DNA of 64,000 nucleotides from a virus. Its lineage: Duplodnaviria; Caudoviricetes. A program made the position numbers and the translations under genes. Shown here one piece after another: positions 1-64,000 of the stretch. The notes beneath the pieces were generated by a model. The model searched no databases. It was not told where the DNA came from and was given only the letters and a program-made list of their open reading frames with translations. Within the stretch, counting starts at the first letter, position 1. Each line of letters opens with the position of its first letter. The stretch lies in IMG/VR virus record IMGVR_UViG_3300025316_001101; one strand, 5' to 3'.

Positions 1-614
1 CTCTCCATAGCCTCTTTTCGCAGTCTAACTTTATCCGTTCGAATTGACTGCAACTGTTCCTCCGTATGTTTCTTTTGTACTGCGGATCTTGTGTTAATAA
101 ATTCCTGCTTGTCTTTTGGCAATGTTTTGATATATTCTTTACGCATAAACAGACCTTCGTCAACCTGCACAAACTTATCCTCTAAAAATTTATCAAAAAA
201 TCGCTTGTATATTAAAGCCATTGAATGTTCGTATGGAGAAAAATAGATTGCATTTGGATCTACTTTATTAAAAAACAACTTGATGCCATAAAGCATCTTG
301 CCGTACACATCAGTTGCATTTGCATTATGCGTCAAACTCCATCCCTGGGGACCATACAGCGATATGTCCCAAGAATTTACTGTAAGCTCGCCACTTCTTG
401 TGTTGGTTTCTGGATCTCGCTGAACTATTGTGTGATCTAAATCAGACATAGCCAAACTGTATTCATTTGAGTGCCCGTCATTGTCAGTGGAAAAAAATTT
501 ACACCTAAAACTTCCGGCCCCACCAACTAACTTGACATCTGGATAATTCTTGGCCGTTAACTCTAAAATCTCATTAAACTGCCTCTTTTCTATCCATTCT
601 TGAAAGCACTTCAT
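1..614 (-). CDS. hypothetical protein with capsid-targeting-sequence (CTS)-like N-terminus, partial (runs off window start); not in ORF track
   Basis: Manual translation from ATG at 614 (ATGA overlap with upstream stop): MKCFQEWIEKRQFNEILELTAKNYPDVKLVGGAGSFRCKFF..., open to base 1. Confidence 0.75.
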   Translation of the reverse strand, partial: MKCFQEWIEKRQFNEILELTAKNYPDVKLVGGAGSFRCKFFSTDNDGHSNEYSLAMSDLDHTIVQRDPETNTRSGELTVNSWDISLYGPQGWSLTHNANATDVYGKMLYGIKLFFNKVDPNAIYFSPYEHSMALIYKRFFDKFLEDKFVQVDEGLFMRKEYIKTLPKDKQEFINTRSAVQKKHTEEQLQSIRTDKVRLRKEAME

Positions 615-898
615 TTAACCTCTCCCCTACAAACCGTAACGGCTGCAACATAAGCTGGTCTATTTTTACACATTGGATACTTGGGACAATCTGGGTACAC
701 TAACGCCATCGACTTTCCTGTTAATATCCCTTTCCGCTTACAAGGCATACCCGTAAATGTCGTCTTCTTTTTGGGTATGGGTAATGGAACAAACGGTGGT
801 GGAGTAGGCTCTCCACCTATATCCACAGGCATATCGCCCCACTCAGCAATGTCCGTTCCATCTACCCATTCGTTTAATGCTATATTTGTCCAAGCCAT
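611..898 (-). CDS. hypothetical protein, Pro-rich with Cys-containing C-terminus
   Basis: ORF track 611..925; likely start ATG 898 (MAWTNIALNEW), since 924-953 is a terminator hairpin. Confidence 0.55.
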   Translation of the reverse strand: MAWTNIALNEWVDGTDIAEWGDMPVDIGGEPTPPPFVPLPIPKKKTTFTGMPCKRKGILTGKSMALVYPDCPKYPMCKNRPAYVAAVTVCRGEVK

Positions 899-923
899 GA
901 AGTTATATACTAATCCATCAAAC

Positions 924-953
924 AAAAACGCCCGGCCGAAGCCGGGCGTTTTT
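924..953. terminator. intrinsic terminator hairpin, CGCCCGGC family
   Basis: AAAAACGCCCGGC-cgaa-GCCGGGCGTTTTT perfect inverted repeat with A/T tails, immediately downstream of the 961..1680 stop. Confidence 0.8.
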
Positions 954-960
954 TACCCTC

Positions 961-1680
961 TTAGAGAAGATAATCCTCTAACTTCTCACCCTCATTCCCT
1001 TTCCACGTGCTTGGATCATCCGTTTGTTCTCCTGATCTCAGCATAATACACCCGCAATTTTTGAATGCATCTACTGAAATATAGGCCAAAAGCTTAGCAT
1101 ATGGTTTGCCATCCGATCCTTCGTCTATTTTCAACCATATTTGTACTCCCTCCTTCTTGAAGGCCACAAAAGATTTGCTTCTTTCGTTGTTGTAGGCGGG
1201 AGTTACCCACTCATTGAATATTTCTTGATCTTCCTTGTCCACCACTGTACATTTGCTTCCATTCTTAGTTTCTATGACCTTGGTAGCTACACCCCAATCT
1301 TCTAGGGCCTTCTTGTATTGTTTAATAACATCCTTGGTTCTAGGAAGAAGCAATCTATCCTGGCTTACCGGCATGCAAATAGTATATTTTGATTTTCCAT
1401 GTGCATCCCGACCTTCAACAATCTTATATGGCGGTACAACCGTACCCACCTTTTCCGAGATAAACTTAACTCCCTCAAAAATAACATCACTACCATACTT
1501 GCTATATCTTACCTTGCATTGAAACACACCAAAGTCAATTCCATCATGAATATCTCCTGGTGTCCCACATAGATCGGGCAAATCCTCCCCAAATCTATTC
1601 ATTAAATAACGTCTAATAAAATCTGCTTGTTTGTTACCAGCGGACAACCTCTGTTGAAACGATTTGCATTTTAGATCCAT
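961..1680 (-). CDS. hypothetical protein, possible PD-(D/E)xK nuclease fold
   Basis: 239 aa ORF; DIHDGIDFGVFQCKVR resembles a D...QxK nuclease motif; weak. Confidence 0.45.
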   Translation of the reverse strand: MDLKCKSFQQRLSAGNKQADFIRRYLMNRFGEDLPDLCGTPGDIHDGIDFGVFQCKVRYSKYGSDVIFEGVKFISEKVGTVVPPYKIVEGRDAHGKSKYTICMPVSQDRLLLPRTKDVIKQYKKALEDWGVATKVIETKNGSKCTVVDKEDQEIFNEWVTPAYNNERSKSFVAFKKEGVQIWLKIDEGSDGKPYAKLLAYISVDAFKNCGCIMLRSGEQTDDPSTWKGNEGEKLEDYLL

Positions 1681-1715
1681 AAATTTTCCAAATAAATTGT
1701 GAACGACGATACTAT

Positions 1716-1744
1716 ATAATAGCAGGCAATGAAAGGAAGTGCAA
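1716..1744 (-). promoter_or_regulatory. sigma70-type promoter for 961..1680
   Basis: TTGCAC-N17-TATTAT on minus strand. Confidence 0.5.
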
Positions 1745-1766
1745 GATGATTACAATTAAAGGTGAA

Positions 1767-2999
1767 TTACCCCGCCCCTAAAGAGGGCGGGGCTTCCGTT
1801 CCAACTAACAGCCCATCTTTGACGGGTCTTATGTCAGGACAAACGGCTAATCCTCGATTCCAGCGAGGAGTTATACCTTCATTGTGAATATTGGTGGCAG
1901 CATTTTCATCCCTATCGTGATTAGTCCAACAATTCCAACAAGTCCATTCTCTATCTTCAAGAGTCAAGTCCTTGTTTTGCCAACCACATACAGAGCATAA
2001 TTGCGAAGATGGAAACCATTTATCCACCTGTCGCAACTCACGACCATACCATTCACATTTGTATTTTAGTTTTTGAATGAACGAAGAAAATGAGGCATCA
2101 TTTTGTTTCCTATGATACGCTCGTTCTCTCCATCGTTCAATTTTCCTAATTTCAGGATCAGCGTTCTTGAGCATATCCTTGACCGACAATGTTTCTAAAA
2201 CAATGACTTGGTTTTCGTTCACTATTTTAGTGCTAACTTTGTGCTGGAAGTCCTCACGAATGTTCCTGATGCGTTGCTCTAACTGGTTTAGTTTGAGATA
2301 CGCTTCTGTCCTACCTTTGCTTTCTTTTTCAGTTCTATTCTTTGCTTTCTTCAAAAACTTCAACCGATTGGAATATTTGGTTCTCGGCAATGGGTTTTTG
2401 TATTTTGTTCCATCGCTACCAACAATAGCACTAACATTTAAGTCAATACCGATGGTTTTATTTGTTGGTTTTAGTTTAGGAATGTCTCGGCTAGTCGTAA
2501 TGCTGATGAAATATTGTCCCGCTTTGTTCTTACTTACCGTAGCAAACTCAATCTCGCCTTCTAATGGTCGGTGAAGCAGAATACGGATGCCTTCCTTGAA
2601 CTTTGGAAAACTTACTTTGTTGCCTTCCACTTTGATGTTTTGTTGGACACGGAATGATTGTTTGCCGTGTTTCTTCTTGAAACGAGGAAATCCCTTTTTG
2701 CCTTTCTTTTGTTTTTTGATGTTGTTGAAGAAATTATCGTATGCGTTTTGTAAGCATCGGGCAGAGTATTGTAATGGTTGGCTTGATGGTTCTTTGAGCC
2801 AAGGTAGTTCTTTCTTCATTTCGGGAAGCGAAGTGGCATTGTCATAATAGTTGAGCGTCTTACCTTCACTTTGATAGGCGGTCATACGTCCAGCAAGCCA
2901 ATGATTATACAGAAACCTTACACAACCGAAATGCTTATTTAGTAGCACTTCCTGTTCAGATGTTGGTTCTAATCTGTATTTGTAAGAAACTAAACTCAC
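1767..2999 (-). CDS. tnpB: RNA-guided endonuclease TnpB (IS605 OrfB type)
   Basis: N-terminal YKYRLEPTSEQ...FGCVRFLYN; RuvC-I IGIDLN, RuvC-II VIVLETL, Zn ribbon CSVCG...WTCWNC, RuvC-III HDRDENAA. Confidence 0.93.
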   Translation of the reverse strand: MSLVSYKYRLEPTSEQEVLLNKHFGCVRFLYNHWLAGRMTAYQSEGKTLNYYDNATSLPEMKKELPWLKEPSSQPLQYSARCLQNAYDNFFNNIKKQKKGKKGFPRFKKKHGKQSFRVQQNIKVEGNKVSFPKFKEGIRILLHRPLEGEIEFATVSKNKAGQYFISITTSRDIPKLKPTNKTIGIDLNVSAIVGSDGTKYKNPLPRTKYSNRLKFLKKAKNRTEKESKGRTEAYLKLNQLEQRIRNIREDFQHKVSTKIVNENQVIVLETLSVKDMLKNADPEIRKIERWRERAYHRKQNDASFSSFIQKLKYKCEWYGRELRQVDKWFPSSQLCSVCGWQNKDLTLEDREWTCWNCWTNHDRDENAATNIHNEGITPRWNRGLAVCPDIRPVKDGLLVGTEAPPSLGAG

Positions 3000-3160
3000 T
3001 TGTCTCCTGATTGTTTGATATAATCACGAATGAAATCACGCAATGCTTCCGACATTGTTTTGTAGTTCTTGACGCACGCCAACTGAAACTTGTGCATCAG
3101 TGTAGGTTGTATCAAGATGGTTAGGTGCTTCGTGGCTTTTTCTTTGTCTATGTTTTCCAT
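2996..3160 (-). CDS. ribbon-helix-helix (CopG/ParG-like) protein, 54 aa; not in ORF track
   Basis: Manual translation MENIDKEKATKHLTILIQPTLMHKFQLACVKNYKTMSEALRDFIRDYIKQSGDK; stop overlaps tnpB GTG (GTGA). Confidence 0.75.
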   Translation of the reverse strand: MENIDKEKATKHLTILIQPTLMHKFQLACVKNYKTMSEALRDFIRDYIKQSGDK

Positions 3161-3452
3161 ACCAATATACATAGTGTTCTTGGTATCAATTTTTGAAAGA
3201 AATCCGACAATTTTTCCAAAATAATTTTTCCAAGCCGTTTCAACTGATTTTCAGCCCATTTTGATGGGAGGACATTGACCAAACTAAATCAGCGTCAATC
3301 AGTGGTGATTTTGACTAATTTCCATTATGACGCCTTACATCCCGCTACCCTAAAGAGGTTTGCCCTGTTCATTCGGTCGTTCGCCTACGGCTCACTTTCT
3401 CACTCACAGAGCAAACAATCCTTTGGATTGTAGGGGTTTTACGGCGTCCGAG

Positions 3453-4166
3453 ATAAAACTACAACGAGCATTTTGTAAATATGGTGAGTCAGCATTTATG
3501 TTTGAAATAATAGAGCACACATCCGAAAACACATTGTTGGAAAGAGAACAATATTATTTGGACACTTACTGCGATCTTTATAATATTGGCAAACAAGCTA
3601 CGGGTGGAGACAATCTAACATCTCACCCCAACAGAGAAGACATAATCCGCAAAATGAGCGAAGGCTCTAAAAAAGCCAAATCCGAATGGACTGAAGAAAA
3701 ATGGATTAAATACAAGATGAACATTACTGGCAGCAAAAACCCAAATTATGGCAATCGCTGGGACTCCAGCCAACGTGCCAAAATGAGTGCCCGCCGAAAA
3801 GGAAGCAAGACAGACATTGAAACCAAAAATAAAATAAGTGCCGCTTCAAAAAAGATGTGGCAGAATGATGAATACAGACACAAAGAGGCAGAGAGAAGAA
3901 AAGGCAGTGGAAATTCATTCTACGGAAAACACCACACCATAACCTCAAAAGAAAAAATAAGCAGCGTCCAAAAAGATAGATTTTCCAAAATGACGCCAGC
4001 AGAAAAGAAAAAAGCAATTCCTAACATTAAAAAAATAAGCATCGACGGCGTTGTTTTCAACAGTGCCGTCGATGCTGCCAAATCACTTAACATATTAAGA
4101 TCTACGATCTGGTATAGGTTACACTCAAAGAACCCAAAATTTGCCCACTATCAATATATCGACTAA
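3453..4166 (+). pseudogene. 5'-truncated GIY-YIG homing endonuclease with NUMOD3 repeats
   Basis: IKLQRAFCKYGESAFMFEIIE...LLEREQYYLD...YNI is the C-terminal half of a GIY-YIG domain; SKNPNYGNRW and GNSFYGKHHT are NUMOD3-like; GIY/YIG motifs are absent and the track's 3360 start lies inside the IS left end. Confidence 0.75.
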
Positions 4167-5008
4167 ACAGCAATATCTGCCTTAATCGATGGATGGCACT
4201 GATAATTTTCCAGCACCGTATCCTCATACGTCCAGTCAAATATACTGGTAAAATTATCAGTTCTCACAGTCGGTAGCGGATACGGCTCTCTTTGAATCTG
4301 TGTCTTTGCGGCATCTATGTGATTTTCATATAGATGCCAATTACTTAGATAGCCAGTCAAAATTCCCTCTTTGTACCCAGTCTCTTTACACAACAAGTGC
4401 AAATACAAAGCATACGAACAAATATTATATGGGAATCCCAAAAAACTGTCTATAGACCGCATGAAGAAACACAAATTCAATTTATCTCCAAGCACAAATA
4501 CATGATGGAGGATATGACACGGAGGGAGGGCCATCTCTCCTGTTTGGCATGGATTCCAAGCCGATACCACCAATTGTCGATTACTCGGATTGGTTTTCAG
4601 TTGATCCACCACAAATTTTAACTGATCAACCCCTTGTGAGTTAAAATTCCTCCACTGATACCCATATACAAAACCTAAATCGGGTTCTTCTAGTTGAAAT
4701 TTCTTCTTCTCTTCGCCAGATAACCCGGCAGGTATCTTCGATGGGTTGCACCATTCATTCCATATGTTACACCCTCGCTCTTGCAACCATCGCTTGTCAG
4801 TCAAACCTTTGATAAAAAACTCCAGTTCTACCTTTATGGACTTCCAAGCCATCTTCTTAGTTGTCAACAGAGGAAATCCTTCAGACATATCGTGTCTAAT
4901 CATAGCGTGTGGGTAAGTATAAGCACTCACACCGGTTCGGTTGGGCACCAACTGCCCATGATCCAAAATCAATTTCAAACCATCAAGATATTGTTTCATT
5001 CTATTCAC
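4163..5008 (-). CDS. thyA: thymidylate synthase
   Basis: FPLLTTKK, YGYQWR, catalytic LPPCH, RSIDSFLGFPYN, HLYENH. Confidence 0.97.
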   Translation of the reverse strand: MNRMKQYLDGLKLILDHGQLVPNRTGVSAYTYPHAMIRHDMSEGFPLLTTKKMAWKSIKVELEFFIKGLTDKRWLQERGCNIWNEWCNPSKIPAGLSGEEKKKFQLEEPDLGFVYGYQWRNFNSQGVDQLKFVVDQLKTNPSNRQLVVSAWNPCQTGEMALPPCHILHHVFVLGDKLNLCFFMRSIDSFLGFPYNICSYALYLHLLCKETGYKEGILTGYLSNWHLYENHIDAAKTQIQREPYPLPTVRTDNFTSIFDWTYEDTVLENYQCHPSIKADIAV

Positions 5009-5014
5009 CTTTCA

Positions 5015-5236
5015 TTACTTTCGATATGCTCGTTGAGCACTCATTATTTGTCTACCCTGCTCTTCGGCAGAAAACGGATGTTTGTAATCACGATTGCGGT
5101 TTCTATCCAAAGAAAGTCTTTCAATATTTCTTTGACGATCTGCTTCTCGCTGTTCGTCAGAAACAACCTTTTTTGGTTTACGTTCTACCGTCTTGCTAAC
5201 CTTGTGTTTAGCCAGAGATTTTGCTGATTTCGTCAT
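5015..5236 (-). CDS. small basic hypothetical protein
   Basis: 73 aa ORF tiling the minus-strand operon with abutting start/stop. Confidence 0.55.
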   Translation of the reverse strand: MTKSAKSLAKHKVSKTVERKPKKVVSDEQREADRQRNIERLSLDRNRNRDYKHPFSAEEQGRQIMSAQRAYRK

Positions 5237-5454
5237 TATTTTCCTTTCATATGAGGGACATCGAATCTACGCTTGAATATCTTTTTACATGTGTCACATT
5301 GATATGACATCTGATCGTAATAACCATCTTTGCCTTGGCAAAGCTCTTGCATTTGAAAACTTAATTTACCACCACACGTGCATTCTGTCAAGGCGTGTGA
5401 ATGAACCATACATACATGCTCTAATATTTTTTGAAAATTTACATTATCATCCAT
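5236..5454 (-). CDS. small Zn-ribbon-like protein
   Basis: CTCGG...YQCDTCKK; operon tiling. Confidence 0.55.
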   Translation of the reverse strand: MDDNVNFQKILEHVCMVHSHALTECTCGGKLSFQMQELCQGKDGYYDQMSYQCDTCKKIFKRRFDVPHMKGK

Positions 5455-5704
5455 TCTGTTGTTTACTCTTTTCGAATGTTCCAGGAAACGGATAAGGCAT
5501 TACTGCAATAATGTGCGCCAAATCGCAACCCATTTCTTGACAATTATGTTTATGCTCTTCTCCAGTTCTTGTAATAGGCGGAGTTCCCAATATTACAATC
5601 TCACGACCATTGGTATAAGCTTCGATGGGATGCCAACCATCAGGCGGATTGCGTTCCATATTAAACTCTCCATCACTCTTCTTGTTGAGCACATTGTTCG
5701 GCAA
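5447..5704 (-). CDS. hypothetical protein
   Basis: 85 aa ORF, operon tiling; true start uncertain. Confidence 0.4.
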   Translation of the reverse strand: MPNNVLNKKSDGEFNMERNPPDGWHPIEAYTNGREIVILGTPPITRTGEEHKHNCQEMGCDLAHIIAVMPYPFPGTFEKSKQQNG

Positions 5705-5900
5705 GCATAGGCATTAACTTCTTGAGAGCTTGCGTTTCATCTGAGTTGAAAGTGAAACAAGATTCATGTCCATCTAAATACACCCTATAGTGCTCATATT
5801 TGCGGCTATAATCTGGCGGGGACAATTCCGCTAAAATTATACGATTAATATCCAAGGTCAAATTTTCCGTCAACTGCACATAATGTGGATTGTAATGCAT
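5673..5900 (-). CDS. hypothetical protein
   Basis: 75 aa ORF, operon tiling. Confidence 0.45.
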   Translation of the reverse strand: MHYNPHYVQLTENLTLDINRIILAELSPPDYSRKYEHYRVYLDGHESCFTFNSDETQALKKLMPMLAEQCAQQEE

Positions 5901-6789
5901 TTTGATTTTCCCCTATGGTATTATACTTGAGATAGTAATCTAACAAAAATTGACCACAACTAGCTCCTACGTCTAATCCCGGTGGTACGTAATATTCACA
6001 ATCAATTGCTTCGTCCCATAAAATATCCATAAATCTTTGGACACGACTATTTTCAGTGGTGTGATGATTGATGGTCTTGCGTTCATTATATTGCAGCAAC
6101 TTCACTGGGATACCCCTGCCCTGCAATGCATCTACAAGTGCATAAGCATTATCGTCACTGTCATTCACACCATCAATCATCGCATAATGTGCTTCAACCG
6201 AATTGCCGGTCAAGTTAGCGTAGAACTCCAATGCAGCAATGGCCGTGCGATATGGCAACGCCGCTGGCATCCATTCTTTACGAATGTCATCATCCGTAAA
6301 GTGCAAAGACAAATGCATCTTGAGATCGAACTTATGCGTTTGTACCATTTTGATTAAATGGAAAAAATTTGTCCAAGTGTGACTTGGAAGAAGCGTGGCA
6401 ATGGCAAATCTAATTAGAGAATACTCCTCCCTGAGCTTATGCATACTCCCAAGCACATGCCAAGTGTTGCACATGGGTTCACCACAGCCCATGTAAGATA
6501 TGAGAAGCATCCGTTTATTCTGCCCTAATTCGAGCAGCGCATGTGATGCCGAAACCACATCTATCATTTCTGTGGCTTCTAAATTTCTAGCCCGGATCTT
6601 GCCAATCGCATCTGTGGTATGACAAAATTCACAACCCAATGGGCACGCAGTCTGGCACGACACGCAAATTATATCTTTGCCGTCGTCCTTATTGATGTAG
6701 GCTGCCTCGGTAATGAGGCCATCCTTGAGTTGAAAAATGAATTTTACTGTCTTATCTACTTTTGAACTGATTTTATCAATCAGACGCAT
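5845..6789 (-). CDS. rlmN: RlmN/Cfr-family radical SAM RNA methyltransferase
   Basis: ICVSCQTACPLGCEFCHT (C118-equivalent plus CxxxCxxC), MGCGEP (cf. MGMGEP), LSLH, DVGASCGQF (C355-equivalent). Confidence 0.85.
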   Translation of the reverse strand: MRLIDKISSKVDKTVKFIFQLKDGLITEAAYINKDDGKDIICVSCQTACPLGCEFCHTTDAIGKIRARNLEATEMIDVVSASHALLELGQNKRMLLISYMGCGEPMCNTWHVLGSMHKLREEYSLIRFAIATLLPSHTWTNFFHLIKMVQTHKFDLKMHLSLHFTDDDIRKEWMPAALPYRTAIAALEFYANLTGNSVEAHYAMIDGVNDSDDNAYALVDALQGRGIPVKLLQYNERKTINHHTTENSRVQRFMDILWDEAIDCEYYVPPGLDVGASCGQFLLDYYLKYNTIGENQNALQSTLCAVDGKFDLGY

Positions 6790-6995
6790 TAACCCATTCC
6801 TTCAACTTTCGCAACTTTCCCGTTTTCAACACGCACATTCACACGATCCGTATCGTATTCACACGTGCCCACGAAAGCTTGCTGGTCCTGTTTAGTGATT
6901 CGGAGTCTGACCCCAACCTCTTCACAAAGCGTTCTTGCTTCTTTAACGGGCATTCCAATTAGCTTATTAATGTTTATCATATAACCTCTTTTCAT
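6789..6995 (-). CDS. potato-inhibitor-I / I78-like serine protease inhibitor
   Basis: KLIGMPVKEA...VGTCEYDTDRVNVRVENGKV..V..G aligns by eye with CI-2 VTMEYRIDRVRL. Confidence 0.65.
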   Translation of the reverse strand: MKRGYMININKLIGMPVKEARTLCEEVGVRLRITKQDQQAFVGTCEYDTDRVNVRVENGKVAKVEGMG

Positions 6996-7014
6996 GATCT
7001 AGCGTTATATATGC

Positions 7015-7269
7015 CTAAATTTGGAAATCAGCCGGGGATGTTTTAACCTGTTTGAGCAACTTAATAAGCTCCGTCATAGCCTTGGCTATTGTCTTAGCCT
7101 TCTCTTGATTTCTAGCCCCATAGACTTTAATGTCATAACCAGAAAGAGCTTGATCATCTATTTCTGTGCGGCAATAACTAGGAATGACTGTAAATTCAAC
7201 ACCTACGTTCTGCACCGTCTGTAAAAGATCTATGGGAATGGTCACATCCAAATTTTCCATTAAAATCAT
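7015..7269 (-). CDS. hypothetical protein
   Basis: 84 aa ORF, operon tiling. Confidence 0.5.
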   Translation of the reverse strand: MILMENLDVTIPIDLLQTVQNVGVEFTVIPSYCRTEIDDQALSGYDIKVYGARNQEKAKTIAKAMTELIKLLKQVKTSPADFQI

Positions 7270-7715
7270 ATCTCACCTTTTGCAAACTTCTCAAGATAGT
7301 CCAACCCCTCTTGATAGGTGGGGAAGATTACGTCAGCCATGTCTAAAATAAAAGCATGTTGATGAATGTTGCCCTCTTCCATGATAACAATCGTGTGTTT
7401 GCCCATATGATGTGCCCAAGCCATCTCAGCAACACTGCCTATGGATACCAATTTAGCACCCACAAGATACACAAACAGAATGTCGCAGGATTGAGTCATC
7501 CAGCGATCACGCTCTACAATAGCGTGATTTGTAGAAAGAGGGTTGTTATACCCATGTGCCTTAAACTCAATCTCATTACGAAGATAGCCCTTCCCACACA
7601 TGGGGAATAAGACTTCATAGCCCATTCCCTTGAGAATGTCCACGGTCTCCCTGTAATAGGTCGTTACTTCATCAAAACTACATCCAGAAATAGGTCGAGC
7701 GCAATATACTCGCAT
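7266..7715 (-). CDS. nucleoside 2-deoxyribosyltransferase / DNPH1(Rcl)-like nucleotide hydrolase
   Basis: MRVYCARPISG...VERDRWMTQSCDILFV...SIGSVAEMAWAHHMGKHTIV; likely start ATG 7715. Confidence 0.75.
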   Translation of the reverse strand: MRVYCARPISGCSFDEVTTYYRETVDILKGMGYEVLFPMCGKGYLRNEIEFKAHGYNNPLSTNHAIVERDRWMTQSCDILFVYLVGAKLVSIGSVAEMAWAHHMGKHTIVIMEEGNIHQHAFILDMADVIFPTYQEGLDYLEKFAKGEI

Positions 7716-7761
7716 GATTGGTTCCTTATCGAGAAAACGTACATAGAACTTCAATTCCACC

Positions 7762-7790
7762 AGCATAGCGAAATTGTAAAATAATGTCAA
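7762..7790 (-). promoter_or_regulatory. sigma70-type promoter heading the NDT-rlmN-thyA operon
   Basis: TTGACA-N17-TATGCT. Confidence 0.6.
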
Positions 7791-7797
7791 TAGAAAC

Positions 7798-7827
7798 GAA
7801 AACGCCCGGCCGTCGCCGGGCGTTTTC
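7798..7827. terminator. hairpin, CGCCCGGC family
   Basis: GAAAACGCCCGGC-cgtc-GCCGGGCGTTTTC. Confidence 0.7.
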
Positions 7828-8085
7828 CTCATTTATTCAGCCAATCCTAGCTGCACATATTTGGTAAATTCATCAGTGTGCCATGATCGATTGTTTACGT
7901 CGTCTTTTCATTTTCGACATTAAATCATTTTTTCTATAAAATCATAAATATCGACCGCCCACTCATTGGCTCTACCGTACCACCGACTATTACGTCGAGT
8001 GAACCTTACATAAAAAATTATTTTGACCATCTATCGGTCACTTACATCTTATCACGTCTATATAGAAGTGACAAGGGGTAAAATT

Positions 8086-9027
8086 ATGAATATATTGTTC
8101 ATCAGTCCTACTGGATTTTCTTCTCCAGGATTGTTCGAATGGATGCATTTTGAAGCATTTGGACATCACGTTGTCACAGATCCTAATCATGCAGACGTAG
8201 TGTTTTTTGATAGCCACAGTGGATTTGCGCCATATGATTGGAATATTCTCAATGTTGTGCTAACAAGAAAGATTCCCGTAGTCTACTTTGATGCCTTCGA
8301 TTATTGGGGCTGCAAAGACATGCAATCTTCATGGATTGGTTTCAATAACTGGAAGTCACTAGCGGAAAAAATAGCACAACATCAAGAATGGGCTGTATTC
8401 CTTGGTCGCACATTAAATGCCGGTACTTTGAAATTGTACTTCATGCGTAAAATGCAAGCCAGCCAACAATATCCTGATTTTGTGCATCCTCTCGAATATT
8501 GTCAATTTCAAGACCACATGTTTCAACCTATTACAAAAGAGCAGCTATTCTCTAGATCCAATGATATTTGTTTCATAGGAGCATCTAGTCCTTGGCGTGC
8601 CAATCTTGTATGCAGTTTACTCCAAGACAAAAGATTAAAAGTAGACTGTTTTTGGCCATTCGTAAGAATCTCGCATGATGAATGGCTCAATCGCCATCGC
8701 CAAGCCAAAATGTTTATCGAAGCAGATGGTGGAGGATTTGGTAGTGAACGACCATACCAACTCATCACTATCGCTCCCATGTTGCGACAACGCAATGACG
8801 AAAAGATGGCCTACCCCTGGACTGGAAATGTTAATTGTGTTGAAGTAGGTGACGTTTGGGGAGAAGTCACTACATCGGAAATTGAAAACATCATATCGAT
8901 TATCAGTGATTCAGATCGCCTTTACGAAATTTACATGAATGGCATCCAACACATGAATGCTAATTATTCAAAAACAGCCCGCACCACGTACATCTTAAAT
9001 ACAATGAAAGCCAATACGATATTGTAG
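8086..9027 (+). CDS. putative GT-B glycosyltransferase (exostosin/CgeB-like), paralog of 12037..13005
   Basis: MNILFISP..ADVVFFD; DICFIGASSPWRANL; ISHDEWLNRHRQAKMFI..DGGG; YPWTGNVNCV mirrors YPFEHGVNCI of the paralog. Confidence 0.6.
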   Translation: MNILFISPTGFSSPGLFEWMHFEAFGHHVVTDPNHADVVFFDSHSGFAPYDWNILNVVLTRKIPVVYFDAFDYWGCKDMQSSWIGFNNWKSLAEKIAQHQEWAVFLGRTLNAGTLKLYFMRKMQASQQYPDFVHPLEYCQFQDHMFQPITKEQLFSRSNDICFIGASSPWRANLVCSLLQDKRLKVDCFWPFVRISHDEWLNRHRQAKMFIEADGGGFGSERPYQLITIAPMLRQRNDEKMAYPWTGNVNCVEVGDVWGEVTTSEIENIISIISDSDRLYEIYMNGIQHMNANYSKTARTTYILNTMKANTIL

Positions 9028-9033
9028 AATCAT

Positions 9034-9744
9034 CTATATCTTCCTAATTGCTCCCACAAATAAAGGCAAATCCACACCTACAGCGTGCCAAGTATTATTG
9101 CCATTTTCCCCACCTATAGAACTCACAAATGCACGAATTTCACTAGCTGGCACCGCCACCTCCTGCCACTCACCGGTTGCTAATAATTCATTGTACACTT
9201 GTTGAGGTCCAACATACTGATTTCTAAAATCATGAAAAGCAATGATACCACCTACCGCCATTCTATTTCTAATTAATTCACATTCTGCTTTTACTAATTC
9301 ATATTGATGTTGGTCGCTATCTAAAAAAGCATATGCTATGTTATCTTGTATTAAAGGGATGGCGTGCAATGAATAATCTCCCATAAGATGCGGACTTACA
9401 TTTCCGTTACTTGCCTGCAAAACTCTATTACATACTTTGTCGCAGAAATCCACATCGTTCACATAAGCCCACGGCATATTTTCCGGCGATTCTTGGCACG
9501 CATGTTTCCACGCCTCTCGATTACTCAAATCGTAACAAGGATCAATTAAATGATGAGTTCTTCGCCCATTAAAACCACAACTTGCCGCAATAGAAGACTT
9601 GCCAGCATGACTTCCGGTTTCAAATGTTGAGCCTTGCGGAGCCTGTGAGGCAATGTTATAAATTGCTACCATTTCACAAACAGAAATAGCTCCTGGCGTG
9701 GCTTTGAATAATTCAATAATGTCTATTTTTGGTAAATTCATCAT
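9034..9744 (-). CDS. class I SAM-dependent methyltransferase (Methyltransf_24-like)
   Basis: FETGSHAGKS; YAFLDSDQHQYE...GGIIAFHDF. Confidence 0.75.
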   Translation of the reverse strand: MMNLPKIDIIELFKATPGAISVCEMVAIYNIASQAPQGSTFETGSHAGKSSIAASCGFNGRRTHHLIDPCYDLSNREAWKHACQESPENMPWAYVNDVDFCDKVCNRVLQASNGNVSPHLMGDYSLHAIPLIQDNIAYAFLDSDQHQYELVKAECELIRNRMAVGGIIAFHDFRNQYVGPQQVYNELLATGEWQEVAVPASEIRAFVSSIGGENGNNTWHAVGVDLPLFVGAIRKI

Positions 9745-10550
9745 GTTCCTTTTACGTCTGCTGGGTAGTGTATTCCTCCAGCTAATTTTACAAAATTCAA
9801 TATTGCCTCGTATGGCAATACATTCAAATGGCCCAACACTCCGACCCTATATGTGTCCCAACAGAAAATCATATATTTTTCTATTTCTATTGGAGGATAA
9901 AATACATTAGATCCACAAGTAATTCCCAATACATGTTCCATCCATGATAATCTTCGCCTTTTGTCGCCATACTTAGACCACATATAATCTGGATTTACTA
10001 AACATTTTTCAATTTCCGTAAAATCTAAAGTTGAATGATGGCATGCAAAAAATCTAGTAGAGGCCCACATGTGATCAAATTGCGGATCATTGACAGCATG
10101 AGGACTCCACGCACTAGGATACGATACAAATTTATAATTGTCTAATAAAGAAATAAGCCATTGAATATGCTGTGGACCGCTGGTAAATGCAGCACAGTCA
10201 GCATCAAAATGAAAAATATAATCACCTCTCGCCATCATAAACGCATGAAGATAATTAATATCATTGAATTTATCGAAAATTCCTCCGTGATAATATTTTG
10301 TATGCTTTCTCAACACTACTACATCTGCCACCTCTCGTAATGTTGCCAAAACATCTGGTGGCACGTTATTGTGCTCATCCACAAAAACAATTACTTCTAT
10401 ATCGAACCCATCTAAAAAAATTTTCTTGTTCTTAACTCCATCTGTTAAGAAATCTACAGATCGACACCCTTCATTCATTTTTGTAAATGCGGTCTCTTGT
10501 TGCTCAAATCCACTTCTGGTATCGCAGTTTATAATACATGATATCTTCAT
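9741..10550 (-). CDS. putative GT-A (GT2-like) glycosyltransferase
   Basis: KISCIINCDTR, IEVIVFVDE, DxD motif YIFHFDADC. Confidence 0.6.
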   Translation of the reverse strand: MKISCIINCDTRSGFEQQETAFTKMNEGCRSVDFLTDGVKNKKIFLDGFDIEVIVFVDEHNNVPPDVLATLREVADVVVLRKHTKYYHGGIFDKFNDINYLHAFMMARGDYIFHFDADCAAFTSGPQHIQWLISLLDNYKFVSYPSAWSPHAVNDPQFDHMWASTRFFACHHSTLDFTEIEKCLVNPDYMWSKYGDKRRRLSWMEHVLGITCGSNVFYPPIEIEKYMIFCWDTYRVGVLGHLNVLPYEAILNFVKLAGGIHYPADVKGT

Positions 10551-10553
10551 ATA

Positions 10554-11336
10554 CTATTTCCTTTTCAGAACCACTCTTTCAAAATTATATACATTCGCCA
10601 TAACTCCACTAGACGACGTAATGATATAATCATGCTCAACAATAAATTTTTCTATATCTGCTAAACTATCTCCTTCTTTCTCCAAATGCAATGGATGCAA
10701 TTCCAAAAAAATAATGGGATGGTTTTGTTCAATTACACTCGCAAGACCTTGAAGAACTTTTAGTTCGTGCCCTTCAACGTCTATCTTTATAACATCTGGC
10801 ATAAAACTCTCTCGACCGCACAGAGAATCACCAGTTGTTTTTTGCACCACAATCGCTCTGGTATCAGCCGTGTTCAAAGCCTGTTTCACAACAGCATGAT
10901 CCCACTCAAAACCCATGTCTAAAGTACCAAAAGCATTTGATAAAGCTACATTCTCTGCACGAATCTTCAAATGACAATTAGCTTGTATATTAATAGCTAA
11001 TTTCGGATGTGCCTCTGGTGAGGGCTCAACAGCTACAGCTTGTTTGTTCTGTCCACTAGCTGCAAACGCAAGCGAAAACACCCCATGATACGCCCCAACA
11101 TCTAATAAAGCATGTCGATCTCTTGTCATAGACAAGAACCCGTCCATCTCTTCAACCATTGGTGGTGAACGGAAGCAAAAAAATTCAAATGGAAATCTTG
11201 ATTCTGCACATATCTTGAACTTTATTCCGTCTCTTAAATAAAATTCATCTAAGGCCACGTTTTTATTCAAAGCTTCGTGCGATAATCTATATCTTTCCAA
11301 CACTTCATCCATTATCATGGGTTTGCCTCTCTCCAA
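10554..11336 (-). CDS. FkbM-family methyltransferase
   Basis: LLDVGAYHGVFSL, VAVEPSP, DVIKIDVEGHELKVLQG, IIFLELHP. Confidence 0.88.
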   Translation of the reverse strand: MERGKPMIMDEVLERYRLSHEALNKNVALDEFYLRDGIKFKICAESRFPFEFFCFRSPPMVEEMDGFLSMTRDRHALLDVGAYHGVFSLAFAASGQNKQAVAVEPSPEAHPKLAINIQANCHLKIRAENVALSNAFGTLDMGFEWDHAVVKQALNTADTRAIVVQKTTGDSLCGRESFMPDVIKIDVEGHELKVLQGLASVIEQNHPIIFLELHPLHLEKEGDSLADIEKFIVEHDYIITSSSGVMANVYNFERVVLKRK

Positions 11337-12037
11337 AGTCTAATAAACACCGGCATCACTTGTCCCGTCTTACCACCGCCGTTAGCATGCACGACCATAG
11401 GTTCCGTTCCTGTTATTTTGTTCTTAATGCCGGTATTGCTTACCTCGTAATTTTCGAGCAACTCATCGTGCAAGGTTTGTGCTATTTCACACCTAACGTC
11501 TAATTTCATTGGCACCGGCTGCTGTGTGAACGCCTCCAAAAAATTATCTTGATCATTGGAATGGAACATTGACCCATCTGGTTTTCTATAATCGTCCGGT
11601 TGTAATTCAAGTCTCAAGTGTTTCAACAACGCTATAATCGCCTCCGTCTCTCCTATAAAAAATCCAGAATTCAAATGTTTGAAAGGAGTGCCAACGTCTG
11701 GATACCTATCCGCCAGATCCGTTCTGGGGAATAAATTTCTTTCTGCATTAAAAACAATAGATGTATTAAATGGTAGATATCTATTCAGAAGTTCTTCTGG
11801 ATTTCTAGTGATCACCACGTCCCAACAATCCGAAAACACCATGTATTTATCTTTTACATTTCCGGCTAATAAGTATTCCAAAAGAAGCTTGGGTTTAGAG
11901 ATCAATCCATTAAATCCTCCATGTTCCCCCAATACAATTGGATTGTTTCCATACTTCTTACACGACTTAAAAAAATCATCATAGCAATAATATGGCTCTA
12001 CCGGCTTTCTATTAGACACAGTAATTATTTTTATCAT
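11315..12037 (-). CDS. PLOD-type (procollagen lysyl hydroxylase GT domain-like) glycosyltransferase
   Basis: MVFSDCWDVV, IVFNAERNLFP, FKHLNSGFFIG, DQ..F, KLD..CEIAQTL, VVHANG. Confidence 0.8.
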   Translation of the reverse strand: MIKIITVSNRKPVEPYYCYDDFFKSCKKYGNNPIVLGEHGGFNGLISKPKLLLEYLLAGNVKDKYMVFSDCWDVVITRNPEELLNRYLPFNTSIVFNAERNLFPRTDLADRYPDVGTPFKHLNSGFFIGETEAIIALLKHLRLELQPDDYRKPDGSMFHSNDQDNFLEAFTQQPVPMKLDVRCEIAQTLHDELLENYEVSNTGIKNKITGTEPMVVHANGGGKTGQVMPVFIRLWREANP

Positions 12038-13005
12038 TATAATACACTCCTAATGGATGGAATAAAATATTCGTCCACATATCTTCTTGGGCGATACTTA
12101 TCTGCTGTTTCTTGAGACCTTAAATATATTTCATATAAATCACTTCTTCGTGTTGCCTCTAGTAAATCGTCATGCATGCAATCCCTACGAATGACTATAC
12201 AGTTTACTCCGTGCTCAAAAGGATAAGACCACGCCAATTTATCATCTGTTAAAGCCATAATAGCCCCCACATTGGCTTCACTATGCCTAAAGCATTTCAT
12301 ACCACATCCCGGCAAACTCACACTAATTTTAGATCTACTTTGTGCCCTGATAATTTCACCGTAATGCACACGTGAGAAATGGGGTGTGAATATGCTAACC
12401 CACACCTTTCTTTCAGATGCGTTGTGATGGAAATATGTGTCTAGATGATCCCATTGTGAAATAATCCCGTAATTCTTTTTGGTAAAAATTTCACCATGCA
12501 ATCTCGGACGAAGCGGATTTGACTCTCCCCAATTGTAAAACACATCTATTGACCTAGCATCGAATTCGTCCCTATTCTGAATTGGCTGAGCGTCCATATG
12601 GCAAAGATACTCTATTGGCTTCAATCGATTATTTGCATCTTTGGATAATAACTCTCTCTTAAAATACATAATGGGAGGACGGTTTCTAATAAATTCGTCA
12701 AACAGCATCCATTGATCAAAATTACTTTCCCACCTCTTTCGGAACTCACTTGTATTTTTGCCAAAAACATGCGTATCCACTGGCTGCCAATCCCAACAGT
12801 ATTCGACAAAATCCACCAATACCCAAGGTTTGTTAATCCCTCTCAACGCCTCATTAAATCTATAATCATGAAAATAAGACACTCCCACAATTACAATATC
12901 GGCTTCATTTATATTAGAAACCACATTAAGATGACTGTATAGATGTGAAATTACTACCGACTCCATCCTATTATAGGAATCTGCATTTAGAATGAATACC
13001 CTCAT
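12037..13005 (-). CDS. putative GT-B glycosyltransferase, paralog of 8086..9027
   Basis: Likely start ATG 13005 (MRVFILNAD); IDVFYNWG, RSKISVSLPGCGMKCFRHSE, YPFEHGVNCI. Confidence 0.6.
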   Translation of the reverse strand: MRVFILNADSYNRMESVVISHLYSHLNVVSNINEADIVIVGVSYFHDYRFNEALRGINKPWVLVDFVEYCWDWQPVDTHVFGKNTSEFRKRWESNFDQWMLFDEFIRNRPPIMYFKRELLSKDANNRLKPIEYLCHMDAQPIQNRDEFDARSIDVFYNWGESNPLRPRLHGEIFTKKNYGIISQWDHLDTYFHHNASERKVWVSIFTPHFSRVHYGEIIRAQSRSKISVSLPGCGMKCFRHSEANVGAIMALTDDKLAWSYPFEHGVNCIVIRRDCMHDDLLEATRRSDLYEIYLRSQETADKYRPRRYVDEYFIPSIRSVL

Positions 13006-13093
13006 TACTCTGTACCTTTCAACGTTTGTAAAAGCTAAATGTGAAATGTTGTGTGGCGTTCTATGTGCGTACTTTGGGAATATCGTTGGCTGT

Positions 13094-13252
13094 CTATGAT
13101 TTGCGTTTATCTTTCCGTTTCTCTTTCCGTTCATGCGGCCACTCCCGTCTCACTGGTTCACCAAACACGGGTCTGGCAAACACGGCTACGCAATTCGTGC
13201 CTGTTCCCTCTTCCCTTAATTTAAGCCACTCTTGAAATGTAGTGTGTTTCAT
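13094..13252 (-). CDS. 52-aa CTS-bearing peptide; not in ORF track
   Basis: Manual translation MKHTTFQEWLKLREEGTGTNCVAVFARPVFGEPVRREWPHERKEKRKDKRKS. Confidence 0.7.
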   Translation of the reverse strand: MKHTTFQEWLKLREEGTGTNCVAVFARPVFGEPVRREWPHERKEKRKDKRKS

Positions 13253-13262
13253 TTTTATTTCC

Positions 13263-13727
13263 TTACATCATTCCACCCAATGCACCCGGAGGCCCTGCCG
13301 CAGCACCACCCATTGGGCCACCACCGGGCAATCCTCCTCCACCAGCACCCGACAAACCCTGGGTGACCATTTGGTTGAATTGTTGAATAGGTATCGTGTA
13401 TACCCTTGTATCTGATTTATCGTCTGGAATTTTGGCGTACTGATCTCCGAACTTCTTGTACACTTTCCTGGTCTTGATTGCCGGATCATTGTTTAGCTGG
13501 ACCTTTACGGCTGTAATCTTGTTATCACCATCCCGCATAATATCTACCACTGTATAACCACTCAAATTATACGTGTTTCCGCCCAAAGTGAAATTGCTTA
13601 AAACTTGCGGACTTTTCTTCAATAGGTCTGGATCAATACCCAATTCGTCCTGTATTTGAGAGAAATAGTCCGCAGGTTTTGGGGCCTGCAATTCCATGAA
13701 ATTCTTAAACGACAGATTGTTCATCAT
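13263..13727 (-). CDS. hypothetical protein, CTS-like N-terminus, Gly-rich tail
   Basis: MMNNLSFKNFMELQ...GGGLPGGGPMGGAAAG; ATATATA box just upstream. Confidence 0.7.
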   Translation of the reverse strand: MMNNLSFKNFMELQAPKPADYFSQIQDELGIDPDLLKKSPQVLSNFTLGGNTYNLSGYTVVDIMRDGDNKITAVKVQLNNDPAIKTRKVYKKFGDQYAKIPDDKSDTRVYTIPIQQFNQMVTQGLSGAGGGGLPGGGPMGGAAAGPPGALGGMM

Positions 13728-13759
13728 GAAATATATATCACTGAAAGCTAGATAATAAC

Positions 13760-14203
13760 ATGGATACATTGTCATTCAAACTCTTCATGAAAGAGGCTGT
13801 AGAAAAGGACCGCATCAAAGATATGATCGAAGGTAACAACTTCGTTCTTTTCTTTCGTAAAGCAGGAGAGATTTACGGTGCTCCAGAAGAAAGCCGATTA
13901 GTCTTCGCTAGGATGAAGAATCCTGATAATGACCTACCATCCGGCTGGGTAAAAGAAGCCAATTTTGTAGCCGTCAACTTCGACAAGGCACTCAAAGGAG
14001 AAAAGGTTCGCAACATCTTCACCCATAAAGATTTGAAATCCATCGAAATACTCGATAAAGATGAAGCTTGCAAGGCCCTCTGCGCAAAGGCCGACAAACT
14101 TCCCGATGACAAGAAACAGATCAAAAAAGATCTCAAAGAACCAAAAGATTCCGATGAGTCGCCCGCCAAAGCAGCCAATATGGACAAGCTAGGAGAAAGA
14201 TGA
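13760..14203 (+). CDS. hypothetical protein, CTS-like N-terminus
   Basis: MDTLSFKLFMKEA; CTAGATA at 13748-13754. Confidence 0.7.
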   Translation: MDTLSFKLFMKEAVEKDRIKDMIEGNNFVLFFRKAGEIYGAPEESRLVFARMKNPDNDLPSGWVKEANFVAVNFDKALKGEKVRNIFTHKDLKSIEILDKDEACKALCAKADKLPDDKKQIKKDLKEPKDSDESPAKAANMDKLGER

Positions 14204-14868
14204 GCCTCCCATTCGAGCCAGAAAAAAACAAACGCAAATACCAGTGTTTTGTTTGTGGCGTTCAATTCGATGATTTTTTCGAATACAAAACCCACATTCC
14301 CGAAAAACACGAAGAGGGCCGGGAATATGTTCTTTGCCCACTAGACAGGTGTAAAGCCCCAGTGCGAGATGTTAAACTGCATTTTAAGGTAGCCCACCCT
14401 AAAGAATCATTGCCCAAAGGCTGTATGATGAAAGCCATGATTTGGAAGGATTTCTCCTCAAAAGGTAAAGGTAAAACCAAGAAGCCCAACTACAGAGAAG
14501 GAGATTACGCTTCAGTTAAAATGAACATGATGTTCCATTATCGATCCGGCTACGAAGAACAGGTGTATAATTGTCTGGACATTCTAACAGAAGTCCACGC
14601 CTTTGCCGCCGAGCCGTTCAAAATCCCCTATATATTCAATGGAGAGACACATCACTATACGCCAGACATATTAGTCTCATTTACTAATGGCAATAAAGAA
14701 GTCTGGGAGATTAAACCAGCCAACCAAACTAATCTTCCAGTCAATAAGGCTAAATGGGCCGCAGCAGAAGTGGCTTGTAAACTACGTGGATGGAACTTCA
14801 AAGTTATTACCGAGCAAGAAATACAAAAGCTCAAAAAACAAGTAAATGAACAACATGTAGAGATGTGA
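14200..14868 (+). CDS. TnsA-N / T4 gp4 head-completion-like PD-(D/E)xK nuclease with N-terminal C2H2-type Zn fingers
   Basis: CFVC...H...H, CPLDRC...H...H; YRSGYE...IPY...YTPDILV...WEIKP..QT...KWAAAE...GWNFKVITE. Confidence 0.7.
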   Translation: MSLPFEPEKNKRKYQCFVCGVQFDDFFEYKTHIPEKHEEGREYVLCPLDRCKAPVRDVKLHFKVAHPKESLPKGCMMKAMIWKDFSSKGKGKTKKPNYREGDYASVKMNMMFHYRSGYEEQVYNCLDILTEVHAFAAEPFKIPYIFNGETHHYTPDILVSFTNGNKEVWEIKPANQTNLPVNKAKWAAAEVACKLRGWNFKVITEQEIQKLKKQVNEQHVEM

Positions 14869-14882
14869 TAGTCTGGCCAATC

Positions 14883-15428
14883 TTACAACATAGGCACTCC
14901 TTTACGACGAATAATTACCAAGTCGTCATGCCTTGATTTTACATTTCGTAAATCGTATAAATCACAATTCGCAAAGGAGCTTTTAAGCAACAAAGCTTCA
15001 TCAATAGAAGCAACATCTTCTATGATAATTTTACCGTTTGATTTTAATAATTTATGGTAATGATTCAATGTAAATTTTTGGGTTTCAAAAGAATGAGGCC
15101 CATCATCTATGATAATATCAAATTTACCAAATTGTTCCACAGTCGCTATCTGGTAAGCGTCCCCTATTACAATGGAATAGTTACTACCCACTTGCGGAAT
15201 CAATAAATCACTAGCATTAGAATCTATTCCTGTAATTCTTCCATTTGGAAAAAACTTAGACCAAAGTAGAACACTATGCCCTTTACCGACTCCAATTTCT
15301 AACAAATCGATTTTATCGTATTGGGATAAAATCTTATCATAAACCATAGAAATGTAACAGTGACGGGTTTCTTTATCGGTTGTTGGGAAAAGACTTGTGT
15401 TTTCTAAATAGAACTGTAATAATCTCAT
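14883..15428 (-). CDS. class I SAM-dependent (O-)methyltransferase
   Basis: LLEIGVGKGHSVLLW...ITGIDS...FDIIIDDGPH...GKIIIEDV; start ATG 15428 with GGAG upstream. Confidence 0.8.
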   Translation of the reverse strand: MRLLQFYLENTSLFPTTDKETRHCYISMVYDKILSQYDKIDLLEIGVGKGHSVLLWSKFFPNGRITGIDSNASDLLIPQVGSNYSIVIGDAYQIATVEQFGKFDIIIDDGPHSFETQKFTLNHYHKLLKSNGKIIIEDVASIDEALLLKSSFANCDLYDLRNVKSRHDDLVIIRRKGVPML

Positions 15429-15507
15429 CGCTCCACCATAACGTAATAGCAACATCCTGCTACAATAAGTATGATGTCGTTTGTCAGTAATATATCGCAA
15501 TGTAAAC

Positions 15508-15538
15508 GAAAACGCCCGGCCATAGGCCGGGCGTTTTC
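15508..15538. terminator. hairpin, CGCCCGGC family
   Basis: GAAAACGCCCGGCC-ata-GGCCGGGCGTTTTC directly after the 15544 stop. Confidence 0.75.
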
Positions 15539-15543
15539 TTGCA

Positions 15544-15876
15544 TTAACGCATGCAATGCTTGCGATGATGTTTGTGGTGATGTCTATGGTGTCCGTGATG
15601 CTTGTGGCCTTTATGGGCCTTGCCTTGACAACCATGATGGCGATGATGCTTTCCAGCCTTCTTCACTACATCCTTCTTGGCTACGTCCTTCTTGGCTACG
15701 TCCTTCTTGGCTACGTCCTTCTTGGCTACGTCCTTCTTGGCTACGTCCTTGTGACCATCCTTATGCTTTGCCACAACGGGCTTAGATTTGGGATCGGCCT
15801 TGGTGGGTTGATGCGGAGCACCAAATCCAACAACAGACATACATGCAAACAAAATCAATGCTAATACGTATTTCAT
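15544..15876 (-). CDS. secreted low-complexity Lys/His-rich protein
   Basis: Signal peptide-like MKYVLALILFACMSVVGFGA; (KKDVA)n; His-rich C-terminus HHRHHHKHHRKH. Confidence 0.7.
   Translation of the reverse strand: MKYVLALILFACMSVVGFGAPHQPTKADPKSKPVVAKHKDGHKDVAKKDVAKKDVAKKDVAKKDVAKKDVVKKAGKHHRHHGCQGKAHKGHKHHGHHRHHHKHHRKHCMR
15666..15750. repeat. 15-bp tandem repeat (about 5.5 copies) encoding KKDVA
   Basis: CTACGTCCTTCTTGG units read directly. Confidence 0.9.
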
Positions 15877-15940
15877 ACGTTTCTCCTAAAAAAGGTTGAT
15901 ATTAGTATTAAACCCCGGATATGTAATAAAGTTTCGAAAA

Positions 15941-16405
15941 TTATGTGTCTCTACTAACATTTCCCTTACATTGACACCCGCTACCGCACTTTTGGACCAC
16001 TTTATTAACTTCTTCAGTCTCCGCCGCTCGATCATGAAGGTGACGAATAGCCTTTTCCGACTCCTTACGACGTTCTCCGAAACGTCGCATTAACGTTTCG
16101 GATCTTTCCATATCGAACTTCTGATACACATCAATGTCGCCATTAACATCAATAGCATCAGTTTCATATGGTCCAGCCACACGGCGTTCGTATTCTGCTT
16201 TAACCGCCGTAAGCACACCGAGAGTCCTATTGATGGCATAATATCTCCAACCGCCTTCTGGTTTCATTACCCTATTAGTAATTGTGGTTAGCACATAATT
16301 TAGCACACCCTCAATTTCGTCTTCAGAAAAACTCTCTAAATCATTAACAATTTCTCTGATAGAATCTTTAAGTTGTTTGCGGTATTTTTTCTTTATATAA
16401 GGCAT
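15941..16405 (-). CDS. conserved phage hypothetical protein (MPYI... family)
   Basis: MPYIKKKYR...GVLNYVLT...GVL..VKAEYERRVAGPYE..I..NGDI pattern. Confidence 0.6.
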   Translation of the reverse strand: MPYIKKKYRKQLKDSIREIVNDLESFSEDEIEGVLNYVLTTITNRVMKPEGGWRYYAINRTLGVLTAVKAEYERRVAGPYETDAIDVNGDIDVYQKFDMERSETLMRRFGERRKESEKAIRHLHDRAAETEEVNKVVQKCGSGCQCKGNVSRDT

Positions 16406-16413
16406 GATTTCTC

Positions 16414-16806
16414 CTATCGACTTATTACTTGGTACATTGGTTCAACATACACTGGTTTTGGCGTATCTTTAACGGTAAAGTCATTGTTGTTCAATGCCTT
16501 TTGTGCTTCTATCCACTCTTTTTGAGCCACATCCAATCGGTCATAACTCCCACAACTTTCTGTTCCATCCTGTATATTCACATATACATGATACTTCCCA
16601 TCCTTGTGAATGATTGCGTCTCCGCTAGCACATCCCAAAAATGATTTCCCTTCATTCACATATAAAGGCACAATCGGAGCTACTTTGCTTTTTAGCTCCT
16701 TGGTGGCAAAATTGACAAATGCCAATATGCCAGATTCTTGTTCTACAGTAAATCCATCGCCCTCTTCAGACAAAAATTTGTACATCAATTTTTTAAGTTC
16801 GTTCAT
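16414..16806 (-). CDS. hypothetical protein
   Basis: 130 aa ORF, operon tiling. Confidence 0.6.
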   Translation of the reverse strand: MNELKKLMYKFLSEEGDGFTVEQESGILAFVNFATKELKSKVAPIVPLYVNEGKSFLGCASGDAIIHKDGKYHVYVNIQDGTESCGSYDRLDVAQKEWIEAQKALNNNDFTVKDTPKPVYVEPMYQVISR

Positions 16807-17595
16807 TTAATCACCTTTCGTTACCCTAATTGAATCACTATCCAAATGCTGAGTAGAAGTTTCTAAAAGTATAGAATCTTCCTCAGCAAACATCTGATGT
16901 CGCATTCCTGGCGGAACATGGAATGTCGTCTCTGGCACCAAAATAATTGTTGCAGCTTGGGTAATATCATCCACATTACCGTAAGTCAATCGCAACCTTC
17001 CCGACTGTAAGAAAAACGTCTCATCTTTTCTTACATGATAATGCCAAGAACATTGCTTGTGCTTATTGAATTTTAGTATTTTACCACAGTATAAATGGTT
17101 GTTTGTCATCCATGTTTCTGATCCCCATCCTTTGGGAACATATGTCATTCCTCTCGACAGACTATCTTCATCTGTAATTAGCACATCACTTTCTGGCAAC
17201 TCGGTACTTGCATCCTCATTTACAACCGACGCAGGCAAATTATCTAATTCCTTCGGCAACAACCCGATCCGTATCATCTCCTGTGTTTCCAAAAGGCAGG
17301 CAGAGTTCCACATAATTGCACTCAAATGATCTTCATCTTTCATTCCGGCCATAAATTTGAATGCATGTCGCATCATGGAATCTAAGTATCGACGCAATGG
17401 AATGCCTTTACGCCAATTGTCATCTCCATACTTTTGGCTGCCGTTTTCAAAATGCTGTGCTAAACGAGTAATAGCATAGTATGGCAGCAAATCAAAGCGA
17501 CCTTTCCCCTCCTGGGTATCTCGAACAGCACCGGTGCCAAATTCCTGTCGCTTACCAGAGTCTACAACTTTATTAAATTGTTGCATAAGTCTCAC
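16807..17595 (-). CDS. dATP/dGTP diphosphohydrolase N-terminal domain (DUF5664-type) fused to a cupin domain
   Basis: GAVRD..GKGRFDLLP...GSQKYGDDNWRKGIP...DSMMRH...DHLSAIMWN; C-terminal VPKGWGSETW..YCGK.L...CSWHYH..KDETF...VPPGMRH. Confidence 0.8.
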   Translation of the reverse strand: MRLMQQFNKVVDSGKRQEFGTGAVRDTQEGKGRFDLLPYYAITRLAQHFENGSQKYGDDNWRKGIPLRRYLDSMMRHAFKFMAGMKDEDHLSAIMWNSACLLETQEMIRIGLLPKELDNLPASVVNEDASTELPESDVLITDEDSLSRGMTYVPKGWGSETWMTNNHLYCGKILKFNKHKQCSWHYHVRKDETFFLQSGRLRLTYGNVDDITQAATIILVPETTFHVPPGMRHQMFAEEDSILLETSTQHLDSDSIRVTKGD

Positions 17596-17668
17596 CTACA
17601 TAAAAATGTATATTCGGAATGGATAATCGTTAATTGTATGCTATGATAGAAGAAAGGTCAAGACTAAC

Positions 17669-17980
17669 ATGAAACAACCAATTTGTAAAAATTGTAAACT
17701 ATTCGACGCCAAGCAAAAACGCTGCGCAGTCATTGTCATCTACGAAGGCGAAAAGTACAACTTACCAGTTGAAGCCAATGATTCATGTTTTTACGAAAAT
17801 GAATTCCTAGCGTTGAATGAAGAAAACCAAATTGAAACCTTCAAACCAAACATCCAAGAAGTGAAGTTCTGGGTTGAAGATCCGATAACCGGCGAAAAGA
17901 CGGATAAACCGGGCAAAGTTCGCATTGAATATCCCGTTGGATTCTTTGGAGACGAAAAACAGATTATTGATCTACCATAG
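17669..17980 (+). CDS. hypothetical protein with N-terminal CxxC
   Basis: MKQPICKNCKLF..; extended -10 TGCTATGAT upstream. Confidence 0.6.
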   Translation: MKQPICKNCKLFDAKQKRCAVIVIYEGEKYNLPVEANDSCFYENEFLALNEENQIETFKPNIQEVKFWVEDPITGEKTDKPGKVRIEYPVGFFGDEKQIIDLP

Positions 17981-20024
17981 AGGTCATTTTTGCATAAGCT
18001 ACCATCTCCTCGATAGTTTCCTGTTTCATTTTCAGTAAACCCTTCAAATAACCAACATCACTAGCTCCTACCTCGTCCAAACTCTTGATGCCAGCCTTAA
18101 AGAGCTTCTCTGCCCGCACTTTACCAATATTGGGAATCGTACATAGATCTACTAATTCTTCACGTACTCCATAAGTCATGCGAAGTCCTAATCGTTTTAA
18201 CCAATCTTGTTCTCCCCACTTACAAGCCATACCATCCAACGCTTTCAATACCGCATTCGCTCTAGGAAAATCAAACTGTAGATTTCTAGCCAGCCCCGAC
18301 ACTGCACCAGGGTCCATCCCACGCAACAAAGTAAAGTAAGCATACGCCCCTTTTACAGAGGGCTCCTTTGGAGAATTGGCTCCGAACATTTCACTGATTT
18401 TAGCAGCAAAGGTTGCCATATCATCACGCTCAGCCCTGCTCACAATTCCCTGTCGCAGGGTATCTACATTTCCCAACGCAACCGACACAATGATGTCATT
18501 ATTTTGATAACCGTTCTTGAATAAAATATCAAAATTTCTCTTGAGATCCGCAACATCAAATGGCGAATAATAAAACATGCTGGATATAACACCAGTCATT
18601 GTTGCTTTGTATACATCATCTTCCTTGAAAATGGCTCCACACTTGATAAGCAATTCTAGCGTCTTTTCCACAATTTGATCATCCAAGTCCTGTGCTTGAA
18701 AATGAGCAAAACTTTTCTCGTACCATGCATACACATCTTCCTTGGTCTTGATATTATTGTGATGAATCTCACTCACTAAATGAAACGCCAGCGTCTTATA
18801 ATGCGGCTCTTCTTCAGTGCCAACATAATCCAAAAGTTTGGATACTATATTTTCTGGCTTACTCAATCGCACTTTATGACGTTTTTCTTCTGACCGAGGA
18901 AGCAGCACATAAACATCGCCCCGTGGATCAAGACCAACTCGTCCTGCTCTACCCGCCATCTGTTGAATATTATAACTTTCCACTTCATCTAATCCACGAT
19001 GTACACCCGTAATAATCACCCTGCGAGCGGGCATATTTAATCCCCACGCTAAGGTACTAGTGGCAATAACGATTCTAAAATCGGGATCGGTTCTGAATGA
19101 TTTTTCCAAAGCATGTCTTTTGTCTTTCTCTAAATCAGCATTGTGAAAATCACAATTGATACCTAGCTTCTTTAGCGATGACTTCATTAACTCCCCAGTT
19201 CGCTTAGTATGAACAAATACTAAAAATTTATCATTGGGATGATCTTCTAAAATAGACAAAGCAGCATTAACTTTACTCTCTTCCTTTTCATCATAACGAC
19301 CAACATCATAATAGCTTTCGTAATGAATTGCCAAAGGACATGGACGATATTGAGAAGCAAGCAAGTAAGTATCTTTGCCTGTTAAATCATAACTGACCCA
19401 CTTGGCAATCTCATCTACATTCGGCATAGTGGCCGACAACAATACAATACGAGCATTGGGTGCGAGTTGGGAAAATTTCATCAATCCCACTTCTAAATGG
19501 TCACCACGTCCGGGGACTGTAAGCAAATGGCTTTCATCAACCACTAAAGTACCCACTTCTTTTAACCATTCATTATGTTCGGCCTTGAAATTGCGACAGC
19601 GGGAATTAAGCATTTCACTGGTCATCAAGATAAGATTGGACTCTGCCAATTCTTTCTTGCGAGAAGCTGTCAATTGATAGTCGCCAGTACAGATGCTCAA
19701 CTTTAGATCTGAGAAATGATGTTTCTTCTCACCTTCGGCTGTAGTCCAATCATCAATCTTTTCTTTTGCTAGGGCTTTAAGAGGAGCCAGATACATAGCT
19801 TTACCGCCACGAACCCTTGCTTCATGAGCCATTAACATCTCTGCACAAACGGTTTTTCCAGCACTTGTAGCAGCCGCAATTACAAGATTGGCATCCTTAT
19901 CATGAATTTCCACCACTCGGCTTTGTACCGGATTAAAAGTGGCAAATGGGAACTTTGCATACTTTGGAAAATCTTTGCACGCAATACAGTTGTTTTGATC
20001 ATCAATTTTAATGACAGGTGGCAT
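17964..20024 (-). CDS. Ski2-like / Hel308(Hjm)-type SF2 helicase
   Basis: FNPVQ, AATSAGKT, LAPLKALAKEK, VVDESH, LLSATMPN, HNADL, IATSTLAWGLNMPA, QMAGRAGRVG, C-terminal HhH IPNIGKVRAEKLFKAG. Confidence 0.9.
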   Translation of the reverse strand: MPPVIKIDDQNNCIACKDFPKYAKFPFATFNPVQSRVVEIHDKDANLVIAAATSAGKTVCAEMLMAHEARVRGGKAMYLAPLKALAKEKIDDWTTAEGEKKHHFSDLKLSICTGDYQLTASRKKELAESNLILMTSEMLNSRCRNFKAEHNEWLKEVGTLVVDESHLLTVPGRGDHLEVGLMKFSQLAPNARIVLLSATMPNVDEIAKWVSYDLTGKDTYLLASQYRPCPLAIHYESYYDVGRYDEKEESKVNAALSILEDHPNDKFLVFVHTKRTGELMKSSLKKLGINCDFHNADLEKDKRHALEKSFRTDPDFRIVIATSTLAWGLNMPARRVIITGVHRGLDEVESYNIQQMAGRAGRVGLDPRGDVYVLLPRSEEKRHKVRLSKPENIVSKLLDYVGTEEEPHYKTLAFHLVSEIHHNNIKTKEDVYAWYEKSFAHFQAQDLDDQIVEKTLELLIKCGAIFKEDDVYKATMTGVISSMFYYSPFDVADLKRNFDILFKNGYQNNDIIVSVALGNVDTLRQGIVSRAERDDMATFAAKISEMFGANSPKEPSVKGAYAYFTLLRGMDPGAVSGLARNLQFDFPRANAVLKALDGMACKWGEQDWLKRLGLRMTYGVREELVDLCTIPNIGKVRAEKLFKAGIKSLDEVGASDVGYLKGLLKMKQETIEEMVAYAKMTSMVDQ

Positions 20025-20102
20025 AAAACGCTCTCCCATAAAGCGAAACAGCGTGCGGAAATATAAATAATGATCCACACGCTGCTTCAATAATGTTGAC
20101 AG

Positions 20103-20372
20103 TTACGCTACTTCGGCTTCGGTATCCATACCGGCTCTATGACCGTATTCCTCTTTTACATATCGGCCGACCTCATCAAACATTTCAAACCATTCGGCGG
20201 CACCAGACGCTCCTGAAAGGAGCTTATCTACACTTTGATCACGCTGTATCAAGAGCGTGATTGCGGCTACATCGCCGCTTAAATTCTGTTTGAATCTCGA
20301 CCCCAAGAAATACAAATCCTCATCGGAAAGCTTTCTCACATACTCACTTAAAATTACATTACTCTTTTTCAT
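20103..20372 (-). CDS. hypothetical protein
   Basis: 89 aa ORF with upstream GAGG. Confidence 0.55.
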   Translation of the reverse strand: MKKSNVILSEYVRKLSDEDLYFLGSRFKQNLSGDVAAITLLIQRDQSVDKLLSGASGAAEWFEMFDEVGRYVKEEYGHRAGMDTEAEVA

Positions 20373-20388
20373 TGTAATACCTCACATT

Positions 20389-20685
20389 ATGCATGGACTT
20401 CTTGATATTAAAACACTCGAACATACCATGATTACGAATTGGACTCATTTCCTCGATATGCGCAAACTAATGGCGTTTGCCAAGAATGCAGTGGTTGAAC
20501 ACCACTATATCGAAGCCACTTGTACAATTCAACAACTCACCATCTCCCGATTTGAATTCAAATCCGTAGGATTCATCCTTTGGATAGAAGTCAATATACA
20601 GAATATGGACAAAAAGGTCAAGGCGACTATTGAAGCTTTCTTATCCGATAGTGAATTAGTTTACATTACCAGCACTACGGACTAA
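20389..20685 (+). CDS. hypothetical protein
   Basis: Likely start ATG 20389 (MHGLLDIK). Confidence 0.5.
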   Translation: MHGLLDIKTLEHTMITNWTHFLDMRKLMAFAKNAVVEHHYIEATCTIQQLTISRFEFKSVGFILWIEVNIQNMDKKVKATIEAFLSDSELVYITSTTD

Positions 20686-20969
20686 ACAACGGCCAATCGG
20701 CTCCTTTCTTCTTCGTCATGATCCACAAAAATTATGTTGTCATGATCTGGATACCTTAGCGATAAATTATAAGTGTCTATAAATGCTGTACGGTCATCTT
20801 GACAGGTGTTAACCCAGCAATATCCTGGATCTTTAACCTTTTGACCATCCTTGCCTTCTTTTGTTATTCCTACCTGAAGTGTAATCCCATCCGGTAATTG
20901 TACCTCAATTTGGCCGTCCTTCAAGAGCGAAGTGATGATGAGATGTTGAAGTTTATCTTTTTTAGTCAT
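20682..20969 (-). CDS. hypothetical protein
   Basis: Likely start ATG 20969 (MTKKDKLQ) with GGAGG upstream. Confidence 0.55.
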   Translation of the reverse strand: MTKKDKLQHLIITSLLKDGQIEVQLPDGITLQVGITKEGKDGQKVKDPGYCWVNTCQDDRTAFIDTYNLSLRYPDHDNIIFVDHDEEERSRLAVV

Positions 20970-21069
20970 GATAGGTATCCTCCAAAAAATACTACCATAT
21001 CTACTCGTAATAAGCCCTAGATTGCCAAGGTCTAAAATATTAAAGCAATCATTTCCCCACAAAATTCTA

Positions 21070-21543
21070 TTAAATTAGATTGACTTGATCCGGTTGCATG
21101 TGGCTATATTTGAATCCCTCATAATCACACATTTCCACCTTGCCATCATAAGGAGAGTTAATCGGCCGACCCCTCGTATCTAAACAAACCGTCCAACAAT
21201 AGATTTTACGATTCATGCCAGGAAGTTCCACTAAAGATAGATTATGCCCACCTAAAAACTTCTTCGCAATCTTTGTTACTAAAGAAAATGGCAAAAAAGG
21301 AATAGTTTTACCAAATATCTGTACGGTTTCTAAGAAATGTGTTTTATAATCTGCACGACTGAAATACAACACCACATCATACCCATCCACTACAGTTTCT
21401 ACTATTTTTAATAAATGGATATCGTCCTCTAAACGTGGGTCATTAAGAGGATAATTATAAGGAACTAATGCATCCCCAACGTTTTTTATCTGCTCAATGA
21501 TGTCATCTAAAGTTTTGTGTTGCATAGAGTTATTCCCCACCAT
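21070..21543 (-). CDS. hypothetical protein
   Basis: 157 aa ORF. Confidence 0.6.
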   Translation of the reverse strand: MVGNNSMQHKTLDDIIEQIKNVGDALVPYNYPLNDPRLEDDIHLLKIVETVVDGYDVVLYFSRADYKTHFLETVQIFGKTIPFLPFSLVTKIAKKFLGGHNLSLVELPGMNRKIYCWTVCLDTRGRPINSPYDGKVEMCDYEGFKYSHMQPDQVNLI

Positions 21544-21561
21544 ATATATTCACGCAAATGG

Positions 21562-22611
21562 CTAAAATTCGTATTCACTACCATATACTGCATTGGCGTG
21601 ATCGATGGGGTTAAGATATTCCTGTAATTTGTTGCAATCCAAATGCAATTGAGAAATAATTTCCTCCACTTGTCTTATCGCTAATCGTCTCGCTATATGC
21701 GACCAAATTCCATTACCATCTGTCATTATTAAGTTTTTCCATATTCTAGCTATAAACCAATTTCTAACCTGCTTCATACCTTGTGATAGTTTACACTCTT
21801 CAAGAAACTCCAGCAATCCCAGTACGTCTTTTGGCTCCAACCATAACAAAGAAGACCAACGATCACCCTCAGCATATGGCCTAAGAATTGGCTTGTTTTT
21901 CACCACCTCTACAAAATGCAATAATAATCTAATCCAATTTTTTAACAAATATGAATCCACACATCCATCATTGCCCACAATGCGAAATTCTACAGTTTCT
22001 CGATTCCTCTTCTGTACCTTCTGATATGTGTTTATGGTGTAATATTTGTGTTCGCTCAACTTCTCTATAAGCTTGTCAGGCACGATTAAATCATTGTGTT
22101 GAAACTCCTGACACGCTCCTATGCATTGACAAAACCTGTTAACCTTTCTATGAGCTTGAACCGAATCCATAAACACCGCTTCACATTTAATCCAGTACGA
22201 TAATATAGATGCCAATTGATAATCATCACAATCCCTTACCTCTACATGTACATGTGCTGCACATCTGCCATCCGCTTTTATGTTCGAGTCTTCATTTAAT
22301 ACATCTACCGCTTTACAGATTTGAGACAAAGCATGACAGCCACGACTTACCGGCGAACAAATTTCTATACCACAACTAGCGTCTGGCTTCAAAACCCAAC
22401 AATTATTGTTATCCGTATGGCCCCATTTTCGCACCTCAACTTTTTCTCTAAAAATTTCTGAAAGCAATGCTGCTATATAATGTATCCCTTCAGGAAGCTC
22501 TCCTCTGTCCAGAGGAGCAGCCCTAAAATCTCTGTCATCGAATGCATTTAACTCTATTTCTACGCCGAAACGTCGATGTGAATTAAATGTTATGAGATTC
22601 AGCGAGTCCAT
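21562..22611 (-). CDS. putative amidoligase (COOH-NH2 ligase type 2)
   Basis: RRFGVEIEL, W.LKPDASCG.EICSP, CAAHVHV, KYYTIN, TVEFR. Confidence 0.8.
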   Translation of the reverse strand: MDSLNLITFNSHRRFGVEIELNAFDDRDFRAAPLDRGELPEGIHYIAALLSEIFREKVEVRKWGHTDNNNCWVLKPDASCGIEICSPVSRGCHALSQICKAVDVLNEDSNIKADGRCAAHVHVEVRDCDDYQLASILSYWIKCEAVFMDSVQAHRKVNRFCQCIGACQEFQHNDLIVPDKLIEKLSEHKYYTINTYQKVQKRNRETVEFRIVGNDGCVDSYLLKNWIRLLLHFVEVVKNKPILRPYAEGDRWSSLLWLEPKDVLGLLEFLEECKLSQGMKQVRNWFIARIWKNLIMTDGNGIWSHIARRLAIRQVEEIISQLHLDCNKLQEYLNPIDHANAVYGSEYEF

Positions 22612-22667
22612 ATATGTTATCCTATCAATAAAAAACCCAAAAAACAAACCAATTCAATCGCAGTGTA

Positions 22668-22696
22668 TTGACTTGGACGTTTTTACATACTATAAA
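22668..22696 (+). promoter_or_regulatory. sigma70-type promoter
   Basis: TTGACT-N17-TATAAA, followed by AGGAG and ATG 22715. Confidence 0.65.
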
Positions 22697-22714
22697 AGTA
22701 TTAGGAGAATTGTT

Positions 22715-23197
22715 ATGCCCACATACAAACCACATAAATGCTTAATGGTAAAAACTAAAGACAATCGTAGTTTTTTCACCCACAGCAAGTATTATCCACA
22801 ACTTACTGAATTTTCTAAGACTTTCGGAGCAGAAATCTCAGTTGTGAAAATCAAAGAAGGTGAAGTCCTAGACCTAATTCAACTGGCTCCCGCCATTTGT
22901 AATTCGGACTATACCGCCAAACCAGAATTTGAAATTCTAGAAACAAAGATACCCATCAAGAAACGATGCCGTTCTAAACTTCTAAAGAACTCACAAAAGA
23001 TCCGAAATTATATCGAATCCCAGTTCCGTAATGGAACCACCGTTTCTCTAAAGATCCTAATGAATCGCTACAAAAGATTGCGAATCACCTCGGCCTGCCT
23101 TTGTAACCACATAAAAGTAGTCCGAGAAAAACTAGAAAAAGAAGGTATGAAAATCATAAAGGTGGGTGGCGGAAAATATCAGATGAACACACAATAA
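22715..23197 (+). CDS. hypothetical protein, possible C-terminal winged-helix
   Basis: MPTYKPHKC..; C-terminal CLCNHIKVVREKLEKEGMKIIKVGGGKY. Confidence 0.6.
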   Translation: MPTYKPHKCLMVKTKDNRSFFTHSKYYPQLTEFSKTFGAEISVVKIKEGEVLDLIQLAPAICNSDYTAKPEFEILETKIPIKKRCRSKLLKNSQKIRNYIESQFRNGTTVSLKILMNRYKRLRITSACLCNHIKVVREKLEKEGMKIIKVGGGKYQMNTQ

Positions 23198-23201
23198 TCT
23201 T

Positions 23202-23801
23202 CTATGTTTTAATACAACTAATTCTTTTCGTTATTTTCTGAATAAGCTGTTCACAAAAGATCATATAGTTTTTATTGAGATTGTCTATCCATGACTGGCG
23301 ATCCCCTTCGTACTTACCAATAGGATTATTGGCATTTTTTATCTGCAATTGACCCGTACCTAAGTTCGCTATACATAAATCTTTCCAATCCATAAACTCG
23401 ATTGGCACCACCTCGACCTGTTGAATGTCAACTGTCGTTTCTTTATGCTGATAATACACAAATACATATAATAAGTATTTGTTTGCATCTGCATAAAGCT
23501 TAGTAAGCCTGCCAATCGAGATTAAGTTTGGCATAGAAAACGCCGCCCCTATATGCTTAGATTTGACATCCACAAAAAATTTCATGCCATCTTTAGCTAC
23601 CAACACATCCTCAATGGAACGTTTAGATTTGGCCTTTTTTGCGGTGTAATCAAAAGACTCAATATTGTCAATAACATACTGCGTCATCATCCCTTCAATG
23701 GAATCTGCTACTGACCTCTGCATGGCAAATTGATCTACCTTAAATCGTGTGCCGATCAATTGGCTGCAAATCGTATGTAATAATCCTTTTGTATTTTGCA
23801 T
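23202..23801 (-). CDS. restriction-endonuclease-like PD-(D/E)xK protein
   Basis: SIEDVLV...FFVDVKSK; start uncertain (track start overlaps uvsX and a terminator). Confidence 0.55.
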   Translation of the reverse strand: MQNTKGLLHTICSQLIGTRFKVDQFAMQRSVADSIEGMMTQYVIDNIESFDYTAKKAKSKRSIEDVLVAKDGMKFFVDVKSKHIGAAFSMPNLISIGRLTKLYADANKYLLYVFVYYQHKETTVDIQQVEVVPIEFMDWKDLCIANLGTGQLQIKNANNPIGKYEGDRQSWIDNLNKNYMIFCEQLIQKITKRISCIKT

Positions 23802-23809
23802 AATGAAAA

Positions 23810-23836
23810 AGCCCACCCGGCAAAGCCGGGTGGGCT
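23810..23836. terminator. terminator after uvsX
   Basis: AGCCCACCCGGC-aaa-GCCGGGTGGGCT. Confidence 0.75.
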
Positions 23837-23844
23837 CGATTCGT

Positions 23845-25104
23845 TCATTCGTCCTCATCACCCTTTCCAAGAGCTTCCAAATCCACATCCATGTCTTCAT
23901 TGGTAATCTCTTTTTCCTCAGTGGTATCACTGACGGACAAGTTAAGAGCAGCACCGTAAATTTCAAGATAATCACGAACTTGTTGTTCGGAGTCAGCATC
24001 AATGACAGCAGGGCACTTTAGAATTGCATCTGCTGGCACATCATTGCGAGCTTCTGTGCTTTGGAATTTAATTTCCTCGCCACCAGCCCACGGCTCCAAA
24101 ATCTTGTAATAACCCTTGCCACTCTTTTCGATACGACCAGCCGCCAATAGTGCGCCAAGCAATCCGCCCAATGGCGAAATTCCATGCTTGAAATATAGCT
24201 GCACTTCGTTGACAGCTACGAATGGAGTGAAGCTACGATTCTTTTTGTTTTGGAACGTTAAATTAACGCCCAAAGGCATTTCAGAATTTTTCTTCTTCTT
24301 TTTCTTGCCATCGTCTTCCTTGTCCTTATCCTTATCGGACTTCCCGTAAATAAGGGCATGAGCCGATGTACGAATACGACAACTGGCATAGAATGGCAAT
24401 GCATTTCCGCCACCGGCCGTAACTTCCGGCGATCCATACAATACGCCAATGGCTTGACGAGTTTGATTAATCACAAACAACGTTGCATTGTTTTCACTCA
24501 AAAACGGATTAATCTTTCGTAGAAAATCACCACAAGCCTTAGCACGCTCGCCCGGCTGCGTGTTTCCACCCACGATCCGCTTAAATTCCTCTTTAGAGAA
24601 TTTCTCAGGTAAATTTGTTTCTCTAAATTCACGTTCGGTCGGCGTTACACCAATAGAGTCCCATACAAACAAAATGGGAATATCTTTACCTTTGTATTGA
24701 CGGATCTTTTTAGTGGCAGCAACAATCTTTCGCTCCACCTCTTGTATACTAATGGGTTCATAAGTCACCAATTTCTTGGTATTGACATGACCCGCCGATT
24801 CCGCAAACATCGGATTGGCTGCACGCTCGCAGTCCAAAAGAATGGCAATGCCGCCCATACGCTGCACACTGCCTAAAACGGTATACCCCAGCAAAGATTT
24901 CGCTGAAGCCGGTGGCCCATAAACTTCAATAATCTTCCCACCGGGAAGACCACCAGTTATAAACTTGCCACTCGAAGCGAAGTTGAGACCTAAATTTCCG
25001 GTATCTAAATGATAGTCACTTTTACTGGCTTCACTTAGCGTCTCCCCACCGGTACTACTTGCCAACTCTGAAAAGAATTCATCCTCTTTGTTTTTCTTGG
25101 CCAT
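23845..25104 (-). CDS. uvsX: RecA/UvsX recombinase
   Basis: GLPGGKIIEVYGPPASAKS (variant Walker A), ILLDCERA, LFVWDSIG, LFVINQTR, GGGNALPFYASCRI, NKKNRSFTPF. Confidence 0.93.
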   Translation of the reverse strand: MAKKNKEDEFFSELASSTGGETLSEASKSDYHLDTGNLGLNFASSGKFITGGLPGGKIIEVYGPPASAKSLLGYTVLGSVQRMGGIAILLDCERAANPMFAESAGHVNTKKLVTYEPISIQEVERKIVAATKKIRQYKGKDIPILFVWDSIGVTPTEREFRETNLPEKFSKEEFKRIVGGNTQPGERAKACGDFLRKINPFLSENNATLFVINQTRQAIGVLYGSPEVTAGGGNALPFYASCRIRTSAHALIYGKSDKDKDKEDDGKKKKKKNSEMPLGVNLTFQNKKNRSFTPFVAVNEVQLYFKHGISPLGGLLGALLAAGRIEKSGKGYYKILEPWAGGEEIKFQSTEARNDVPADAILKCPAVIDADSEQQVRDYLEIYGAALNLSVSDTTEEKEITNEDMDVDLEALGKGDEDE

Positions 25105-25159
25105 ATTAAATTGTCCTTATGGTTTCATATGATTACTTTCTTTTATTGATTTATGAAAT

Positions 25160-25191
25160 GACCCTCCACGGCCGAACGGCCGTGGAGGGTC
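25160..25191. terminator. terminator after gp32
   Basis: GACCCTCCACGGCC-gaac-GGCCGTGGAGGGTC. Confidence 0.75.
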
Positions 25192-25210
25192 GTAAAATTG
25201 AACCTAGATG

Positions 25211-26197
25211 TTATTCGAGTTCAATATTCTTAATCTGATTCATAAAGTCATCTTCATCCAACGACTTACTGGGTTCAGATTCAACGACCGGAGCTTTGGC
25301 AGTAGTTGTAGACGCACCTGCACCAACAATACTGTCAATGTCGGCTTCGTCCGAAACTACCGTAGCCTTAGAACCACTGGAATGATTCCCGCCAGCCTGA
25401 TATTGAGTGGGATCAAAATCACCCGTCTCGTCTTTTTCAATACCAAGATGGACCTTCAACTGGTGATCAAGAGCCTCATACTCAAGAATACCACGCTCAC
25501 GAATTGCAACAAGATCATGCAAATTCGTCAGCCATTCCTTAACCTGATCCGGCTCACCCAAAGGCGACTGGGCCAGGAATTTGGAATCGTTGTAAGTCGG
25601 GAAGGAATCCTTACCGGACTGCTTCATGACCTTAATCAACTTAAAGTCACGACCGGTCTTAGGATCGGTCACATCACCCAACGATGCGATGTCCATAGTC
25701 TTATCGCCCAAAATAAATTTGAGGATAATACCATGAAGGGTCTTTCCAACCGCCCAAATCTTCGGACCAACATTCGTTTCGACTTCTTGAGTCTTACTGT
25801 TGACCTGTTGGCGAACAATTACGTTGTAGTAATAGCGATCAATAGGCTTAATCGCTCTCGCCTTGTTTTGGGTCTGGGTGGCAACGTCGGGGGACTGTCT
25901 TTCCGACTCTTTCCACAGCCAATTGTAATATCGGCAAACCGGACAATCGCCCTGCCACTTCTTATCGACCAAGACCTTGAGACAGTGGTAGTATCGGTTA
26001 TTCAGTCTGTGGACACGGGAAGGTGCATAGAACGGGTTCTTGGGCCGTCCAAACATCTCTTTAGCAGCGGGTGGAAGCAACCGCATTGCAAAATGGCAAT
26101 TCCCATCGGGAATCAGGACGTAATTGTCCAAATAGCTGTTACCTTGCGTATTCAGCCGTTGATTTTCTTCCATCAATTCATTCAAGTCTAAACTCAT
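25211..26197 (-). CDS. T4 gp32-like single-stranded DNA-binding protein
   Basis: RLLPPA, CPVC..Y..LWK, RYYYNVIV, GPKIWAVGK, DP.TGRDFKL, YNDSKF, acidic tail SLDEDDFM. Confidence 0.9.
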   Translation of the reverse strand: MSLDLNELMEENQRLNTQGNSYLDNYVLIPDGNCHFAMRLLPPAAKEMFGRPKNPFYAPSRVHRLNNRYYHCLKVLVDKKWQGDCPVCRYYNWLWKESERQSPDVATQTQNKARAIKPIDRYYYNVIVRQQVNSKTQEVETNVGPKIWAVGKTLHGIILKFILGDKTMDIASLGDVTDPKTGRDFKLIKVMKQSGKDSFPTYNDSKFLAQSPLGEPDQVKEWLTNLHDLVAIRERGILEYEALDHQLKVHLGIEKDETGDFDPTQYQAGGNHSSGSKATVVSDEADIDSIVGAGASTTTAKAPVVESEPSKSLDEDDFMNQIKNIELE

Positions 26198-26270
26198 AAA
26201 TCGTTCTCCTAGTAAATAAAGTTACAATCGTGATGTAGGATTAATCGGCAACAGACCGAAAATTCCAAAA

Positions 26271-26561
26271 TTATTCTTCACTTTCAAAAACTCTATCATA
26301 TTCCGCAATGATATCTTCCGCAATTTTTACCATCTTAATCCTGGTATAGTCCTGTCCATAATCGCTATTTGTACGACTTACATAAGAAGCCATTAATTGA
26401 GCAATCAGAAATTCCCGGATGGTCATTTCTACTGCTGGTACATTCGCACGTGTTATTCGTTCTTCCATATAAATCTTGCATACATGCCTTACATTCTTAG
26501 AGCTTATCCGAATTGTAAAATAATTGCAAGGGCTGTTTTCAGAAAAACAAAAGGCCGTCAA
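26271..26561 (-). CDS. hypothetical protein
   Basis: 96 aa ORF; true start probably internal (MEERIT). Confidence 0.4.
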   Translation of the reverse strand: MTAFCFSENSPCNYFTIRISSKNVRHVCKIYMEERITRANVPAVEMTIREFLIAQLMASYVSRTNSDYGQDYTRIKMVKIAEDIIAEYDRVFESEE

Positions 26562-26581
26562 GAAATCTTCTTGACGGCCTT
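26551..26581. terminator. hairpin
   Basis: AAGGCCGTCAAGAA-atc-TTCTTGACGGCCTT. Confidence 0.7.
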
Positions 26582-26604
26582 CGTTTCAACTGGAGGTATC
26601 GCTA

Positions 26605-27060
26605 CTAAAGGGGATTATCGTGTGCCTCCTCAACCTCACCTTCTTCTGGTTCGGTCCCCGGTTGTCGAATTTCCGGGTGCTTCTCTACCCACTTCTTTGT
26701 TTTAATTTCAAGAGCATCCATTTTCTCTTTCAATGTCATATGTCCATCAGCTTCAAGCTCAGCGTTAGTCTGCTCTCTTGCAGCCTGTTCCTTGAGATAT
26801 TCTTCTTCAAGAGCTTCTAGTATCTTCAAATTATTTTCTAGTTGTTCCAAAGCACTTTCCTCCTTATGCTGATCAAATTCGATCTGTTTTTCAGTACGTA
26901 CAAAAGGTGGAATTCGCTGCCTTGTGTTTCGCTCAGCCTTTGCTATTTCCCGATCCTTTTTACTTTGTTCTCGTATTTTGGTACGCTTCCTCAATACGGA
27001 TTCCTTGGATTTAGCTTCTCTTTGCTTCTTTTTCTTTTCTTCCAGTTTTTTACTAGCCAT
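26605..27060 (-). CDS. charged coiled-coil hypothetical protein
   Basis: 151 aa Lys/Glu-rich ORF. Confidence 0.6.
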   Translation of the reverse strand: MASKKLEEKKKKQREAKSKESVLRKRTKIREQSKKDREIAKAERNTRQRIPPFVRTEKQIEFDQHKEESALEQLENNLKILEALEEEYLKEQAAREQTNAELEADGHMTLKEKMDALEIKTKKWVEKHPEIRQPGTEPEEGEVEEAHDNPL

Positions 27061-27823
27061 TGAATGTTACCTTTTCAATTCTTGTGTCACCTTGTCTAAC
27101 TGGCATCCATACAGATTCCCAATCTTCCGGCAATCGCTCGGTCATCTTACTGAGTTTATCTTTCATACGATCTATCATAGACTCAGCATCACCAAGAGAC
27201 AGTTGACCAACATTTATATAAAAAATCAAGATGCCTTTGAGTTTTGTATTCTCTTCATAATAACCATTATGTCGTCGATTGCCAATAGAAGAAACATAGC
27301 CCTCCATACAACTTTTCAAAAAATCATCCCATTTATCATTTGCTTGATCAGCACCTTCTGCTAACTGTGGATGACCTAACTCTGCTGAATTTGCATCTTC
27401 CTCCTGGATTCTGGCTAACTCAGCCAACTCTTCTTCCTCAGTTCTCTTCTTTAATGTGTAGGTTTCCGGCCCTTTCATTGGTGGAATTGGTCGATCCCAA
27501 TATCCTTGATACCCCACTTCTTTAGTCTGCGTCTCTACTTCTGGAGCTTTGTCACAATACGAACAATTACATCCCTTAGGATGAATTTCTTCTTCTGTAT
27601 GGCAACGGCCATCGGTAATCTCCGCTGTTCTATGGAGATTGGGCAATCCCTTTGTACAGCCCTTCCACTTCTCAACAAGTTCTTTACTGACTACTACGTC
27701 ATTGACCTTGTTAGAAAATTCTATTACTGCTTTAGCTTGGTCTCTTTTCTTAAACGACCTTTTTTTAGGCTCCTGCATTTTTGGATCTAATTTTCCCATA
27801 TCTTCTTCATCATAACTGTTCAT
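27053..27823 (-). CDS. hypothetical protein with C-terminal segment resembling the T4 gp20 portal IFYIDVG motif
   Basis: LIFYINVGQLSLGDAESMIDRMKDKL; start ATG 27823 after AAGGAG. Confidence 0.55.
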   Translation of the reverse strand: MNSYDEEDMGKLDPKMQEPKKRSFKKRDQAKAVIEFSNKVNDVVVSKELVEKWKGCTKGLPNLHRTAEITDGRCHTEEEIHPKGCNCSYCDKAPEVETQTKEVGYQGYWDRPIPPMKGPETYTLKKRTEEEELAELARIQEEDANSAELGHPQLAEGADQANDKWDDFLKSCMEGYVSSIGNRRHNGYYEENTKLKGILIFYINVGQLSLGDAESMIDRMKDKLSKMTERLPEDWESVWMPVRQGDTRIEKVTFNG

Positions 27824-27831
27824 ATGTCTCC

Positions 27832-28617
27832 TTATCCTCTTAAATTTACCATTTTTGAATCTGCGACCATCATGGCCTCTTGCATAGGCTGCTCCACCAC
27901 GCCATCCCACATGAGTTTAGGAGCCCCCACATCATGCCGAGCATCCATAAACTCGGCGTCTAAATTAGGAGCAGGCACAAAATGCTTGTCGCTAATTGCT
28001 TGTTTTTCACCATTATCATTTACTGTTGTGTAAAGCATTCCGGCTGCGAAATTTGGGGCTGGTCTTTCTTGATAGATGGGGTATTTCTTCTTAGGAGTAA
28101 ACGCAAGATTGCGTTTTTTAGCCTCTGCCAGAAGCCAAGGTTCTGGATCGTAGACCTCCTCCCGCAAAGGTCTTCCGACTCCTGGCAAAAACTGTTTTGG
28201 AGGATGTTTTTCCGGGACTGTGTTACCTCCTCCTTTTAATGCTGCGGCCAACCCTGGATTGGCTTGCAACAATGCAGCCAACACACTCTGCGGATCTTGT
28301 GGCTGGGGTTGCTCCTCAGGTACGTCCTGTACTTGAAGATTAGCTCCATCATCAAAACTAAATTTCTTATGTTTGATCAAGATGCCGTCGTCTGTTTCCT
28401 TGTAGCTCAACTTCTTCTTGGTAAACTCATAGATCTCTACATCTACCACCAAGATGTTTCGACGAGCTAATTGAGCCATGATTTTACCAGCCGCCACTTC
28501 TAATGGCGTATCATCATAAGGAGAGCCAATTTTAACCGTCTTGGTTTCAATCTTACTCTCATCATATTTACCCTTTTCAAGTTCAGGGTGATATTTGAAT
28601 ATTATCTCGTATCCCAT
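27832..28617 (-). CDS. hypothetical protein
   Basis: Likely start MGYEIIFKY. Confidence 0.6.
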   Translation of the reverse strand: MGYEIIFKYHPELEKGKYDESKIETKTVKIGSPYDDTPLEVAAGKIMAQLARRNILVVDVEIYEFTKKKLSYKETDDGILIKHKKFSFDDGANLQVQDVPEEQPQPQDPQSVLAALLQANPGLAAALKGGGNTVPEKHPPKQFLPGVGRPLREEVYDPEPWLLAEAKKRNLAFTPKKKYPIYQERPAPNFAAGMLYTTVNDNGEKQAISDKHFVPAPNLDAEFMDARHDVGAPKLMWDGVVEQPMQEAMMVADSKMVNLRG

Positions 28618-29102
28618 TAGATTAACCCCCAACTTCTAAAGTCACCAAATTCTCCATCGTATTCAAAACTATGATAGTCGTGTTTGGCCATCATGCCCTT
28701 ACACAAATTATCTCTAGCGTCCACGAATTTTTTAGTAAATCTCAACATACGCATGAAGTTCTTCAATTCCTTTTTCTGTAAAGAAATTCCCATATGTTCC
28801 ATAATTTCATCATCAGTGATTTTAGGAAGGACAGGATCAATCATTGCAGACCGTTTATCATCATCGGCAAACATCATCTTATGACGATGGTGGAAAAGCT
28901 GTTTAAGCATACCATCAATAACATCTTCACCATAAAACCCTATAGTTATGCCCCGACTGGATCGATCTACAACCTCTTTACAATAACGATCCTCTGGGTC
29001 TAGGTGTTGATCACCCATCTCAGCTTCCCATATCTTTTCAAAAGCTTCCTTCGCTTCCTTTTCTTCATAGGCATCTGCCTTCTTTTCCCAATAACTAGCC
29101 AT
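28617..29102 (-). CDS. hypothetical protein
   Basis: Likely start MASYWEKK with GGAGG upstream. Confidence 0.55.
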   Translation of the reverse strand: MASYWEKKADAYEEKEAKEAFEKIWEAEMGDQHLDPEDRYCKEVVDRSSRGITIGFYGEDVIDGMLKQLFHHRHKMMFADDDKRSAMIDPVLPKITDDEIMEHMGISLQKKELKNFMRMLRFTKKFVDARDNLCKGMMAKHDYHSFEYDGEFGDFRSWGLI

Positions 29103-30075
29103 TATTACCCTCCAATTCTTCCTGACTAGAAGAGTAATCCTCCAACTCAATTTTTCCATAAAACATTTGATCGGGCATTGCCTTACCATATCGAGTCATA
29201 ATACGATAATCCCAATGACTATCTGTAGCTCCACCGGGATTAAAAAATACGGGCGTATATGGACAATAGAAATACCCAGATGTATATGCGTCACCTTTGA
29301 ACCCTATTAGAATTCTATCATCTGGCCACATGGGGTTGTCATACACATCCCATTTATTTGCTAATTTTCCAGCATATGTTGGCAATGGCCTGACACTCTC
29401 GGTAACTTCCGGCTTTTTCTTCTCTACTAATGAATAGGCAATATCTGTAGAAGTGACTATCCAATTCGGGGAGAACCCACATCTATTATTAACTCTAGCT
29501 GCGGCTATGCGAATATAATCTTCCAGATGCTCCCTAGAGCGATAGGTATGCTCAAACTTACTTCCGGCATTGGCCCACAAATCACCCGTTATTTCCCTGT
29601 TCATTTCCCACATTAACTCATTGGCACATAGGGCGACTAATTTTGCCTCATTATCAAGAGTGAATAGTTCTCCGCCCTGTAATGGCGGTATGGGAACCGC
29701 AGTTGATCGAGTCTTAGCTCTCACTGCACTAGCTTTAAGATTCCCATATTTATCTCTGTAATAGAATGAGTGCTCTGGTGCCATCATAGTCTGCACAGAC
29801 ACTAACTTAAATCCCAAGAATGTCTTTGGATTATACATCCTTCTGACTAACGGGATACTGATTCGTCTAAATTGAGGATAATAACCAGTTATATTCTTAT
29901 CCTCTGGATTATCCCTCGCCTCTACCTCTAGTTCATTGTCTATTCTTTGATTCTCAAGAACTAATGCCATTTGTTCTTGTTCAAATTCATTTTCTATACC
30001 GGCCAATAAGCCAGTTGTTTTCCAGTTTTTTACAATCTCCTTCTTTCGATTGAGAAACTTTTGTAATTCATCCAT
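29095..30075 (-). CDS. T4 gp23/gp24-like capsid protein paralog (short, 326 aa)
   Basis: WKTTGLL.GI..MALVLENQ, ISIPLVRR, LVSVQTM..P, EMNREI, NWIVTS, AGKL.NKWDVY.NP, SGYFYCPYTP, IMTRYG. Confidence 0.85.
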   Translation of the reverse strand: MDELQKFLNRKKEIVKNWKTTGLLAGIENEFEQEQMALVLENQRIDNELEVEARDNPEDKNITGYYPQFRRISIPLVRRMYNPKTFLGFKLVSVQTMMAPEHSFYYRDKYGNLKASAVRAKTRSTAVPIPPLQGGELFTLDNEAKLVALCANELMWEMNREITGDLWANAGSKFEHTYRSREHLEDYIRIAAARVNNRCGFSPNWIVTSTDIAYSLVEKKKPEVTESVRPLPTYAGKLANKWDVYDNPMWPDDRILIGFKGDAYTSGYFYCPYTPVFFNPGGATDSHWDYRIMTRYGKAMPDQMFYGKIELEDYSSSQEELEGNNG

Positions 30076-30084
30076 ATGTCCTTC

Positions 30085-30705
30085 CTATTTTTCTATAAGT
30101 CCCACCCCATATCGGCTTTTAACTTTTACAGGCTCACACTTATGAACCTTGCAAAAATCATAAAAAATTTCACGGGCGGGCTGGTGCTTATCAATATAGT
30201 CCATAACCACCAATCCACCTAAACTTATATGAGGCCAAATTAAATCTAAAAGCAAACGATGTTCTTCATAAGACACTTCTTCATTAATGACGGCCAAGTC
30301 CCATGTATTTGCCCGAAGTAATCCCAAGAAAGAATCATCTGTCACATTACCCACGTATACATGAATCTTTTTATGAAAATGATCCATGACATTCTTAGTT
30401 CCTAAGCGTGGGGAATAAAACTCTTCGTCCTTGTGTTGGAAGGCTAGAAAATTATCTACTGTATGGCAACCTCTGAAAAAACAGCTAGAAAATAGACCCA
30501 ACCGAAAACCAAAATCCAGCATAGTCTTTGGCTGTATATGTTTGCCTAAATAGTAATAGAACGGAATATAGCGATGATCTACATACGGCGCAGATTTGCG
30601 AGAATCTTCATCAATTACTCTGCATGTTGAAAGTAACGTAGATGCGCTAATGGTCTGACGGTCAAGCTCTTTGTCGAGCGTGGCCCCTAATGTTTTTACG
30701 TCCAA
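30085..30705 (-). CDS. putative SAM-dependent methyltransferase-like protein
   Basis: MLDFGFRLGLFS, WDLAVIN, GGLVVMDY. Confidence 0.55.
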   Translation of the reverse strand: MDVKTLGATLDKELDRQTISASTLLSTCRVIDEDSRKSAPYVDHRYIPFYYYLGKHIQPKTMLDFGFRLGLFSSCFFRGCHTVDNFLAFQHKDEEFYSPRLGTKNVMDHFHKKIHVYVGNVTDDSFLGLLRANTWDLAVINEEVSYEEHRLLLDLIWPHISLGGLVVMDYIDKHQPAREIFYDFCKVHKCEPVKVKSRYGVGLIEK

Positions 30706-30830
30706 TTTACTAACCCTTCTAAAATAAAAGTCTCGCCCCTAACGCCCATTTGTTGACGGAAGAGGACTTGAGGCGAGAGTATTCAACCAGTTTCCTGGGT
30801 AATACACACCTGTTTATAGTCCAGTGTTAT

Positions 30831-31136
30831 CTATGCAAGATTATTAATTTTTTCGCATTCTGGCTTGAGAGGACGCCATGTACAACGATTTTCCCAGGCA
30901 CTTCCTTGAGATGCTGTTAATCGCATGGTTATAGTTGTTTCATTTGTACGATGATAAGTGCGACCGTCTGAACCGATTCTTTCCCGAGGGATTGGCTTTC
31001 CATCGCCTGCATAAAAAAATTCAATGATCGGTGGCACGCTGGTATCAATACAGTCCTCGTATTCACGGCCATCTTTGCCTTTGCACATTAGGTGTTTACA
31101 ACCATCTTTATCTACGTATGCTTTAGTTTCTTGCAT
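30831..31136 (-). CDS. hypothetical protein
   Basis: 101 aa ORF, operon tiling. Confidence 0.5.
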   Translation of the reverse strand: MQETKAYVDKDGCKHLMCKGKDGREYEDCIDTSVPPIIEFFYAGDGKPIPRERIGSDGRTYHRTNETTITMRLTASQGSAWENRCTWRPLKPECEKINNLA

Positions 31137-31653
31137 TTACCCACTCCTTAATCTGACATGCCAAATCTGCCAGGGAGTACACCACTTTAAGGCCCGGACG
31201 CTCTAAAGATAATTGAATTTCAACGTCCAGTCGCCGGGGATAATTGGCGTCCACGCCAACAAATATTGGCTTTGGCTCTACGTCAATTTTCAAAGAATCA
31301 TTAGCAAACGGCTTAATGGCCGGTTTGTGCGGAGTAGACCATCTTCCAAGTTCAAAAAGTGTAATTGGTTGAATAGTATCTTTAGTAAACCAAAAACTTA
31401 TAGCATCCGCCAATTTCAAGTGTTTCCACTCCCATCCAATTTGATCCACTGCTGCACTGGGATCGTTAATTGGAAAATCGGCACGACGAGGATTAAACAA
31501 TATCAAATTGATAACGTCTTCTAACTTAGATCGCATTTCTGCTTGCCAATCTTCACATCCATTAATACCTCCAGCTAAAAATAACCACTTTTCATGAGGG
31601 CTCTTACTCAACCGGGTATCTAACGCTTCTACATATTGCATGTCATTCTCCAA
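31123..31653 (-). CDS. nucleoside 2-deoxyribosyltransferase-like protein (second family)
   Basis: LFLAGGINGCEDWQ, FNPRR, QIGWEWKHLKLADAISFWF, QPITLFELG. Confidence 0.8.
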   Translation of the reverse strand: MENDMQYVEALDTRLSKSPHEKWLFLAGGINGCEDWQAEMRSKLEDVINLILFNPRRADFPINDPSAAVDQIGWEWKHLKLADAISFWFTKDTIQPITLFELGRWSTPHKPAIKPFANDSLKIDVEPKPIFVGVDANYPRRLDVEIQLSLERPGLKVVYSLADLACQIKEWVNARN

Positions 31654-31661
31654 TTTTTATA

Positions 31662-31698
31662 TAAAAAAAGAGGTATCTATAAAAACAATTTATAGCAC
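31662..31698. terminator. AT-rich long hairpin
   Basis: AAAGAGGT..CTATAAA-aacaa-TTTATAG.ACCTCTTT; coordinates approximate. Confidence 0.45.
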
Positions 31699-31902
31699 CT
31701 CTTTGCAGGTATTCGGGATTTTATCCCTATCGGATTTCCGCTCAAGTTGTGACACTAAGTATCATTCAACTTCCATGCAAGCGTCTTTCCTATTGCAAGG
31801 GGCTAATGGCTCATCCGCATGGGCAGTACCATTTTAGCCTAATCTTACAATTTGAAGATTGAACCTTACCTGCTACTGTATTTACTCCTTTAATTTCAAA
31901 AA

Positions 31903-32397
31903 TTACGAAAGATCTGCCGCCTTCACAATTTGATCTATAGCTTCGCCCATTTCCATGTCCGCAGCCTGCTTAATTCTGAAATTGGTTTTATCCATTTCCT
32001 TACGAAGCATATAGCCAAAATTAATAGCGGACTCATGGGCTTTGTCCATAGCTCGAATAAACTGCTTGAGTTTGCCAACTGTTCGCTTAGCCTTAATGCT
32101 GGCATTTTTTGCATTCTCAACCTCCGTGTCTGTTTTCGACTTAGACTCTGCTAGTTTCTCCGTACAGCCGCTCTCTTTGTGAAAAGCAAACTTCTTGGAA
32201 TACTCCTGGTCGTACTTCGTCTCAAACCATTGCAAATAACTTTCGGCATCTGCAAGCTTTTGACCATAATAGTTATACCAACTAGCCGCTTCCATTAAGA
32301 ACTTGTTCAAAGTAGCATCATCAAATTTCAAATGGTCTGGATTTAGAACAACCTTATCTTTCCCGACCGCTACAGAATCTTCTAATAGTTCAGACAT
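31903..32397 (-). CDS. UvsY-like recombination mediator
   Basis: Helical protein YNYYGQKLADAE...TEKLAE..D.EV...KLK..RAMDKAH; directly downstream of the helicase. Confidence 0.6.
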   Translation of the reverse strand: MSELLEDSVAVGKDKVVLNPDHLKFDDATLNKFLMEAASWYNYYGQKLADAESYLQWFETKYDQEYSKKFAFHKESGCTEKLAESKSKTDTEVENAKNASIKAKRTVGKLKQFIRAMDKAHESAINFGYMLRKEMDKTNFRIKQAADMEMGEAIDQIVKAADLS

Positions 32398-32428
32398 AAA
32401 TTACCTCCACTGATTTTAATTATAACAC

Positions 32429-34072
32429 TTATTCAACTGGTTTCACAATATTATCCACCTCTGACGAGTAATCGCTAGCGGCCAATGATGCCAACGGATT
32501 CTTCGAACCTTTTTTCTTTTCGCCATAAGCCTTAGACCGTGCATACATTTGTTTGGCTTCCAATTCCTGTCGAGTCTTGTCAGCACTCGTCACTTCCTTC
32601 TTCTGTTCGGCCGCTCTTCTCCGTTGCTCATACACAGCTTTACTAATTTCAGTAATTGCCAATGTTTCTTGATTAATCTCAACATACACCATAAATCGAC
32701 TCTTGCCATGTCGATGTTTAATTACCCACACTCGACCAATACCAGCATCCTTTTCAATCTGCATCTGATTAATAGACCAAAAAGCGTCCAACGGCTTTTG
32801 CTGACCATAAGCATCACCAAGGTTTTCATCATCAATAACTTCGCCCAACTTAATGACTTCCTTGGCGGTTTTGTTAGGTTGCATGGCAACCATCATACAA
32901 ATACTTTCTTCTACTGCAAATCTTCTCAAATCACGAACAATACGATATCTGGAATCCCACGTGGGTATATTGGGGTAATCTTTCATTTCACCAATATAAT
33001 CCACAATTACCAAATCCGGTTTGAACCCTCTTAAAACAATTTGCGAGAAATATGCTCTGAAATCACTTACGCCCATCTCTCCTGGCGGAAACTGCTTAAT
33101 GATCAATCGCATCTTATCGTCATAATCTTCTACATACTCCCGCAACGATTGAATAACAACATCCTTCTTCCCCAACAAATTATTGATGGAAACCCCAAAC
33201 TCCTTCCCTGGATCGGCCAACTGGGCGTCAAATCGCTCTGCTACTGCATCCTGGTCAATTTCCAATGAAACATAAAGCACTTTCTTGCCTTTGTTCATAT
33301 TGGCTACCGCAGCACGTACTAAAGCAAGCGATTTGCCAGCACCAGATAGCCCAATCCACGAAGCCATCTCCCCACGCTTTAGACCACCACACATCAAAGC
33401 GGTATCTATCGTGTGTAACCCACAAGTAAAGAATTCCCCCTTCTCCAACTCTTCAGCCATACGAGCGTATCGTTCTTCAGCCGAAGCAAAATAGTCCAAC
33501 CCCATTCCAAAGTCACGATCCAAAGTCATAGCATCTCGTAACGTGCTATACACAAAATCCCAAGTGGATTCCTCTTCAGGGGCAGAATTGAGCTTTTCCC
33601 GACAACGATAAAATGCTGTTTTAACAGCTTGCTTTTTAGCAAAATTTGTAATCTTGTCGGTAAGATAATCCCTAGAATCGAGACCAGGATGAAAATGATC
33701 ATATACAACATTCAACTCCGAACGATAATGATATTTCACTTCGGCCTTCTTATTAGCTATCTCCTCTTCCATTTCCTGCGCAATATGAATTTTTTGAGGC
33801 AGGATCTTATATTTTGAAAAATGTTTGAACAAAATTCGTGCTATCAGTTGGTGAACCTCATTTGTAAAATAATACGGTTGCACCATATCACAGCTTTGGA
33901 TGAGGAAGTGACGATCCTTCAGCAACATTGCCAAAATCTCTCGCTGTAACTCCTCATCCCACTTAAATTGATCACTTGTGCCCGCATCCGGGTCTTCAAA
34001 CTTACTCAGTTGTTCTCGCTCTTCCGCTGTCATTTCTTGTGTCATACTCTTTTCCTCCATTGGACTCTCCAT
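32429..34072 (-). CDS. replicative DNA helicase (T4 gp41/DnaB-like)
   Basis: GGLKRGE, Walker A GLSGAGKS, VLYVSLEI, LIIKQFP, LVIVDYIG, VAMQPN, IKHRHG. Confidence 0.92.
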   Translation of the reverse strand: MESPMEEKSMTQEMTAEEREQLSKFEDPDAGTSDQFKWDEELQREILAMLLKDRHFLIQSCDMVQPYYFTNEVHQLIARILFKHFSKYKILPQKIHIAQEMEEEIANKKAEVKYHYRSELNVVYDHFHPGLDSRDYLTDKITNFAKKQAVKTAFYRCREKLNSAPEEESTWDFVYSTLRDAMTLDRDFGMGLDYFASAEERYARMAEELEKGEFFTCGLHTIDTALMCGGLKRGEMASWIGLSGAGKSLALVRAAVANMNKGKKVLYVSLEIDQDAVAERFDAQLADPGKEFGVSINNLLGKKDVVIQSLREYVEDYDDKMRLIIKQFPPGEMGVSDFRAYFSQIVLRGFKPDLVIVDYIGEMKDYPNIPTWDSRYRIVRDLRRFAVEESICMMVAMQPNKTAKEVIKLGEVIDDENLGDAYGQQKPLDAFWSINQMQIEKDAGIGRVWVIKHRHGKSRFMVYVEINQETLAITEISKAVYEQRRRAAEQKKEVTSADKTRQELEAKQMYARSKAYGEKKKGSKNPLASLAASDYSSEVDNIVKPVE

Positions 34073-34111
34073 ACCTACTCATATGAATTTAATTTTTTTG
34101 CATCTTGCTCG

Positions 34112-34140
34112 ATATTAACCAAAAGCGCCATATTAGTCAA
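34112..34140 (-). promoter_or_regulatory. sigma70-type promoter for the helicase
   Basis: TTGACT-N17-TAATAT. Confidence 0.6.
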
Positions 34141-34152
34141 GATGTAAATGAA

Positions 34153-34187
34153 AAGATCTCCCGGCGTTACAAACGCCGGGAGATCTT
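34153..34187. terminator. hairpin
   Basis: AAGATCTCCCGGCGTT-aca-AACGCCGGGAGATCTT. Confidence 0.75.
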
Positions 34188-34212
34188 CAGAGAAAACAGA
34201 ACTAGATAGATT

Positions 34213-34773
34213 CTAGTTTATGTTAGCTAAGTAATCAAATTCTGATAATGAGACCTGTCCTGTAGTAATCGACTTACTTCTGGTAATTTTCTTACCCAAA
34301 GCTTTCGTATTATTCCACGTAATAGCCTTGCAATAGGTCTTAAACTTCGTATCCATTTGCAATGGAGCTTGCTTGGATGGTCTGTGTCGGCTAGGAACAA
34401 TTGCCTTTAATAACTTGGATAATAACTGTTCTTGATATGGACCAAACTTCTGTTTATTAGCCCCATGTCGTGTTTTATTTTTCCATAAATCACAAAGGCC
34501 GTCCACCATATATTTTAAGAATTTGTCAGAAACATACTTTCTGCACAACCTAAGACAAGATTCAACATAGACCTGTCTCTTGTAATACGATCCTGCCGTT
34601 AACAAAGATATGCGTATATCCTGAGCAAAATCTTCTTGGCTGTTGATATGGTTGTTTCTAGAATTCTTTTTAATCAACTGCCAACTTTGATACTGACATA
34701 GAGAGCCGAATTGTTTATCTAATGTTAGATATTCTTCTTCCGTAATCGGAAATGACGCAAAGATACTTTCCAT
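34213..34773 (-). CDS. hypothetical protein, weak sigma-factor region 2-like
   Basis: SQEDFAQDIRISLLTAGSYY and TKFKTYCKAITWN resemble sigma region 2.2/2.3. Confidence 0.4.
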   Translation of the reverse strand: MESIFASFPITEEEYLTLDKQFGSLCQYQSWQLIKKNSRNNHINSQEDFAQDIRISLLTAGSYYKRQVYVESCLRLCRKYVSDKFLKYMVDGLCDLWKNKTRHGANKQKFGPYQEQLLSKLLKAIVPSRHRPSKQAPLQMDTKFKTYCKAITWNNTKALGKKITRSKSITTGQVSLSEFDYLANIN

Positions 34774-34780
34774 AATCCTC

Positions 34781-36085
34781 CTAAATTGAGTTTAATGTGC
34801 CAAGAGCTTCGCCACGACTGCCGGAAACTTTCAATTTCAAGCCGGAATATAAAGATTCATTTGCTTCTAAAGTTTGAATGGCCATTTCTGCAACTTTGGT
34901 GTTACTCTTATGAGTTACTATACCATATCCGTCGTGAACATGAAAAACTATTTCCGCATGACCTTGAAGTGTGTCGTGTAATCTAATGAGTTTGTGCAAA
35001 CAAATAATTGAGGCTGGAGCCTGCACCACAAAATTTCTGATCTTATATTGTTGCTCATTAAATCTTCGTCGTCGTCCAAAATAATCCGTTGCAAAGTTGT
35101 TTGCATCAAATGTATCTTGTTGTTCTTGAATCCAAGACATGGCTACAGGGAAATTATTGTATATTCCCCGTACCAACCGTTCCCCGGCTGATTCGCTTAT
35201 CCCTAATCTTTCGGCTACTGATTTTGATCCTTGACCGTATATGACCGGTAAGAACACAGCCTTGCACACCGCACGCTTCTTGGCGTCGTCGCATTGTATA
35301 GTAGTGATCTTGTCTAAAATATTTTTATAAACATCCCCCTCAGAATATAAAATCTCACGTAAAGCCGGATCTTTAGAAAGCCATTGAAGCACCGAAACTT
35401 CCATATGTTTATAATCAAACAACAGAAAAACCTTGTCGTAGCCAACCGGCCGCAGGTGGGATTTAGCTACCTCATCCAAACTATGTGGATTGAAAGAGTG
35501 GCTAAACGCCTTCAAACACTTCATACGACCATTAACTTGACCCTCAAGCTCATAGCATGGATAGACAGGATATCTTGCTTCAGTATCATTAAATCCAAGA
35601 GTTTCAATCTCTGGAACCACTCTTGTGAGTAGAGGAATGTAAATTTCTTGATATATCTTACCTATTCTGTCCCACATGGCTGATTTAGTAATCGTGCTAA
35701 ATCGAGCGGCTGCCTCCTTGTAACTTTTTGGACATTCTGTTTGTTCCCCTGAAAATGCTTCAATAATCTTCAAATCGATCAAGGGTCCATTTGTCTCCCA
35801 ATTAGTATTGGTCCTAAATCGTACATAACTTAAAAACCCTTTGATGTTCCAAGCAAGTGTAACAATCCTTTTTTGATAAATTTCAGCTTTCAATCCTGCG
35901 ATCAGTTCAATGCATTCTTTTTTGTCTTCTGGTAATGGGAATTCAAACTTCAATCCCTTTACCATCAAAATCAACTTTCCAGGTCGTCTAGGATCAGTAA
36001 AGTCCAAAATGTCTGGTTCTGTGGTAATGAAGATATTTTGTCCAACTACCTTGTCCAAAGCTTCTATTACTTCCGTACTAATCAT
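34781..36085 (-). CDS. family A DNA polymerase, polymerase domain only
   Basis: Motif A LFDYKHME, motif B RAVCKAVFLPVIYG, DYFGRRR, NF.VQ.PA, motif C HVHDG; no recognisable exonuclease motifs. Confidence 0.85.
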   Translation of the reverse strand: MISTEVIEALDKVVGQNIFITTEPDILDFTDPRRPGKLILMVKGLKFEFPLPEDKKECIELIAGLKAEIYQKRIVTLAWNIKGFLSYVRFRTNTNWETNGPLIDLKIIEAFSGEQTECPKSYKEAAARFSTITKSAMWDRIGKIYQEIYIPLLTRVVPEIETLGFNDTEARYPVYPCYELEGQVNGRMKCLKAFSHSFNPHSLDEVAKSHLRPVGYDKVFLLFDYKHMEVSVLQWLSKDPALREILYSEGDVYKNILDKITTIQCDDAKKRAVCKAVFLPVIYGQGSKSVAERLGISESAGERLVRGIYNNFPVAMSWIQEQQDTFDANNFATDYFGRRRRFNEQQYKIRNFVVQAPASIICLHKLIRLHDTLQGHAEIVFHVHDGYGIVTHKSNTKVAEMAIQTLEANESLYSGLKLKVSGSRGEALGTLNSI

Positions 36086-36519
36086 TCTGACATTCCAATC
36101 GTACTGTAATTGCGCACCGGTTTCCCTTAACTCTGGGGATATACTTATGAATTAAGTCTTATTCCAGGTCTATAATGCAAGCCGCATATATCTTATACTC
36201 ACTTTTTACTTTCGCATCCCATCGTTTGGGGACCACGACGTAACCGTTTCACGAAGGATAGATTTTTATAAAGGAACATACCTTACCTTCACCGTTGCGT
36301 GGAAACTACTGATTGCAGGCTCCCCTGGGAACCAGTAGAAGTGATTTCGACTATTGCCAGGATTCCCCTCTGGTGAGGAATCCCTGATGACTGTGCTTTT
36401 GGTAAGTAGATCGCATTAAGCATCACTCCTGCAATCCAGCCCGTTGACTTTCGTTTGCTCCACACGGAGACTGGTAAGTTGTTTTTCGTGTAATTCGTTC
36501 TGCGCAATTTTAGTGCCAA

Positions 36520-37314
36520 TTGACATCCAAATCAATAGATATTTCCAAAGATTTCCATTTCTGCTATGATAGCGTTGTTAAGAACGAATTTCTTTCAAGG
36601 AAAATTTTCATGTGGGATCTCGAAGACATCCTTCATTATAGCATGAATGAAGATGAAGCGAAAAGCTACAAAATTTCCTTGCTATGGATGGAGTTGGCTC
36701 ATCATGAATTTCCAGATTATGAGCATACCAAGTTAAGAAAAAAGGGCGACCCTCGTAAGTCTATTTTATTCAAATATTGCTATAAATTAGTGCAAGAAAC
36801 AAGAGGAATTATAGCAGATCATGAATATAGACTGTATATTCTGGCACAACTTCAAATTCTTAAATATCTTGCTGTCACTAAAGAGCATGCGTTGATCGAT
36901 CCTATTATTCTCATTGGAGATAAGGCGTGGAAACGATGGCAAGTATGGAGATCCAAGTACGCTAAGAGGAAGCGTGAAACGGTCACTCTGGTAGAGCCAG
37001 TAACGGTTACCGCTCCTAACACTACAGTTGTTAAAGACTTGCGACACACAAAAGATCATTTTATAAAAAAATTCGGCGGCTGTCCAAATTTTTCGCAGGT
37101 TGAGCAAGCTCTCAAAGATCATACAATGGTTCGCTGGGTTACTATGGATCGTGTGTCCCCATATTATATTCTATTGTCGCCTTGGGTAGCAAGATGTATG
37201 GACGGTCGAACATTTGTAGAAGTTTTTATGTTCGATTTGGTTGTTTATGAAAATTCAATCACTCAACCGGTGCGTGAATTCTTTAAGCAAGAATTTGCTT
37301 ATGAGTATGTTTAA
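36520..37314 (+). CDS. hypothetical protein
   Basis: 264 aa ORF; likely start 36610 after extended -10 TGCTATGAT. Confidence 0.65.
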   Translation: MTSKSIDISKDFHFCYDSVVKNEFLSRKIFMWDLEDILHYSMNEDEAKSYKISLLWMELAHHEFPDYEHTKLRKKGDPRKSILFKYCYKLVQETRGIIADHEYRLYILAQLQILKYLAVTKEHALIDPIILIGDKAWKRWQVWRSKYAKRKRETVTLVEPVTVTAPNTTVVKDLRHTKDHFIKKFGGCPNFSQVEQALKDHTMVRWVTMDRVSPYYILLSPWVARCMDGRTFVEVFMFDLVVYENSITQPVREFFKQEFAYEYV

Positions 37315-37430
37315 CGGCAGCAGCACTTTCCACAGCATTTTGTAGTTTTGCTTTTATCAACAATGTGGCTGTTGTCTTTCTTTGGCTTCTTGAATTGCTG
37401 AACGTATTTTTTGACATTAGAATCACTCAT
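37311..37430 (-). CDS. 39-aa basic peptide with Cys-rich tail; not in ORF track
   Basis: Manual translation MSDSNVKKYVQQFKKPKKDNSHIVDKSKTTKCCGKCCCR; ATGA overlap with the upstream stop. Confidence 0.5.
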   Translation of the reverse strand: MSDSNVKKYVQQFKKPKKDNSHIVDKSKTTKCCGKCCCR

Positions 37431-38977
37431 CTTCTGCCTCTCTTCCTTCTTGGAGGCGGAAGATCTTCCATCCCTGGTAATCCTGGAACACGTGCCATAA
37501 TTTTCTTTTCTCGTTCCACTCGATCTCTTTCCTCTGCGCCTTTTCTACCACCAGTCTCTAATCTTCTTCTGTTTACATAACGAACGAAATCTGGATCTAT
37601 CTCACGTTCTCCACTATCTTTACCAAAGTAATGTACGTTTCCTGGCTTGTCGGCTAATCCAATGCTCTTTTCCAATGGCTCTCTTGTTCCGTCTGGCTTT
37701 ACAAGAGTTGCAAAAGGAATTGAAGAAGCCGCATATCCTCCAGGCTCTCCATGTTTGTACATTCCCACATGCTGCTTGAACATGGTATCGGGGTCTAACT
37801 GTAGATGCGTTGCGCTTCCAGCTTCACCCCTACCTGTCATCAATGGTATTAAAATTTTTCTAGCGTCCTCGTTATCTCCAGTATCCATTCTACCTGCTGG
37901 AAGAATTTTAGGGATTTGTATGGTTGATAATTTTTTGTATAAAGGATCGCTCATATCGGCGGCGGCACCCATCGGTGTATACGCTCCTCTGCCATGCTCT
38001 GATATGTATCGATAGAAGTTTTCTACGAAATCAACCCATACATTCCATAATTGTTCAGTGCCTACGCCTCTTCCTTTTAGCTTCTCAAGCGTGCTAACAT
38101 AAGCATCAACACCCCGAGGAACTTCTGGTTTTTCTAATTGAGCTTTAGTTACTTGCCATTTCTTATTTGCTTTTTCTTTTTCTAAAGTGTCTGTAGAAAA
38201 CCCTAATTCACCGGCCATGTCTGGGAAAACCGTGCTGTATATGTCAATGTTATGTGTATCAATGCAACCGGCACGACCGAATAGAAGTTGCGCAATAAAT
38301 CCAGCCTTAACAGGTTGTACTCCAGTGAATTTACAAAGTCTAGCTATAATGTCTCTGTCTGTGCCACGTGCGGCCAAAGCCATTAACTCTTGGAATAGGT
38401 TTTCTTTATTACTCCAAATTTCAGCAATGGTTCTTAGTTTCCATCCACTAATAGTGTGTCCAAGAGAATGATATTTATCATCATATACCCGTACCAAATC
38501 TTTTAACTGTGCTTCTGTTACATCATGTGGATGTACATGTTTTAATAACAACATCAACACGTAGAAGTTATCCCAGTGTTTAGGAAACGGAGTATTAGCA
38601 GACAATGGAGAAAACATCATTGTTTGAGCAAAGTTTTCTGGACTGCTATGTGCAAATTTTTGAATTTTCTTAATGTGTTTAGCGTAGCTGCTTAATGGCG
38701 TTATTTCACAAGAGTCTTTATCGTCATCGTCATCAAATGGTGCCATACCCTTAGCCGCATCTGGATCAAATTTTGGAACTTCAATCCTACCGTTTGCTTT
38801 TCTCTCATCTGGAGGAGGTAGAGATTTTAATTCTGGAGATAGATTCATCAACATACGCTGCCAATCTTGTTTCTTTACTTTTTTTGCTTCGTTCAAATGA
38901 CACATTCCAAGCACAAGATCGGCCAATAAATAACCGTCACACCCTTCTTCAGTTATAATCCAGTTCTTAAATTCCAT
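37427..38977 (-). CDS. CTS-bearing protein with HhH-GPD/EndoIII-like DNA glycosylase motif
   Basis: MEFKNWIITEE; TGVQPVKAGFIAQLLFGRAGCIDTHN vs EndoIII GVGRKTANVVLNTAFG..VDTH. Confidence 0.6.
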   Translation of the reverse strand: MEFKNWIITEEGCDGYLLADLVLGMCHLNEAKKVKKQDWQRMLMNLSPELKSLPPPDERKANGRIEVPKFDPDAAKGMAPFDDDDDKDSCEITPLSSYAKHIKKIQKFAHSSPENFAQTMMFSPLSANTPFPKHWDNFYVLMLLLKHVHPHDVTEAQLKDLVRVYDDKYHSLGHTISGWKLRTIAEIWSNKENLFQELMALAARGTDRDIIARLCKFTGVQPVKAGFIAQLLFGRAGCIDTHNIDIYSTVFPDMAGELGFSTDTLEKEKANKKWQVTKAQLEKPEVPRGVDAYVSTLEKLKGRGVGTEQLWNVWVDFVENFYRYISEHGRGAYTPMGAAADMSDPLYKKLSTIQIPKILPAGRMDTGDNEDARKILIPLMTGRGEAGSATHLQLDPDTMFKQHVGMYKHGEPGGYAASSIPFATLVKPDGTREPLEKSIGLADKPGNVHYFGKDSGEREIDPDFVRYVNRRRLETGGRKGAEERDRVEREKKIMARVPGLPGMEDLPPPRRKRGRR

Positions 38978-38984
38978 AATGTAT

Positions 38985-40511
38985 CTATTGCTTTTCCCTA
39001 GTTAAATTACTAACTTTTACAGATACGCTATCTCTTTTAGGCTCAAAGATAATGCTTGTTCCGGCCGAGCTACCGCCAGAAACTTTGTAGGTTAATTTAA
39101 CATATGTCGAATTACTTGTGACGCTTACACTTGCTTCATCTTTTGGTGAAATGCTTAATCCACGTATGTTAAAATCACGTCTTAGACTTGGTGACCAATC
39201 TGCCCCGCCTGACGCACTGCTGGCATAATGTCTGACTGCTAGAGCCACGGGATGGCTTTCACCTTTCTTACCAGCTATTAGCCAACTAAGAATTTCTGTA
39301 AATTTACGTGGATTGTTTGTTAATTTATCTTCTGCCACTTTGGCTAACATCGGTATAATGGCTTGTCGATAATCTGTAGCTGCGGTTGCATCATTAGAAT
39401 CGGCCATAATTGCAGAGAGTTCATCTGTAAACTTTCGAACGTTTGCTCCGCCCAATAATTTATAAGCTTTAGCAGATTGCAAGTCGGCCATTACCACACG
39501 GCCTTCGCTTGTTAACTTAATGTTCCATCCTAATTCACCTTGTTCTCCATCAATTGCACCACTGCACATTAATACGAGATCAGATGGTGTCTGTCGTCCT
39601 CCGGTTGAACTCCAATCACCTTCTCCGCCTGTAAACAACATGTGATCTGGAGTGCATTTTAATAATTGCTTACTTCTTACAAAGATTCTATCCGCTATGT
39701 CTTTTGCATGACTTTGAATCATTAAAAATATCTGATCGGCCTGCTTTTCAGATCCAAGATTTTCCTTGATCTGCGTCATGAACTTATCTCTGTTTTCATC
39801 TATTTGAGTTCCATTATTGGCCTGTCCCATTTCCTCATCATCTCTGTTTTTAACACCATGTTGATGTTCTAGACACAAATAGATTTCTATCTCAAATAAG
39901 AAACCCATTAAACGGGCTATTTTCCTTACCTTGCTCTTAATGATTCGTTCAAACGCATTCCATTGAGATTGTTTCCAATCTGGCGCACCGACTTGTTTTA
40001 AGGCTTTACTGGCACCGCTCCATTTAGAAGTTCCTAATCCGGCATATGGTAATAGTTTTTGAACCTGCTCATCTTCAGAAATCATTGAGCCATCATGCTT
40101 AGTATGTGCAGCCAATGCCATTTGCGGTTTTTGCTGTGTAATATCTTGCGGCCTTTGCATTGATATGGACTGTACGATAAACGATTGATAGTCTGTAGGG
40201 AAGTGAAAGTTTATTCTTCCTTGTTCTACACGCATATTTGCAAAAATATATCGTTGTATCTTTCCAAAGAAATCTTCTGGATTAAAGTCTTCTTCTTGAT
40301 CGATCCATTCTTTGAATGTAATTCTTTGGAACATGTTGAGTGGACGATATGGATCTTGTACTAATTTTTCAATTTCTCGTTTGGTATCTGGTTCCAAAAT
40401 CTTTTTCCAAGCATCGCCACGGGCATGGCGTGTGTATCCCTTAAAGACATCTCTCAGGGCTTTGGCTATATCAACTACTGCTTGTTTTTTACTACTATCT
40501 TGCCTTGGCAT
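38985..40511 (-). CDS. large hypothetical protein, possible PD-(D/E)xK nuclease, internal CTS-like motif
   Basis: MFQRITFKEWIDQEE at 40334; GFLFEIEI...TPSDLVL...GWNIK. Confidence 0.5.
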   Translation of the reverse strand: MPRQDSSKKQAVVDIAKALRDVFKGYTRHARGDAWKKILEPDTKREIEKLVQDPYRPLNMFQRITFKEWIDQEEDFNPEDFFGKIQRYIFANMRVEQGRINFHFPTDYQSFIVQSISMQRPQDITQQKPQMALAAHTKHDGSMISEDEQVQKLLPYAGLGTSKWSGASKALKQVGAPDWKQSQWNAFERIIKSKVRKIARLMGFLFEIEIYLCLEHQHGVKNRDDEEMGQANNGTQIDENRDKFMTQIKENLGSEKQADQIFLMIQSHAKDIADRIFVRSKQLLKCTPDHMLFTGGEGDWSSTGGRQTPSDLVLMCSGAIDGEQGELGWNIKLTSEGRVVMADLQSAKAYKLLGGANVRKFTDELSAIMADSNDATAATDYRQAIIPMLAKVAEDKLTNNPRKFTEILSWLIAGKKGESHPVALAVRHYASSASGGADWSPSLRRDFNIRGLSISPKDEASVSVTSNSTYVKLTYKVSGGSSAGTSIIFEPKRDSVSVKVSNLTREKQ

Positions 40512-40513
40512 AT

Positions 40514-41299
40514 TTAGAACCAATGTAACGTTGTGGCGATTGCTTCAGACATTTCTTCTTTAGTCTGTGTTGGACAGAAATATACATCTATTTCTGATGG
40601 ACGGATTACCCAGTTCCTTCCTTCTCTTTGATTGGCAACATCGTAGTTCATAACCCTTAACAATCCCTTTTTAGTATCAAACACAATATGTGTTTGATTT
40701 TCTTTCACTACCCATCCGTCTCTTGATAGTTGACCGTGACCTCTAAGGGTAAACCTAATGACATAATCATTTTCATCTATCTTTCTTACGCCTTCATATA
40801 CAAATATATCTTTTGCCGTCCGTCGCAGCTTTCCAGCCATGTTAGCTACAAGACTTTCGATTTCTGGATAATCCCGTTTCGCTGAATCGGTTGGCTGTTC
40901 ATCAATGACTTTTATTTCATCAAACAGTTCTTGAACAATTGTTTCTTCTTTGTCACCTATTCCAGATTGATCTACTTGATATATTTTTTTAGTAATCCAC
41001 TGGGGATTGCCTTCTAGGTCTAATGTCTGACGATCAATGAAAAAATTAAGTCCTGTGCCAACTCTTAGCCTAATGGCACCCTGGTCATCTCCCCATTGTG
41101 CTTCATTTACGAAATTAGCCGTACCCTGCCTTGTGGGTAGGTGATACTCCGCTAACGTATTAATAATGCTTTCAACATTCAGTTGATGTATTGGCCATTC
41201 AGAGTTTTTGTCCTTTTTTTGTGGACGTACATCTCTATCAAATCCGAACACATCTCGGAATTCACGGAACAACCAGTCTTGAAATTTTAAGTATGCCAT
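40514..41299 (-). CDS. hypothetical protein, CTS-like N-terminus
   Basis: MAYLKFQDWLFRE; CTAAATA at 41308-41314. Confidence 0.7.
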   Translation of the reverse strand: MAYLKFQDWLFREFRDVFGFDRDVRPQKKDKNSEWPIHQLNVESIINTLAEYHLPTRQGTANFVNEAQWGDDQGAIRLRVGTGLNFFIDRQTLDLEGNPQWITKKIYQVDQSGIGDKEETIVQELFDEIKVIDEQPTDSAKRDYPEIESLVANMAGKLRRTAKDIFVYEGVRKIDENDYVIRFTLRGHGQLSRDGWVVKENQTHIVFDTKKGLLRVMNYDVANQREGRNWVIRPSEIDVYFCPTQTKEEMSEAIATTLHWF

Positions 41300-41361
41300 A
41301 TCTCTTGTATTTAGGCATCAGATCGTTTATAATTGCAGACAACAATTAACCAGGAGACCCC

Positions 41362-42261
41362 ATGATAAAAACACTCCCATTCAGACATGTCATTTGTGCG
41401 AGTCAATTCACAAGGGAGATTATTGACGACATTTTGTTACGGGCTAAAACTTTTCAAAATAATTCAAGTTCTGGGTTTTTATCAAAACGGCAAAAAGGCA
41501 TGGTTATGGCCACATATTTTGCCGAACCATCCACCCGCACTAGGCTGTCTTTTGAATCAGCTATGCAGCGGTTAGGAGGTAAAATCATCTCTATCGAGAA
41601 CGGATCTCTTTCTTCTTCCGAAGTAAAAGGGGAGCTTCTTGAGGATACCGTAAAAACCATTTCACAGTATGCTGATGTAATTGTTATTCGCCATCCACGT
41701 GATGGTGCTGCCCAAATTGCATCTGAATCATCCGATGTTCCAATTATTAATGCTGGCGATGGCGATGGAGAACATCCAACGCAAGCTCTTTTGGACTTGT
41801 ACACAATTCAACGAGAACGTGGTACAATAGATGGGGCCAACATTATATTTTTTGGCGACACCACTAAAGCACGCACCGTAAAATCGCTTACAGCCATGCT
41901 GAAGAATTTTAAGGACGTGATTGTGGATATTATCGATCCATATGCTGGTACAATTAATAATTGGGAGCATTTGCTTAATGAAAAATTGCCAGCGGCCGAC
42001 GTAGTGTACATTACAAGATTACAACGAGAGCGATGGACACCAGGGTTCGTAAATTTACAAAAAGTGTGTTTTGGTCAAGAACAATTGAATCTTATGAAAC
42101 AAAACGCTATGGTTTTACATCCTTTGCCAAGAACCAATGAATTAGATCACAGAATTGATTCTGATCCAAGAGCAGCCTATTGGAAGCAGGTAAAGAATGG
42201 CATGTTTTTGCGAATGGCTCTTATTAGTATGATGCAATTTGATACACCTAGCGATATATAA
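41362..42261 (+). CDS. pyrB: aspartate carbamoyltransferase catalytic chain
   Basis: FAEPSTRTRLSFE, YADVIVIRH, PIINAGDG.GEHPTQALLDLYTI, YITRLQRER, LHPLPR, RMAL; SD CAGGAG. Confidence 0.95.
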   Translation: MIKTLPFRHVICASQFTREIIDDILLRAKTFQNNSSSGFLSKRQKGMVMATYFAEPSTRTRLSFESAMQRLGGKIISIENGSLSSSEVKGELLEDTVKTISQYADVIVIRHPRDGAAQIASESSDVPIINAGDGDGEHPTQALLDLYTIQRERGTIDGANIIFFGDTTKARTVKSLTAMLKNFKDVIVDIIDPYAGTINNWEHLLNEKLPAADVVYITRLQRERWTPGFVNLQKVCFGQEQLNLMKQNAMVLHPLPRTNELDHRIDSDPRAAYWKQVKNGMFLRMALISMMQFDTPSDI

Positions 42262-42279
42262 TGACATCGAAGGAGTATC

Positions 42280-42639
42280 ATGAAACATTTTATAATTTGG
42301 TTAGAAGATAGACAAGCAAATGAAATTCGGGACGCCGTAATATCGAAGTTGCGATCCGACATGGGAATCGATGACGATGATGAAATTACTCAAATGAAAA
42401 CGGCTGATTTGAGTAGTGATGCTCAAGAAGAAATCTTGAAGATCGGATCGGTGATGGATAAGATAGATCCAACACAAGCCGATGCTATTAAAGACTTTAT
42501 GAGTAAATCAGACACAACAGTAGGCACTTTAATTGATAGGATAAACAGTTCTAAACCAAATGCTCCAATGGCCGAACCTCCCGATAGTAATCCGGCCATT
42601 CAACCTCAACAATCACAGAACTTAGGTCAGGGAATATAG
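42280..42639 (+). CDS. acidic hypothetical protein, CTS-like N-terminus
   Basis: MKHFIIWLEDRQ; SD AAGGAG. Confidence 0.7.
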   Translation: MKHFIIWLEDRQANEIRDAVISKLRSDMGIDDDDEITQMKTADLSSDAQEEILKIGSVMDKIDPTQADAIKDFMSKSDTTVGTLIDRINSSKPNAPMAEPPDSNPAIQPQQSQNLGQGI

Positions 42640-42692
42640 AAATTGATAACTCAAACACTATAATACTTATATGGTTTTATAGGAGGGTTATC

Positions 42693-43760
42693 GTGGCTAT
42701 AAAAGTAATAATAAAAATTACCAAGGATTGGCTGGAGAGCGAGTACATTACTAAAGACAGAAGTATGCAAGATATCGCATTGGAAGTAGGTTGTGCTTAT
42801 TCTTCTATTAATAGATATGTCAAATTATTTGGCATACATCCAAAAACTAATGGACAGCATAAAAAGGTAGCTGTACAGGGTATTCCATTTGGCAATTGGA
42901 CGCCAATTAAAGAAGTTGCTCCTGCAAAATCCGGCCATACCAAATGGTTATGTGAATGCAAATGCGGTCAGCAATTAGAAATAGAACACAACGCATTGGC
43001 AAGTGGTAAAAGGATACAATGTATAGCGTGCGGTGGCAAAGCAAGACGTGTTAAGGATAGATTGTCAAATGTCTTTTGGAAGCAAATCAGAAGTGGCGCA
43101 GCCAATAGGGGATGGGAGTTCGACATAATACCAAAGCAGGCTTATGATTTATTGTTAAAGCAAGAATTCAAATGTGCCTTAACAGGAATTTCTATATGCA
43201 TTGCAGATACCGTGACTGAACACAATCATGGGAAAACCACTGCGTCATTAGACCGCATTCAATCTAATGTAGGTTACTGTGTTGAAAACATACAGTGGGT
43301 ACACAAGCACGTAAATCGGATTAAATATACATGGTCTAATGATGAATTCATTGGCTTTTGTACTTTGATAGCGGATTATCATCCGTCGCATCATGATATT
43401 GCAGAGGAAACAAATGTAATCAAAACCGCAAATTGGAATTTGATTAGGATGACAGCAAGGCAAAGAGGGTGGGAATATGACTTAGACATGGATTGGGCAT
43501 GGCAGTTATATTTATCACAAGGCAAAAGATGTGCCCTTTCAGGATTGGAATTATCATTTCCTAAAAGTGTATACTCCTATCAAAAGACAAGAGATGGCAA
43601 CGCTTCGCTGGATAGAATAGATAGTTCTAAGGGATACGTAAAAGGAAATGTGCAATGGGTCACAAGATTGATCAATAAAATGAAATCATGTTTCTCAGAT
43701 GATGAGTTCAAGAGGATTTGTACATTAGTTATGGATTATAATCATGATAAAAAAATTTAG
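42693..43760 (+). CDS. HNH-type homing endonuclease with tandemly duplicated nuclease domain
   Basis: Two copies of KCAL[TS]G...ASLDRI.S..GY...N[IV]QWV...[VI]N..K; N-terminal HTH-like and W.C.C.CG Zn motif. Confidence 0.8.
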   Translation: MAIKVIIKITKDWLESEYITKDRSMQDIALEVGCAYSSINRYVKLFGIHPKTNGQHKKVAVQGIPFGNWTPIKEVAPAKSGHTKWLCECKCGQQLEIEHNALASGKRIQCIACGGKARRVKDRLSNVFWKQIRSGAANRGWEFDIIPKQAYDLLLKQEFKCALTGISICIADTVTEHNHGKTTASLDRIQSNVGYCVENIQWVHKHVNRIKYTWSNDEFIGFCTLIADYHPSHHDIAEETNVIKTANWNLIRMTARQRGWEYDLDMDWAWQLYLSQGKRCALSGLELSFPKSVYSYQKTRDGNASLDRIDSSKGYVKGNVQWVTRLINKMKSCFSDDEFKRICTLVMDYNHDKKI

Positions 43761-44358
43761 TCAGTGGGTAGAAAACAAACAACAAGAAAAGATATTCATT
43801 ATACTTCGTGGGCCTCCGGGGTCTGGAAAATCAACGAAGATCAATGCATTGCTTGCTCAATACGGAGGAGATTACGATCATGTATTTTCGACCGATAATT
43901 ATTTTATCCCTGTATCACAACAAAAGAAGCGACGTGGTGAGCAGATTTCTACTAGTGATGAATATCAAGAGTATCGATCAAACTGGAAGGCAGAGAAATT
44001 AGGTGCTGCTCACGCACATAATTTTCAAGAGTTTCAATATGCCGTAGATCTTGGTGTTACGCCATTAGTATTAGATAATACCTGTATTGTTTCCAGAGAT
44101 TTTCGTCACTACGTCGAGTATGCTGATAAAGCAGGTTATACGGTTAAAATTGAAGAACCTGATTCTCCTTGGTGGAATGAATATCGCCCATATTTAGCTG
44201 ATAAAAAGCTTGATCCAAAAAAGCTAGAAGAATTTGCTAAAATACTCGCCAAACGTAACACGCATGGCGTTCCGTTGGACACTATTCAGAAAATGATCAC
44301 ACGTTGGCAGGATAAGATTGATGTGGATGAACTTTTAGGAAAAAAGCCTAAACAATAA
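43744..44358 (+). CDS. P-loop kinase, N4BP2/AAA_33 polynucleotide-kinase-like, CTS-like N-terminus
   Basis: MIKKFSQWVE; ILRGPPGSGKST, FSTDNYF, LVLDNT, EPDSPWW, RNTHGVP.DTIQKM. Confidence 0.8.
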   Translation: MIKKFSQWVENKQQEKIFIILRGPPGSGKSTKINALLAQYGGDYDHVFSTDNYFIPVSQQKKRRGEQISTSDEYQEYRSNWKAEKLGAAHAHNFQEFQYAVDLGVTPLVLDNTCIVSRDFRHYVEYADKAGYTVKIEEPDSPWWNEYRPYLADKKLDPKKLEEFAKILAKRNTHGVPLDTIQKMITRWQDKIDVDELLGKKPKQ

Positions 44359-44541
44359 AACTACATCGCCAATCAATAGTGCTATCATTATTAAGAACCA
44401 AGGTATAGCAACCACCAATGGTTTGTATCCAGCTTTTGGACTGTCCCACATCATTGCCAACATTGGTGTTACCGACACCATGATGAATAATACGGATGTG
44501 ATCATTAATATAATCCCTAATACCCCAAAGATAGTCATCAT
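44335..44541 (-). CDS. small membrane protein (2 TM)
   Basis: Two hydrophobic stretches. Confidence 0.55.
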   Translation of the reverse strand: MMTIFGVLGIILMITSVLFIMVSVTPMLAMMWDSPKAGYKPLVVAIPWFLIMIALLIGDVVLLFRLFS

Positions 44542-44545
44542 TTAA

Positions 44546-44962
44546 TTATCCTCCAAAATTCACACACCAATAAACTGTACCATCAGCAGCAACGGCAATT
44601 CCAAATCCAACATGAGTGAAATTTCTATTCAATATATTTGCTCGGTGACCACTAGAATTTATCCAACTTCGTAGAACCTCGGCTTCGGTACGTTGGCCAC
44701 AGGCAATATTTTCACCACCCGTTCTCCACGTTCTCATTATTTTGTTTAGAGATTGATGGGTTAGGTTTCTGTTGGCAACCATCCAATTCGCATGAGCTTG
44801 GGCTATTGCGTCTAAGTTCCGGTCCCCGACCAGTTTTTGTATTCTTTGCTGTTCTCTTGGGGTATTGTGGGCAATCAGGATCGTGGCCTCTACATCCTGA
44901 GCGAGAGCGTGGGTGACCTGTGCCACCAATATGGCAATTGCAAGTATTATGGTTTTCATCAA
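44546..44962 (-). CDS. secreted CAP (SCP/PR-1) domain protein
   Basis: Signal peptide; AQAHANWM..LTH, GENIA.GQ, W.NSSGHRANIL, VGFG, YW..NF. Confidence 0.88.
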   Translation of the reverse strand: MMKTIILAIAILVAQVTHALAQDVEATILIAHNTPREQQRIQKLVGDRNLDAIAQAHANWMVANRNLTHQSLNKIMRTWRTGGENIACGQRTEAEVLRSWINSSGHRANILNRNFTHVGFGIAVAADGTVYWCVNFGG

Positions 44963-46401
44963 AAGTCGATCTCATCCTTTACTATGACTTCATGCCCTTC
45001 CTGCGTGAGTATCTTAACACGTTTCTTGGAGTGCTCAAGCAGATAATCGTTGATCTTAAATATAAAGTCATAATAATGAAGAATTTCTTTGTCGTCGGCT
45101 GTTCTTAATCCTCTACCCATCCTTTGAATGATCTGGTGATCGGCCTGCCCACCTGCCGCATTCAATAAATTATGACAGTAGACGTTAATGCCAGCGTTAA
45201 ATATGCCATGTGTAGCAATTGCGATCAGATTCTTTTTAGACTTTTGTAATTCGCCAATAATATATTTGCGGGTTTGTAGATTATCTTTTCCTTGCACCCA
45301 CAACGATCCAGGTATCATGTTGGCCAATGTGTCACCGTGAGCTAATCGCTCTACGAGGATTAATGTACGTCCTTTTAGTCCTTTCACCAATCGTGTTACC
45401 AATTGATGAAACTCAAAGTTTTCAGCTATACCGTGTGTAACGGCATCTATGTAGATGTCATATGGTAGCTGCGGAGTATTGATTGGATAGAAGATACACT
45501 GAGACGCCGAGAGGATGTTTCTATCCTGTAGTTTCTTGGTGGTTAATACACCTGTGTCACCGGCCGACTTTGCTTTTACAATTGGGCCAAAGTATCCTTT
45601 GACTGCATACTTTTGTGTCTTGTGTGTACCGCCAAATTTGAAGGGGGTAGCACTTACGGCGATTCTAACCGAACATGACTTCATTTTTCCATAAAATTTT
45701 CTCGGCACTTTGCTCATCATATCATGGATTTCATCCACAATAACACATCGAATACTTGGCAAAAGCTTTTCAATTTTGTGTAATGACTGAACCGTAGCAC
45801 ATGTAAACATGTTCGGTTCTTTGTATTTGTCATACAATCTACCAACGTTCTTAAATCCCCACTTCATCATTTCATCATAATTTTGCTCGACAAGGCTCTT
45901 CTTGTTGGCTAGAATGAGTGTGGGGGTGTTTTCTGGAAGGCACTTTAGGATGCCTATCATAATGTTGGTCTTGCCAGCCGATGTTGGAGCCTGAATTACT
46001 CCACGCTTGTTTTGAATGGCATGATTTATTAACTCTACTTGATAGTCATATAAAGTTACTTTCTTCTGCCCTTTTGGAGTCCATTGGTCAAAAAAGTGTT
46101 CATCAACAGACTCGAATCGAAACTTTAGAGGATCACGATTATCCTCAATGGTGTACTCAACCTTCCAAAGATTGAGAGCCATTTCGATTTCTGGAAGGAG
46201 TCCGGTCAAGAATTTGCCGGAATCTTTTTTGAAGAAGTCAATATAACCATCCCACAACTTTTGCTTGTAGAGGCGACTGTGAAAGTATCCACGTTCACGA
46301 AATCGCAAAGCCCGCCAAAGTTGCAGGAGAAGATTTTCATTTCCAGTTAATAATTGACCAAAGCAATTATCAACCCGTATATGCGCAAGTTTATCACCCA
46401 T
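44959..46401 (-). CDS. uvsW: UvsW-like SF2 DNA helicase
   Basis: LYDYQ, QAPTSAGKT, VIVDEIH, VSATP, IATHGIFNAGIN, QRMGRGLR, YYDF. Confidence 0.85.
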   Translation of the reverse strand: MGDKLAHIRVDNCFGQLLTGNENLLLQLWRALRFRERGYFHSRLYKQKLWDGYIDFFKKDSGKFLTGLLPEIEMALNLWKVEYTIEDNRDPLKFRFESVDEHFFDQWTPKGQKKVTLYDYQVELINHAIQNKRGVIQAPTSAGKTNIMIGILKCLPENTPTLILANKKSLVEQNYDEMMKWGFKNVGRLYDKYKEPNMFTCATVQSLHKIEKLLPSIRCVIVDEIHDMMSKVPRKFYGKMKSCSVRIAVSATPFKFGGTHKTQKYAVKGYFGPIVKAKSAGDTGVLTTKKLQDRNILSASQCIFYPINTPQLPYDIYIDAVTHGIAENFEFHQLVTRLVKGLKGRTLILVERLAHGDTLANMIPGSLWVQGKDNLQTRKYIIGELQKSKKNLIAIATHGIFNAGINVYCHNLLNAAGGQADHQIIQRMGRGLRTADDKEILHYYDFIFKINDYLLEHSKKRVKILTQEGHEVIVKDEIDF

Positions 46402-46457
46402 GTTATAACACCAACCTTATATCGGCATTATAACTTATTTTTAGCTAGAAGTCCACA

Positions 46458-46862
46458 TCATTTGACGGGTTTGGGGTGTTCTTCTGGGTTATCTTTTTCA
46501 AAAGTATAGGTCATTAATGGGGTGACTAGACTTAATCGGTTTTGTTCAAACTTGTTTAGCAAAAATTCGGCTAAAGCATGTATGTAGACAAAGATTTCCT
46601 GGTTCGTTTTGGGAAATCGTGGATAGTTGATAGAAGCTATTTCGAAGCCATCTTCCACATAATCCCTAACCACATAGGTGGTATTTGTAACTGTTACCGA
46701 CACTAGCTCGGCTGCATCCAATATGCGTTCTACTTCATGTCTCTTTTGGAATTCGCCAATGGCCGCTATCACGTCATGATCAAAGAATTTGCTGCCATTG
46801 TAGCCACGGACGGAACCAATGTATATCTTTGCCCAATAAGTTTGTACCGTGAATTCTTTCAT
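46458..46862 (-). CDS. hypothetical protein
   Basis: Likely start MKEFTVQ. Confidence 0.55.
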   Translation of the reverse strand: MKEFTVQTYWAKIYIGSVRGYNGSKFFDHDVIAAIGEFQKRHEVERILDAAELVSVTVTNTTYVVRDYVEDGFEIASINYPRFPKTNQEIFVYIHALAEFLLNKFEQNRLSLVTPLMTYTFEKDNPEEHPKPVK

Positions 46863-46915
46863 ATATTTTCTCCTAACAGATATAATAACAAGTAACAGTT
46901 TCTTAGTCAAGACCG

Positions 46916-46922
46916 CTAAATA
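46916..46922 (+). promoter_or_regulatory. T4-late-promoter-like box
   Basis: CTAAATA 4 nt before ATG 46927. Confidence 0.5.
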
Positions 46923-46926
46923 AAGT

Positions 46927-47295
46927 ATGAATTTCAAAGAATGGTTAGCATTGGATTACTTGGTCGAAGCTTTCGGACAAGAAGAAATAGACTCCCACAA
47001 GGTCTTAGATGGGAAGTGGGAGCCCCCACTCAACCAAATTGCTAATGAGCATAATTTCTATTTTAACTCTGAACCCGACCCTCAAAAAGAATGTAATGGT
47101 CGTCAATGCTATAAATTACATGTTAGTTGCAATTATCATGGCGGAGAAGGAGATGTGGCAAACATTAGTTTCAGACATGCTTACTCTGGTTATGGTGATA
47201 GATTTAAGTACGGTGCCTCTACGGAAGAAAAGGTTTTGCAAGAAAAGATTGGTAAGGATGTAGTCAATTACCCCTACCCTAAAGAGGTTCAATAG
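46927..47295 (+). CDS. CTS-bearing hypothetical protein, 3' end interrupted by IS element 2; paralog of 49623..49919
   Basis: MNFKEWLALD; last codons (VNYPYPKEVQ) come from the IS right end. Confidence 0.7.
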   Translation: MNFKEWLALDYLVEAFGQEEIDSHKVLDGKWEPPLNQIANEHNFYFNSEPDPQKECNGRQCYKLHVSCNYHGGEGDVANISFRHAYSGYGDRFKYGASTEEKVLQEKIGKDVVNYPYPKEVQ

Positions 47296-48835
47296 TGGTT
47301 TTCATTCGCTTACGCTCACTCGCTCCACTATTGAACTTTCCTTCGGAAAGTAGGGGCTTGGATTGATTAAAAATGTTTTCAACCAACCTCTTACAAGAGA
47401 AAGAATGGATTTTATCCAACCTAATTCTTGAAGGCGTATTGACAACGCCTCTACTGAGTTGAGTCCGAAGACCCTTCCCGCTACCTGATTTCAGCATAAT
47501 TCCCAATGCACCGTGCATATCAGCATTGATAATAATACCTGTACTTGACTTGAACAAACCACGCTTTATTCTTCGTCCTAAATACTCTTCGTGATGACAC
47601 ATTGGTTCATTTGCTAAATGGTCGCACTTTGAAGTATATGCTTCGTTGATGGATTTATATTCAATTCCATATAACTCACACTTACTTCGCAATTTCCAAG
47701 CAAACTTACCAAACGGAAGCATTACAAAGTTTTGGTTGTTTTTGTCTCCAATGTGACTTCCATCTTGAGCGTGCCAACCTTCACCAATTACCACTTTGCC
47801 AATTTGATGTTTAATACAAGTTTGAACAATCAAATTGACATATTGATTGAGATGTTCGTTCAATCTACGATTTCTTTTATCCTCCATTGTTCGCATACGC
47901 TTACTTGATTTTTGTCCTTGTGTTTCCAGTATTGATTGTAGTCTTGCTCTCTCCTTATTATACCATTGATTTATGGATTTCATTCTACGCCCGTCTAAGA
48001 TAAACGAGTGTCCAGTTTTACTGTCAAGGCAAGTGGCGAAATTACTTACGCCAGGATCAATACTCAATACACGACTTTTTTCAAGTTTTGGATGTTCTTG
48101 TTCAACTTCATACACAAACTCAATCTCAAAATGCTCTGCTTTACTCTTTGGAAGAATGCGAACCTCTTTTATCCGATTGCCTTTGACATTCGGAGGGATT
48201 TGATACACAAACTTCTTGAACTTATACTTACTTCGTAAATCTTTTGGCACTGCTACACTAAAATGTTCAACACAATTTCGCTGTGGAAATATACAGAGGA
48301 AATGTCCATCTTTGGGAAGAAAATGAGGTTTTTTGACTGGCTTGTTGTAATTGCCATGTTGTTTCTTTTTCAAAAGTCCAAAGAAAGAACGAAAACAGCG
48401 TTCTACTATTTTCATTGTTTGTTGAGAGGCATCAGTTCCAAGTGCCTTATATTCAGGTCTTACTTTCATTACATGGTACGCACTGTTGTAGGTCAAAAAT
48501 TCTCCGCATTGACCAAAGTGATTGTTAGTTTCCCACAATGTAGAATTGAAAAGATTTTTGCTACGGCGACACATATCACGCCAAAACCTAAATTGGCTTC
48601 TATCCAACTTCATCTTATTCTTTTGGACTTTGAACATCTCATACTTATATAGTATGATTGCTCATAATTTTTTTATGAATTCTAAATTATTTTGAAATTA
48701 TTTTTATTATGGCGGCTTACATCCCACTACCCTAAAGAGGTTCGCTCTGTTCGTTCGGTCGTTCGCCTACGGCTAACTTACTCACTCACAGAACAAACAT
48801 TCCTTTGGAATGTAGGGGTTTCACGCCGCCCCCAG
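47263..48835 (-). mobile_element. non-autonomous IS200/IS605-family element 2 (TnpB only)
   Basis: Right end ...CTCTTTAGGGTAGGGGTAATTGAC; left end homologous to element 1 and preceded by TTCAT; removing it rejoins the host ORF as KDV-MNF-stop. Confidence 0.85.
47279..48637 (-). CDS. tnpB: RNA-guided endonuclease TnpB (IS1341-like clade)
   Basis: SKNLFN, IKEVRILP, RuvC-I LSIDPGVSN, VVIG, NNQNFV..PF, EAYTSKC, RIKRGLF, INADMHGA. Confidence 0.92.
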   Translation of the reverse strand: MFKVQKNKMKLDRSQFRFWRDMCRRSKNLFNSTLWETNNHFGQCGEFLTYNSAYHVMKVRPEYKALGTDASQQTMKIVERCFRSFFGLLKKKQHGNYNKPVKKPHFLPKDGHFLCIFPQRNCVEHFSVAVPKDLRSKYKFKKFVYQIPPNVKGNRIKEVRILPKSKAEHFEIEFVYEVEQEHPKLEKSRVLSIDPGVSNFATCLDSKTGHSFILDGRRMKSINQWYNKERARLQSILETQGQKSSKRMRTMEDKRNRRLNEHLNQYVNLIVQTCIKHQIGKVVIGEGWHAQDGSHIGDKNNQNFVMLPFGKFAWKLRSKCELYGIEYKSINEAYTSKCDHLANEPMCHHEEYLGRRIKRGLFKSSTGIIINADMHGALGIMLKSGSGKGLRTQLSRGVVNTPSRIRLDKIHSFSCKRLVENIFNQSKPLLSEGKFNSGASERKRMKTTIEPL

Positions 48836-48851
48836 ATGAATTTCTAGGCAG

Positions 48852-48881
48852 CAAACCGCCCGGCCTTGGCCGGGCGGTTTG
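48852..48881. terminator. bidirectional terminator, CGCCCGGC family
   Basis: CAAACCGCCCGGCC-tt-GGCCGGGCGGTTTG. Confidence 0.75.
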
Positions 48882-48883
48882 TC

Positions 48884-49519
48884 TTAAATCGATTGAGACT
48901 CTTTGCCCCATGCTTCCATTGGCAAATCCTTCAATTCATAATTAGATGCAATGGTTGTTCGGATTTCTCCGCACTTACTGCATACTCGTTCGCACACGTA
49001 GGTTTTTTTGAAAAACCACGGTGAATGAACAATTTTATCTTCTGGAATCTCTTTCTTGGAAAACGATCCTGGTTTGCATGGACTATTAGCTGCCAATTGT
49101 TCATAAGCAGAGCTAATTGATGCCGCTTTCTTTTCTTCCCAACTGTGACGACATTCGCTTTTAGGTTCTGGCGGGAATACCGGCTTAGGGGGAGGCGGTG
49201 GAGGAGTAAATTCAATGTCTTCTATGGTTTTGTCAATACTACCACAGGATCGGCATTGGAGAATGGTAACCATTTTCTGCCGTTGATCATTTTTCAGAAT
49301 CTCATCTTTAATCACTTCCCATTGATGTGAGCAAGCGGTCGCTGCCAATCCTGGCGGCAATGTGGTGGTGCCTTCGAAAGGTTTAACTGGTTCTGGACAA
49401 TATTTTGTAGTCTTTTTGAAGGCACTAATGCCGTCTGCAAGCTTATTTGCTATCATTAGGAGCACAAAAATAATAATCGTACCCACAATTCCTATTGTGA
49501 TTTCCATTCCGCTCAACAT
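48884..49519 (-). CDS. membrane-anchored protein with two CxH.W...CxxCG Zn-binding repeats
   Basis: N-terminal TM; CSHQW..CRSCG and CRHSW..CSKCG; upstream TTTACG-N17-TATAAT. Confidence 0.65.
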   Translation of the reverse strand: MLSGMEITIGIVGTIIIFVLLMIANKLADGISAFKKTTKYCPEPVKPFEGTTTLPPGLAATACSHQWEVIKDEILKNDQRQKMVTILQCRSCGSIDKTIEDIEFTPPPPPPKPVFPPEPKSECRHSWEEKKAASISSAYEQLAANSPCKPGSFSKKEIPEDKIVHSPWFFKKTYVCERVCSKCGEIRTTIASNYELKDLPMEAWGKESQSI

Positions 49520-49622
49520 GGTTCTCTCCTGTTAGAATTGTCTCTAAAGCCAGTTTGTTATTATACCCTCAAAAGTCTTTCACGTAAAGACTAGATAAAA
49601 GAGTAGAAAAATGAGGGGTGTA

Positions 49623-49919
49623 ATGCAATTCAAAGATTGGTTTCAAGAACAACTTTATCTAGAAATCTTCGAACCGGAAGAAATTGATGCTTTTGAGCCG
49701 GAAGATGGCCGATGGGATCAATCTCCCGAAGAGGACTCGTCTTCGCACACCTTCAGATTTAACGTAAAATCCGATCCAGATAAGAATTGTGGCTATTCTG
49801 ATCAGTCAACTCCATGTTATCACGTTTCCATAAGCAGGGATGGATATATTGATTTTGGTCATTCAAGAACGGGAACGGCCGATAGGTTTGGGCAACGAAG
49901 TGGGGAAAGGCGTAAATAG
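49623..49919 (+). CDS. CTS-bearing hypothetical protein, paralog of 46927
   Basis: MQFKDWFQEQ; shared F..EEID...DG.W...H.F.FN...DP.K.C...I.F.H...G..DRF; CTAGATA upstream. Confidence 0.65.
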   Translation: MQFKDWFQEQLYLEIFEPEEIDAFEPEDGRWDQSPEEDSSSHTFRFNVKSDPDKNCGYSDQSTPCYHVSISRDGYIDFGHSRTGTADRFGQRSGERRK

Positions 49920-50028
49920 TAAAAATACGAAGTGGCACGCTGTCACAACGGCCAGTGCAATCGCATAATGCAAGAAAGAAATTCTCAAACAAAAGACTAA
50001 ATAACATAGATTTATAAGAAGGAGTATC

Positions 50029-50328
50029 ATGGCTGCAATACCGTTAGACACCCCAGAAGTCGTACCAGCAGTACCAGAAAAGACATATGATCTTTTGTGG
50101 TTATCACAAGTTGTTATCATGGCAAATGATCCTAATCGAACCGTTCGAGTGCAAGGCAAAATAGACAAAGGAAGAATCCTAGAAGATGGAAAAACTTGGG
50201 AACTAAAACCCGGTGGTTCTACCGATGTCGTTATTAACGATTTCTTTGCCGAAGCAGAAAAAGATCCTGAACTTGCTACAATCATGGGCATGATCCTATC
50301 GCAATTCAAAACTAGATCTGGCCTGTAA
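50029..50328 (+). CDS. 99-aa protein, copy A (candidate fibre assembly chaperone)
   Basis: 63/99 identical to 60487..60786 by manual alignment; CTAAATA and AAGGAG upstream. Confidence 0.75.
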   Translation: MAAIPLDTPEVVPAVPEKTYDLLWLSQVVIMANDPNRTVRVQGKIDKGRILEDGKTWELKPGGSTDVVINDFFAEAEKDPELATIMGMILSQFKTRSGL

Positions 50329-50356
50329 TTAATAAGTCACATCAAGAATTCTATCT

Positions 50357-50390
50357 AAGCTCAATGTCGGCATCCGCCGACATTGAGCTT
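50357..50390. terminator. hairpin, CAATGTCGGC family
   Basis: AAGCTCAATGTCGGC-atcc-GCCGACATTGAGCTT. Confidence 0.8.
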
Positions 50391-50508
50391 TTTCAATAGT
50401 TGTTTGAAAATAACATCTTGCGATGTTAAATAACTAATGTAATTATCAACAACTTTCATATATAATCATAGTTAAGCAACTATACTGCCCTAGTATTTGG
50501 AGCAAAAA

Positions 50509-53500
50509 ATGGCACATTGTTTTATAGATTATAATAGCGGACAAATTAAACGAATCGATCCAGCCATTACAGATTTTAGTTTACCGGTAGCAAATATAGA
50601 CATGAGTTTGAGGTGTTTATCTGACTGTAAAGCGGATAAACACTGTGTTGGCGGTGTTCGTGCTGTGGCTACCGTAGGTACAACTGCAAATACCTGTGAT
50701 TTAGACAATAGTTGTTGTGGTGGATGTTGTTTCCTGACAGCGGCTTGTGGTGTAACTACCGTCAATGGTGCAAGCGGCATGATTACTTTAGCTGCTATAT
50801 CTGGTCAAGGATTGGCTTGTCAGGCTATTAATTGCAACTATTTTTGCAATGTTCTTGCTGGCGGAACCACAGGTCAAATTCAATATAATTGTAACAATGG
50901 ATTTTGTGGAGCAGCAGGACTTTGTTTTAATGCTTCTAACAATAGTGTGGCTATGGGGGCTTCGTCGGCTAGTGGTAATTGTTCTCATGCCGAAGGGTCA
51001 AGTTGTACTTATGGCTGTTTTTCGCATGCCGAAGGGTTGGATTCTTGTGCGGTTGGTCATTATTCTCACGCTGAAGGCGGGTGTGGCAAAGCAATAAACA
51101 TGGTTTCTCATGTTGAAGGTTTTTGTAATTGGGCCTGCGGCAGCGGCACTCCAGGTATTCATGTCGAAGGATTTTGTACACGTGCTGATTGTATAGGAGC
51201 CCATGCTGAAGGATTTTGTACTGTCGCTTGTGGCATAGGAGCCCACTCTGAAGGATCTGCTTGTGGAGTGACATATAATTGGGCCGATGGTTGTGGCGCT
51301 CATGTCGAAGGATTTTGTACATGTGCTTATTGTACAGGAGCCCACGCAGAAGGATTTTACGCCTGTGTTTGTGCTTGTGCAGCCCACGCAGAAGGATTTT
51401 GTACATGTGCTTGTTGTGCAGGATCTCACGCTGAAAACTGGTGTAGCAAGGCACTTGGAATCGCATCTCATGCTGAAGGAACTACTTGTGCTACTAATCT
51501 TGGTGCTCATGCTGAAGGTGGAGTGAATTTAGCAAGCCAAATCATCTTTTCATGTGCTTGTTTTGAAGCGTCACATGTTGAAGGATTTTGTAATTGTGCA
51601 TGTAATTGTGCAACCCACATTGAAGGGGTTGCTAATTGTGCAATAGGTTTAGCAGCACACATGGAAGGCATGGGGTGTACCAGTTCATGTGTGCAAATTG
51701 CACATGGAGACTATTCTCATGTCGAAGGATATACCAATCGAAACATTTTTGGTTTGGCAGGGCACACAGAAGGATGTTGTCAGTGTATATGTAATGATGC
51801 TGTTTGTTTTAGTCATGTTGAAGGATTTCAAAACTTGTTATCGAGTTGTAGTTCTAACACTAGATGTTGTAGCTGTTGCTCTGTTGGTACAAAAACGGGT
51901 ACTGGTTATTGGTGGGATTTCGGTGCAAACTGGGGGGTTATAAAACTTGCTAATCCTTCAACCATTACTGGATGTTTATCGTGTAATTGCGGAGGGACAT
52001 ATTGTACAGCACAAACTCTTGCATTTCATCCTAATGGATTTTGCGTTTGTGCTTCTGGCACAAATAACACCTGCATTATAGGCTCAACTACTTCAAGTAC
52101 ATTGGTGCCGGTTTATTTTCACCAATGCTCATCCACATTTTCCAGTGGTGGTGGTTGTGTATTTTTACCAATTGCATGCACTGATGGGTGTAACGTAAGA
52201 CTTACTATTAATTTTCAAATGCCAAGTCAAGCTCATGCCGTCCACGTAGAAGGATGTTGGCAGGGTAATTATGGTGCTGGTAATCCCGCTGATAAAAATA
52301 TGAATGCTCTACACATGGAAGGATGTTGTCAACATATAAACATGGGCTGTGCTGGTCATCCAATGATGGCTACACATATGGAAGGATTTTGTAATGGTAC
52401 TTGTGCATCTATTGGTTTTCACATAGAAGGTACTTGTCATTGTGTGGGTACGTGTGGTCACTTTTCTCACCTAGAAGGGGCTGGCCCTGGCTACACTCCA
52501 ATTAATTGTCTACAATATGCTCATGTAGAAGGATATAAAAACTGTAGTCTAGGCGGCACCGCTGTATACACTTGCGGACTACACCTTGAAGGGTTTTGCT
52601 CGGCTATTTGTGCTAACAATGCTACTTGTATTGTTTGTGGAGCCCACACAGAAGGAGGACTGTCTTGTGTTGGTGGTATTGCCGCCCATGCAGAAGGATA
52701 TGGTAGTAAGGCTCTTGGATTTGCTTCTCATGCGGAAGGATGTTGTACCTCTGCTTGTAATAATTACTCACATTCAGAAGGAAAGTCAACAATTGCCGGA
52801 AACGCTACCGCTAGCATAAATGTTCAACATGCAGAAGGATCTCTAACTGCTGCGTGTGGATTTGCTTCACATGCAGAAGGAAATCTAACTACTGCGTTTG
52901 GAATGGCTTCACATGCAGAAGGAGCTTCTACCGTTTCTGGAAGTGGCGATTTCCAAGGACCAGCTTCACACGCTGAAGGGCTTTGTACCACTACTTGTAC
53001 TTTGTGGTACGCTCATGCAGAAGGATGTTGCTCATGTATTTGTAGTCTTGGTCACGCTGGACACGCTGAAGGGTGTTGTACGCAGGTTTGTTCTTGTGCA
53101 GGACATGCTGAAGGGGCTTGGTCAAAATCATTGAATACTGCTGCTCATGCAGAAGGTAAAGGAACTTTTGCATGCCAAGATTCATCGCACGCAGAAGGGT
53201 TCTGTTCTTGTGCTAAGTGTCAAAGCTCGCACGCAGAAGGGTGCTGTTCTTTGGCAGATGCTTGTCATTCACATGCTGAAGGAAGATTAACTTTTACTTG
53301 TAGTCCAAGTAGTCACACTGAAGGAGTTTGCTCATTTATTTTAGCAAATTCTTGCGGTGGACACGTTGAAGGATTTTGCACTGGTTTAACTACCACTGGA
53401 GCAAAAGCTGGACACGCTGAAGGATGCTGTTCTCTCGCTAGGACGGCAGGACAACATGCTGCCGCCAATTGCGGGTTTTCCACTCTGGGCGATGCTCAAT

Positions 53501-53889
53501 ATAGTCGATATGTATTTAAGGCACAAACTATTAATGCGGCTCCTGTAACTCTTGCAACAGATAGTGTTACTGGATATGGGATGATAATGCCTGGATCTAA
53601 AGCAACAATTATGTTTACCATAAGAGTGGCTGCTCATCATTGTACTGGCAACACTGCCGCTGGTTGGTATTTTAGAGGAACACTGGTCAATACCGATGGA
53701 ACACTTAGATTCATCAACAACTCAGACGTAGCAGTAAATTCATGGAATAATTTGGGTGTAGGAAGTACCGTAACATTAAGCACATCGTCTTTTAATCCTG
53801 TTATGTTTAATATTGCAGCAACAGGAGTTGAGGCCAATACTATAAATTGGGTGGCTGTAATGGAAACTTCAGAAGTTAGTGTGGCATAA
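50509..53889 (+). CDS. Cys-rich HxEG-repeat fibre/adhesin protein 1 (YadA/Hep_Hag-like beta-roll)
   Basis: Tail-fibre-type N-terminal motifs (VATVGTTANTCDL, VTTVNGASG, GQIQYN); dozens of SHAEG-type repeats; central non-repeat insert; C-terminal GDAQYSR domain. Confidence 0.8.
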   Translation: MAHCFIDYNSGQIKRIDPAITDFSLPVANIDMSLRCLSDCKADKHCVGGVRAVATVGTTANTCDLDNSCCGGCCFLTAACGVTTVNGASGMITLAAISGQGLACQAINCNYFCNVLAGGTTGQIQYNCNNGFCGAAGLCFNASNNSVAMGASSASGNCSHAEGSSCTYGCFSHAEGLDSCAVGHYSHAEGGCGKAINMVSHVEGFCNWACGSGTPGIHVEGFCTRADCIGAHAEGFCTVACGIGAHSEGSACGVTYNWADGCGAHVEGFCTCAYCTGAHAEGFYACVCACAAHAEGFCTCACCAGSHAENWCSKALGIASHAEGTTCATNLGAHAEGGVNLASQIIFSCACFEASHVEGFCNCACNCATHIEGVANCAIGLAAHMEGMGCTSSCVQIAHGDYSHVEGYTNRNIFGLAGHTEGCCQCICNDAVCFSHVEGFQNLLSSCSSNTRCCSCCSVGTKTGTGYWWDFGANWGVIKLANPSTITGCLSCNCGGTYCTAQTLAFHPNGFCVCASGTNNTCIIGSTTSSTLVPVYFHQCSSTFSSGGGCVFLPIACTDGCNVRLTINFQMPSQAHAVHVEGCWQGNYGAGNPADKNMNALHMEGCCQHINMGCAGHPMMATHMEGFCNGTCASIGFHIEGTCHCVGTCGHFSHLEGAGPGYTPINCLQYAHVEGYKNCSLGGTAVYTCGLHLEGFCSAICANNATCIVCGAHTEGGLSCVGGIAAHAEGYGSKALGFASHAEGCCTSACNNYSHSEGKSTIAGNATASINVQHAEGSLTAACGFASHAEGNLTTAFGMASHAEGASTVSGSGDFQGPASHAEGLCTTTCTLWYAHAEGCCSCICSLGHAGHAEGCCTQVCSCAGHAEGAWSKSLNTAAHAEGKGTFACQDSSHAEGFCSCAKCQSSHAEGCCSLADACHSHAEGRLTFTCSPSSHTEGVCSFILANSCGGHVEGFCTGLTTTGAKAGHAEGCCSLARTAGQHAAANCGFSTLGDAQYSRYVFKAQTINAAPVTLATDSVTGYGMIMPGSKATIMFTIRVAAHHCTGNTAAGWYFRGTLVNTDGTLRFINNSDVAVNSWNNLGVGSTVTLSTSSFNPVMFNIAATGVEANTINWVAVMETSEVSVA

Positions 53890-53911
53890 AAAATAATTGG
53901 AGTAATATAAA

Positions 53912-56900
53912 ATGTCAATATATTGTTTTTGTGATTATTGTTCCGGGCAGGTAAAATGCATATCCCCTGAACCAACGAATCAGACTACACCTTCTTGGGC
54001 TATAGACGTGAGCTTAAAGAATCTATCTGATCAAAAGCAAAATAGTAGTGATTTATGCTTATTTGCCACTACTGGTAAAACTAGCGATCTGACCAATGGA
54101 GCAGGATTTTTAACTAGTGTTACTGGCGTAAGTTGTATTTTTAATGGAAGTTATTTATGTGGAGATGTTACTTTGGCCACAATAGCAGTTAGTGGAAAAA
54201 GTAGTGACTTAGTGAATACTCCTGTTACATTCTTCACCCCTAGCAGTATTATTGAAGGAGTATCTGGGAATGGCAAAGTTCAATATAATAATACTATTGG
54301 AACAGCAAAAGCTATTGCAGGATCATCAATAAAATTTTCTGGGGATGATTCAAGAAATGTTACAGAATCCTGCGGTACAGTAGATATAAATGGATTTTGT
54401 AATCACACAGAAGGATTTGGATATGCAGACGGACGTTGGAATCACGCAGAAGGATCTGGATACACCGGCACAGAAGCGAATCCAGGTTGTTCAAATCATG
54501 CAGAAGGATTTTGCACTTGCGTTGCACATTGCGCAAATCATGTTGAAGGATTTTGTACCTGTATCGGTTATAATGTTGCAGCAGATGGTTACGGTGCTCA
54601 CGCTGAAGGATTTTGTACTTGTGCTTGCGCTAATTACGGTGCTCATGCCGAAGGATTTTGCACTTGTGCCATTGGTCGAGGTGCCCATGCAGAGGGAGCA
54701 GCAATAGGATATGGCACCGCTGCTGTTTATAGATACCCAACTGCTGCATCCGCTGGATCGCATGCTGAAGGTGTCGGCACTTGTGCTGCTGGCATTGGAT
54801 CGCATGCTGAAGGTGTAGCATCTCCCAATACAGATCTTGCCAATCCAGTCATTAGCGGTGGATGTGCGTGCGGTGTCGGATCGCATGTTGAAGGCGTTGG
54901 CTCCTGTGCGATGGGAGATGCTTCGCATGCCGAAGGATGTTGTACACGTGCTGATGGAGTTGCCTCTCACTCCGAAGGGTTCTGTACATGTGCTTCTGGT
55001 ATTGGAGCACATGCCGAAGGAACGTTTAGATGTGTGACAGGAACTTGCTCTACAGCTATAGTATTTAATAATGCTGCTGGTGATGGTTCCCATGCCGAAG
55101 GCATGGGAACCTGTGCTACAGGATTTGCATCACATGCTGAAGGTATAGCGGTTTCTAATGGCGATCTTGCCAATCCAGTTCTTTATCCTGTTTGTGCTGG
55201 TGGTTGTGGTTCTCATGCCGAAGGTGGAGGAACCTGTGCTCTGTCAACCGCAGATCATGCTGAAGGATATCGCACATGTGTTTGTGGGTGTATGTCACAT
55301 GCTGAAGGATTTTGCAACGTAATTTACGATAGCCAAGTCAATGGGTATCGGCCTTGTGCTTCACATGTAGAAGGATTTTGCAATATAGTCATACATTGTG
55401 TTTCTCATGCTGAAGGTTGTTGTAATATTGTAGGAAGTCAGATATCGCATGCTGAAGGCATTTGTAATCGCATCTCTGGATTTTGTGATAGTGAGGGTGT
55501 AGCCAATCACATTGAAGGTTGTTGTAATTATATAGGATTTTGTAACTGTGCTACACATGTTGAAGGATTTTGTAATGCTGCTGGATCTTGTGGTAGATTT
55601 AATCACATAGAAGGATTTTGTGGCAAAATAGCAGACACCATTGGATTCTGCGGCGTCCACATAGAAGGCATGGGTGGACTGGGATTTTGTAATGCAGTAC
55701 ACGTGGAAGGCATGTGTTTTTGCTCTAATACAAGTGTTTTTGCTGAACTTTCTTGTACTTTAGTAGCTACAAGCGGAACGGTTAGTGGATTTTGCATGGC
55801 ACGTTATGCTCCAGTTGTTACATTATCTCCATTCTGTAACCCTACACATTACGGTGCAATGATTGGATGTGTGATGTGCGGTGCTTCTAATCCACCTACC
55901 ACAGTTGTCCAATGCTTTGTTGTTGATTCTGTTGGAACGTTGTGTATTGTATGTAATTGTGGAACTCCTTCCACTTGTATTTGTCAAGCTTGTGTGCCTA
56001 CAGCTATTAATTTAACCACTGGAGCGTGGGGAAATATTCCCATGTGTGGATCAACTGGTAATGTGGCATTAAAATATTCTTATTATTGTGTACCAACCTT
56101 TATTTATAATAGAGCAAGTGATTGTGCTGCCCACGCTGAAGGCGTGGGCACATGCGCAATGGGTTACGCATCACATGCTGAAGGCATGGCTGCTCCTTTA
56201 CAATCACATACTTACGATTCTGCGATGTGTTGTGAGGTTCTTAGTGTTCCAAATCCTGTTTGTGCTAGTTGTCGTGGTTCTCATGCCGAAGGAGGAGGAA
56301 CTTGTGCTTTGGCTGTAGGTTCACACGCTGAAGGATACAGAACATATACCGATCAATGCGGGTCTCACGTAGAGGGCTATAGAAATATTATTCAATCTTC
56401 TATTGGTTGTGGCTCACATGCTGAGGGATTTTGCAATGTGTTAGGTGAGGGAGGAGCTAGTAATCTTGTCGCTGGTCACGTTGAAGGCATGTATAACGTT
56501 TATTGTTGTGCATGTTATTCTCACGTAGAAGGTTGTTGTAATGTTTTATGCACAGGCGCTAATTATACACACATGGAAGGTTATGGAAATAGAGCTACAC
56601 CAATAGCTATAGCTTCCCACGTTCAAGGCTTTTGTAATTGTATTGATGCTGCTTTTTCCCACGCTGAAGGTTGTTATACTTATGCCGGTGGAGCCGCCTC
56701 TCATGCAGAAGGCACCTGCACCCGTGCGGGTGCAGGTGCTTCCCATGCCGAAGGGTGTGGATCATGTGCTTGCGGGATTGCTTCCCACGCCGAAGGATGT
56801 TGTACACGTGCTGATGGGGTCGCCTCTCACGCTGAAGGGTTTTGTACATGTGCTGGTGGTGATGCCTCTCACGCTGAAGGCTATTATACTTATGCTAGTT

Positions 56901-57442
56901 GTATAGGGTCTCACGCAGAGGGTATTAAAACGTGCGCATACGCACTAGCATCGCATGCAGAAGGATGTCTTTCTTGTGCTTGTAAATTAGGTCAACACGC
57001 ATCAGCGAGTGGTGTAATTGGCACAGAAACCCCTGGTAAGGTTGGAAGTGCGCAATATAGCAGATTCCATTTGATGGCAAAAACGACTTTGAGTGAAACA
57101 GTTGAATTAACGATTGGCAATCAAGGTGGCGTCATTACTTTACCGCCGAGTACAACATGGATGTATACTGTAAAAATAGTAGCTAGTAAAGCTGGGTCTG
57201 TTAGTGGAGGAGCTTGGTTTATACAAGGAGTTATAAATAAATATCTAACTCTAGATTCAGTTGCATTAATAGCACCTACCGTTACAGAGTATGAATGGAA
57301 CACTATGGGAGGTGGATCTATAGCTATAGATGCGGCTTATGATGGTTCTATTAGTTGGTTAAGAATTCAAGCAACCGGTACAGGAGCCGCTACTCGTTGG
57401 AGTGCGATTGTAGAATGTGCAGAAGTTATTATTAAAGCATAA
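53912..57442 (+). CDS. Cys-rich HxEG-repeat fibre/adhesin protein 2
   Basis: ATTGKTSDLTNGAGFLT; SHAEG repeats with segmental duplications; central insert; C-terminal GSAQYSR domain. Confidence 0.8.
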   Translation: MSIYCFCDYCSGQVKCISPEPTNQTTPSWAIDVSLKNLSDQKQNSSDLCLFATTGKTSDLTNGAGFLTSVTGVSCIFNGSYLCGDVTLATIAVSGKSSDLVNTPVTFFTPSSIIEGVSGNGKVQYNNTIGTAKAIAGSSIKFSGDDSRNVTESCGTVDINGFCNHTEGFGYADGRWNHAEGSGYTGTEANPGCSNHAEGFCTCVAHCANHVEGFCTCIGYNVAADGYGAHAEGFCTCACANYGAHAEGFCTCAIGRGAHAEGAAIGYGTAAVYRYPTAASAGSHAEGVGTCAAGIGSHAEGVASPNTDLANPVISGGCACGVGSHVEGVGSCAMGDASHAEGCCTRADGVASHSEGFCTCASGIGAHAEGTFRCVTGTCSTAIVFNNAAGDGSHAEGMGTCATGFASHAEGIAVSNGDLANPVLYPVCAGGCGSHAEGGGTCALSTADHAEGYRTCVCGCMSHAEGFCNVIYDSQVNGYRPCASHVEGFCNIVIHCVSHAEGCCNIVGSQISHAEGICNRISGFCDSEGVANHIEGCCNYIGFCNCATHVEGFCNAAGSCGRFNHIEGFCGKIADTIGFCGVHIEGMGGLGFCNAVHVEGMCFCSNTSVFAELSCTLVATSGTVSGFCMARYAPVVTLSPFCNPTHYGAMIGCVMCGASNPPTTVVQCFVVDSVGTLCIVCNCGTPSTCICQACVPTAINLTTGAWGNIPMCGSTGNVALKYSYYCVPTFIYNRASDCAAHAEGVGTCAMGYASHAEGMAAPLQSHTYDSAMCCEVLSVPNPVCASCRGSHAEGGGTCALAVGSHAEGYRTYTDQCGSHVEGYRNIIQSSIGCGSHAEGFCNVLGEGGASNLVAGHVEGMYNVYCCACYSHVEGCCNVLCTGANYTHMEGYGNRATPIAIASHVQGFCNCIDAAFSHAEGCYTYAGGAASHAEGTCTRAGAGASHAEGCGSCACGIASHAEGCCTRADGVASHAEGFCTCAGGDASHAEGYYTYASCIGSHAEGIKTCAYALASHAEGCLSCACKLGQHASASGVIGTETPGKVGSAQYSRFHLMAKTTLSETVELTIGNQGGVITLPPSTTWMYTVKIVASKAGSVSGGAWFIQGVINKYLTLDSVALIAPTVTEYEWNTMGGGSIAIDAAYDGSISWLRIQATGTGAATRWSAIVECAEVIIKA

Positions 57443-57457
57443 ATTGGAGTATGTAAA

Positions 57458-60439
57458 ATGTCAACACATTGTTTTGTTAGTTGCTATAATGGCCAAGTGC
57501 AATTGCTAAATTGTACAGGGGACTTATCCCCCGATAGTCCAGCATTAAATGTGGATAATAGTTTGCGAAATTTAGCTGTACAAAAGCAAAATTATAGTGA
57601 ATTATCAGCCGCAGCAAAAAGTGGAAAATCGTGTGATGTAGTTAATGACTGTGGCTTCTTAACATGCGTCACTGGAGTACAATCGGTAAACACTTGTCAC
57701 GGAGCCATTACTTTACACACAGTTGCAACCAGTGCAAGAACTTGCGACATGGTTAATGACGCTGGTTACATCACTTGTTTTAGTTGTACTCCCGCAGGTA
57801 TGGCAGATCAAATACAATACAATTGTGGCGGTGTTCTTTGCGGTTCAGAGGGATATAAATACATACTGGCCGACTGCACTGTGGTGGAAAGTGGCGGAAT
57901 AGTAATTGGCGGCGCTAAATGCTCACACGTTGATGGTGCATGTTATACTGTAGTTTGCTGTAGTTGTTCGCACGGCGAAGGATTTTGCAATAGAGTTCGT
58001 GGCTGTGTTGGTCACGTAGAAGGATGTAACAACAGTACGTGTGAGTCTTTTTCACATTCCGAAGGATGTGGAAATATGTCAACATGTAGTTCGAATTATT
58101 CTCATGCTGAGGGTCATACCAATACTCTTTGTTGTAGTTGCTTTGGTCACGTAGAAGGGTATGGCAATTGTGCAAGAGGTACATTTATTCACGCTGAAGG
58201 ATTTTGCGGCTGTTTTGGTGCAGGCAACGTTACCAGTAGTGCTGGTCACATGGAGGGCGTAACTCCAATAGGTTCAACAACGAGTTCATTTCATGCTGAA
58301 GGTTTTTGTACACAATCTAGCGGCACAATAAGTCATGCTGAAGGCATGTATACCAAAGCTTTATCGATTGCCGCTCATGCTGAAGGTTTTTGCGCATGCG
58401 CTTGCAGTGGTGCATATCTTGGCGCTCATGCTGAAGGCTTCTGCACATATGCTACTAATAGCAACACTCATGCCGAAGGTTTTATCCGATATAGCGCAAC
58501 GGCCACTCCAAACGTAATCTACAATTGCGCATGTGATCTAAGCAGTCATGTGGAAGGTGCTGGAAATTGTGCTCTTGCGGCAGCGGCTCATGTTGAAGGA
58601 GCAGCATACGGGTCTGGAGCCACACATATCATTAATTGTGCGGTTTGTTTTGCCGCCCACGTTGAAGGCGTTGGAAATTGTGGCTGTGGTGGTCAGTTTA
58701 GTCATATTGAAGGAGGATGTCATTATATTTGTTGCACTGGGTCATCCTATGGCTGTGCCACTCACATGGAAGGATTTTGTAACGTCGTGTACTCGAACCA
58801 GACTCAAATAGCTCATCACATAGAAGGGTATGGGAATATTGGGTTCTGCGGCAGCAGTTACATGCACATAGAAGGATTGTGTAATATGGGCTATGCTTCA
58901 CCGGGAAGTAAACCTCTTCATGTAGAAGGATGCCAAACATTTGCTTGCGGTGGTCAGATACATGTAGAGGGTGTATGTACCTGTGCAAGCGGTGGTGGTA
59001 ACAACATACACATGGAAGGATGCAGAAATAGAGCGGTATCTGATAATGCACATGTTGAAGGATTTTGTAATTTTATACCGTGTACTGGCACGCAAGGGCA
59101 CATAGAAGGGTTTTGCAATTTGATTACCACCGTAACGAACACACAGCACGTGGAAGGATTTTGTAATTTTGTATGTGCTGGCATCGCAGATCATGTTCAT
59201 GGCGCTTATAATAAGGTTATAGCTTGTAATTCATCTTGTAATATGGGTAATCACACTCAAGGACTTTGCAGTGTTTTATGTACCTCCTGTGCTGTGGGTT
59301 CTCACGTTGAAGGATTTTGCAATTATATCGCTTACTCACCAGTGTATATTTGCGGTAATCATATGGAAGGATTTTGCAATTATCAAGTGTGTGGAGATGC
59401 TTCACACATGGAAGGATCGTGCAATAGAGCATGTTGCTACGGCGCTCATATTGAAGGTATATGCAATTGTATAAGTGCGCAGTGTATACATGCAGAAGGT
59501 GGCTGTCATTGCATTGGCATAGGAGCTACTCCTAGTAATATGCATATTGAAGGATTTGGTGCGTGTTTGGGAAATTCATCTCAATGTAATTCTCATCTAG
59601 AAGGATATAAACCATTCGCTACATGCATTGGTTCTTGTACCAATTACGACATGCACATCGAAGGATGTTGTAATATTGGTGCTGGTGATGCGGTTCATGC
59701 CCAAGGATTTTGTACATGTGCATGCTGTTGTATGGCTCATACCGAAGGGTGTTGTACCTGTGTTGGATTTTGTTATGGTCATGCCGAAGGGTGTTGTACA
59801 GGTGTTGGTGGAAACGCTGGTGGCCATGCCCAAGGATTTTGTACCAAAGCTTGTGGTCTTGCTTCGCACGCAGAGGGATTTTGCTCTTCAAATTCGGTTA
59901 CTGCTCCTTATTCTCATGCAGAAGGATTTTGTACCGCAACATGTTGTTGTGCATCTCATGCCGAAGGATTTTGTACATCTGCTTGTGGTCAGGCCGCTCA
60001 TGCAGAAGGATATGCTTCTAGTGCTAATTTAACCGCTCAACACACTACATCTAGTGGAATATTCGCAGTTGGATCATGTCAGCCCGATAATAAACACTTT
60101 AGATATTATAGCCAAGTATGCACTGTAAATGCTTCGACATTGCCCATTGCAAACTTCGCATTAAGTGGAACCACTGCATACAATATGCACATATCAGCTT
60201 ACAATAAATCTTGCGATCTTGGTGCTGGATTTTATGTATGGGGCCTAGCCAATCCATCAGGTGGTATATGTTGCTGTTGTTGTGGTTATAATGAAGTTGG
60301 TCCCGGTGCAGTAAATGCTGTTACTGGTATTACAGTGGGATTCTCCACTAACTGCATAGTTGCTTGCGCAACAGGATGTGCGGCTCAAAATATATTATGG
60401 CACATGGTTGTTACGGCAGTAGACATATCAACTTTTTAA
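57458..60439 (+). CDS. Cys-rich HxEG-repeat fibre/adhesin protein 3
   Basis: SGKSCDVVNDCGFLT, VQSVNTCHG; nearly uninterrupted H[AVIM]EG repeats. Confidence 0.8.
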   Translation: MSTHCFVSCYNGQVQLLNCTGDLSPDSPALNVDNSLRNLAVQKQNYSELSAAAKSGKSCDVVNDCGFLTCVTGVQSVNTCHGAITLHTVATSARTCDMVNDAGYITCFSCTPAGMADQIQYNCGGVLCGSEGYKYILADCTVVESGGIVIGGAKCSHVDGACYTVVCCSCSHGEGFCNRVRGCVGHVEGCNNSTCESFSHSEGCGNMSTCSSNYSHAEGHTNTLCCSCFGHVEGYGNCARGTFIHAEGFCGCFGAGNVTSSAGHMEGVTPIGSTTSSFHAEGFCTQSSGTISHAEGMYTKALSIAAHAEGFCACACSGAYLGAHAEGFCTYATNSNTHAEGFIRYSATATPNVIYNCACDLSSHVEGAGNCALAAAAHVEGAAYGSGATHIINCAVCFAAHVEGVGNCGCGGQFSHIEGGCHYICCTGSSYGCATHMEGFCNVVYSNQTQIAHHIEGYGNIGFCGSSYMHIEGLCNMGYASPGSKPLHVEGCQTFACGGQIHVEGVCTCASGGGNNIHMEGCRNRAVSDNAHVEGFCNFIPCTGTQGHIEGFCNLITTVTNTQHVEGFCNFVCAGIADHVHGAYNKVIACNSSCNMGNHTQGLCSVLCTSCAVGSHVEGFCNYIAYSPVYICGNHMEGFCNYQVCGDASHMEGSCNRACCYGAHIEGICNCISAQCIHAEGGCHCIGIGATPSNMHIEGFGACLGNSSQCNSHLEGYKPFATCIGSCTNYDMHIEGCCNIGAGDAVHAQGFCTCACCCMAHTEGCCTCVGFCYGHAEGCCTGVGGNAGGHAQGFCTKACGLASHAEGFCSSNSVTAPYSHAEGFCTATCCCASHAEGFCTSACGQAAHAEGYASSANLTAQHTTSSGIFAVGSCQPDNKHFRYYSQVCTVNASTLPIANFALSGTTAYNMHISAYNKSCDLGAGFYVWGLANPSGGICCCCCGYNEVGPGAVNAVTGITVGFSTNCIVACATGCAAQNILWHMVVTAVDISTF

Positions 60440-60486
60440 CATGTGTAGCATAAATAGGATATGTGCTTAAATTAAAGGAGAAAAAT

Positions 60487-60786
60487 ATGGCTGCTATAGA
60501 ACTCAATACCCCAGAAATAACACCAGCTACACCAGAAAAAGTATATAATCTTTTGTGGCTGTCGCAACTTAATATTATGGCCGATAATCCTAATCAAAAA
60601 GTTGCAGTAAGTGCCAGACTTGATAAAGGAAGAATTCTTGAAGATGGCGTAACATGGGAGCTAAAAAAAGATGGTAGTTCTTATGTAAATATAGATGATT
60701 TCTTTGCCGAAGCAGAAGCTAATCCTGCCTTGCTTCAAATCATGGGAGGCATACTTACAGAACTTAAAACAAGAGCCGCACTGTAA
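60487..60786 (+). CDS. 99-aa protein, copy B
   Basis: ATG 60487 after AAAGGAG; ATAAATA at 60450-60456; paralog of 50029..50328. Confidence 0.75.
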   Translation: MAAIELNTPEITPATPEKVYNLLWLSQLNIMADNPNQKVAVSARLDKGRILEDGVTWELKKDGSSYVNIDDFFAEAEANPALLQIMGGILTELKTRAAL

Positions 60787-60797
60787 TTAATAATATA

Positions 60798-60831
60798 GAT
60801 CTCAATGTCGGCGTAAGCCGACATTGAGATC
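60798..60831. terminator. hairpin, CAATGTCGGC family
   Basis: GATCTCAATGTCGGC-gtaa-GCCGACATTGAGATC. Confidence 0.8.
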
Positions 60832-60935
60832 ATTTGGTATCAGCACCTAAAAGCCTTTCTAAAATGTTTGTAAAAAAATATAAATTTCACTCTAATAATC
60901 TTACAAACACCACTTTTAGGACTTGGAGATAGATA

Positions 60936-61664
60936 ATGTGGGATAAAATCCAATGTGTAATTCAAACTTATAATCAGCCTGCCACCAAAGAACTACAACA
61001 ATGGATCGCTTGGACCAAAGTTGATTGGCGATACAGTGAAGGCGGATATGAAATTGATGTGGCCAAGAATCGTTCGGTTATGAAGTTCCTTGCCGAAGAC
61101 GTTCCCAGAGGAAAGGAATATTTATTAATGATTGCCAATGATATGGTTCCGATGCCAACGACTTTCAATATTTTGACAGAACCAGGAGATTTGATTTATT
61201 GTCAATCAATGGGAAATGAAGGTCGATTAGACCATCATGGCGACAAGAATTTTTCTGCCGCCTGTTGGAGAGGACATGCTAAGGTTTTACAATCATTTGG
61301 CCCACCGTGGTTCCGTATGGGCCATACTGGGGATCGCACTTCTCAAACATATTGTGATTGTGGATATTTCAAAGATCGAGCACAAGAACAAGGATACGAT
61401 GGTCGGCAAGTGGGAATTATTGGACATGAACAGAGATGTATTCTTACCCCTCATGGAGAAGATATACAAAAATGGAGCATGATTTGGCCTAGTGGTTGGC
61501 CATTAGGGGATGTATTTGCATCCACACAACCAAAAACAACCGCTGCTCAGTCCCTTGCGACTCCTGTAACCCCTTGCCCATGTCCGTGTCCGAAACCGGC
61601 TGTTACAGCAGCAACTCCAGTTGTCGCTCAACCACAAGCGATTTCTGCGATGCCTGCATGCTAA
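60936..61664 (+). CDS. putative GT-A fold glycosyltransferase with low-complexity Pro/Thr/Ala tail
   Basis: A.NRSV..FL, YLLMIANDMVP, SAACW, PPWF, CDCGYF.DRA; tail TPCPCPCPKP. Confidence 0.55.
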   Translation: MWDKIQCVIQTYNQPATKELQQWIAWTKVDWRYSEGGYEIDVAKNRSVMKFLAEDVPRGKEYLLMIANDMVPMPTTFNILTEPGDLIYCQSMGNEGRLDHHGDKNFSAACWRGHAKVLQSFGPPWFRMGHTGDRTSQTYCDCGYFKDRAQEQGYDGRQVGIIGHEQRCILTPHGEDIQKWSMIWPSGWPLGDVFASTQPKTTAAQSLATPVTPCPCPCPKPAVTAATPVVAQPQAISAMPAC

Positions 61665-61672
61665 TTTAATTG

Positions 61673-61710
61673 AAAAACCCAATGTCGGCCTACGCCGACA
61701 TTGGGTTTTT
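61673..61710. terminator. bidirectional terminator, CAATGTCGGC family
   Basis: AAAAACCCAATGTCGGC-ctac-GCCGACATTGGGTTTTT between convergent genes. Confidence 0.85.
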
Positions 61711-61713
61711 TAG

Positions 61714-61821
61714 TAGCCGAAGCGGGACTTGCACCCGCACGGAGGTTACCCTCCACAAGATTTTAATTCATAGCGATGACTGTCGCTTGTCTTGTGTGTC
61801 TGCTAATTTCACCATTCGGCC
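61714..61821 (-). tRNA. tRNA-Leu(UAA) with 22-nt insertion in the anticodon loop; CCA not encoded
   Basis: Acceptor GGCCGAA/TTCGGCT+A, D-arm GGTGAAATTAGCAGACAC, anticodon stem CAAGA/TCTTG, loop C|TTAAAA, variable arm GGAGG-gtaa-CCTCC, T-arm GCGGG-TGCAAGT-CCCGC. Confidence 0.8.
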
Positions 61822-61822
61822 A

Positions 61823-62731
61823 TCAACTATTTAGCAACTTCCCCATTCTATCTATAGCGTTTTGTCTTCGCAAATGAGTTTTGGCATATTCTTGACCAGC
61901 TTTACCTATCATTTCTGCCTTTTCGGGATTCTCCACAGTCCAATTAACTGCTTGCAACATCCCTTCCGCCGTTTCGGCGGAAGGGATGTAGTGTACCCAA
62001 GGCTGAAAACTGCCATCGAACCAGAACCATTGTTCATATTTACGATCTGTAGCAATTATTGGCCTTCCTGTAGCTAGCAACAGCGGAAGCCGTCCACTAT
62101 GCCCATTTGCCGTCAAATCAATTAGAATTCTATATTTACAATGCTCTACGAGGGTAATATAATCGCTGGTGTGCTGGTAAAGGTTGGTTTTATCCCGTCG
62201 ATTCCATTCCATCATGCGAATATCCATAAGATCTGGATATTGAGCCGCCAAATCATTGGCTACCACTCTAGTTGGGTGGGTATTGGCACCGATCCAAAAT
62301 GCCCGTGAATTGACTGGCAACACCTCTCCTGCCCGCACCAATTCTTGAAAGGTTGTTTCATAGTCCAAAATTCCTACTTCGGGCCATGCATCAAACACAA
62401 AGTTGGGCATGCATTTATCTAATAGGTCTTTTGAAGTAATGGAAAACGAAAAGTCGGCAGCATGATTAAAAATGTCACCAGTATCAATGTGAATCATTTT
62501 TTCTGGTCTAGACTGGTCACTTTTTACACATTGATCCCAAGCTGCCTTGAGCAAACGTATTAAAGATGGGTGTCTAGTTTCATGACATCCATAGTCATTA
62601 AATTCTATTTTGGCATGATCATAGATCATGTCTAATTTTTCTTTACCGTAGTGTATACGGTTAGTCGTCTCTCGGGTCGGCAACGTCAATTTTGTAATCA
62701 GCTTCTTCATCAAATTTCTCGAACATTTCAT
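61823..62731 (-). CDS. GT90 (CAP10/POGLUT-like) glycosyltransferase
   Basis: RAFWIGA, EHCKYRILIDLTANGHSGRL..LL, F.PWVHYIP, A..IGKAGQEYA..HL; true start probably 62629 (MIYDHAK). Confidence 0.85.
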   Translation of the reverse strand: MKCSRNLMKKLITKLTLPTRETTNRIHYGKEKLDMIYDHAKIEFNDYGCHETRHPSLIRLLKAAWDQCVKSDQSRPEKMIHIDTGDIFNHAADFSFSITSKDLLDKCMPNFVFDAWPEVGILDYETTFQELVRAGEVLPVNSRAFWIGANTHPTRVVANDLAAQYPDLMDIRMMEWNRRDKTNLYQHTSDYITLVEHCKYRILIDLTANGHSGRLPLLLATGRPIIATDRKYEQWFWFDGSFQPWVHYIPSAETAEGMLQAVNWTVENPEKAEMIGKAGQEYAKTHLRRQNAIDRMGKLLNS

Positions 62732-64000
62732 CTACGGATGTATATCGGTTGGGTTCCACTTCTTTTTCATAGGATGTCTCTTTTTCAATGTCTTCCTTGG
62801 CTTCTTCCCAAGGAATCGTTTTCTCAACACCAGATTTTACATCTTCAACTCGTTGTTTCAAATCTTCGCACATTTCCTGTGCTTGTTCTGGTCCACCATA
62901 GAAAGATACTTCCCAATAAACAGTATCAAGAATTTCCAATAAAGTGAAATGCTGTTTGCCGATTGAAATTTTATTCTCAAAATGTTCGTACACGTCTAAA
63001 GTATCATCAGCTACAATTGAAAGATCAGCCAATTCACACATCGGGGTGAAACCAATGCCGTAGTGTTGGGTTTCTGGCGAAGGCACGGGATTACCATCTT
63101 TATCCTTGACGCCATACTTTACCCACTCTGCCTTTTCTTCTTCGCTCAATGGCCCGTAACCATGAATATCGCAACCCATACCGATGTCACGATCTTCTTT
63201 GTATACATGTACTTCACCACGTCTTGTCAATTTCAAAAAATACAAAGTGGTAGGAGTTGCAGGCAACTTAGCAGCAGCATGGAATTCATCAATGGAACGG
63301 CACCAAGAGTATTGAGCAATCAGGCATTTGAGTGCTTCATTTGAATCTACAAAATTGAACAAATCTCGCAGACTGAAATTTTCCGCAATCGAACAAGGGC
63401 TCATCAAATATTGTAGGGGATCAAGTTTCTCTCCTATTGCATTGAAAACCCCATCTTTTTTCAAATAAATTTCTTCGACATCATCAGGATGACGACCGAA
63501 TAGACTTTCCAACATTTCAAGAAGCGTGAAACAATAAGTACCTTGCAAGACTACTTTGCCATCATCGTATATCTTGAATTCCTCATCCAGTTTTAGAGGT
63601 ACATCCCAATCAGCGTGAGGGATGGTAAAACTATTGTTGGATACAATGGTCAACATTCCATCCAAGCCGACTAATCCTTCACGACTAATGATGAGTGGGC
63701 CATTGGTTGTAGATTCAGGCTCTTCCTTTTGACGTTGATAGTCAAACAGCGGCAGCATCGCCAGGGCCAACAGTTCGAGTTCTTCAGTATTTTTAATAAA
63801 ATCCATCAAATCTCTTAGGGTAAAACCCTCTTCGATTTGAATTCGATCTCGCAAAGAAGTGAAGACGTTATTGACCGGGCCGATGTCATAGAAAAAATCA
63901 TCGGCATCTTCCGGTGTGTTGGCTGTAAAAACGATTTCACCGCTTTCACGGTTTACAATGACACATTTGCCATCTTTTTTACGACGTTTGTGTTCACCGC
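62661..64000 (-). CDS. hypothetical protein with internally duplicated domain, partial (frame open to window end)
   Basis: F[TS]LRDL..F...E.L and FTLLE[MI]L each occur twice; no stop between 63854 and 64000 in frame. Confidence 0.65.
   Translation of the reverse strand, partial: GEHKRRKKDGKCVIVNRESGEIVFTANTPEDADDFFYDIGPVNNVFTSLRDRIQIEEGFTLRDLMDFIKNTEELELLALAMLPLFDYQRQKEEPESTTNGPLIISREGLVGLDGMLTIVSNNSFTIPHADWDVPLKLDEEFKIYDDGKVVLQGTYCFTLLEMLESLFGRHPDDVEEIYLKKDGVFNAIGEKLDPLQYLMSPCSIAENFSLRDLFNFVDSNEALKCLIAQYSWCRSIDEFHAAAKLPATPTTLYFLKLTRRGEVHVYKEDRDIGMGCDIHGYGPLSEEEKAEWVKYGVKDKDGNPVPSPETQHYGIGFTPMCELADLSIVADDTLDVYEHFENKISIGKQHFTLLEILDTVYWEVSFYGGPEQAQEMCEDLKQRVEDVKSGVEKTIPWEEAKEDIEKETSYEKEVEPNRYTSVDEMFEKFDEEADYKIDVADPRDD

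Follow-up and report, generated by a model that had tools for sequence, protein, structure and literature searches.

Two elements with extended ends

The ends of IS200/IS605 transposons are, in textbook form, simple imperfect hairpins that are read by a Y1 transposase on single-stranded DNA. The 64,000-nucleotide stretch of viral DNA analysed here (IMGVR_UViG_3300025316_001101, hereafter the window) carries two TnpB-encoding elements in which three of the four end hairpins hold a further 62–71 nt at the same site, and so poses the question of whether this extra sequence is foreign to the ends or belongs to them, and what it might do there.

Both elements lie on the minus strand and lack tnpA. 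Element 1 (1762–3452; bounds from alignment of genome copies, conserved target and tail, and Pfam TnpB domains) comprises a left end (LE1), a small ribbon-helix-helix (RHH)-like ORF, tnpB1 (1767–2999, 410 aa; Pfam HTH_OrfB_IS605, OrfB_IS605 and Cas12f1-like_TNB) and a right end (RE1). Element 2 (47263–48835), of another TnpB clade, comprises LE2, tnpB2 (open frame 47279–48637, 452 aa, identified by Pfam domains) and RE2. In Pfam both TnpBs carry OrfB_IS605 and zinc-ribbon (TNB) domains, and they read towards the right end. The 259-kb phage record contains six TnpB genes in all. The two of the window can scarcely be aligned with each other (BLASTP E = 0.001), despite which LE1 and LE2 share 86% identity over ~125 nt. 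The RHH-like ORF (2996–3172, 58 aa; Pfam RHH_9 E = 3.6e-4, below the family cut-off) is kept in three tnpA-less copies and occupies the place of tnpA in the complete copy. RNA-library contigs cover parts of tnpB (among them 1837–2039) and of the RHH region and leave the left end uncovered; ends and strand are not shown by these contigs.

The elements belong to the IS605 group of the IS200/IS605 family. Subterminal hairpins at both ends replace terminal inverted repeats, and the left and right hairpins of one element share stem type and loop, including a sixth copy with the loop CTTGTG. Elsewhere in the phage record, just beyond the window, a sister copy that shares the long left end contains a Y1 TnpA gene (Pfam Y1_Tnp E = 3e-35 at G000:C1:885-1253); PDB relatives of the phage TnpA include 2ec2, 2xm3 (ISDra2) and 2vhg/2a6m (IS608), and TnpA homologues adjoin long left ends in at least seven other viral loci. 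TTTAT, TTTAC, TTCAC or TTCAT stands directly 5' of every left end, the flanks being otherwise unrelated; as judged from the flanks of copies, insertion occurs 3' of a fixed target of 4–5 nt that doubles as the TnpB TAM, without target duplication. In IS608 a guide tetranucleotide 5' of the hairpin foot specifies the cleavage site (PMC3201880), and the same code is obeyed by 35 of 36 left ends (TTAT/AAAA, TTAC/AAAG, TCAC/GAAG, TCAT/GAAA) and 19 of 20 right ends (TCAC/GAAG, TGAC/CAAG).

The long ends are predicted to fold into a four-way junction

The sequence CCCTAAAGAGG occurs on the plus strand at 1776–1786, 3348–3358, 47277–47287 and 48730–48740, once in each of the four ends (six matches with at most one mismatch, four of them exact, against a chance expectation of 0.59). 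The coordinates of these ends in the initial annotation are correct to the base, as are its sizes for the inserts in LE1 (3359–3429, 71 nt), LE2 (48741–48811, 71 nt) and RE2 (47288–47349, 62 nt) and its description of RE1 as a plain 8-bp hairpin (1770–1792). Comparison of genome copies and the guide code define RE1 (1762–1796) as guide GAAG (1793–1796), the hairpin with its TCTTTAG loop, and the tail TAATTCAC (1762–1769), ending in the predicted right cleavage site TCAC; its closing pair covaries in the sister copy (C-G to G-C).

On the folding strand, which is the top, TnpB-sense strand (the minus strand of the window), the helices P2, P3, P4 and P5 of the long ends meet without any unpaired base and are therefore predicted to form a perfect four-way junction. 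P2 (6 bp, CCCCTA/TAGGGG) and P5 (2 bp, CC/GG, loop TCTTTAG) together rebuild the ordinary 8-bp hairpin, with the same stem and loop as RE1 and the Helicobacter IS605 left end, and P3 and P4 are two added arms in its 5' strand, between base pairs 6 and 7. The long left end is thereby a structurally novel form of a transposon end that is otherwise well known.

LE1 as a whole spans 3329–3452, with an outer helix P1 (3443–3448 with 3329–3334) and the guide AAAA (3437–3440). Its junction (3341–3436) consists of P2 (3431–3436 with 3341–3347, one bulged C), P3 (3416–3430), P4 (3359–3415) and P5 with its loop (3348–3358); the sense strand, folded as DNA at minimum energy, yields precisely these four helices, and the covariance-model match scores 97 bits. 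Directly 5' lies the target/TAM TTTAT (3453–3457), kept 5' of all type-1 copies. Left cleavage is predicted at its final tetranucleotide, TTAT, which is 16 nt from the hairpin foot and matches the AAAA guide under the IS608 code. LE2 (48711–48835; 93 bits) has the same parts, supported by folds and covariation: P1 (48825–48830 with 48711–48716), P2 (48813–48818 with 48723–48729), P3 (48798–48812), P4 (48741–48797) and P5 with loop (48730–48740), preceded by the target/TAM TTCAT (48836–48840), in which the predicted cleavage site TCAT fits the guide GAAA (48819–48822). P1 covaries between the two (GACGCC/GGCGTC in LE1, GGCGGC/GCCGCC in LE2). The long right end RE2 (47263–47360; 97 bits, again with folds and covariation) comprises guide CAAG (47357–47360), P2 (47351–47356 with 47271–47276), P3 (47336–47350), P4 (47288–47335), P5 with loop (47277–47287) and the tail TAATTGAC (47263–47270).

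Covariation of the small hairpin, listed for the window in the initial annotation, is real and extends to the junction as a whole. Across 25 distinct sequences 95.2% of cells are paired and both sides have changed in 12 of 24 pairs; none of 500 shuffles did as well, and slid controls reached at most 51% paired. The two arms have lengths of 4–9 bp and of 7 bp up to ~57 nt, with pairing always kept, and the junction-proximal bases are almost invariant (TA/C at P2-P3, TTT/AAA at the P4 foot). Since the arms vary in both sequence and length and keep pairing alone, they are not the sequence-specific recognition part, a role that probably falls to the P2/P5 stem and TCTTTAG loop, also present in plain ends. 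The proposal that the inserts are a recognition module for a Y1 transposase acting in trans therefore divides: the hairpin that bears them is of the TnpA subterminal type and its flanks obey the IS608 cleavage-site/guide code, and the sister copy encodes a Y1 TnpA, but the arms themselves are free in sequence and length.

Folding on one particular strand had been argued from C-A mismatches that become G-T wobbles on the TnpB strand, which is true of the window copies and weak family-wide (16 G-T versus 6 A-C cells in P4, with independent events about equal). The long arm provides stronger evidence. The P4 interior is 74% purine and repeats two G.A steps followed by two Watson-Crick pairs, and this purine ladder of tandem G.A steps is strand-specific and typical of stable single-stranded DNA. 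In DNA folds the sense strand, which forms all four helices, is 2–3 kcal/mol better than the opposite strand. The arms commonly end in triloops (GAA, AAA, GTA) and in the dominant GCGNAGC cap, with a GNRA-type loop, GTAA, in RE2 and in L137; 19 of 29 distinct P4 arms fit GCGN(N)AGC, compared to 0.84 in shuffles. This is the consensus of mini-hairpin DNA (GCGNAGC / GCGNNAGC), which melts at ~70–76 C (reviewed in PMC13037366).

Known structured elements were also considered. ARAGORN found no tRNA in the window and P5 has only 2 bp, so a tRNA-like element was rejected; an IStron or group I intron core in the left end was rejected as well, since Rfam matched nothing, even with E values up to 5, and the left end is only ~125 nt long.

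Distribution among left and right ends

The shared extended end architecture proposed in the initial annotation reaches far beyond the window. Seven ends in the phage record (259 kb) carry the junction, and other viral contigs yielded ~34 distinct versions of it, across several subfamilies with different loops and targets. In the loci that we read, all left ends of ~16 complete or miniature elements are long, although the search motif that produced this sample is itself specific to the long form, and 'always long' is valid only for elements so found; right ends are mostly plain, mostly with an all-G/C stem. Three gene-less copies from related viral contigs (L018, L126, L148) retain the long left end together with the omegaRNA/right end. 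Among right ends, one type has a left-end-like 5' arm from which the module is precisely absent, and the module of RE2 is missing from the 55%-identical TnpB2 paralogue in the same genome, in which the last ~27 codons of tnpB2, running through the RE2 insert, are unconserved too. Long right ends carry the left-end type of P2, which suggests that the left-end hairpin was copied into them; exchange of this kind is documented by fused left/right 'solo' forms, which violate the right-end code and are probably dead.

What the added arms may do

On balance we favour the view that the inserts belong intrinsically to the subterminal transposase hairpin of this phage-borne IS605-type group, are conserved there and are not foreign sequence, and that the arms serve as a folding anchor. 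With P2 stacked on P5, TnpA would see its usual binding site, and arms built from stable single-stranded-DNA motifs (GNA triloops, tandem G.A steps, GCGNAGC mini-hairpins) could nucleate the left-end hairpin and keep it formed for TnpA on single-stranded, SSB-coated phage DNA. Coupling of the top strand to the lagging-strand template has been described for the IS200/IS605 family (PMC5027513); on such a template the left end would be exposed first and would have to stay folded until the right end, ~1.6 kb away, became single-stranded. In most right ends the all-G/C stem may provide the stability. The left-end form would have been acquired by a small number of right ends, RE2 included, with the arms as an extra domain in the last stem of the omegaRNA, which TnpB evidently tolerates. 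For RE2 such a domain was suggested in the initial annotation and is consistent with position, the insert lying in the last stem before the guide and the tnpB2 frame reading through RE2. We infer the anchoring and timing roles from the stable motifs, and they do not explain why the left end lacks the G/C-only stem of the right. More tentatively, the arms might be a purpose-built single-stranded-DNA device of SSB-resistant mini-hairpins and G.A ladders that keeps the left TnpA site folded, and perhaps holds up lagging-strand synthesis, for as long as the right end is not yet exposed, adapts peel-and-paste to fast phage forks and can be copied into a right end as an omegaRNA domain; this extended version is possible, though we would not call it probable.

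That the insert is instead a separate miniature mobile element invading IS end hairpins, as once proposed, would fit its presence in ends of unrelated TnpB clades and its absence from some same-clade right ends (the TnpB2 paralogue, and the right-end type from which it is precisely missing). Free copies would then be expected to exist, and there are none, either across the genome or in related loci totalling ~350 kb: covariance-model matches were confined to seven IS ends in the 259-kb record and to IS ends in 40 related loci, and the conserved P4 core was never seen except within an end. The insert always sits between the same two flanking base pairs, has no ends of its own and duplicates no target, and the left-type P2 and the 'solo' forms favour hairpin copying, so that this reading is already largely refuted and hardly credible. 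Tolerated, functionless growth of the hairpin loop is only a little less improbable: that the hairpin works unexpanded is clear from plain right ends and from the IS605 left end, which is plain as well, and some copies have very short arms, but compensatory changes keep pairing in ~34 distinct versions from several subfamilies, stable special motifs are strongly enriched, and the expansion is kept in every left end found in the sample drawn with the long-form motif.

Two functional alternatives deserve more weight, though we consider both unlikely. The junction might work as RNA, as a structured left-end leader or processing signal of read-through or element transcripts and, in RE2, as a functional extra omegaRNA domain. 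The folding strand is the tnpB sense strand, identical helices would form in RNA, RE2 is positioned inside the last omegaRNA stem, RNA folds of the ends have z-scores of -4.4 to -6.5, and GTAA caps occur in RE2 and L137. However, a promoter-like palindrome of the RHH/tnpB unit lies downstream of the left-end junction, which places the junction outside that transcript, DNA-type motifs (the triloops and GCGNAGC caps) dominate, and Rfam gave no match. Slightly less probable still is a docking site for an accessory protein, either the RHH-like protein or one that acts in phage replication or recombination and recognises branched DNA, which would regulate excision or recruit machinery. Four-way junctions are classical protein targets, the junction-proximal bases are almost invariant and the RHH-like ORF is kept in three copies; against this, complete tnpA copies have the same junction without that ORF, arm length varies more than two-fold, and no candidate partner was identified.

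If, as the folding-anchor reading holds, the canonical hairpin is kept as one coaxial stack in the junction, then the TnpA site accommodates a large branched extension, and this phage-borne group offers a natural system for studying how the ends of single-strand transposons stay folded in replication intermediates that are coated with SSB. It also adds a natural setting in which mini-hairpin motifs and tandem G.A ladders appear under selection. The extended, device-like version, if true, would make the arms a timing or chaperone module for transposition at fast phage forks. RE2-type elements are also of interest for TnpB engineering, since they indicate that a two-arm insertion of 63 nt can be accommodated in the final stem of the omegaRNA.

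Comparison with known systems

Helicobacter pylori IS605 (the copy in Helicobacter phage FrGC43A, KX119195.1) resembles these elements in its divergent tnpA and tnpB, a TnpA ~45% identical, a left-end hairpin with the same TCTTTAG loop and 3' flank ATGAATGC, and a right-end hairpin followed by the same tail TAATTCAC. Its left end is a plain 8-bp hairpin, however, to which the phage group adds P3 and P4 and, in some subgroups, P1; the covariance model scores at most 16 bits on IS605 ends. With the 'peel and paste' elements IS608 and ISDra2 the group shares a TnpA related in sequence to the solved enzymes, the guide pairing rule, a left site placed 15–19 nt (in IS608, 19 nt) upstream of the foot and a right site a few nt 3'; it differs in that the right site is 8 rather than 10 nt from the foot and in the predicted four-way junction of the left hairpin.

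The related gene-less viral copies, which keep the long left end and the right end, recall PATEs and other miniature IS200/IS605 derivatives, although the finding here concerns end architecture and not miniaturisation. Mini-hairpin DNA is known from the single-strand origins of phage G4 and ssiA and from phage N4 early promoters (PMC13037366). Most of our P4 arms match its consensus sequence, and both settings involve single-stranded DNA that must stay folded despite SSB; here, however, the motif caps an arm of a transposon end rather than forming part of an origin or promoter. As in TnpB omegaRNAs generally, RE1 and RE2 are found at the 3' ends of their tnpB genes, and the scaffold would stop at the transposon boundary, a fit by position, whereas the last stem of RE2 bears the two-arm expansion of 63 nt.

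Elements and their ends

All four TnpB element ends of the initial annotation lie at the positions it gave, with the motif CCCTAAAGAGG occurring exactly on the + strand at 1776, 3348, 47277 and 48730 (six matches in the window at ≤1 mismatch, against 0.59 expected). Between CCCTAAAGAGG and GTAGGGG the left ends LE1 and LE2 and the right end of Element 2, RE2, contain the reported insert of 71, 71 and 62 extra bases respectively; the right end of Element 1, RE1, is indeed a plain hairpin. Both flanking genes encode TnpB, of different clades as claimed and almost unalignable with each other, although LE1 and LE2 are 86% identical. Alignment of genome copies placed Element 1 at 1762-3452 and Element 2 at 47263-48835, both on the minus strand. 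On the sense strand of tnpB, conservation begins directly after TTTAT (TTCAT for Element 2) and terminates in the tail TAATTCAC or TAATTGAC. An ORF adjoining LE1 (3360-4166, + strand) resembles I-TevI-type homing endonucleases solely in their DNA-binding parts (NUMOD3, I-TevI_DNA-bd), and no GIY-YIG catalytic domain was reported for it.

The window comes from a 259-kb viral record (G000:C1), of which it shows the minus strand; the public runs with Element 1 are metagenomes from freshwater and lakes. Six TnpB genes, all in one orientation and spread along 208 kb of the record, form six elements, four of type 1 (Element 1 and its relatives) and two of the Element 2 clade. Their shared orientation may be due to the lagging-strand insertion bias known for the IS200/IS605 family, or to co-orientation with phage genes. 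A complete IS605-type copy lies just outside the window (G000:C1:676-2581), comprising a long left end, tnpA (141 aa; frame G000:C1:879-1304), tnpB (404 aa, its product sharing 48% identity with TnpB1) and a right end of the plain form. The Y1 transposase of this type-1 copy, encoded divergently from tnpB, matches Pfam Y1_Tnp and has ISDra2 and IS608 TnpA among its solved relatives; it is the likely transposase source for the copies lacking tnpA. The other three type-1 copies have in place of tnpA a 58-aa ribbon-helix-helix (RHH)-like ORF (window 2996-3172, minus strand; homologous places near 178.5 kb and 207.5 kb of the record), which matches Pfam RHH_9 with E = 3.6e-4, short of that family's cut-off. 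A short palindrome centred on the sequence of a TATATAA box, which could be a promoter with operator, lies just upstream of this ORF and likewise upstream of tnpB2 and the sixth tnpB. The sixth element (G000:C1:133300-134800), whose TnpB is 55% identical to TnpB2, has a long left and a plain right hairpin, both with the loop CTTGTG rather than TCTTTAG; the record, whose completeness is estimated at half, yielded no TnpA to match it.

A predicted four-way junction on the sense strand

On the tnpB sense strand the long end is modelled as a perfect four-way junction, with zero unpaired bases between its parts. The foot stem P2 pairs CCCCTA with TAGGGG (with one bulged pyrimidine in many left ends), P3 is the small hairpin noted initially plus the C and G flanking it, P4 is a long arm, and P5 (CC/GG) closes the seven-base loop TCTTTAG. 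Folding the LE1 sense strand with DNA parameters gave exactly these four helices. In a MAFFT alignment of 25 distinct sequences, standard pairs occupy 95.2% of cells and both-sided changes affect 12 of 24 pairs (78 cells), a level equalled in none of 500 shuffles; sliding the partners by 1-3 columns reduces pairing to 31-51%. The covariation first noted in the small hairpin is real, and the P3 stem covaries across the family. P3 varies from 4 to 9 bp, and the shortest P4 is a 7-bp hairpin and the longest an arm of 57 nt; both are paired in every version. An RNA minimum-energy fold pairing the small-hairpin loop with the TCTTTAG region was rejected, as GTA, GCTA and longer P3 loops cannot pair in this way while the P3 stem covaries. 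Rfam returned no relevant family at gathering or permissive thresholds, and ARAGORN no tRNA in the window.

On the sense strand, purines make up 74% of the P4 interior, where two G.A/A.G oppositions and then two Watson-Crick or wobble pairs recur as a unit, a pattern that fits tandem sheared G.A pairs. The complementary strand would hold pyrimidine-pyrimidine mismatches, and the structure therefore belongs to the sense strand. The argument for strand-specific folding from wobble pairs holds in the window copies but is weak family-wide, G-T and A-C events having about the same frequency there. TnpA acts on the top strand (PMC5027513), and in the long ends this is the sense strand. P4 is capped by GCGNAGC or GCGNNAGC in 19 of 29 distinct arms, against 0.84 in shuffles; this is the consensus of "mini-hairpin DNA", which melts near 70-76 C and occurs at the single-strand origins of phage G4 and ssiA (PMC13037366). 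The loops of P3 are mostly triloops (GAA 11, AAA 6, GTA 4). As sequence features, the purine ladder, caps and triloops favour a single-stranded-DNA structure over RNA.

The junction as a transposase site

In IS608, a guide tetranucleotide lying immediately 5' of the foot of the hairpin reads each cleavage site, cleavage position 2 pairing with guide position 1, position 1 with guide 2 and position 4 with guide 4 (PMC3201880). Applying this rule with P2 as the foot, we found the predicted tetranucleotide 15-19 nt upstream in 35/36 left ends (TTAT with AAAA, TTAC with AAAG or AACG, TCAC with GAAG, TCAT with GAAA), and the predicted final four bases in 19/20 right ends (TCAC with GAAG, TGAC with CAAG). 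This covariation of target and guide is independent evidence for use of the ends by a Y1 transposase with P2 as its hairpin.

Asymmetry of left and right ends

By our reading of these loci, collected with a motif of the long form, about 16 elements (complete or miniature) all combine a long left with a plain right end, and the stems of plain right ends are all G/C. Rare right ends of the long form (RE2 with its L137 homologue, L120/L134 and L143, all viral loci outside the window except RE2) bear a P2 of left-end type. RE2 is long, whereas the right end of a 55%-identical paralogue of TnpB2 is plain; the TnpB2 frame enters the RE2 insert for 27 extra codons, which are unconserved. Fused "solo" forms of approximately 100-130 nt (L069:10961-11130(-); L135 near 2875-2990(+); L019:6493-6600(+)) join a left-end 5' half, one junction and a right-end 3' tail. 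Their guide tetranucleotide fits the left target and not the right cleavage site, and they are therefore probably dead recombination products. The solo forms, together with a hybrid plain right end, indicate that left and right hairpins recombine; given also the left-end P2 of long right ends, we read the latter as left-end hairpins copied into the right end.

Distribution

The extended end architecture proposed from the window was found well beyond it, two motif scans of IMG/VR recovering about 34 distinct versions, of several subfamilies, in many viral contigs; several adjoin TnpA homologues of 49-76% identity as well as TnpB. A covariance model built from 25 long-end sequences, the check initially suggested, recovered exactly seven long ends from the phage record, with no other match above 21 bits. 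On 40 related loci it matched transposon ends only, including diverged subfamilies with the loops CTTCAG, CTTGTG, CTTGG and CTTGAG and other P2 sequences. Gene-less PATE-like miniatures occur in three related viral contigs (L018, L126:517-860 and L148:353-700); they retain the long left end and the plain right end together with a remnant of the omegaRNA region. In L134 (4615-4735(-) next to 4825-4930(+); also in L120) a diverged element with its own long left end, codirectional tnpA and tnpB and a 31% identical TnpA is inserted immediately beside another element's long right-end remnant, a nested or abutting arrangement.

An exact 18-mer scan of 185,579 prokaryote species genomes gave six chance matches, in coding sequence only, a result that bears on that 18-mer and not on diverged relatives. 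The closest TnpA homologues from cellular MAGs are 63% identical or less, and the best TnpA matches among 401 genomes from a single candidate phylum were 34-39% identical and without a long-form end. The first 14-mer scan of viral contigs mostly picked up a coding motif and a putatively unrelated family of marine hairpins. In about 50 viral loci of marine origin (e.g. L008, L010, L038) an abundant hairpin family has CCTACCC and GGGTAGG on either side of a T-rich stretch together with the same CTCTTTAG core; tblastn found no TnpA or TnpB in these loci.

Possible function of the arms

The arms P3 and P4 are a conserved structure of the sense strand, placed inside the TnpA hairpin of a family for which a transposase is present. 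They would speed the folding of the left-end hairpin and keep it formed on single-stranded DNA coated with SSB. On a template of lagging-strand synthesis, the 5' (left) end would be exposed before the right and would have to persist until both are single-stranded, which would explain reinforcement as a left-end feature. At RE2 the arms may be carried along as an expansion of the omegaRNA.

The initial annotation also considered the insert as a separate mini-element targeting IS end hairpins, which is contradicted by the lack of any free copy in the phage record and 40 related loci and by an insertion site that is always the same. Neutral expansion of the hairpin is likewise contradicted, by the covariation and the enrichment of stable motifs. 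An RNA role at the left end is unlikely, the junction lying upstream of the RHH/tnpB unit's promoter-like palindrome. Contigs from public RNA libraries, which carry no strand or end information, partly cover tnpB and the omegaRNA and RHH regions and leave the left end uncovered; at window 1837-2039 (the tnpB1 3'/omegaRNA region) they derive from two peat metatranscriptome studies (95-99% identity), with contigs from both starting at 1837, although contig starts need not be true ends. The arms may alternatively be a docking site for a protein.

Comparison with IS605

Full-text literature searching turned up nothing relevant on three-way or four-way junctions in IS200/IS605 ends, and the long left end seems to be an undescribed architecture on IS605-type ends as set against Helicobacter IS605, the named element compared. 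P2 (6 bp) and P5 (2 bp) together equal the 8-bp stem of plain hairpins, with an identical loop, and the loop-closing pair switches from C-G to G-C in the plain right end of a sister copy and is therefore a real pair. By these features and those shared with Helicobacter IS605, the long form is a derived IS605-type hairpin, two arms having been inserted in its 5' strand with base pairs 6 and 7 on either side. Stacked four-way junctions allow two helices to stack coaxially, and P2 stacked on P5 would keep the canonical hairpin as a single continuous helix. The TnpA of Helicobacter IS605 is approximately 45% identical to the phage TnpA, the element's right end shares the TAATTCAC tail, and its left end shares with the phage group the TCTTTAG loop followed by ATGAATGC; however, that left end is a plain 8-bp hairpin, so that the closest named element lacks P3 and P4 where the phage elements have them.

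Follow-up and report, generated by a model that had tools for sequence, protein, structure and literature searches.

The tRNA-Leu(UAA) gene of a huge freshwater phage carries a 22-nt hairpin insert in its anticodon loop. This insert is probably an optional mini-intron that is cut at sites defined by its own hairpin and resealed by proteins. Inserts of the same design interrupt the anticodon loops of other tRNA genes, covary as an RNA helix, are present or absent exactly between related genomes and leave a canonical loop once removed. Excision at the level of the RNA, the enzymes that would carry it out and the chemistry of the ends they would leave are what we infer from these observations.

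The window, the whole 64,000-nt stretch of DNA that was analyzed, lies within a single 259-kb viral record with a GC content of 41%, a completeness of about 50% (CheckV) and a gp23-type capsid gene. The genome is that of a huge freshwater phage. Its nearest relatives in GenBank are the uncultured phages LR756511.1 (595 kb) and LR756508.1 (484 kb), with capsid proteins 33% and 27% identical, respectively. No close relative of the major capsid protein was found in the viral collection, and the DNA of the window locus had no match in the phage collection. About 50 tRNA genes were found in the record by ARAGORN, including two CUA suppressors. These amber suppressor tRNAs lie at C1 183724-183798 and C1 210663-210736 (the prefix C1 marks coordinates of the genome record); suppressor tRNAs with a CUA anticodon are found in phages that recode TAG. 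The features of the tRNA-Leu locus, in window coordinates, are as follows.

61714-61821, minus strand: whole tRNA-Leu(UAA) gene with insert (ARAGORN intron mode, fold, homologue alignment)
61789-61821, minus strand: 5' exon, tRNA positions 1-32, with acceptor GGCCGAA, 3-bp D stem, D loop AAAUUAGCAGA (containing A18 G19), anticodon stem CAAGA and C32
61767-61788, minus strand: 22-nt insert, candidate mini-intron, A-AGCGA-CAGUCA-UCGCU-AUGAA (ARAGORN, alignment, family alignments)
61772-61787, minus strand: insert hairpin, 16 nt, 5-bp stem AGCGA/UCGCU and 6-nt loop CAGUCA (fold, family covariation)
61767-61771, minus strand: insert tail AUGAA (minimum-energy fold, family pair counts)
61714-61766, minus strand: 3' exon with U33, anticodon UAA, A37 A38, stem UCUUG, variable arm GGAGG-GUAA-CCUCC, T arm GCGGG-UGCAAGU-CCCGC (G55), acceptor 3' strand and A73 (ARAGORN, alignment)
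61674-61709, no strand assigned: terminator-like hairpin, 16 bp, G+C-rich, A/U runs on both sides (sequence, hairpin alignment)
61823-62731, minus strand: glycosyltransferase family 90 (GT90) gene, stop codon 2 nt before tRNA-Leu

A first-pass annotation of the window had described a class II tRNA-Leu(UAA) at 61714-61821 with an insert that folds as AGCGA/TCGCT at 61767-61788, and both descriptions hold. The gene is complete and measures 108 nt to the discriminator A73 with the insert included. It has the 7-bp acceptor stem (GGCCGAA/UUCGGCU, with G1-U72), U8, the 3-bp D stem, the long variable arm and the A73 of a class II tRNA-Leu; a CCA tail is absent from the gene sequence. The anticodon loop comprises 29 nt versus the canonical 7 nt. 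The locus was matched neither by default ARAGORN nor by Rfam at the gathering score, and between 61600 and 61950 no Rfam model, the tRNA model RF00005 included, gave a match even at E<=10. In intron mode, ARAGORN called tRNA-Leu(taa) at C1 5204-5312 (window 61821-61713, minus strand) and assigned 22 nt, AAGCGACAGTCATCGCTATGAA, to an insert (window 61788-61767). When the insert was deleted in silico, default ARAGORN called an ordinary 87-nt tRNA-Leu(UAA), which agrees with the earlier claim that removal restores a normal tRNA. In ten shuffled genomes of matched composition (2.59 Mb), ARAGORN called neither uninterrupted nor intron-bearing tRNAs. At minimum energy the 108-nt RNA folds into a cloverleaf whose anticodon loop contains the AGCGA/UCGCU hairpin (z = -3.19), and equally good folds were found in 0 of 200 shuffles.

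The GT90 gene and tRNA-Leu are probably co-transcribed, since the GT90 stop codon lies only 2 nt before the tRNA; a weak promoter-like site is present at 61873-61845. The terminator-like hairpin is common to tRNA-Leu and a converging 242-aa ORF. In 138 long ORFs, 60% of the Leu codons are UUA or UUG, and the window gene is the sole tRNA-Leu that ARAGORN finds in the 259-kb record; the phage therefore needs this tRNA. No relative of the GT90 protein was found in the viral collection, and GT90 homologues at 45% identity had no adjoining tRNA.

The D and T loops of the gene had been flagged as atypical, with A for G18 and G for U55. Both substitutions were correctly observed: the elbow is formed by A18 G19 in the D loop (61799-61809) and G55 C56 in the T loop (61726-61732) rather than by G18-G19 and U55-C56. 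They are not oddities of this gene. All five tRNAs of the genome with G55 (a T loop beginning UGC) have AG, not GG, in the D loop, and none of the tRNAs with U55 combines a D-loop AG with a T-loop UGC. When orthologous tRNA-Arg(UCU) genes are compared, a relative has GG/UUC and the window genome AG/UGC, such that both sides switch together. A search with the D-loop/T-loop pattern recovered the sister strains and 22 other metagenomic contigs with the A18/G55 pair; by anticodon loop, 21 of the 22 are tRNA-Leu, and the pair is common in metagenomic tRNA-Leu genes. The sister strains were the only contigs among these to keep the insert-bearing Leu locus. The A18/G55 elbow is thus a covariation of the 18-55 tertiary pair and no sign of decay.

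The identical 22-nt insert is present in the sister-strain contigs L016, L031 and L032, whose flanking genes are about 95% identical to those of the window, and without any indel in Logan contigs of three further lake metagenomes. It is kept in independent assemblies of at least four studies. The lone change to tRNA-Leu in the sister strains is C32 to U (window 61789), by which a U-G pair is retained. The insert-bearing gene is known from near-identical strains only (1 change per 108 nt versus about 5% in the flanks), and its conservation by itself therefore says little. Three tRNA-Leu(UAA) homologues (L037, L043 and L029) are free of the insert and align to the window gene with a single clean 22-column gap after position 32. 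Their loops are (C/U)UUAAAA or UUUAAGC; in L037 the anticodon stem CAAGA/UCUUG is identical to that of the window gene and the loop is CUUAAAA. An insert-free counterpart of tRNA-Arg(UCU), with the loop CUUCUAA, is found in L052. The first-pass annotation had asked whether the insert position is conserved across related phages, and had named random decay of the locus in relatives as the outcome that would speak against an intron. The insert is identical in the sister strains and missing from the homologues, and decay is contradicted by the flawless tRNA body, the covarying elbow and the covarying family to which the insert belongs.

The Leu insert belongs to a family with a common design: one base, a 16-nt hairpin with the loop NAGNCA, and a tail of 4-5 nt, placed in the 5' half of the anticodon loop. 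The six members are given below as 5' loop bases, insert and 3' loop bases, separated by spaced slashes.

Leu(UAA), window: C / A-AGCGA-CAGUCA-UCGCU-AUGAA / UUAAAA
Arg(UCU), window genome, C1 226755: CUU / A-GGGGC-AAGUCA-GCCCC-AUAAU / CUAA
Met(CAU), window genome, C1 139350: CUC / U-UGGCU-CAGACA-AGCCC-UAGA / AUAA
Trp(CCA), sister contig L112: CU / A-CACCU-CAGUCA-AGGUG-AAAAA / CCAAA
Lys(UUU), sister contig L112: CUU / A-GGCGU-UAGGCA-ACGUC-GUAAG / UUAA
CAU tRNA, contig L124: CUC / U-UUCGC-CCACCA-GCGAG-UAGA / AUAA

Contig L124 comes from a more distant relative, in which the neighboring glycosyltransferase is 60% identical. Its loop, CCACCA, is the exception to the NAGNCA motif, whose A, G, C and A are found in each of the other five members. 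Removal of the insert leaves a canonical 7-nt loop in all of them (Leu, Arg, Met, Trp, Lys and the CAU tRNA of L124). In all six, the 5' exon ends in a pyrimidine and the 3' exon starts with N-Y-A-A. The anticodon itself is interrupted in Arg, Lys and Met. Hairpins with a NAGNCA loop are not enriched genome-wide (15 found versus 13.8 expected from shuffles), and those of full design occur in the window genome in anticodon loops only. An insert-free isoacceptor is present in the same genome for most insert-bearing tRNAs. ARAGORN also reports 'introns' of 33, 37 and 78 nt; these do not match the 1 + 16 + 4-5 design and were left out of the family.

The hairpin has been maintained by paired changes. 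In a comparison of five members, each of the five hairpin pairs shows changes in both strands, and 92% of hairpin cells are paired versus 62% in shuffles, a level reached in 0 of 500. When the test was extended to six members and three exon bases, the helix was found to continue below the hairpin beyond a 1-nt bulge. In five of six members there is a pair between the first insert base and tail nucleotide 2 (A-U in three, U-A in two, one mismatch), the last base of the 5' exon pairs with tail nucleotide 3 in all six (C-G in three, U-A in three), and the next exon base pairs with tail nucleotide 4 in four of six. Over all cells of the six members, 85% are paired versus 55% in shuffles (0/500 as high), and only 33-42% with the partners slid out of register. 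Exactly these family pairs recur when the Leu RNA is folded at minimum energy: the first insert base A (61788) is joined to tail nucleotide 2 (U) and C32 (61789) to tail nucleotide 3 (G), and tail nucleotide 1 (A) is bulged. A covariance model of the whole anticodon arm was dropped because MAFFT placed the variable linkers inconsistently. The 5' junction is thus placed within a helix. Counted from the partner of the first insert base, the 3' junction is 2 nt further on in the 21-nt members and 3 nt further on in the 22-nt members, so that the offset between junctions is not constant. Since the tail pairs with the last one to three bases of the 5' exon at the junction, it may act like a guide for that exon.

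The inserts are gained and lost as exact units between strains. Compared with its sister, the Met gene of the window genome has exactly 21 extra nucleotides between C34 and A35; the sister tRNA has an identical body, the loop CUCAUAA and no insert. The reverse is seen for Lys(UUU), where the sister has 22 extra nucleotides and the window genome none. The two Lys alleles also differ by a compensatory flip at the anticodon-stem pair 27-43 (A-U versus U-A), a sign that insert-bearing alleles still evolve as tRNAs. In a syntenic block ordered glycosyltransferase, CAU tRNA, HNH gene and Arg tRNA, the insert sits in the Arg tRNA in the window genome versus the CAU tRNA in L124. The boundaries of the Lys and Met inserts are fixed by the insert-free alleles, and that of Trp is unambiguous given its CCA anticodon; all three inserts begin exactly 1 nt ahead of the hairpin. 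The Leu sequence by itself permits 31/32 as well as 32/33, the same two positions that had been proposed at the outset, and the unambiguous boundaries of the family favor C32/U33. Two further differences between the strains were observed. The Trp tRNA pair is wholly different in the window genome and in the 94%-identical sister, a non-orthologous replacement (C1 142300-143000 versus L112:3600-3860), and about 500 nt between Trp and Arg(UCU) in the window genome are missing from the sister.

Two inserts of related size have been found in other arrangements. The tRNA-Val(UAC) gene at C1 209999-210094 (L022:50-145) has a 22-nt insert of mirrored design, in which a 6-nt 5' single strand pairs with the 3' exon, including the anticodon, and is followed by a 16-nt hairpin with a 6-bp stem and a 4-nt loop; the 3' junction coincides with the foot of the hairpin. 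In LR756511.1, a tRNA-Met(CAU) gene at 220337-220430 on the minus strand (L055:38-131) has a 21-nt insert at 32/33, A-CGGGUU-UAUC-AACCCG-CGAU, again with a 6-bp stem and a 4-nt loop. Both keep the 16-nt hairpin and the total length and do not match the pairing scheme of the family. Given the tRNA-Met insert in LR756511.1, whose capsid protein is only 33% identical, inserts of 21-22 nt are not confined to one lineage.

A complete IS200/IS605 unit (C1 879-2575) lies just past window position 64000, about 4 kb from tRNA-Leu. Its TnpA (Y1_Tnp, PF01797 at C1 885-1253, E 3e-35) is encoded in the ORF C1 879-1304, and the divergent 404-aa ORF at C1 1361-2575 is presumed to be TnpB from its position and size. 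Adjoining this unit, about 2.3 kb from tRNA-Leu, an RNA at C1 2728-2932 matches RNaseP-T (RF02357) with 37 bits and E 1e-5, under the gathering score of 60. A Pfam-confirmed TnpB fragment is found near the Val tRNA. The phage encodes an RNA ligase (PF09414, C1 185966-186679) as well as two kinases of the AAA_33 family whose matches to polynucleotide kinases are weak. The earlier suggestion to look for endonuclease and RtcB genes elsewhere in the genome was not rewarded: RtcB (PF01139), EndA-type proteins (PF01974), RNase III and 2H-family ligases were not found in the 259-kb record, which is about 50% complete. A search of the record for Rnl1 gave no match and is uninformative, since the control genomes likewise gave none.

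In the sister-strain contig L016, a gene for a 182-aa HNH endonuclease (phrog_2255, E 3e-25; L016:2631-3245) lies between the GT90 stop codon and tRNA-Leu, at a site that corresponds to window 61812-61822. It is flanked by a 10-nt direct repeat, GGCCGAATGG, that equals the first 10 nt of tRNA-Leu, and its reading frame continues through the tRNA 5' exon to stop at a TGA in the insert tail. In the window genome, phrog_2255 paralogues are separated by anything from a few to about 120 bases from tRNA genes for Arg, Ala, Gly, Pro, Asp/Val and Gln, at the following positions.

C1 226180-226737: HNH paralogue beside a tRNA gene
C1 206259-206726: HNH paralogue beside a tRNA gene
C1 195319-195705: HNH paralogue beside a tRNA gene
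C1 201837-202106: HNH paralogue beside a tRNA gene
C1 198911-199363: HNH paralogue beside a tRNA gene
C1 162724-162954: HNH paralogue beside a tRNA gene

The ends of tRNA genes look like landing sites for HNH homing endonucleases. The Arg tRNA of the window genome and the Leu tRNA of the sister each have an HNH paralogue directly upstream. No clear association between HNH genes and inserts emerged, as the paralogues also adjoin several insert-free tRNAs; only Arg has an insert among the HNH-neighbored tRNAs of the window genome.

In the mechanism proposed here, the hairpin would define two sites at which a nuclease, either a protein or a ribonucleoprotein, cuts the primary transcript. Pairing of the tail would put the 5' junction in the short helix under the hairpin, with the 3' junction 2-3 bases across. 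The anticodon loop would then be resealed by an RNA ligase, possibly the one that the phage encodes, to give a normal tRNA that reads UUA and UUG. The insert would be unable to splice itself, since the core of a group I or group II intron needs far more than 22 nt. Methionyl-, lysyl-, arginyl- and tryptophanyl-tRNA synthetases read the anticodon, and members with a split anticodon would therefore be functional only after excision. Splicing is supported by the restriction of the inserts to anticodon loops that are canonical after removal, and by selection on an RNA helix that spans the junction in alleles interchangeable with insert-free ones. Of the first-pass proposal of a protein-spliced phage intron, the phage origin and a short intron that does not self-splice are supported indirectly by the covarying, optional family in the anticodon loop. 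Two known nuclease activities were considered for the cuts. An RNase III-like 2-nt stagger fits only the two 21-nt members, and the others would leave 3 nt. Excision of a minihelix by RNase P and RNase Z requires a 5' cut at the base of the lower helix, and the unambiguous Met boundaries contradict this.

Could the inserts instead be tiny mobile DNA elements that an HUH/Y1 transposase moves as single-stranded hairpins, or that travel with the neighboring homing endonucleases, and that are never spliced and leave behind tRNAs that are dead but tolerated? Much about their movement would fit. Presence and absence are seamless between close strains, as in the 'peel and paste' of IS200/IS605, and an IS200/IS605 unit near tRNA-Leu and a TnpB fragment near tRNA-Val are at hand. 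The N-Y-A-A start of the 3' exon in all six members reads TTRN on the other strand, which resembles the TT-rich targets of the IS200/IS605 family, and TnpA likewise finds its sites through pairing of hairpin-foot bases with the cleavage site. An inactivating insertion could also be tolerated, since an intact twin exists for most of the affected tRNAs. However, TTRN targets are everywhere and no copy lies outside an anticodon loop; the stems are wholly different between copies, which are thus not recent copies of one another; each insert has a single hairpin where known elements have two; and the ends of the resident IS lack an insert-like hairpin. Moreover, the record contains no twin of Leu(UAA), and all strains observed carry the insert of this tRNA. 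As a full account this explanation is unlikely, yet DNA transposition may well describe how the inserts move.

It is equally unlikely that the unspliced RNA is the product, whether as a masked anticodon, a decoy for anticodon nucleases, a handle for a protein or a charged, non-decoding Leu tRNA. Leucyl-tRNA synthetase ignores the anticodon, and a loop whose A, G, C and A do not vary among five of the six members would be expected of a protein-binding hairpin. Anticodon loops are the usual target of host defense nucleases, as described in PMC10264068. A decoy, however, needs neither an exact canonical 7-nt remnant loop nor tail-exon pairing placed exactly at the junction. Heavy use of UUA and UUG with no second tRNA-Leu found speaks against it as well, and an insert that is optional in six tRNA species and interchangeable with insert-free alleles is intron-like. 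The masked anticodon and the decoy, both raised in the first-pass annotation, fit the family less well than an intron does: with the anticodon split in Arg, Lys and Met, charging should fail. A decaying pseudo-tRNA or an assembly artefact might be suspected of a gene that standard tRNA finders miss, and is very improbable for a flawless tRNA body on which independent assemblies from several studies agree, whose elbow change is a regular covariation and which belongs to a covarying family.

Protein-mediated excision is thus the preferred reading, and it would have consequences beyond one gene. A broader proposal, which can only be made tentatively and is somewhat less probable than not, is that the inserts represent a new class of introns: mobile 21-22-nt hairpin introns that carry their own guide for the 5' exon and use a dedicated cut-and-rejoin pathway of the phage or host. 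Bacteria and their viruses are not known to have tRNA introns other than self-splicing ones, nor is protein-dependent tRNA splicing known in bacterial cells. If the hairpins are removed from the RNA, a tRNA cut-and-rejoin pathway awaits discovery in infected bacteria. However the inserts move, they would be a new small mobile element that targets anticodon loops. Because default tRNA finders miss such genes, the tRNA sets of huge phages are undercounted. The comparison yields three rules: a fixed 16-nt hairpin, exon-tail pairing at the 5' junction and exact junctions from insert-free alleles. In a full-text literature search, 21-22-nt hairpin inserts in tRNAs were not found described, the introns of Lak megaphages being the sole related report; tRNA introns go unmentioned in a jumbo-phage review of 2026, and none of the published splicing routes found explains the inserts.

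Several known systems share parts of this design. Like the protein-spliced tRNA introns of archaea and eukaryotes, the inserts are short, hold no catalytic RNA and lie in or near the anticodon loop. Those introns form a bulge-helix-bulge, in which two 3-nt bulges on opposite strands are separated by a 4-bp helix with a splice site in each bulge, and are cut by EndA or TSEN and joined by RtcB or Trl1; in archaea they also occur at non-canonical positions. No bulge-helix-bulge could be drawn by hand on any member, in agreement with the first-pass inspection, because a helix encloses the 5' junction and only the 3' strand has unpaired stretches. The host here is a bacterium, and neither EndA nor RtcB was found in the 259-kb record, which covers about half of the phage. 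Cyanobacteria and plastids have a group I intron in this very tRNA species, tRNA-Leu(UAA), and its 5' splice site is set when the end of the exon pairs with a guide sequence in the intron (P1), as the tail may do here. That intron lies between U34 and A35, has a catalytic core (P3-P9) and measures roughly 200 nt or more; the insert is about tenfold shorter, has no core, matches no Rfam intron family and lies at C32/U33, and was rightly judged far too short from the start.

In the anticodon-loop repair of T4, a cut by PrrC is mended by Pnk and Rnl1, and the phage studied here likewise encodes an RNA ligase and kinase-like proteins; unlike the present proposal, T4 repairs one host-inflicted cut and removes nothing. 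IS200/IS605 and REP/RAYT elements share with the inserts small hairpins, seamless gain and loss, and pairing of the hairpin foot at their sites, and a TnpA is present. They have two hairpin ends, are much longer and occur genome-wide, whereas the inserts measure 21-22 nt, have one hairpin and occupy anticodon loops only. The closest parallel is offered by the 'enigmatic' tRNA introns of Lak megaphages, which are listed as 79-114 nt long, predicted at about 37/38 and equipped with tRNA-like T arms (Devoto et al., 2019; PMC6784885, Table S6). In that report's account, the Lak introns are, like the present inserts, anticodon-loop insertions in very large phages that match no Rfam family, do not vary from cohort to cohort, may be present or absent in related genomes and have no known mechanism (PMC6784885). 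Unlike the Lak introns as listed there, the Leu insert is 22 nt long, lies at 32/33 and consists of a single hairpin with a guide-like tail (PMC6784885).
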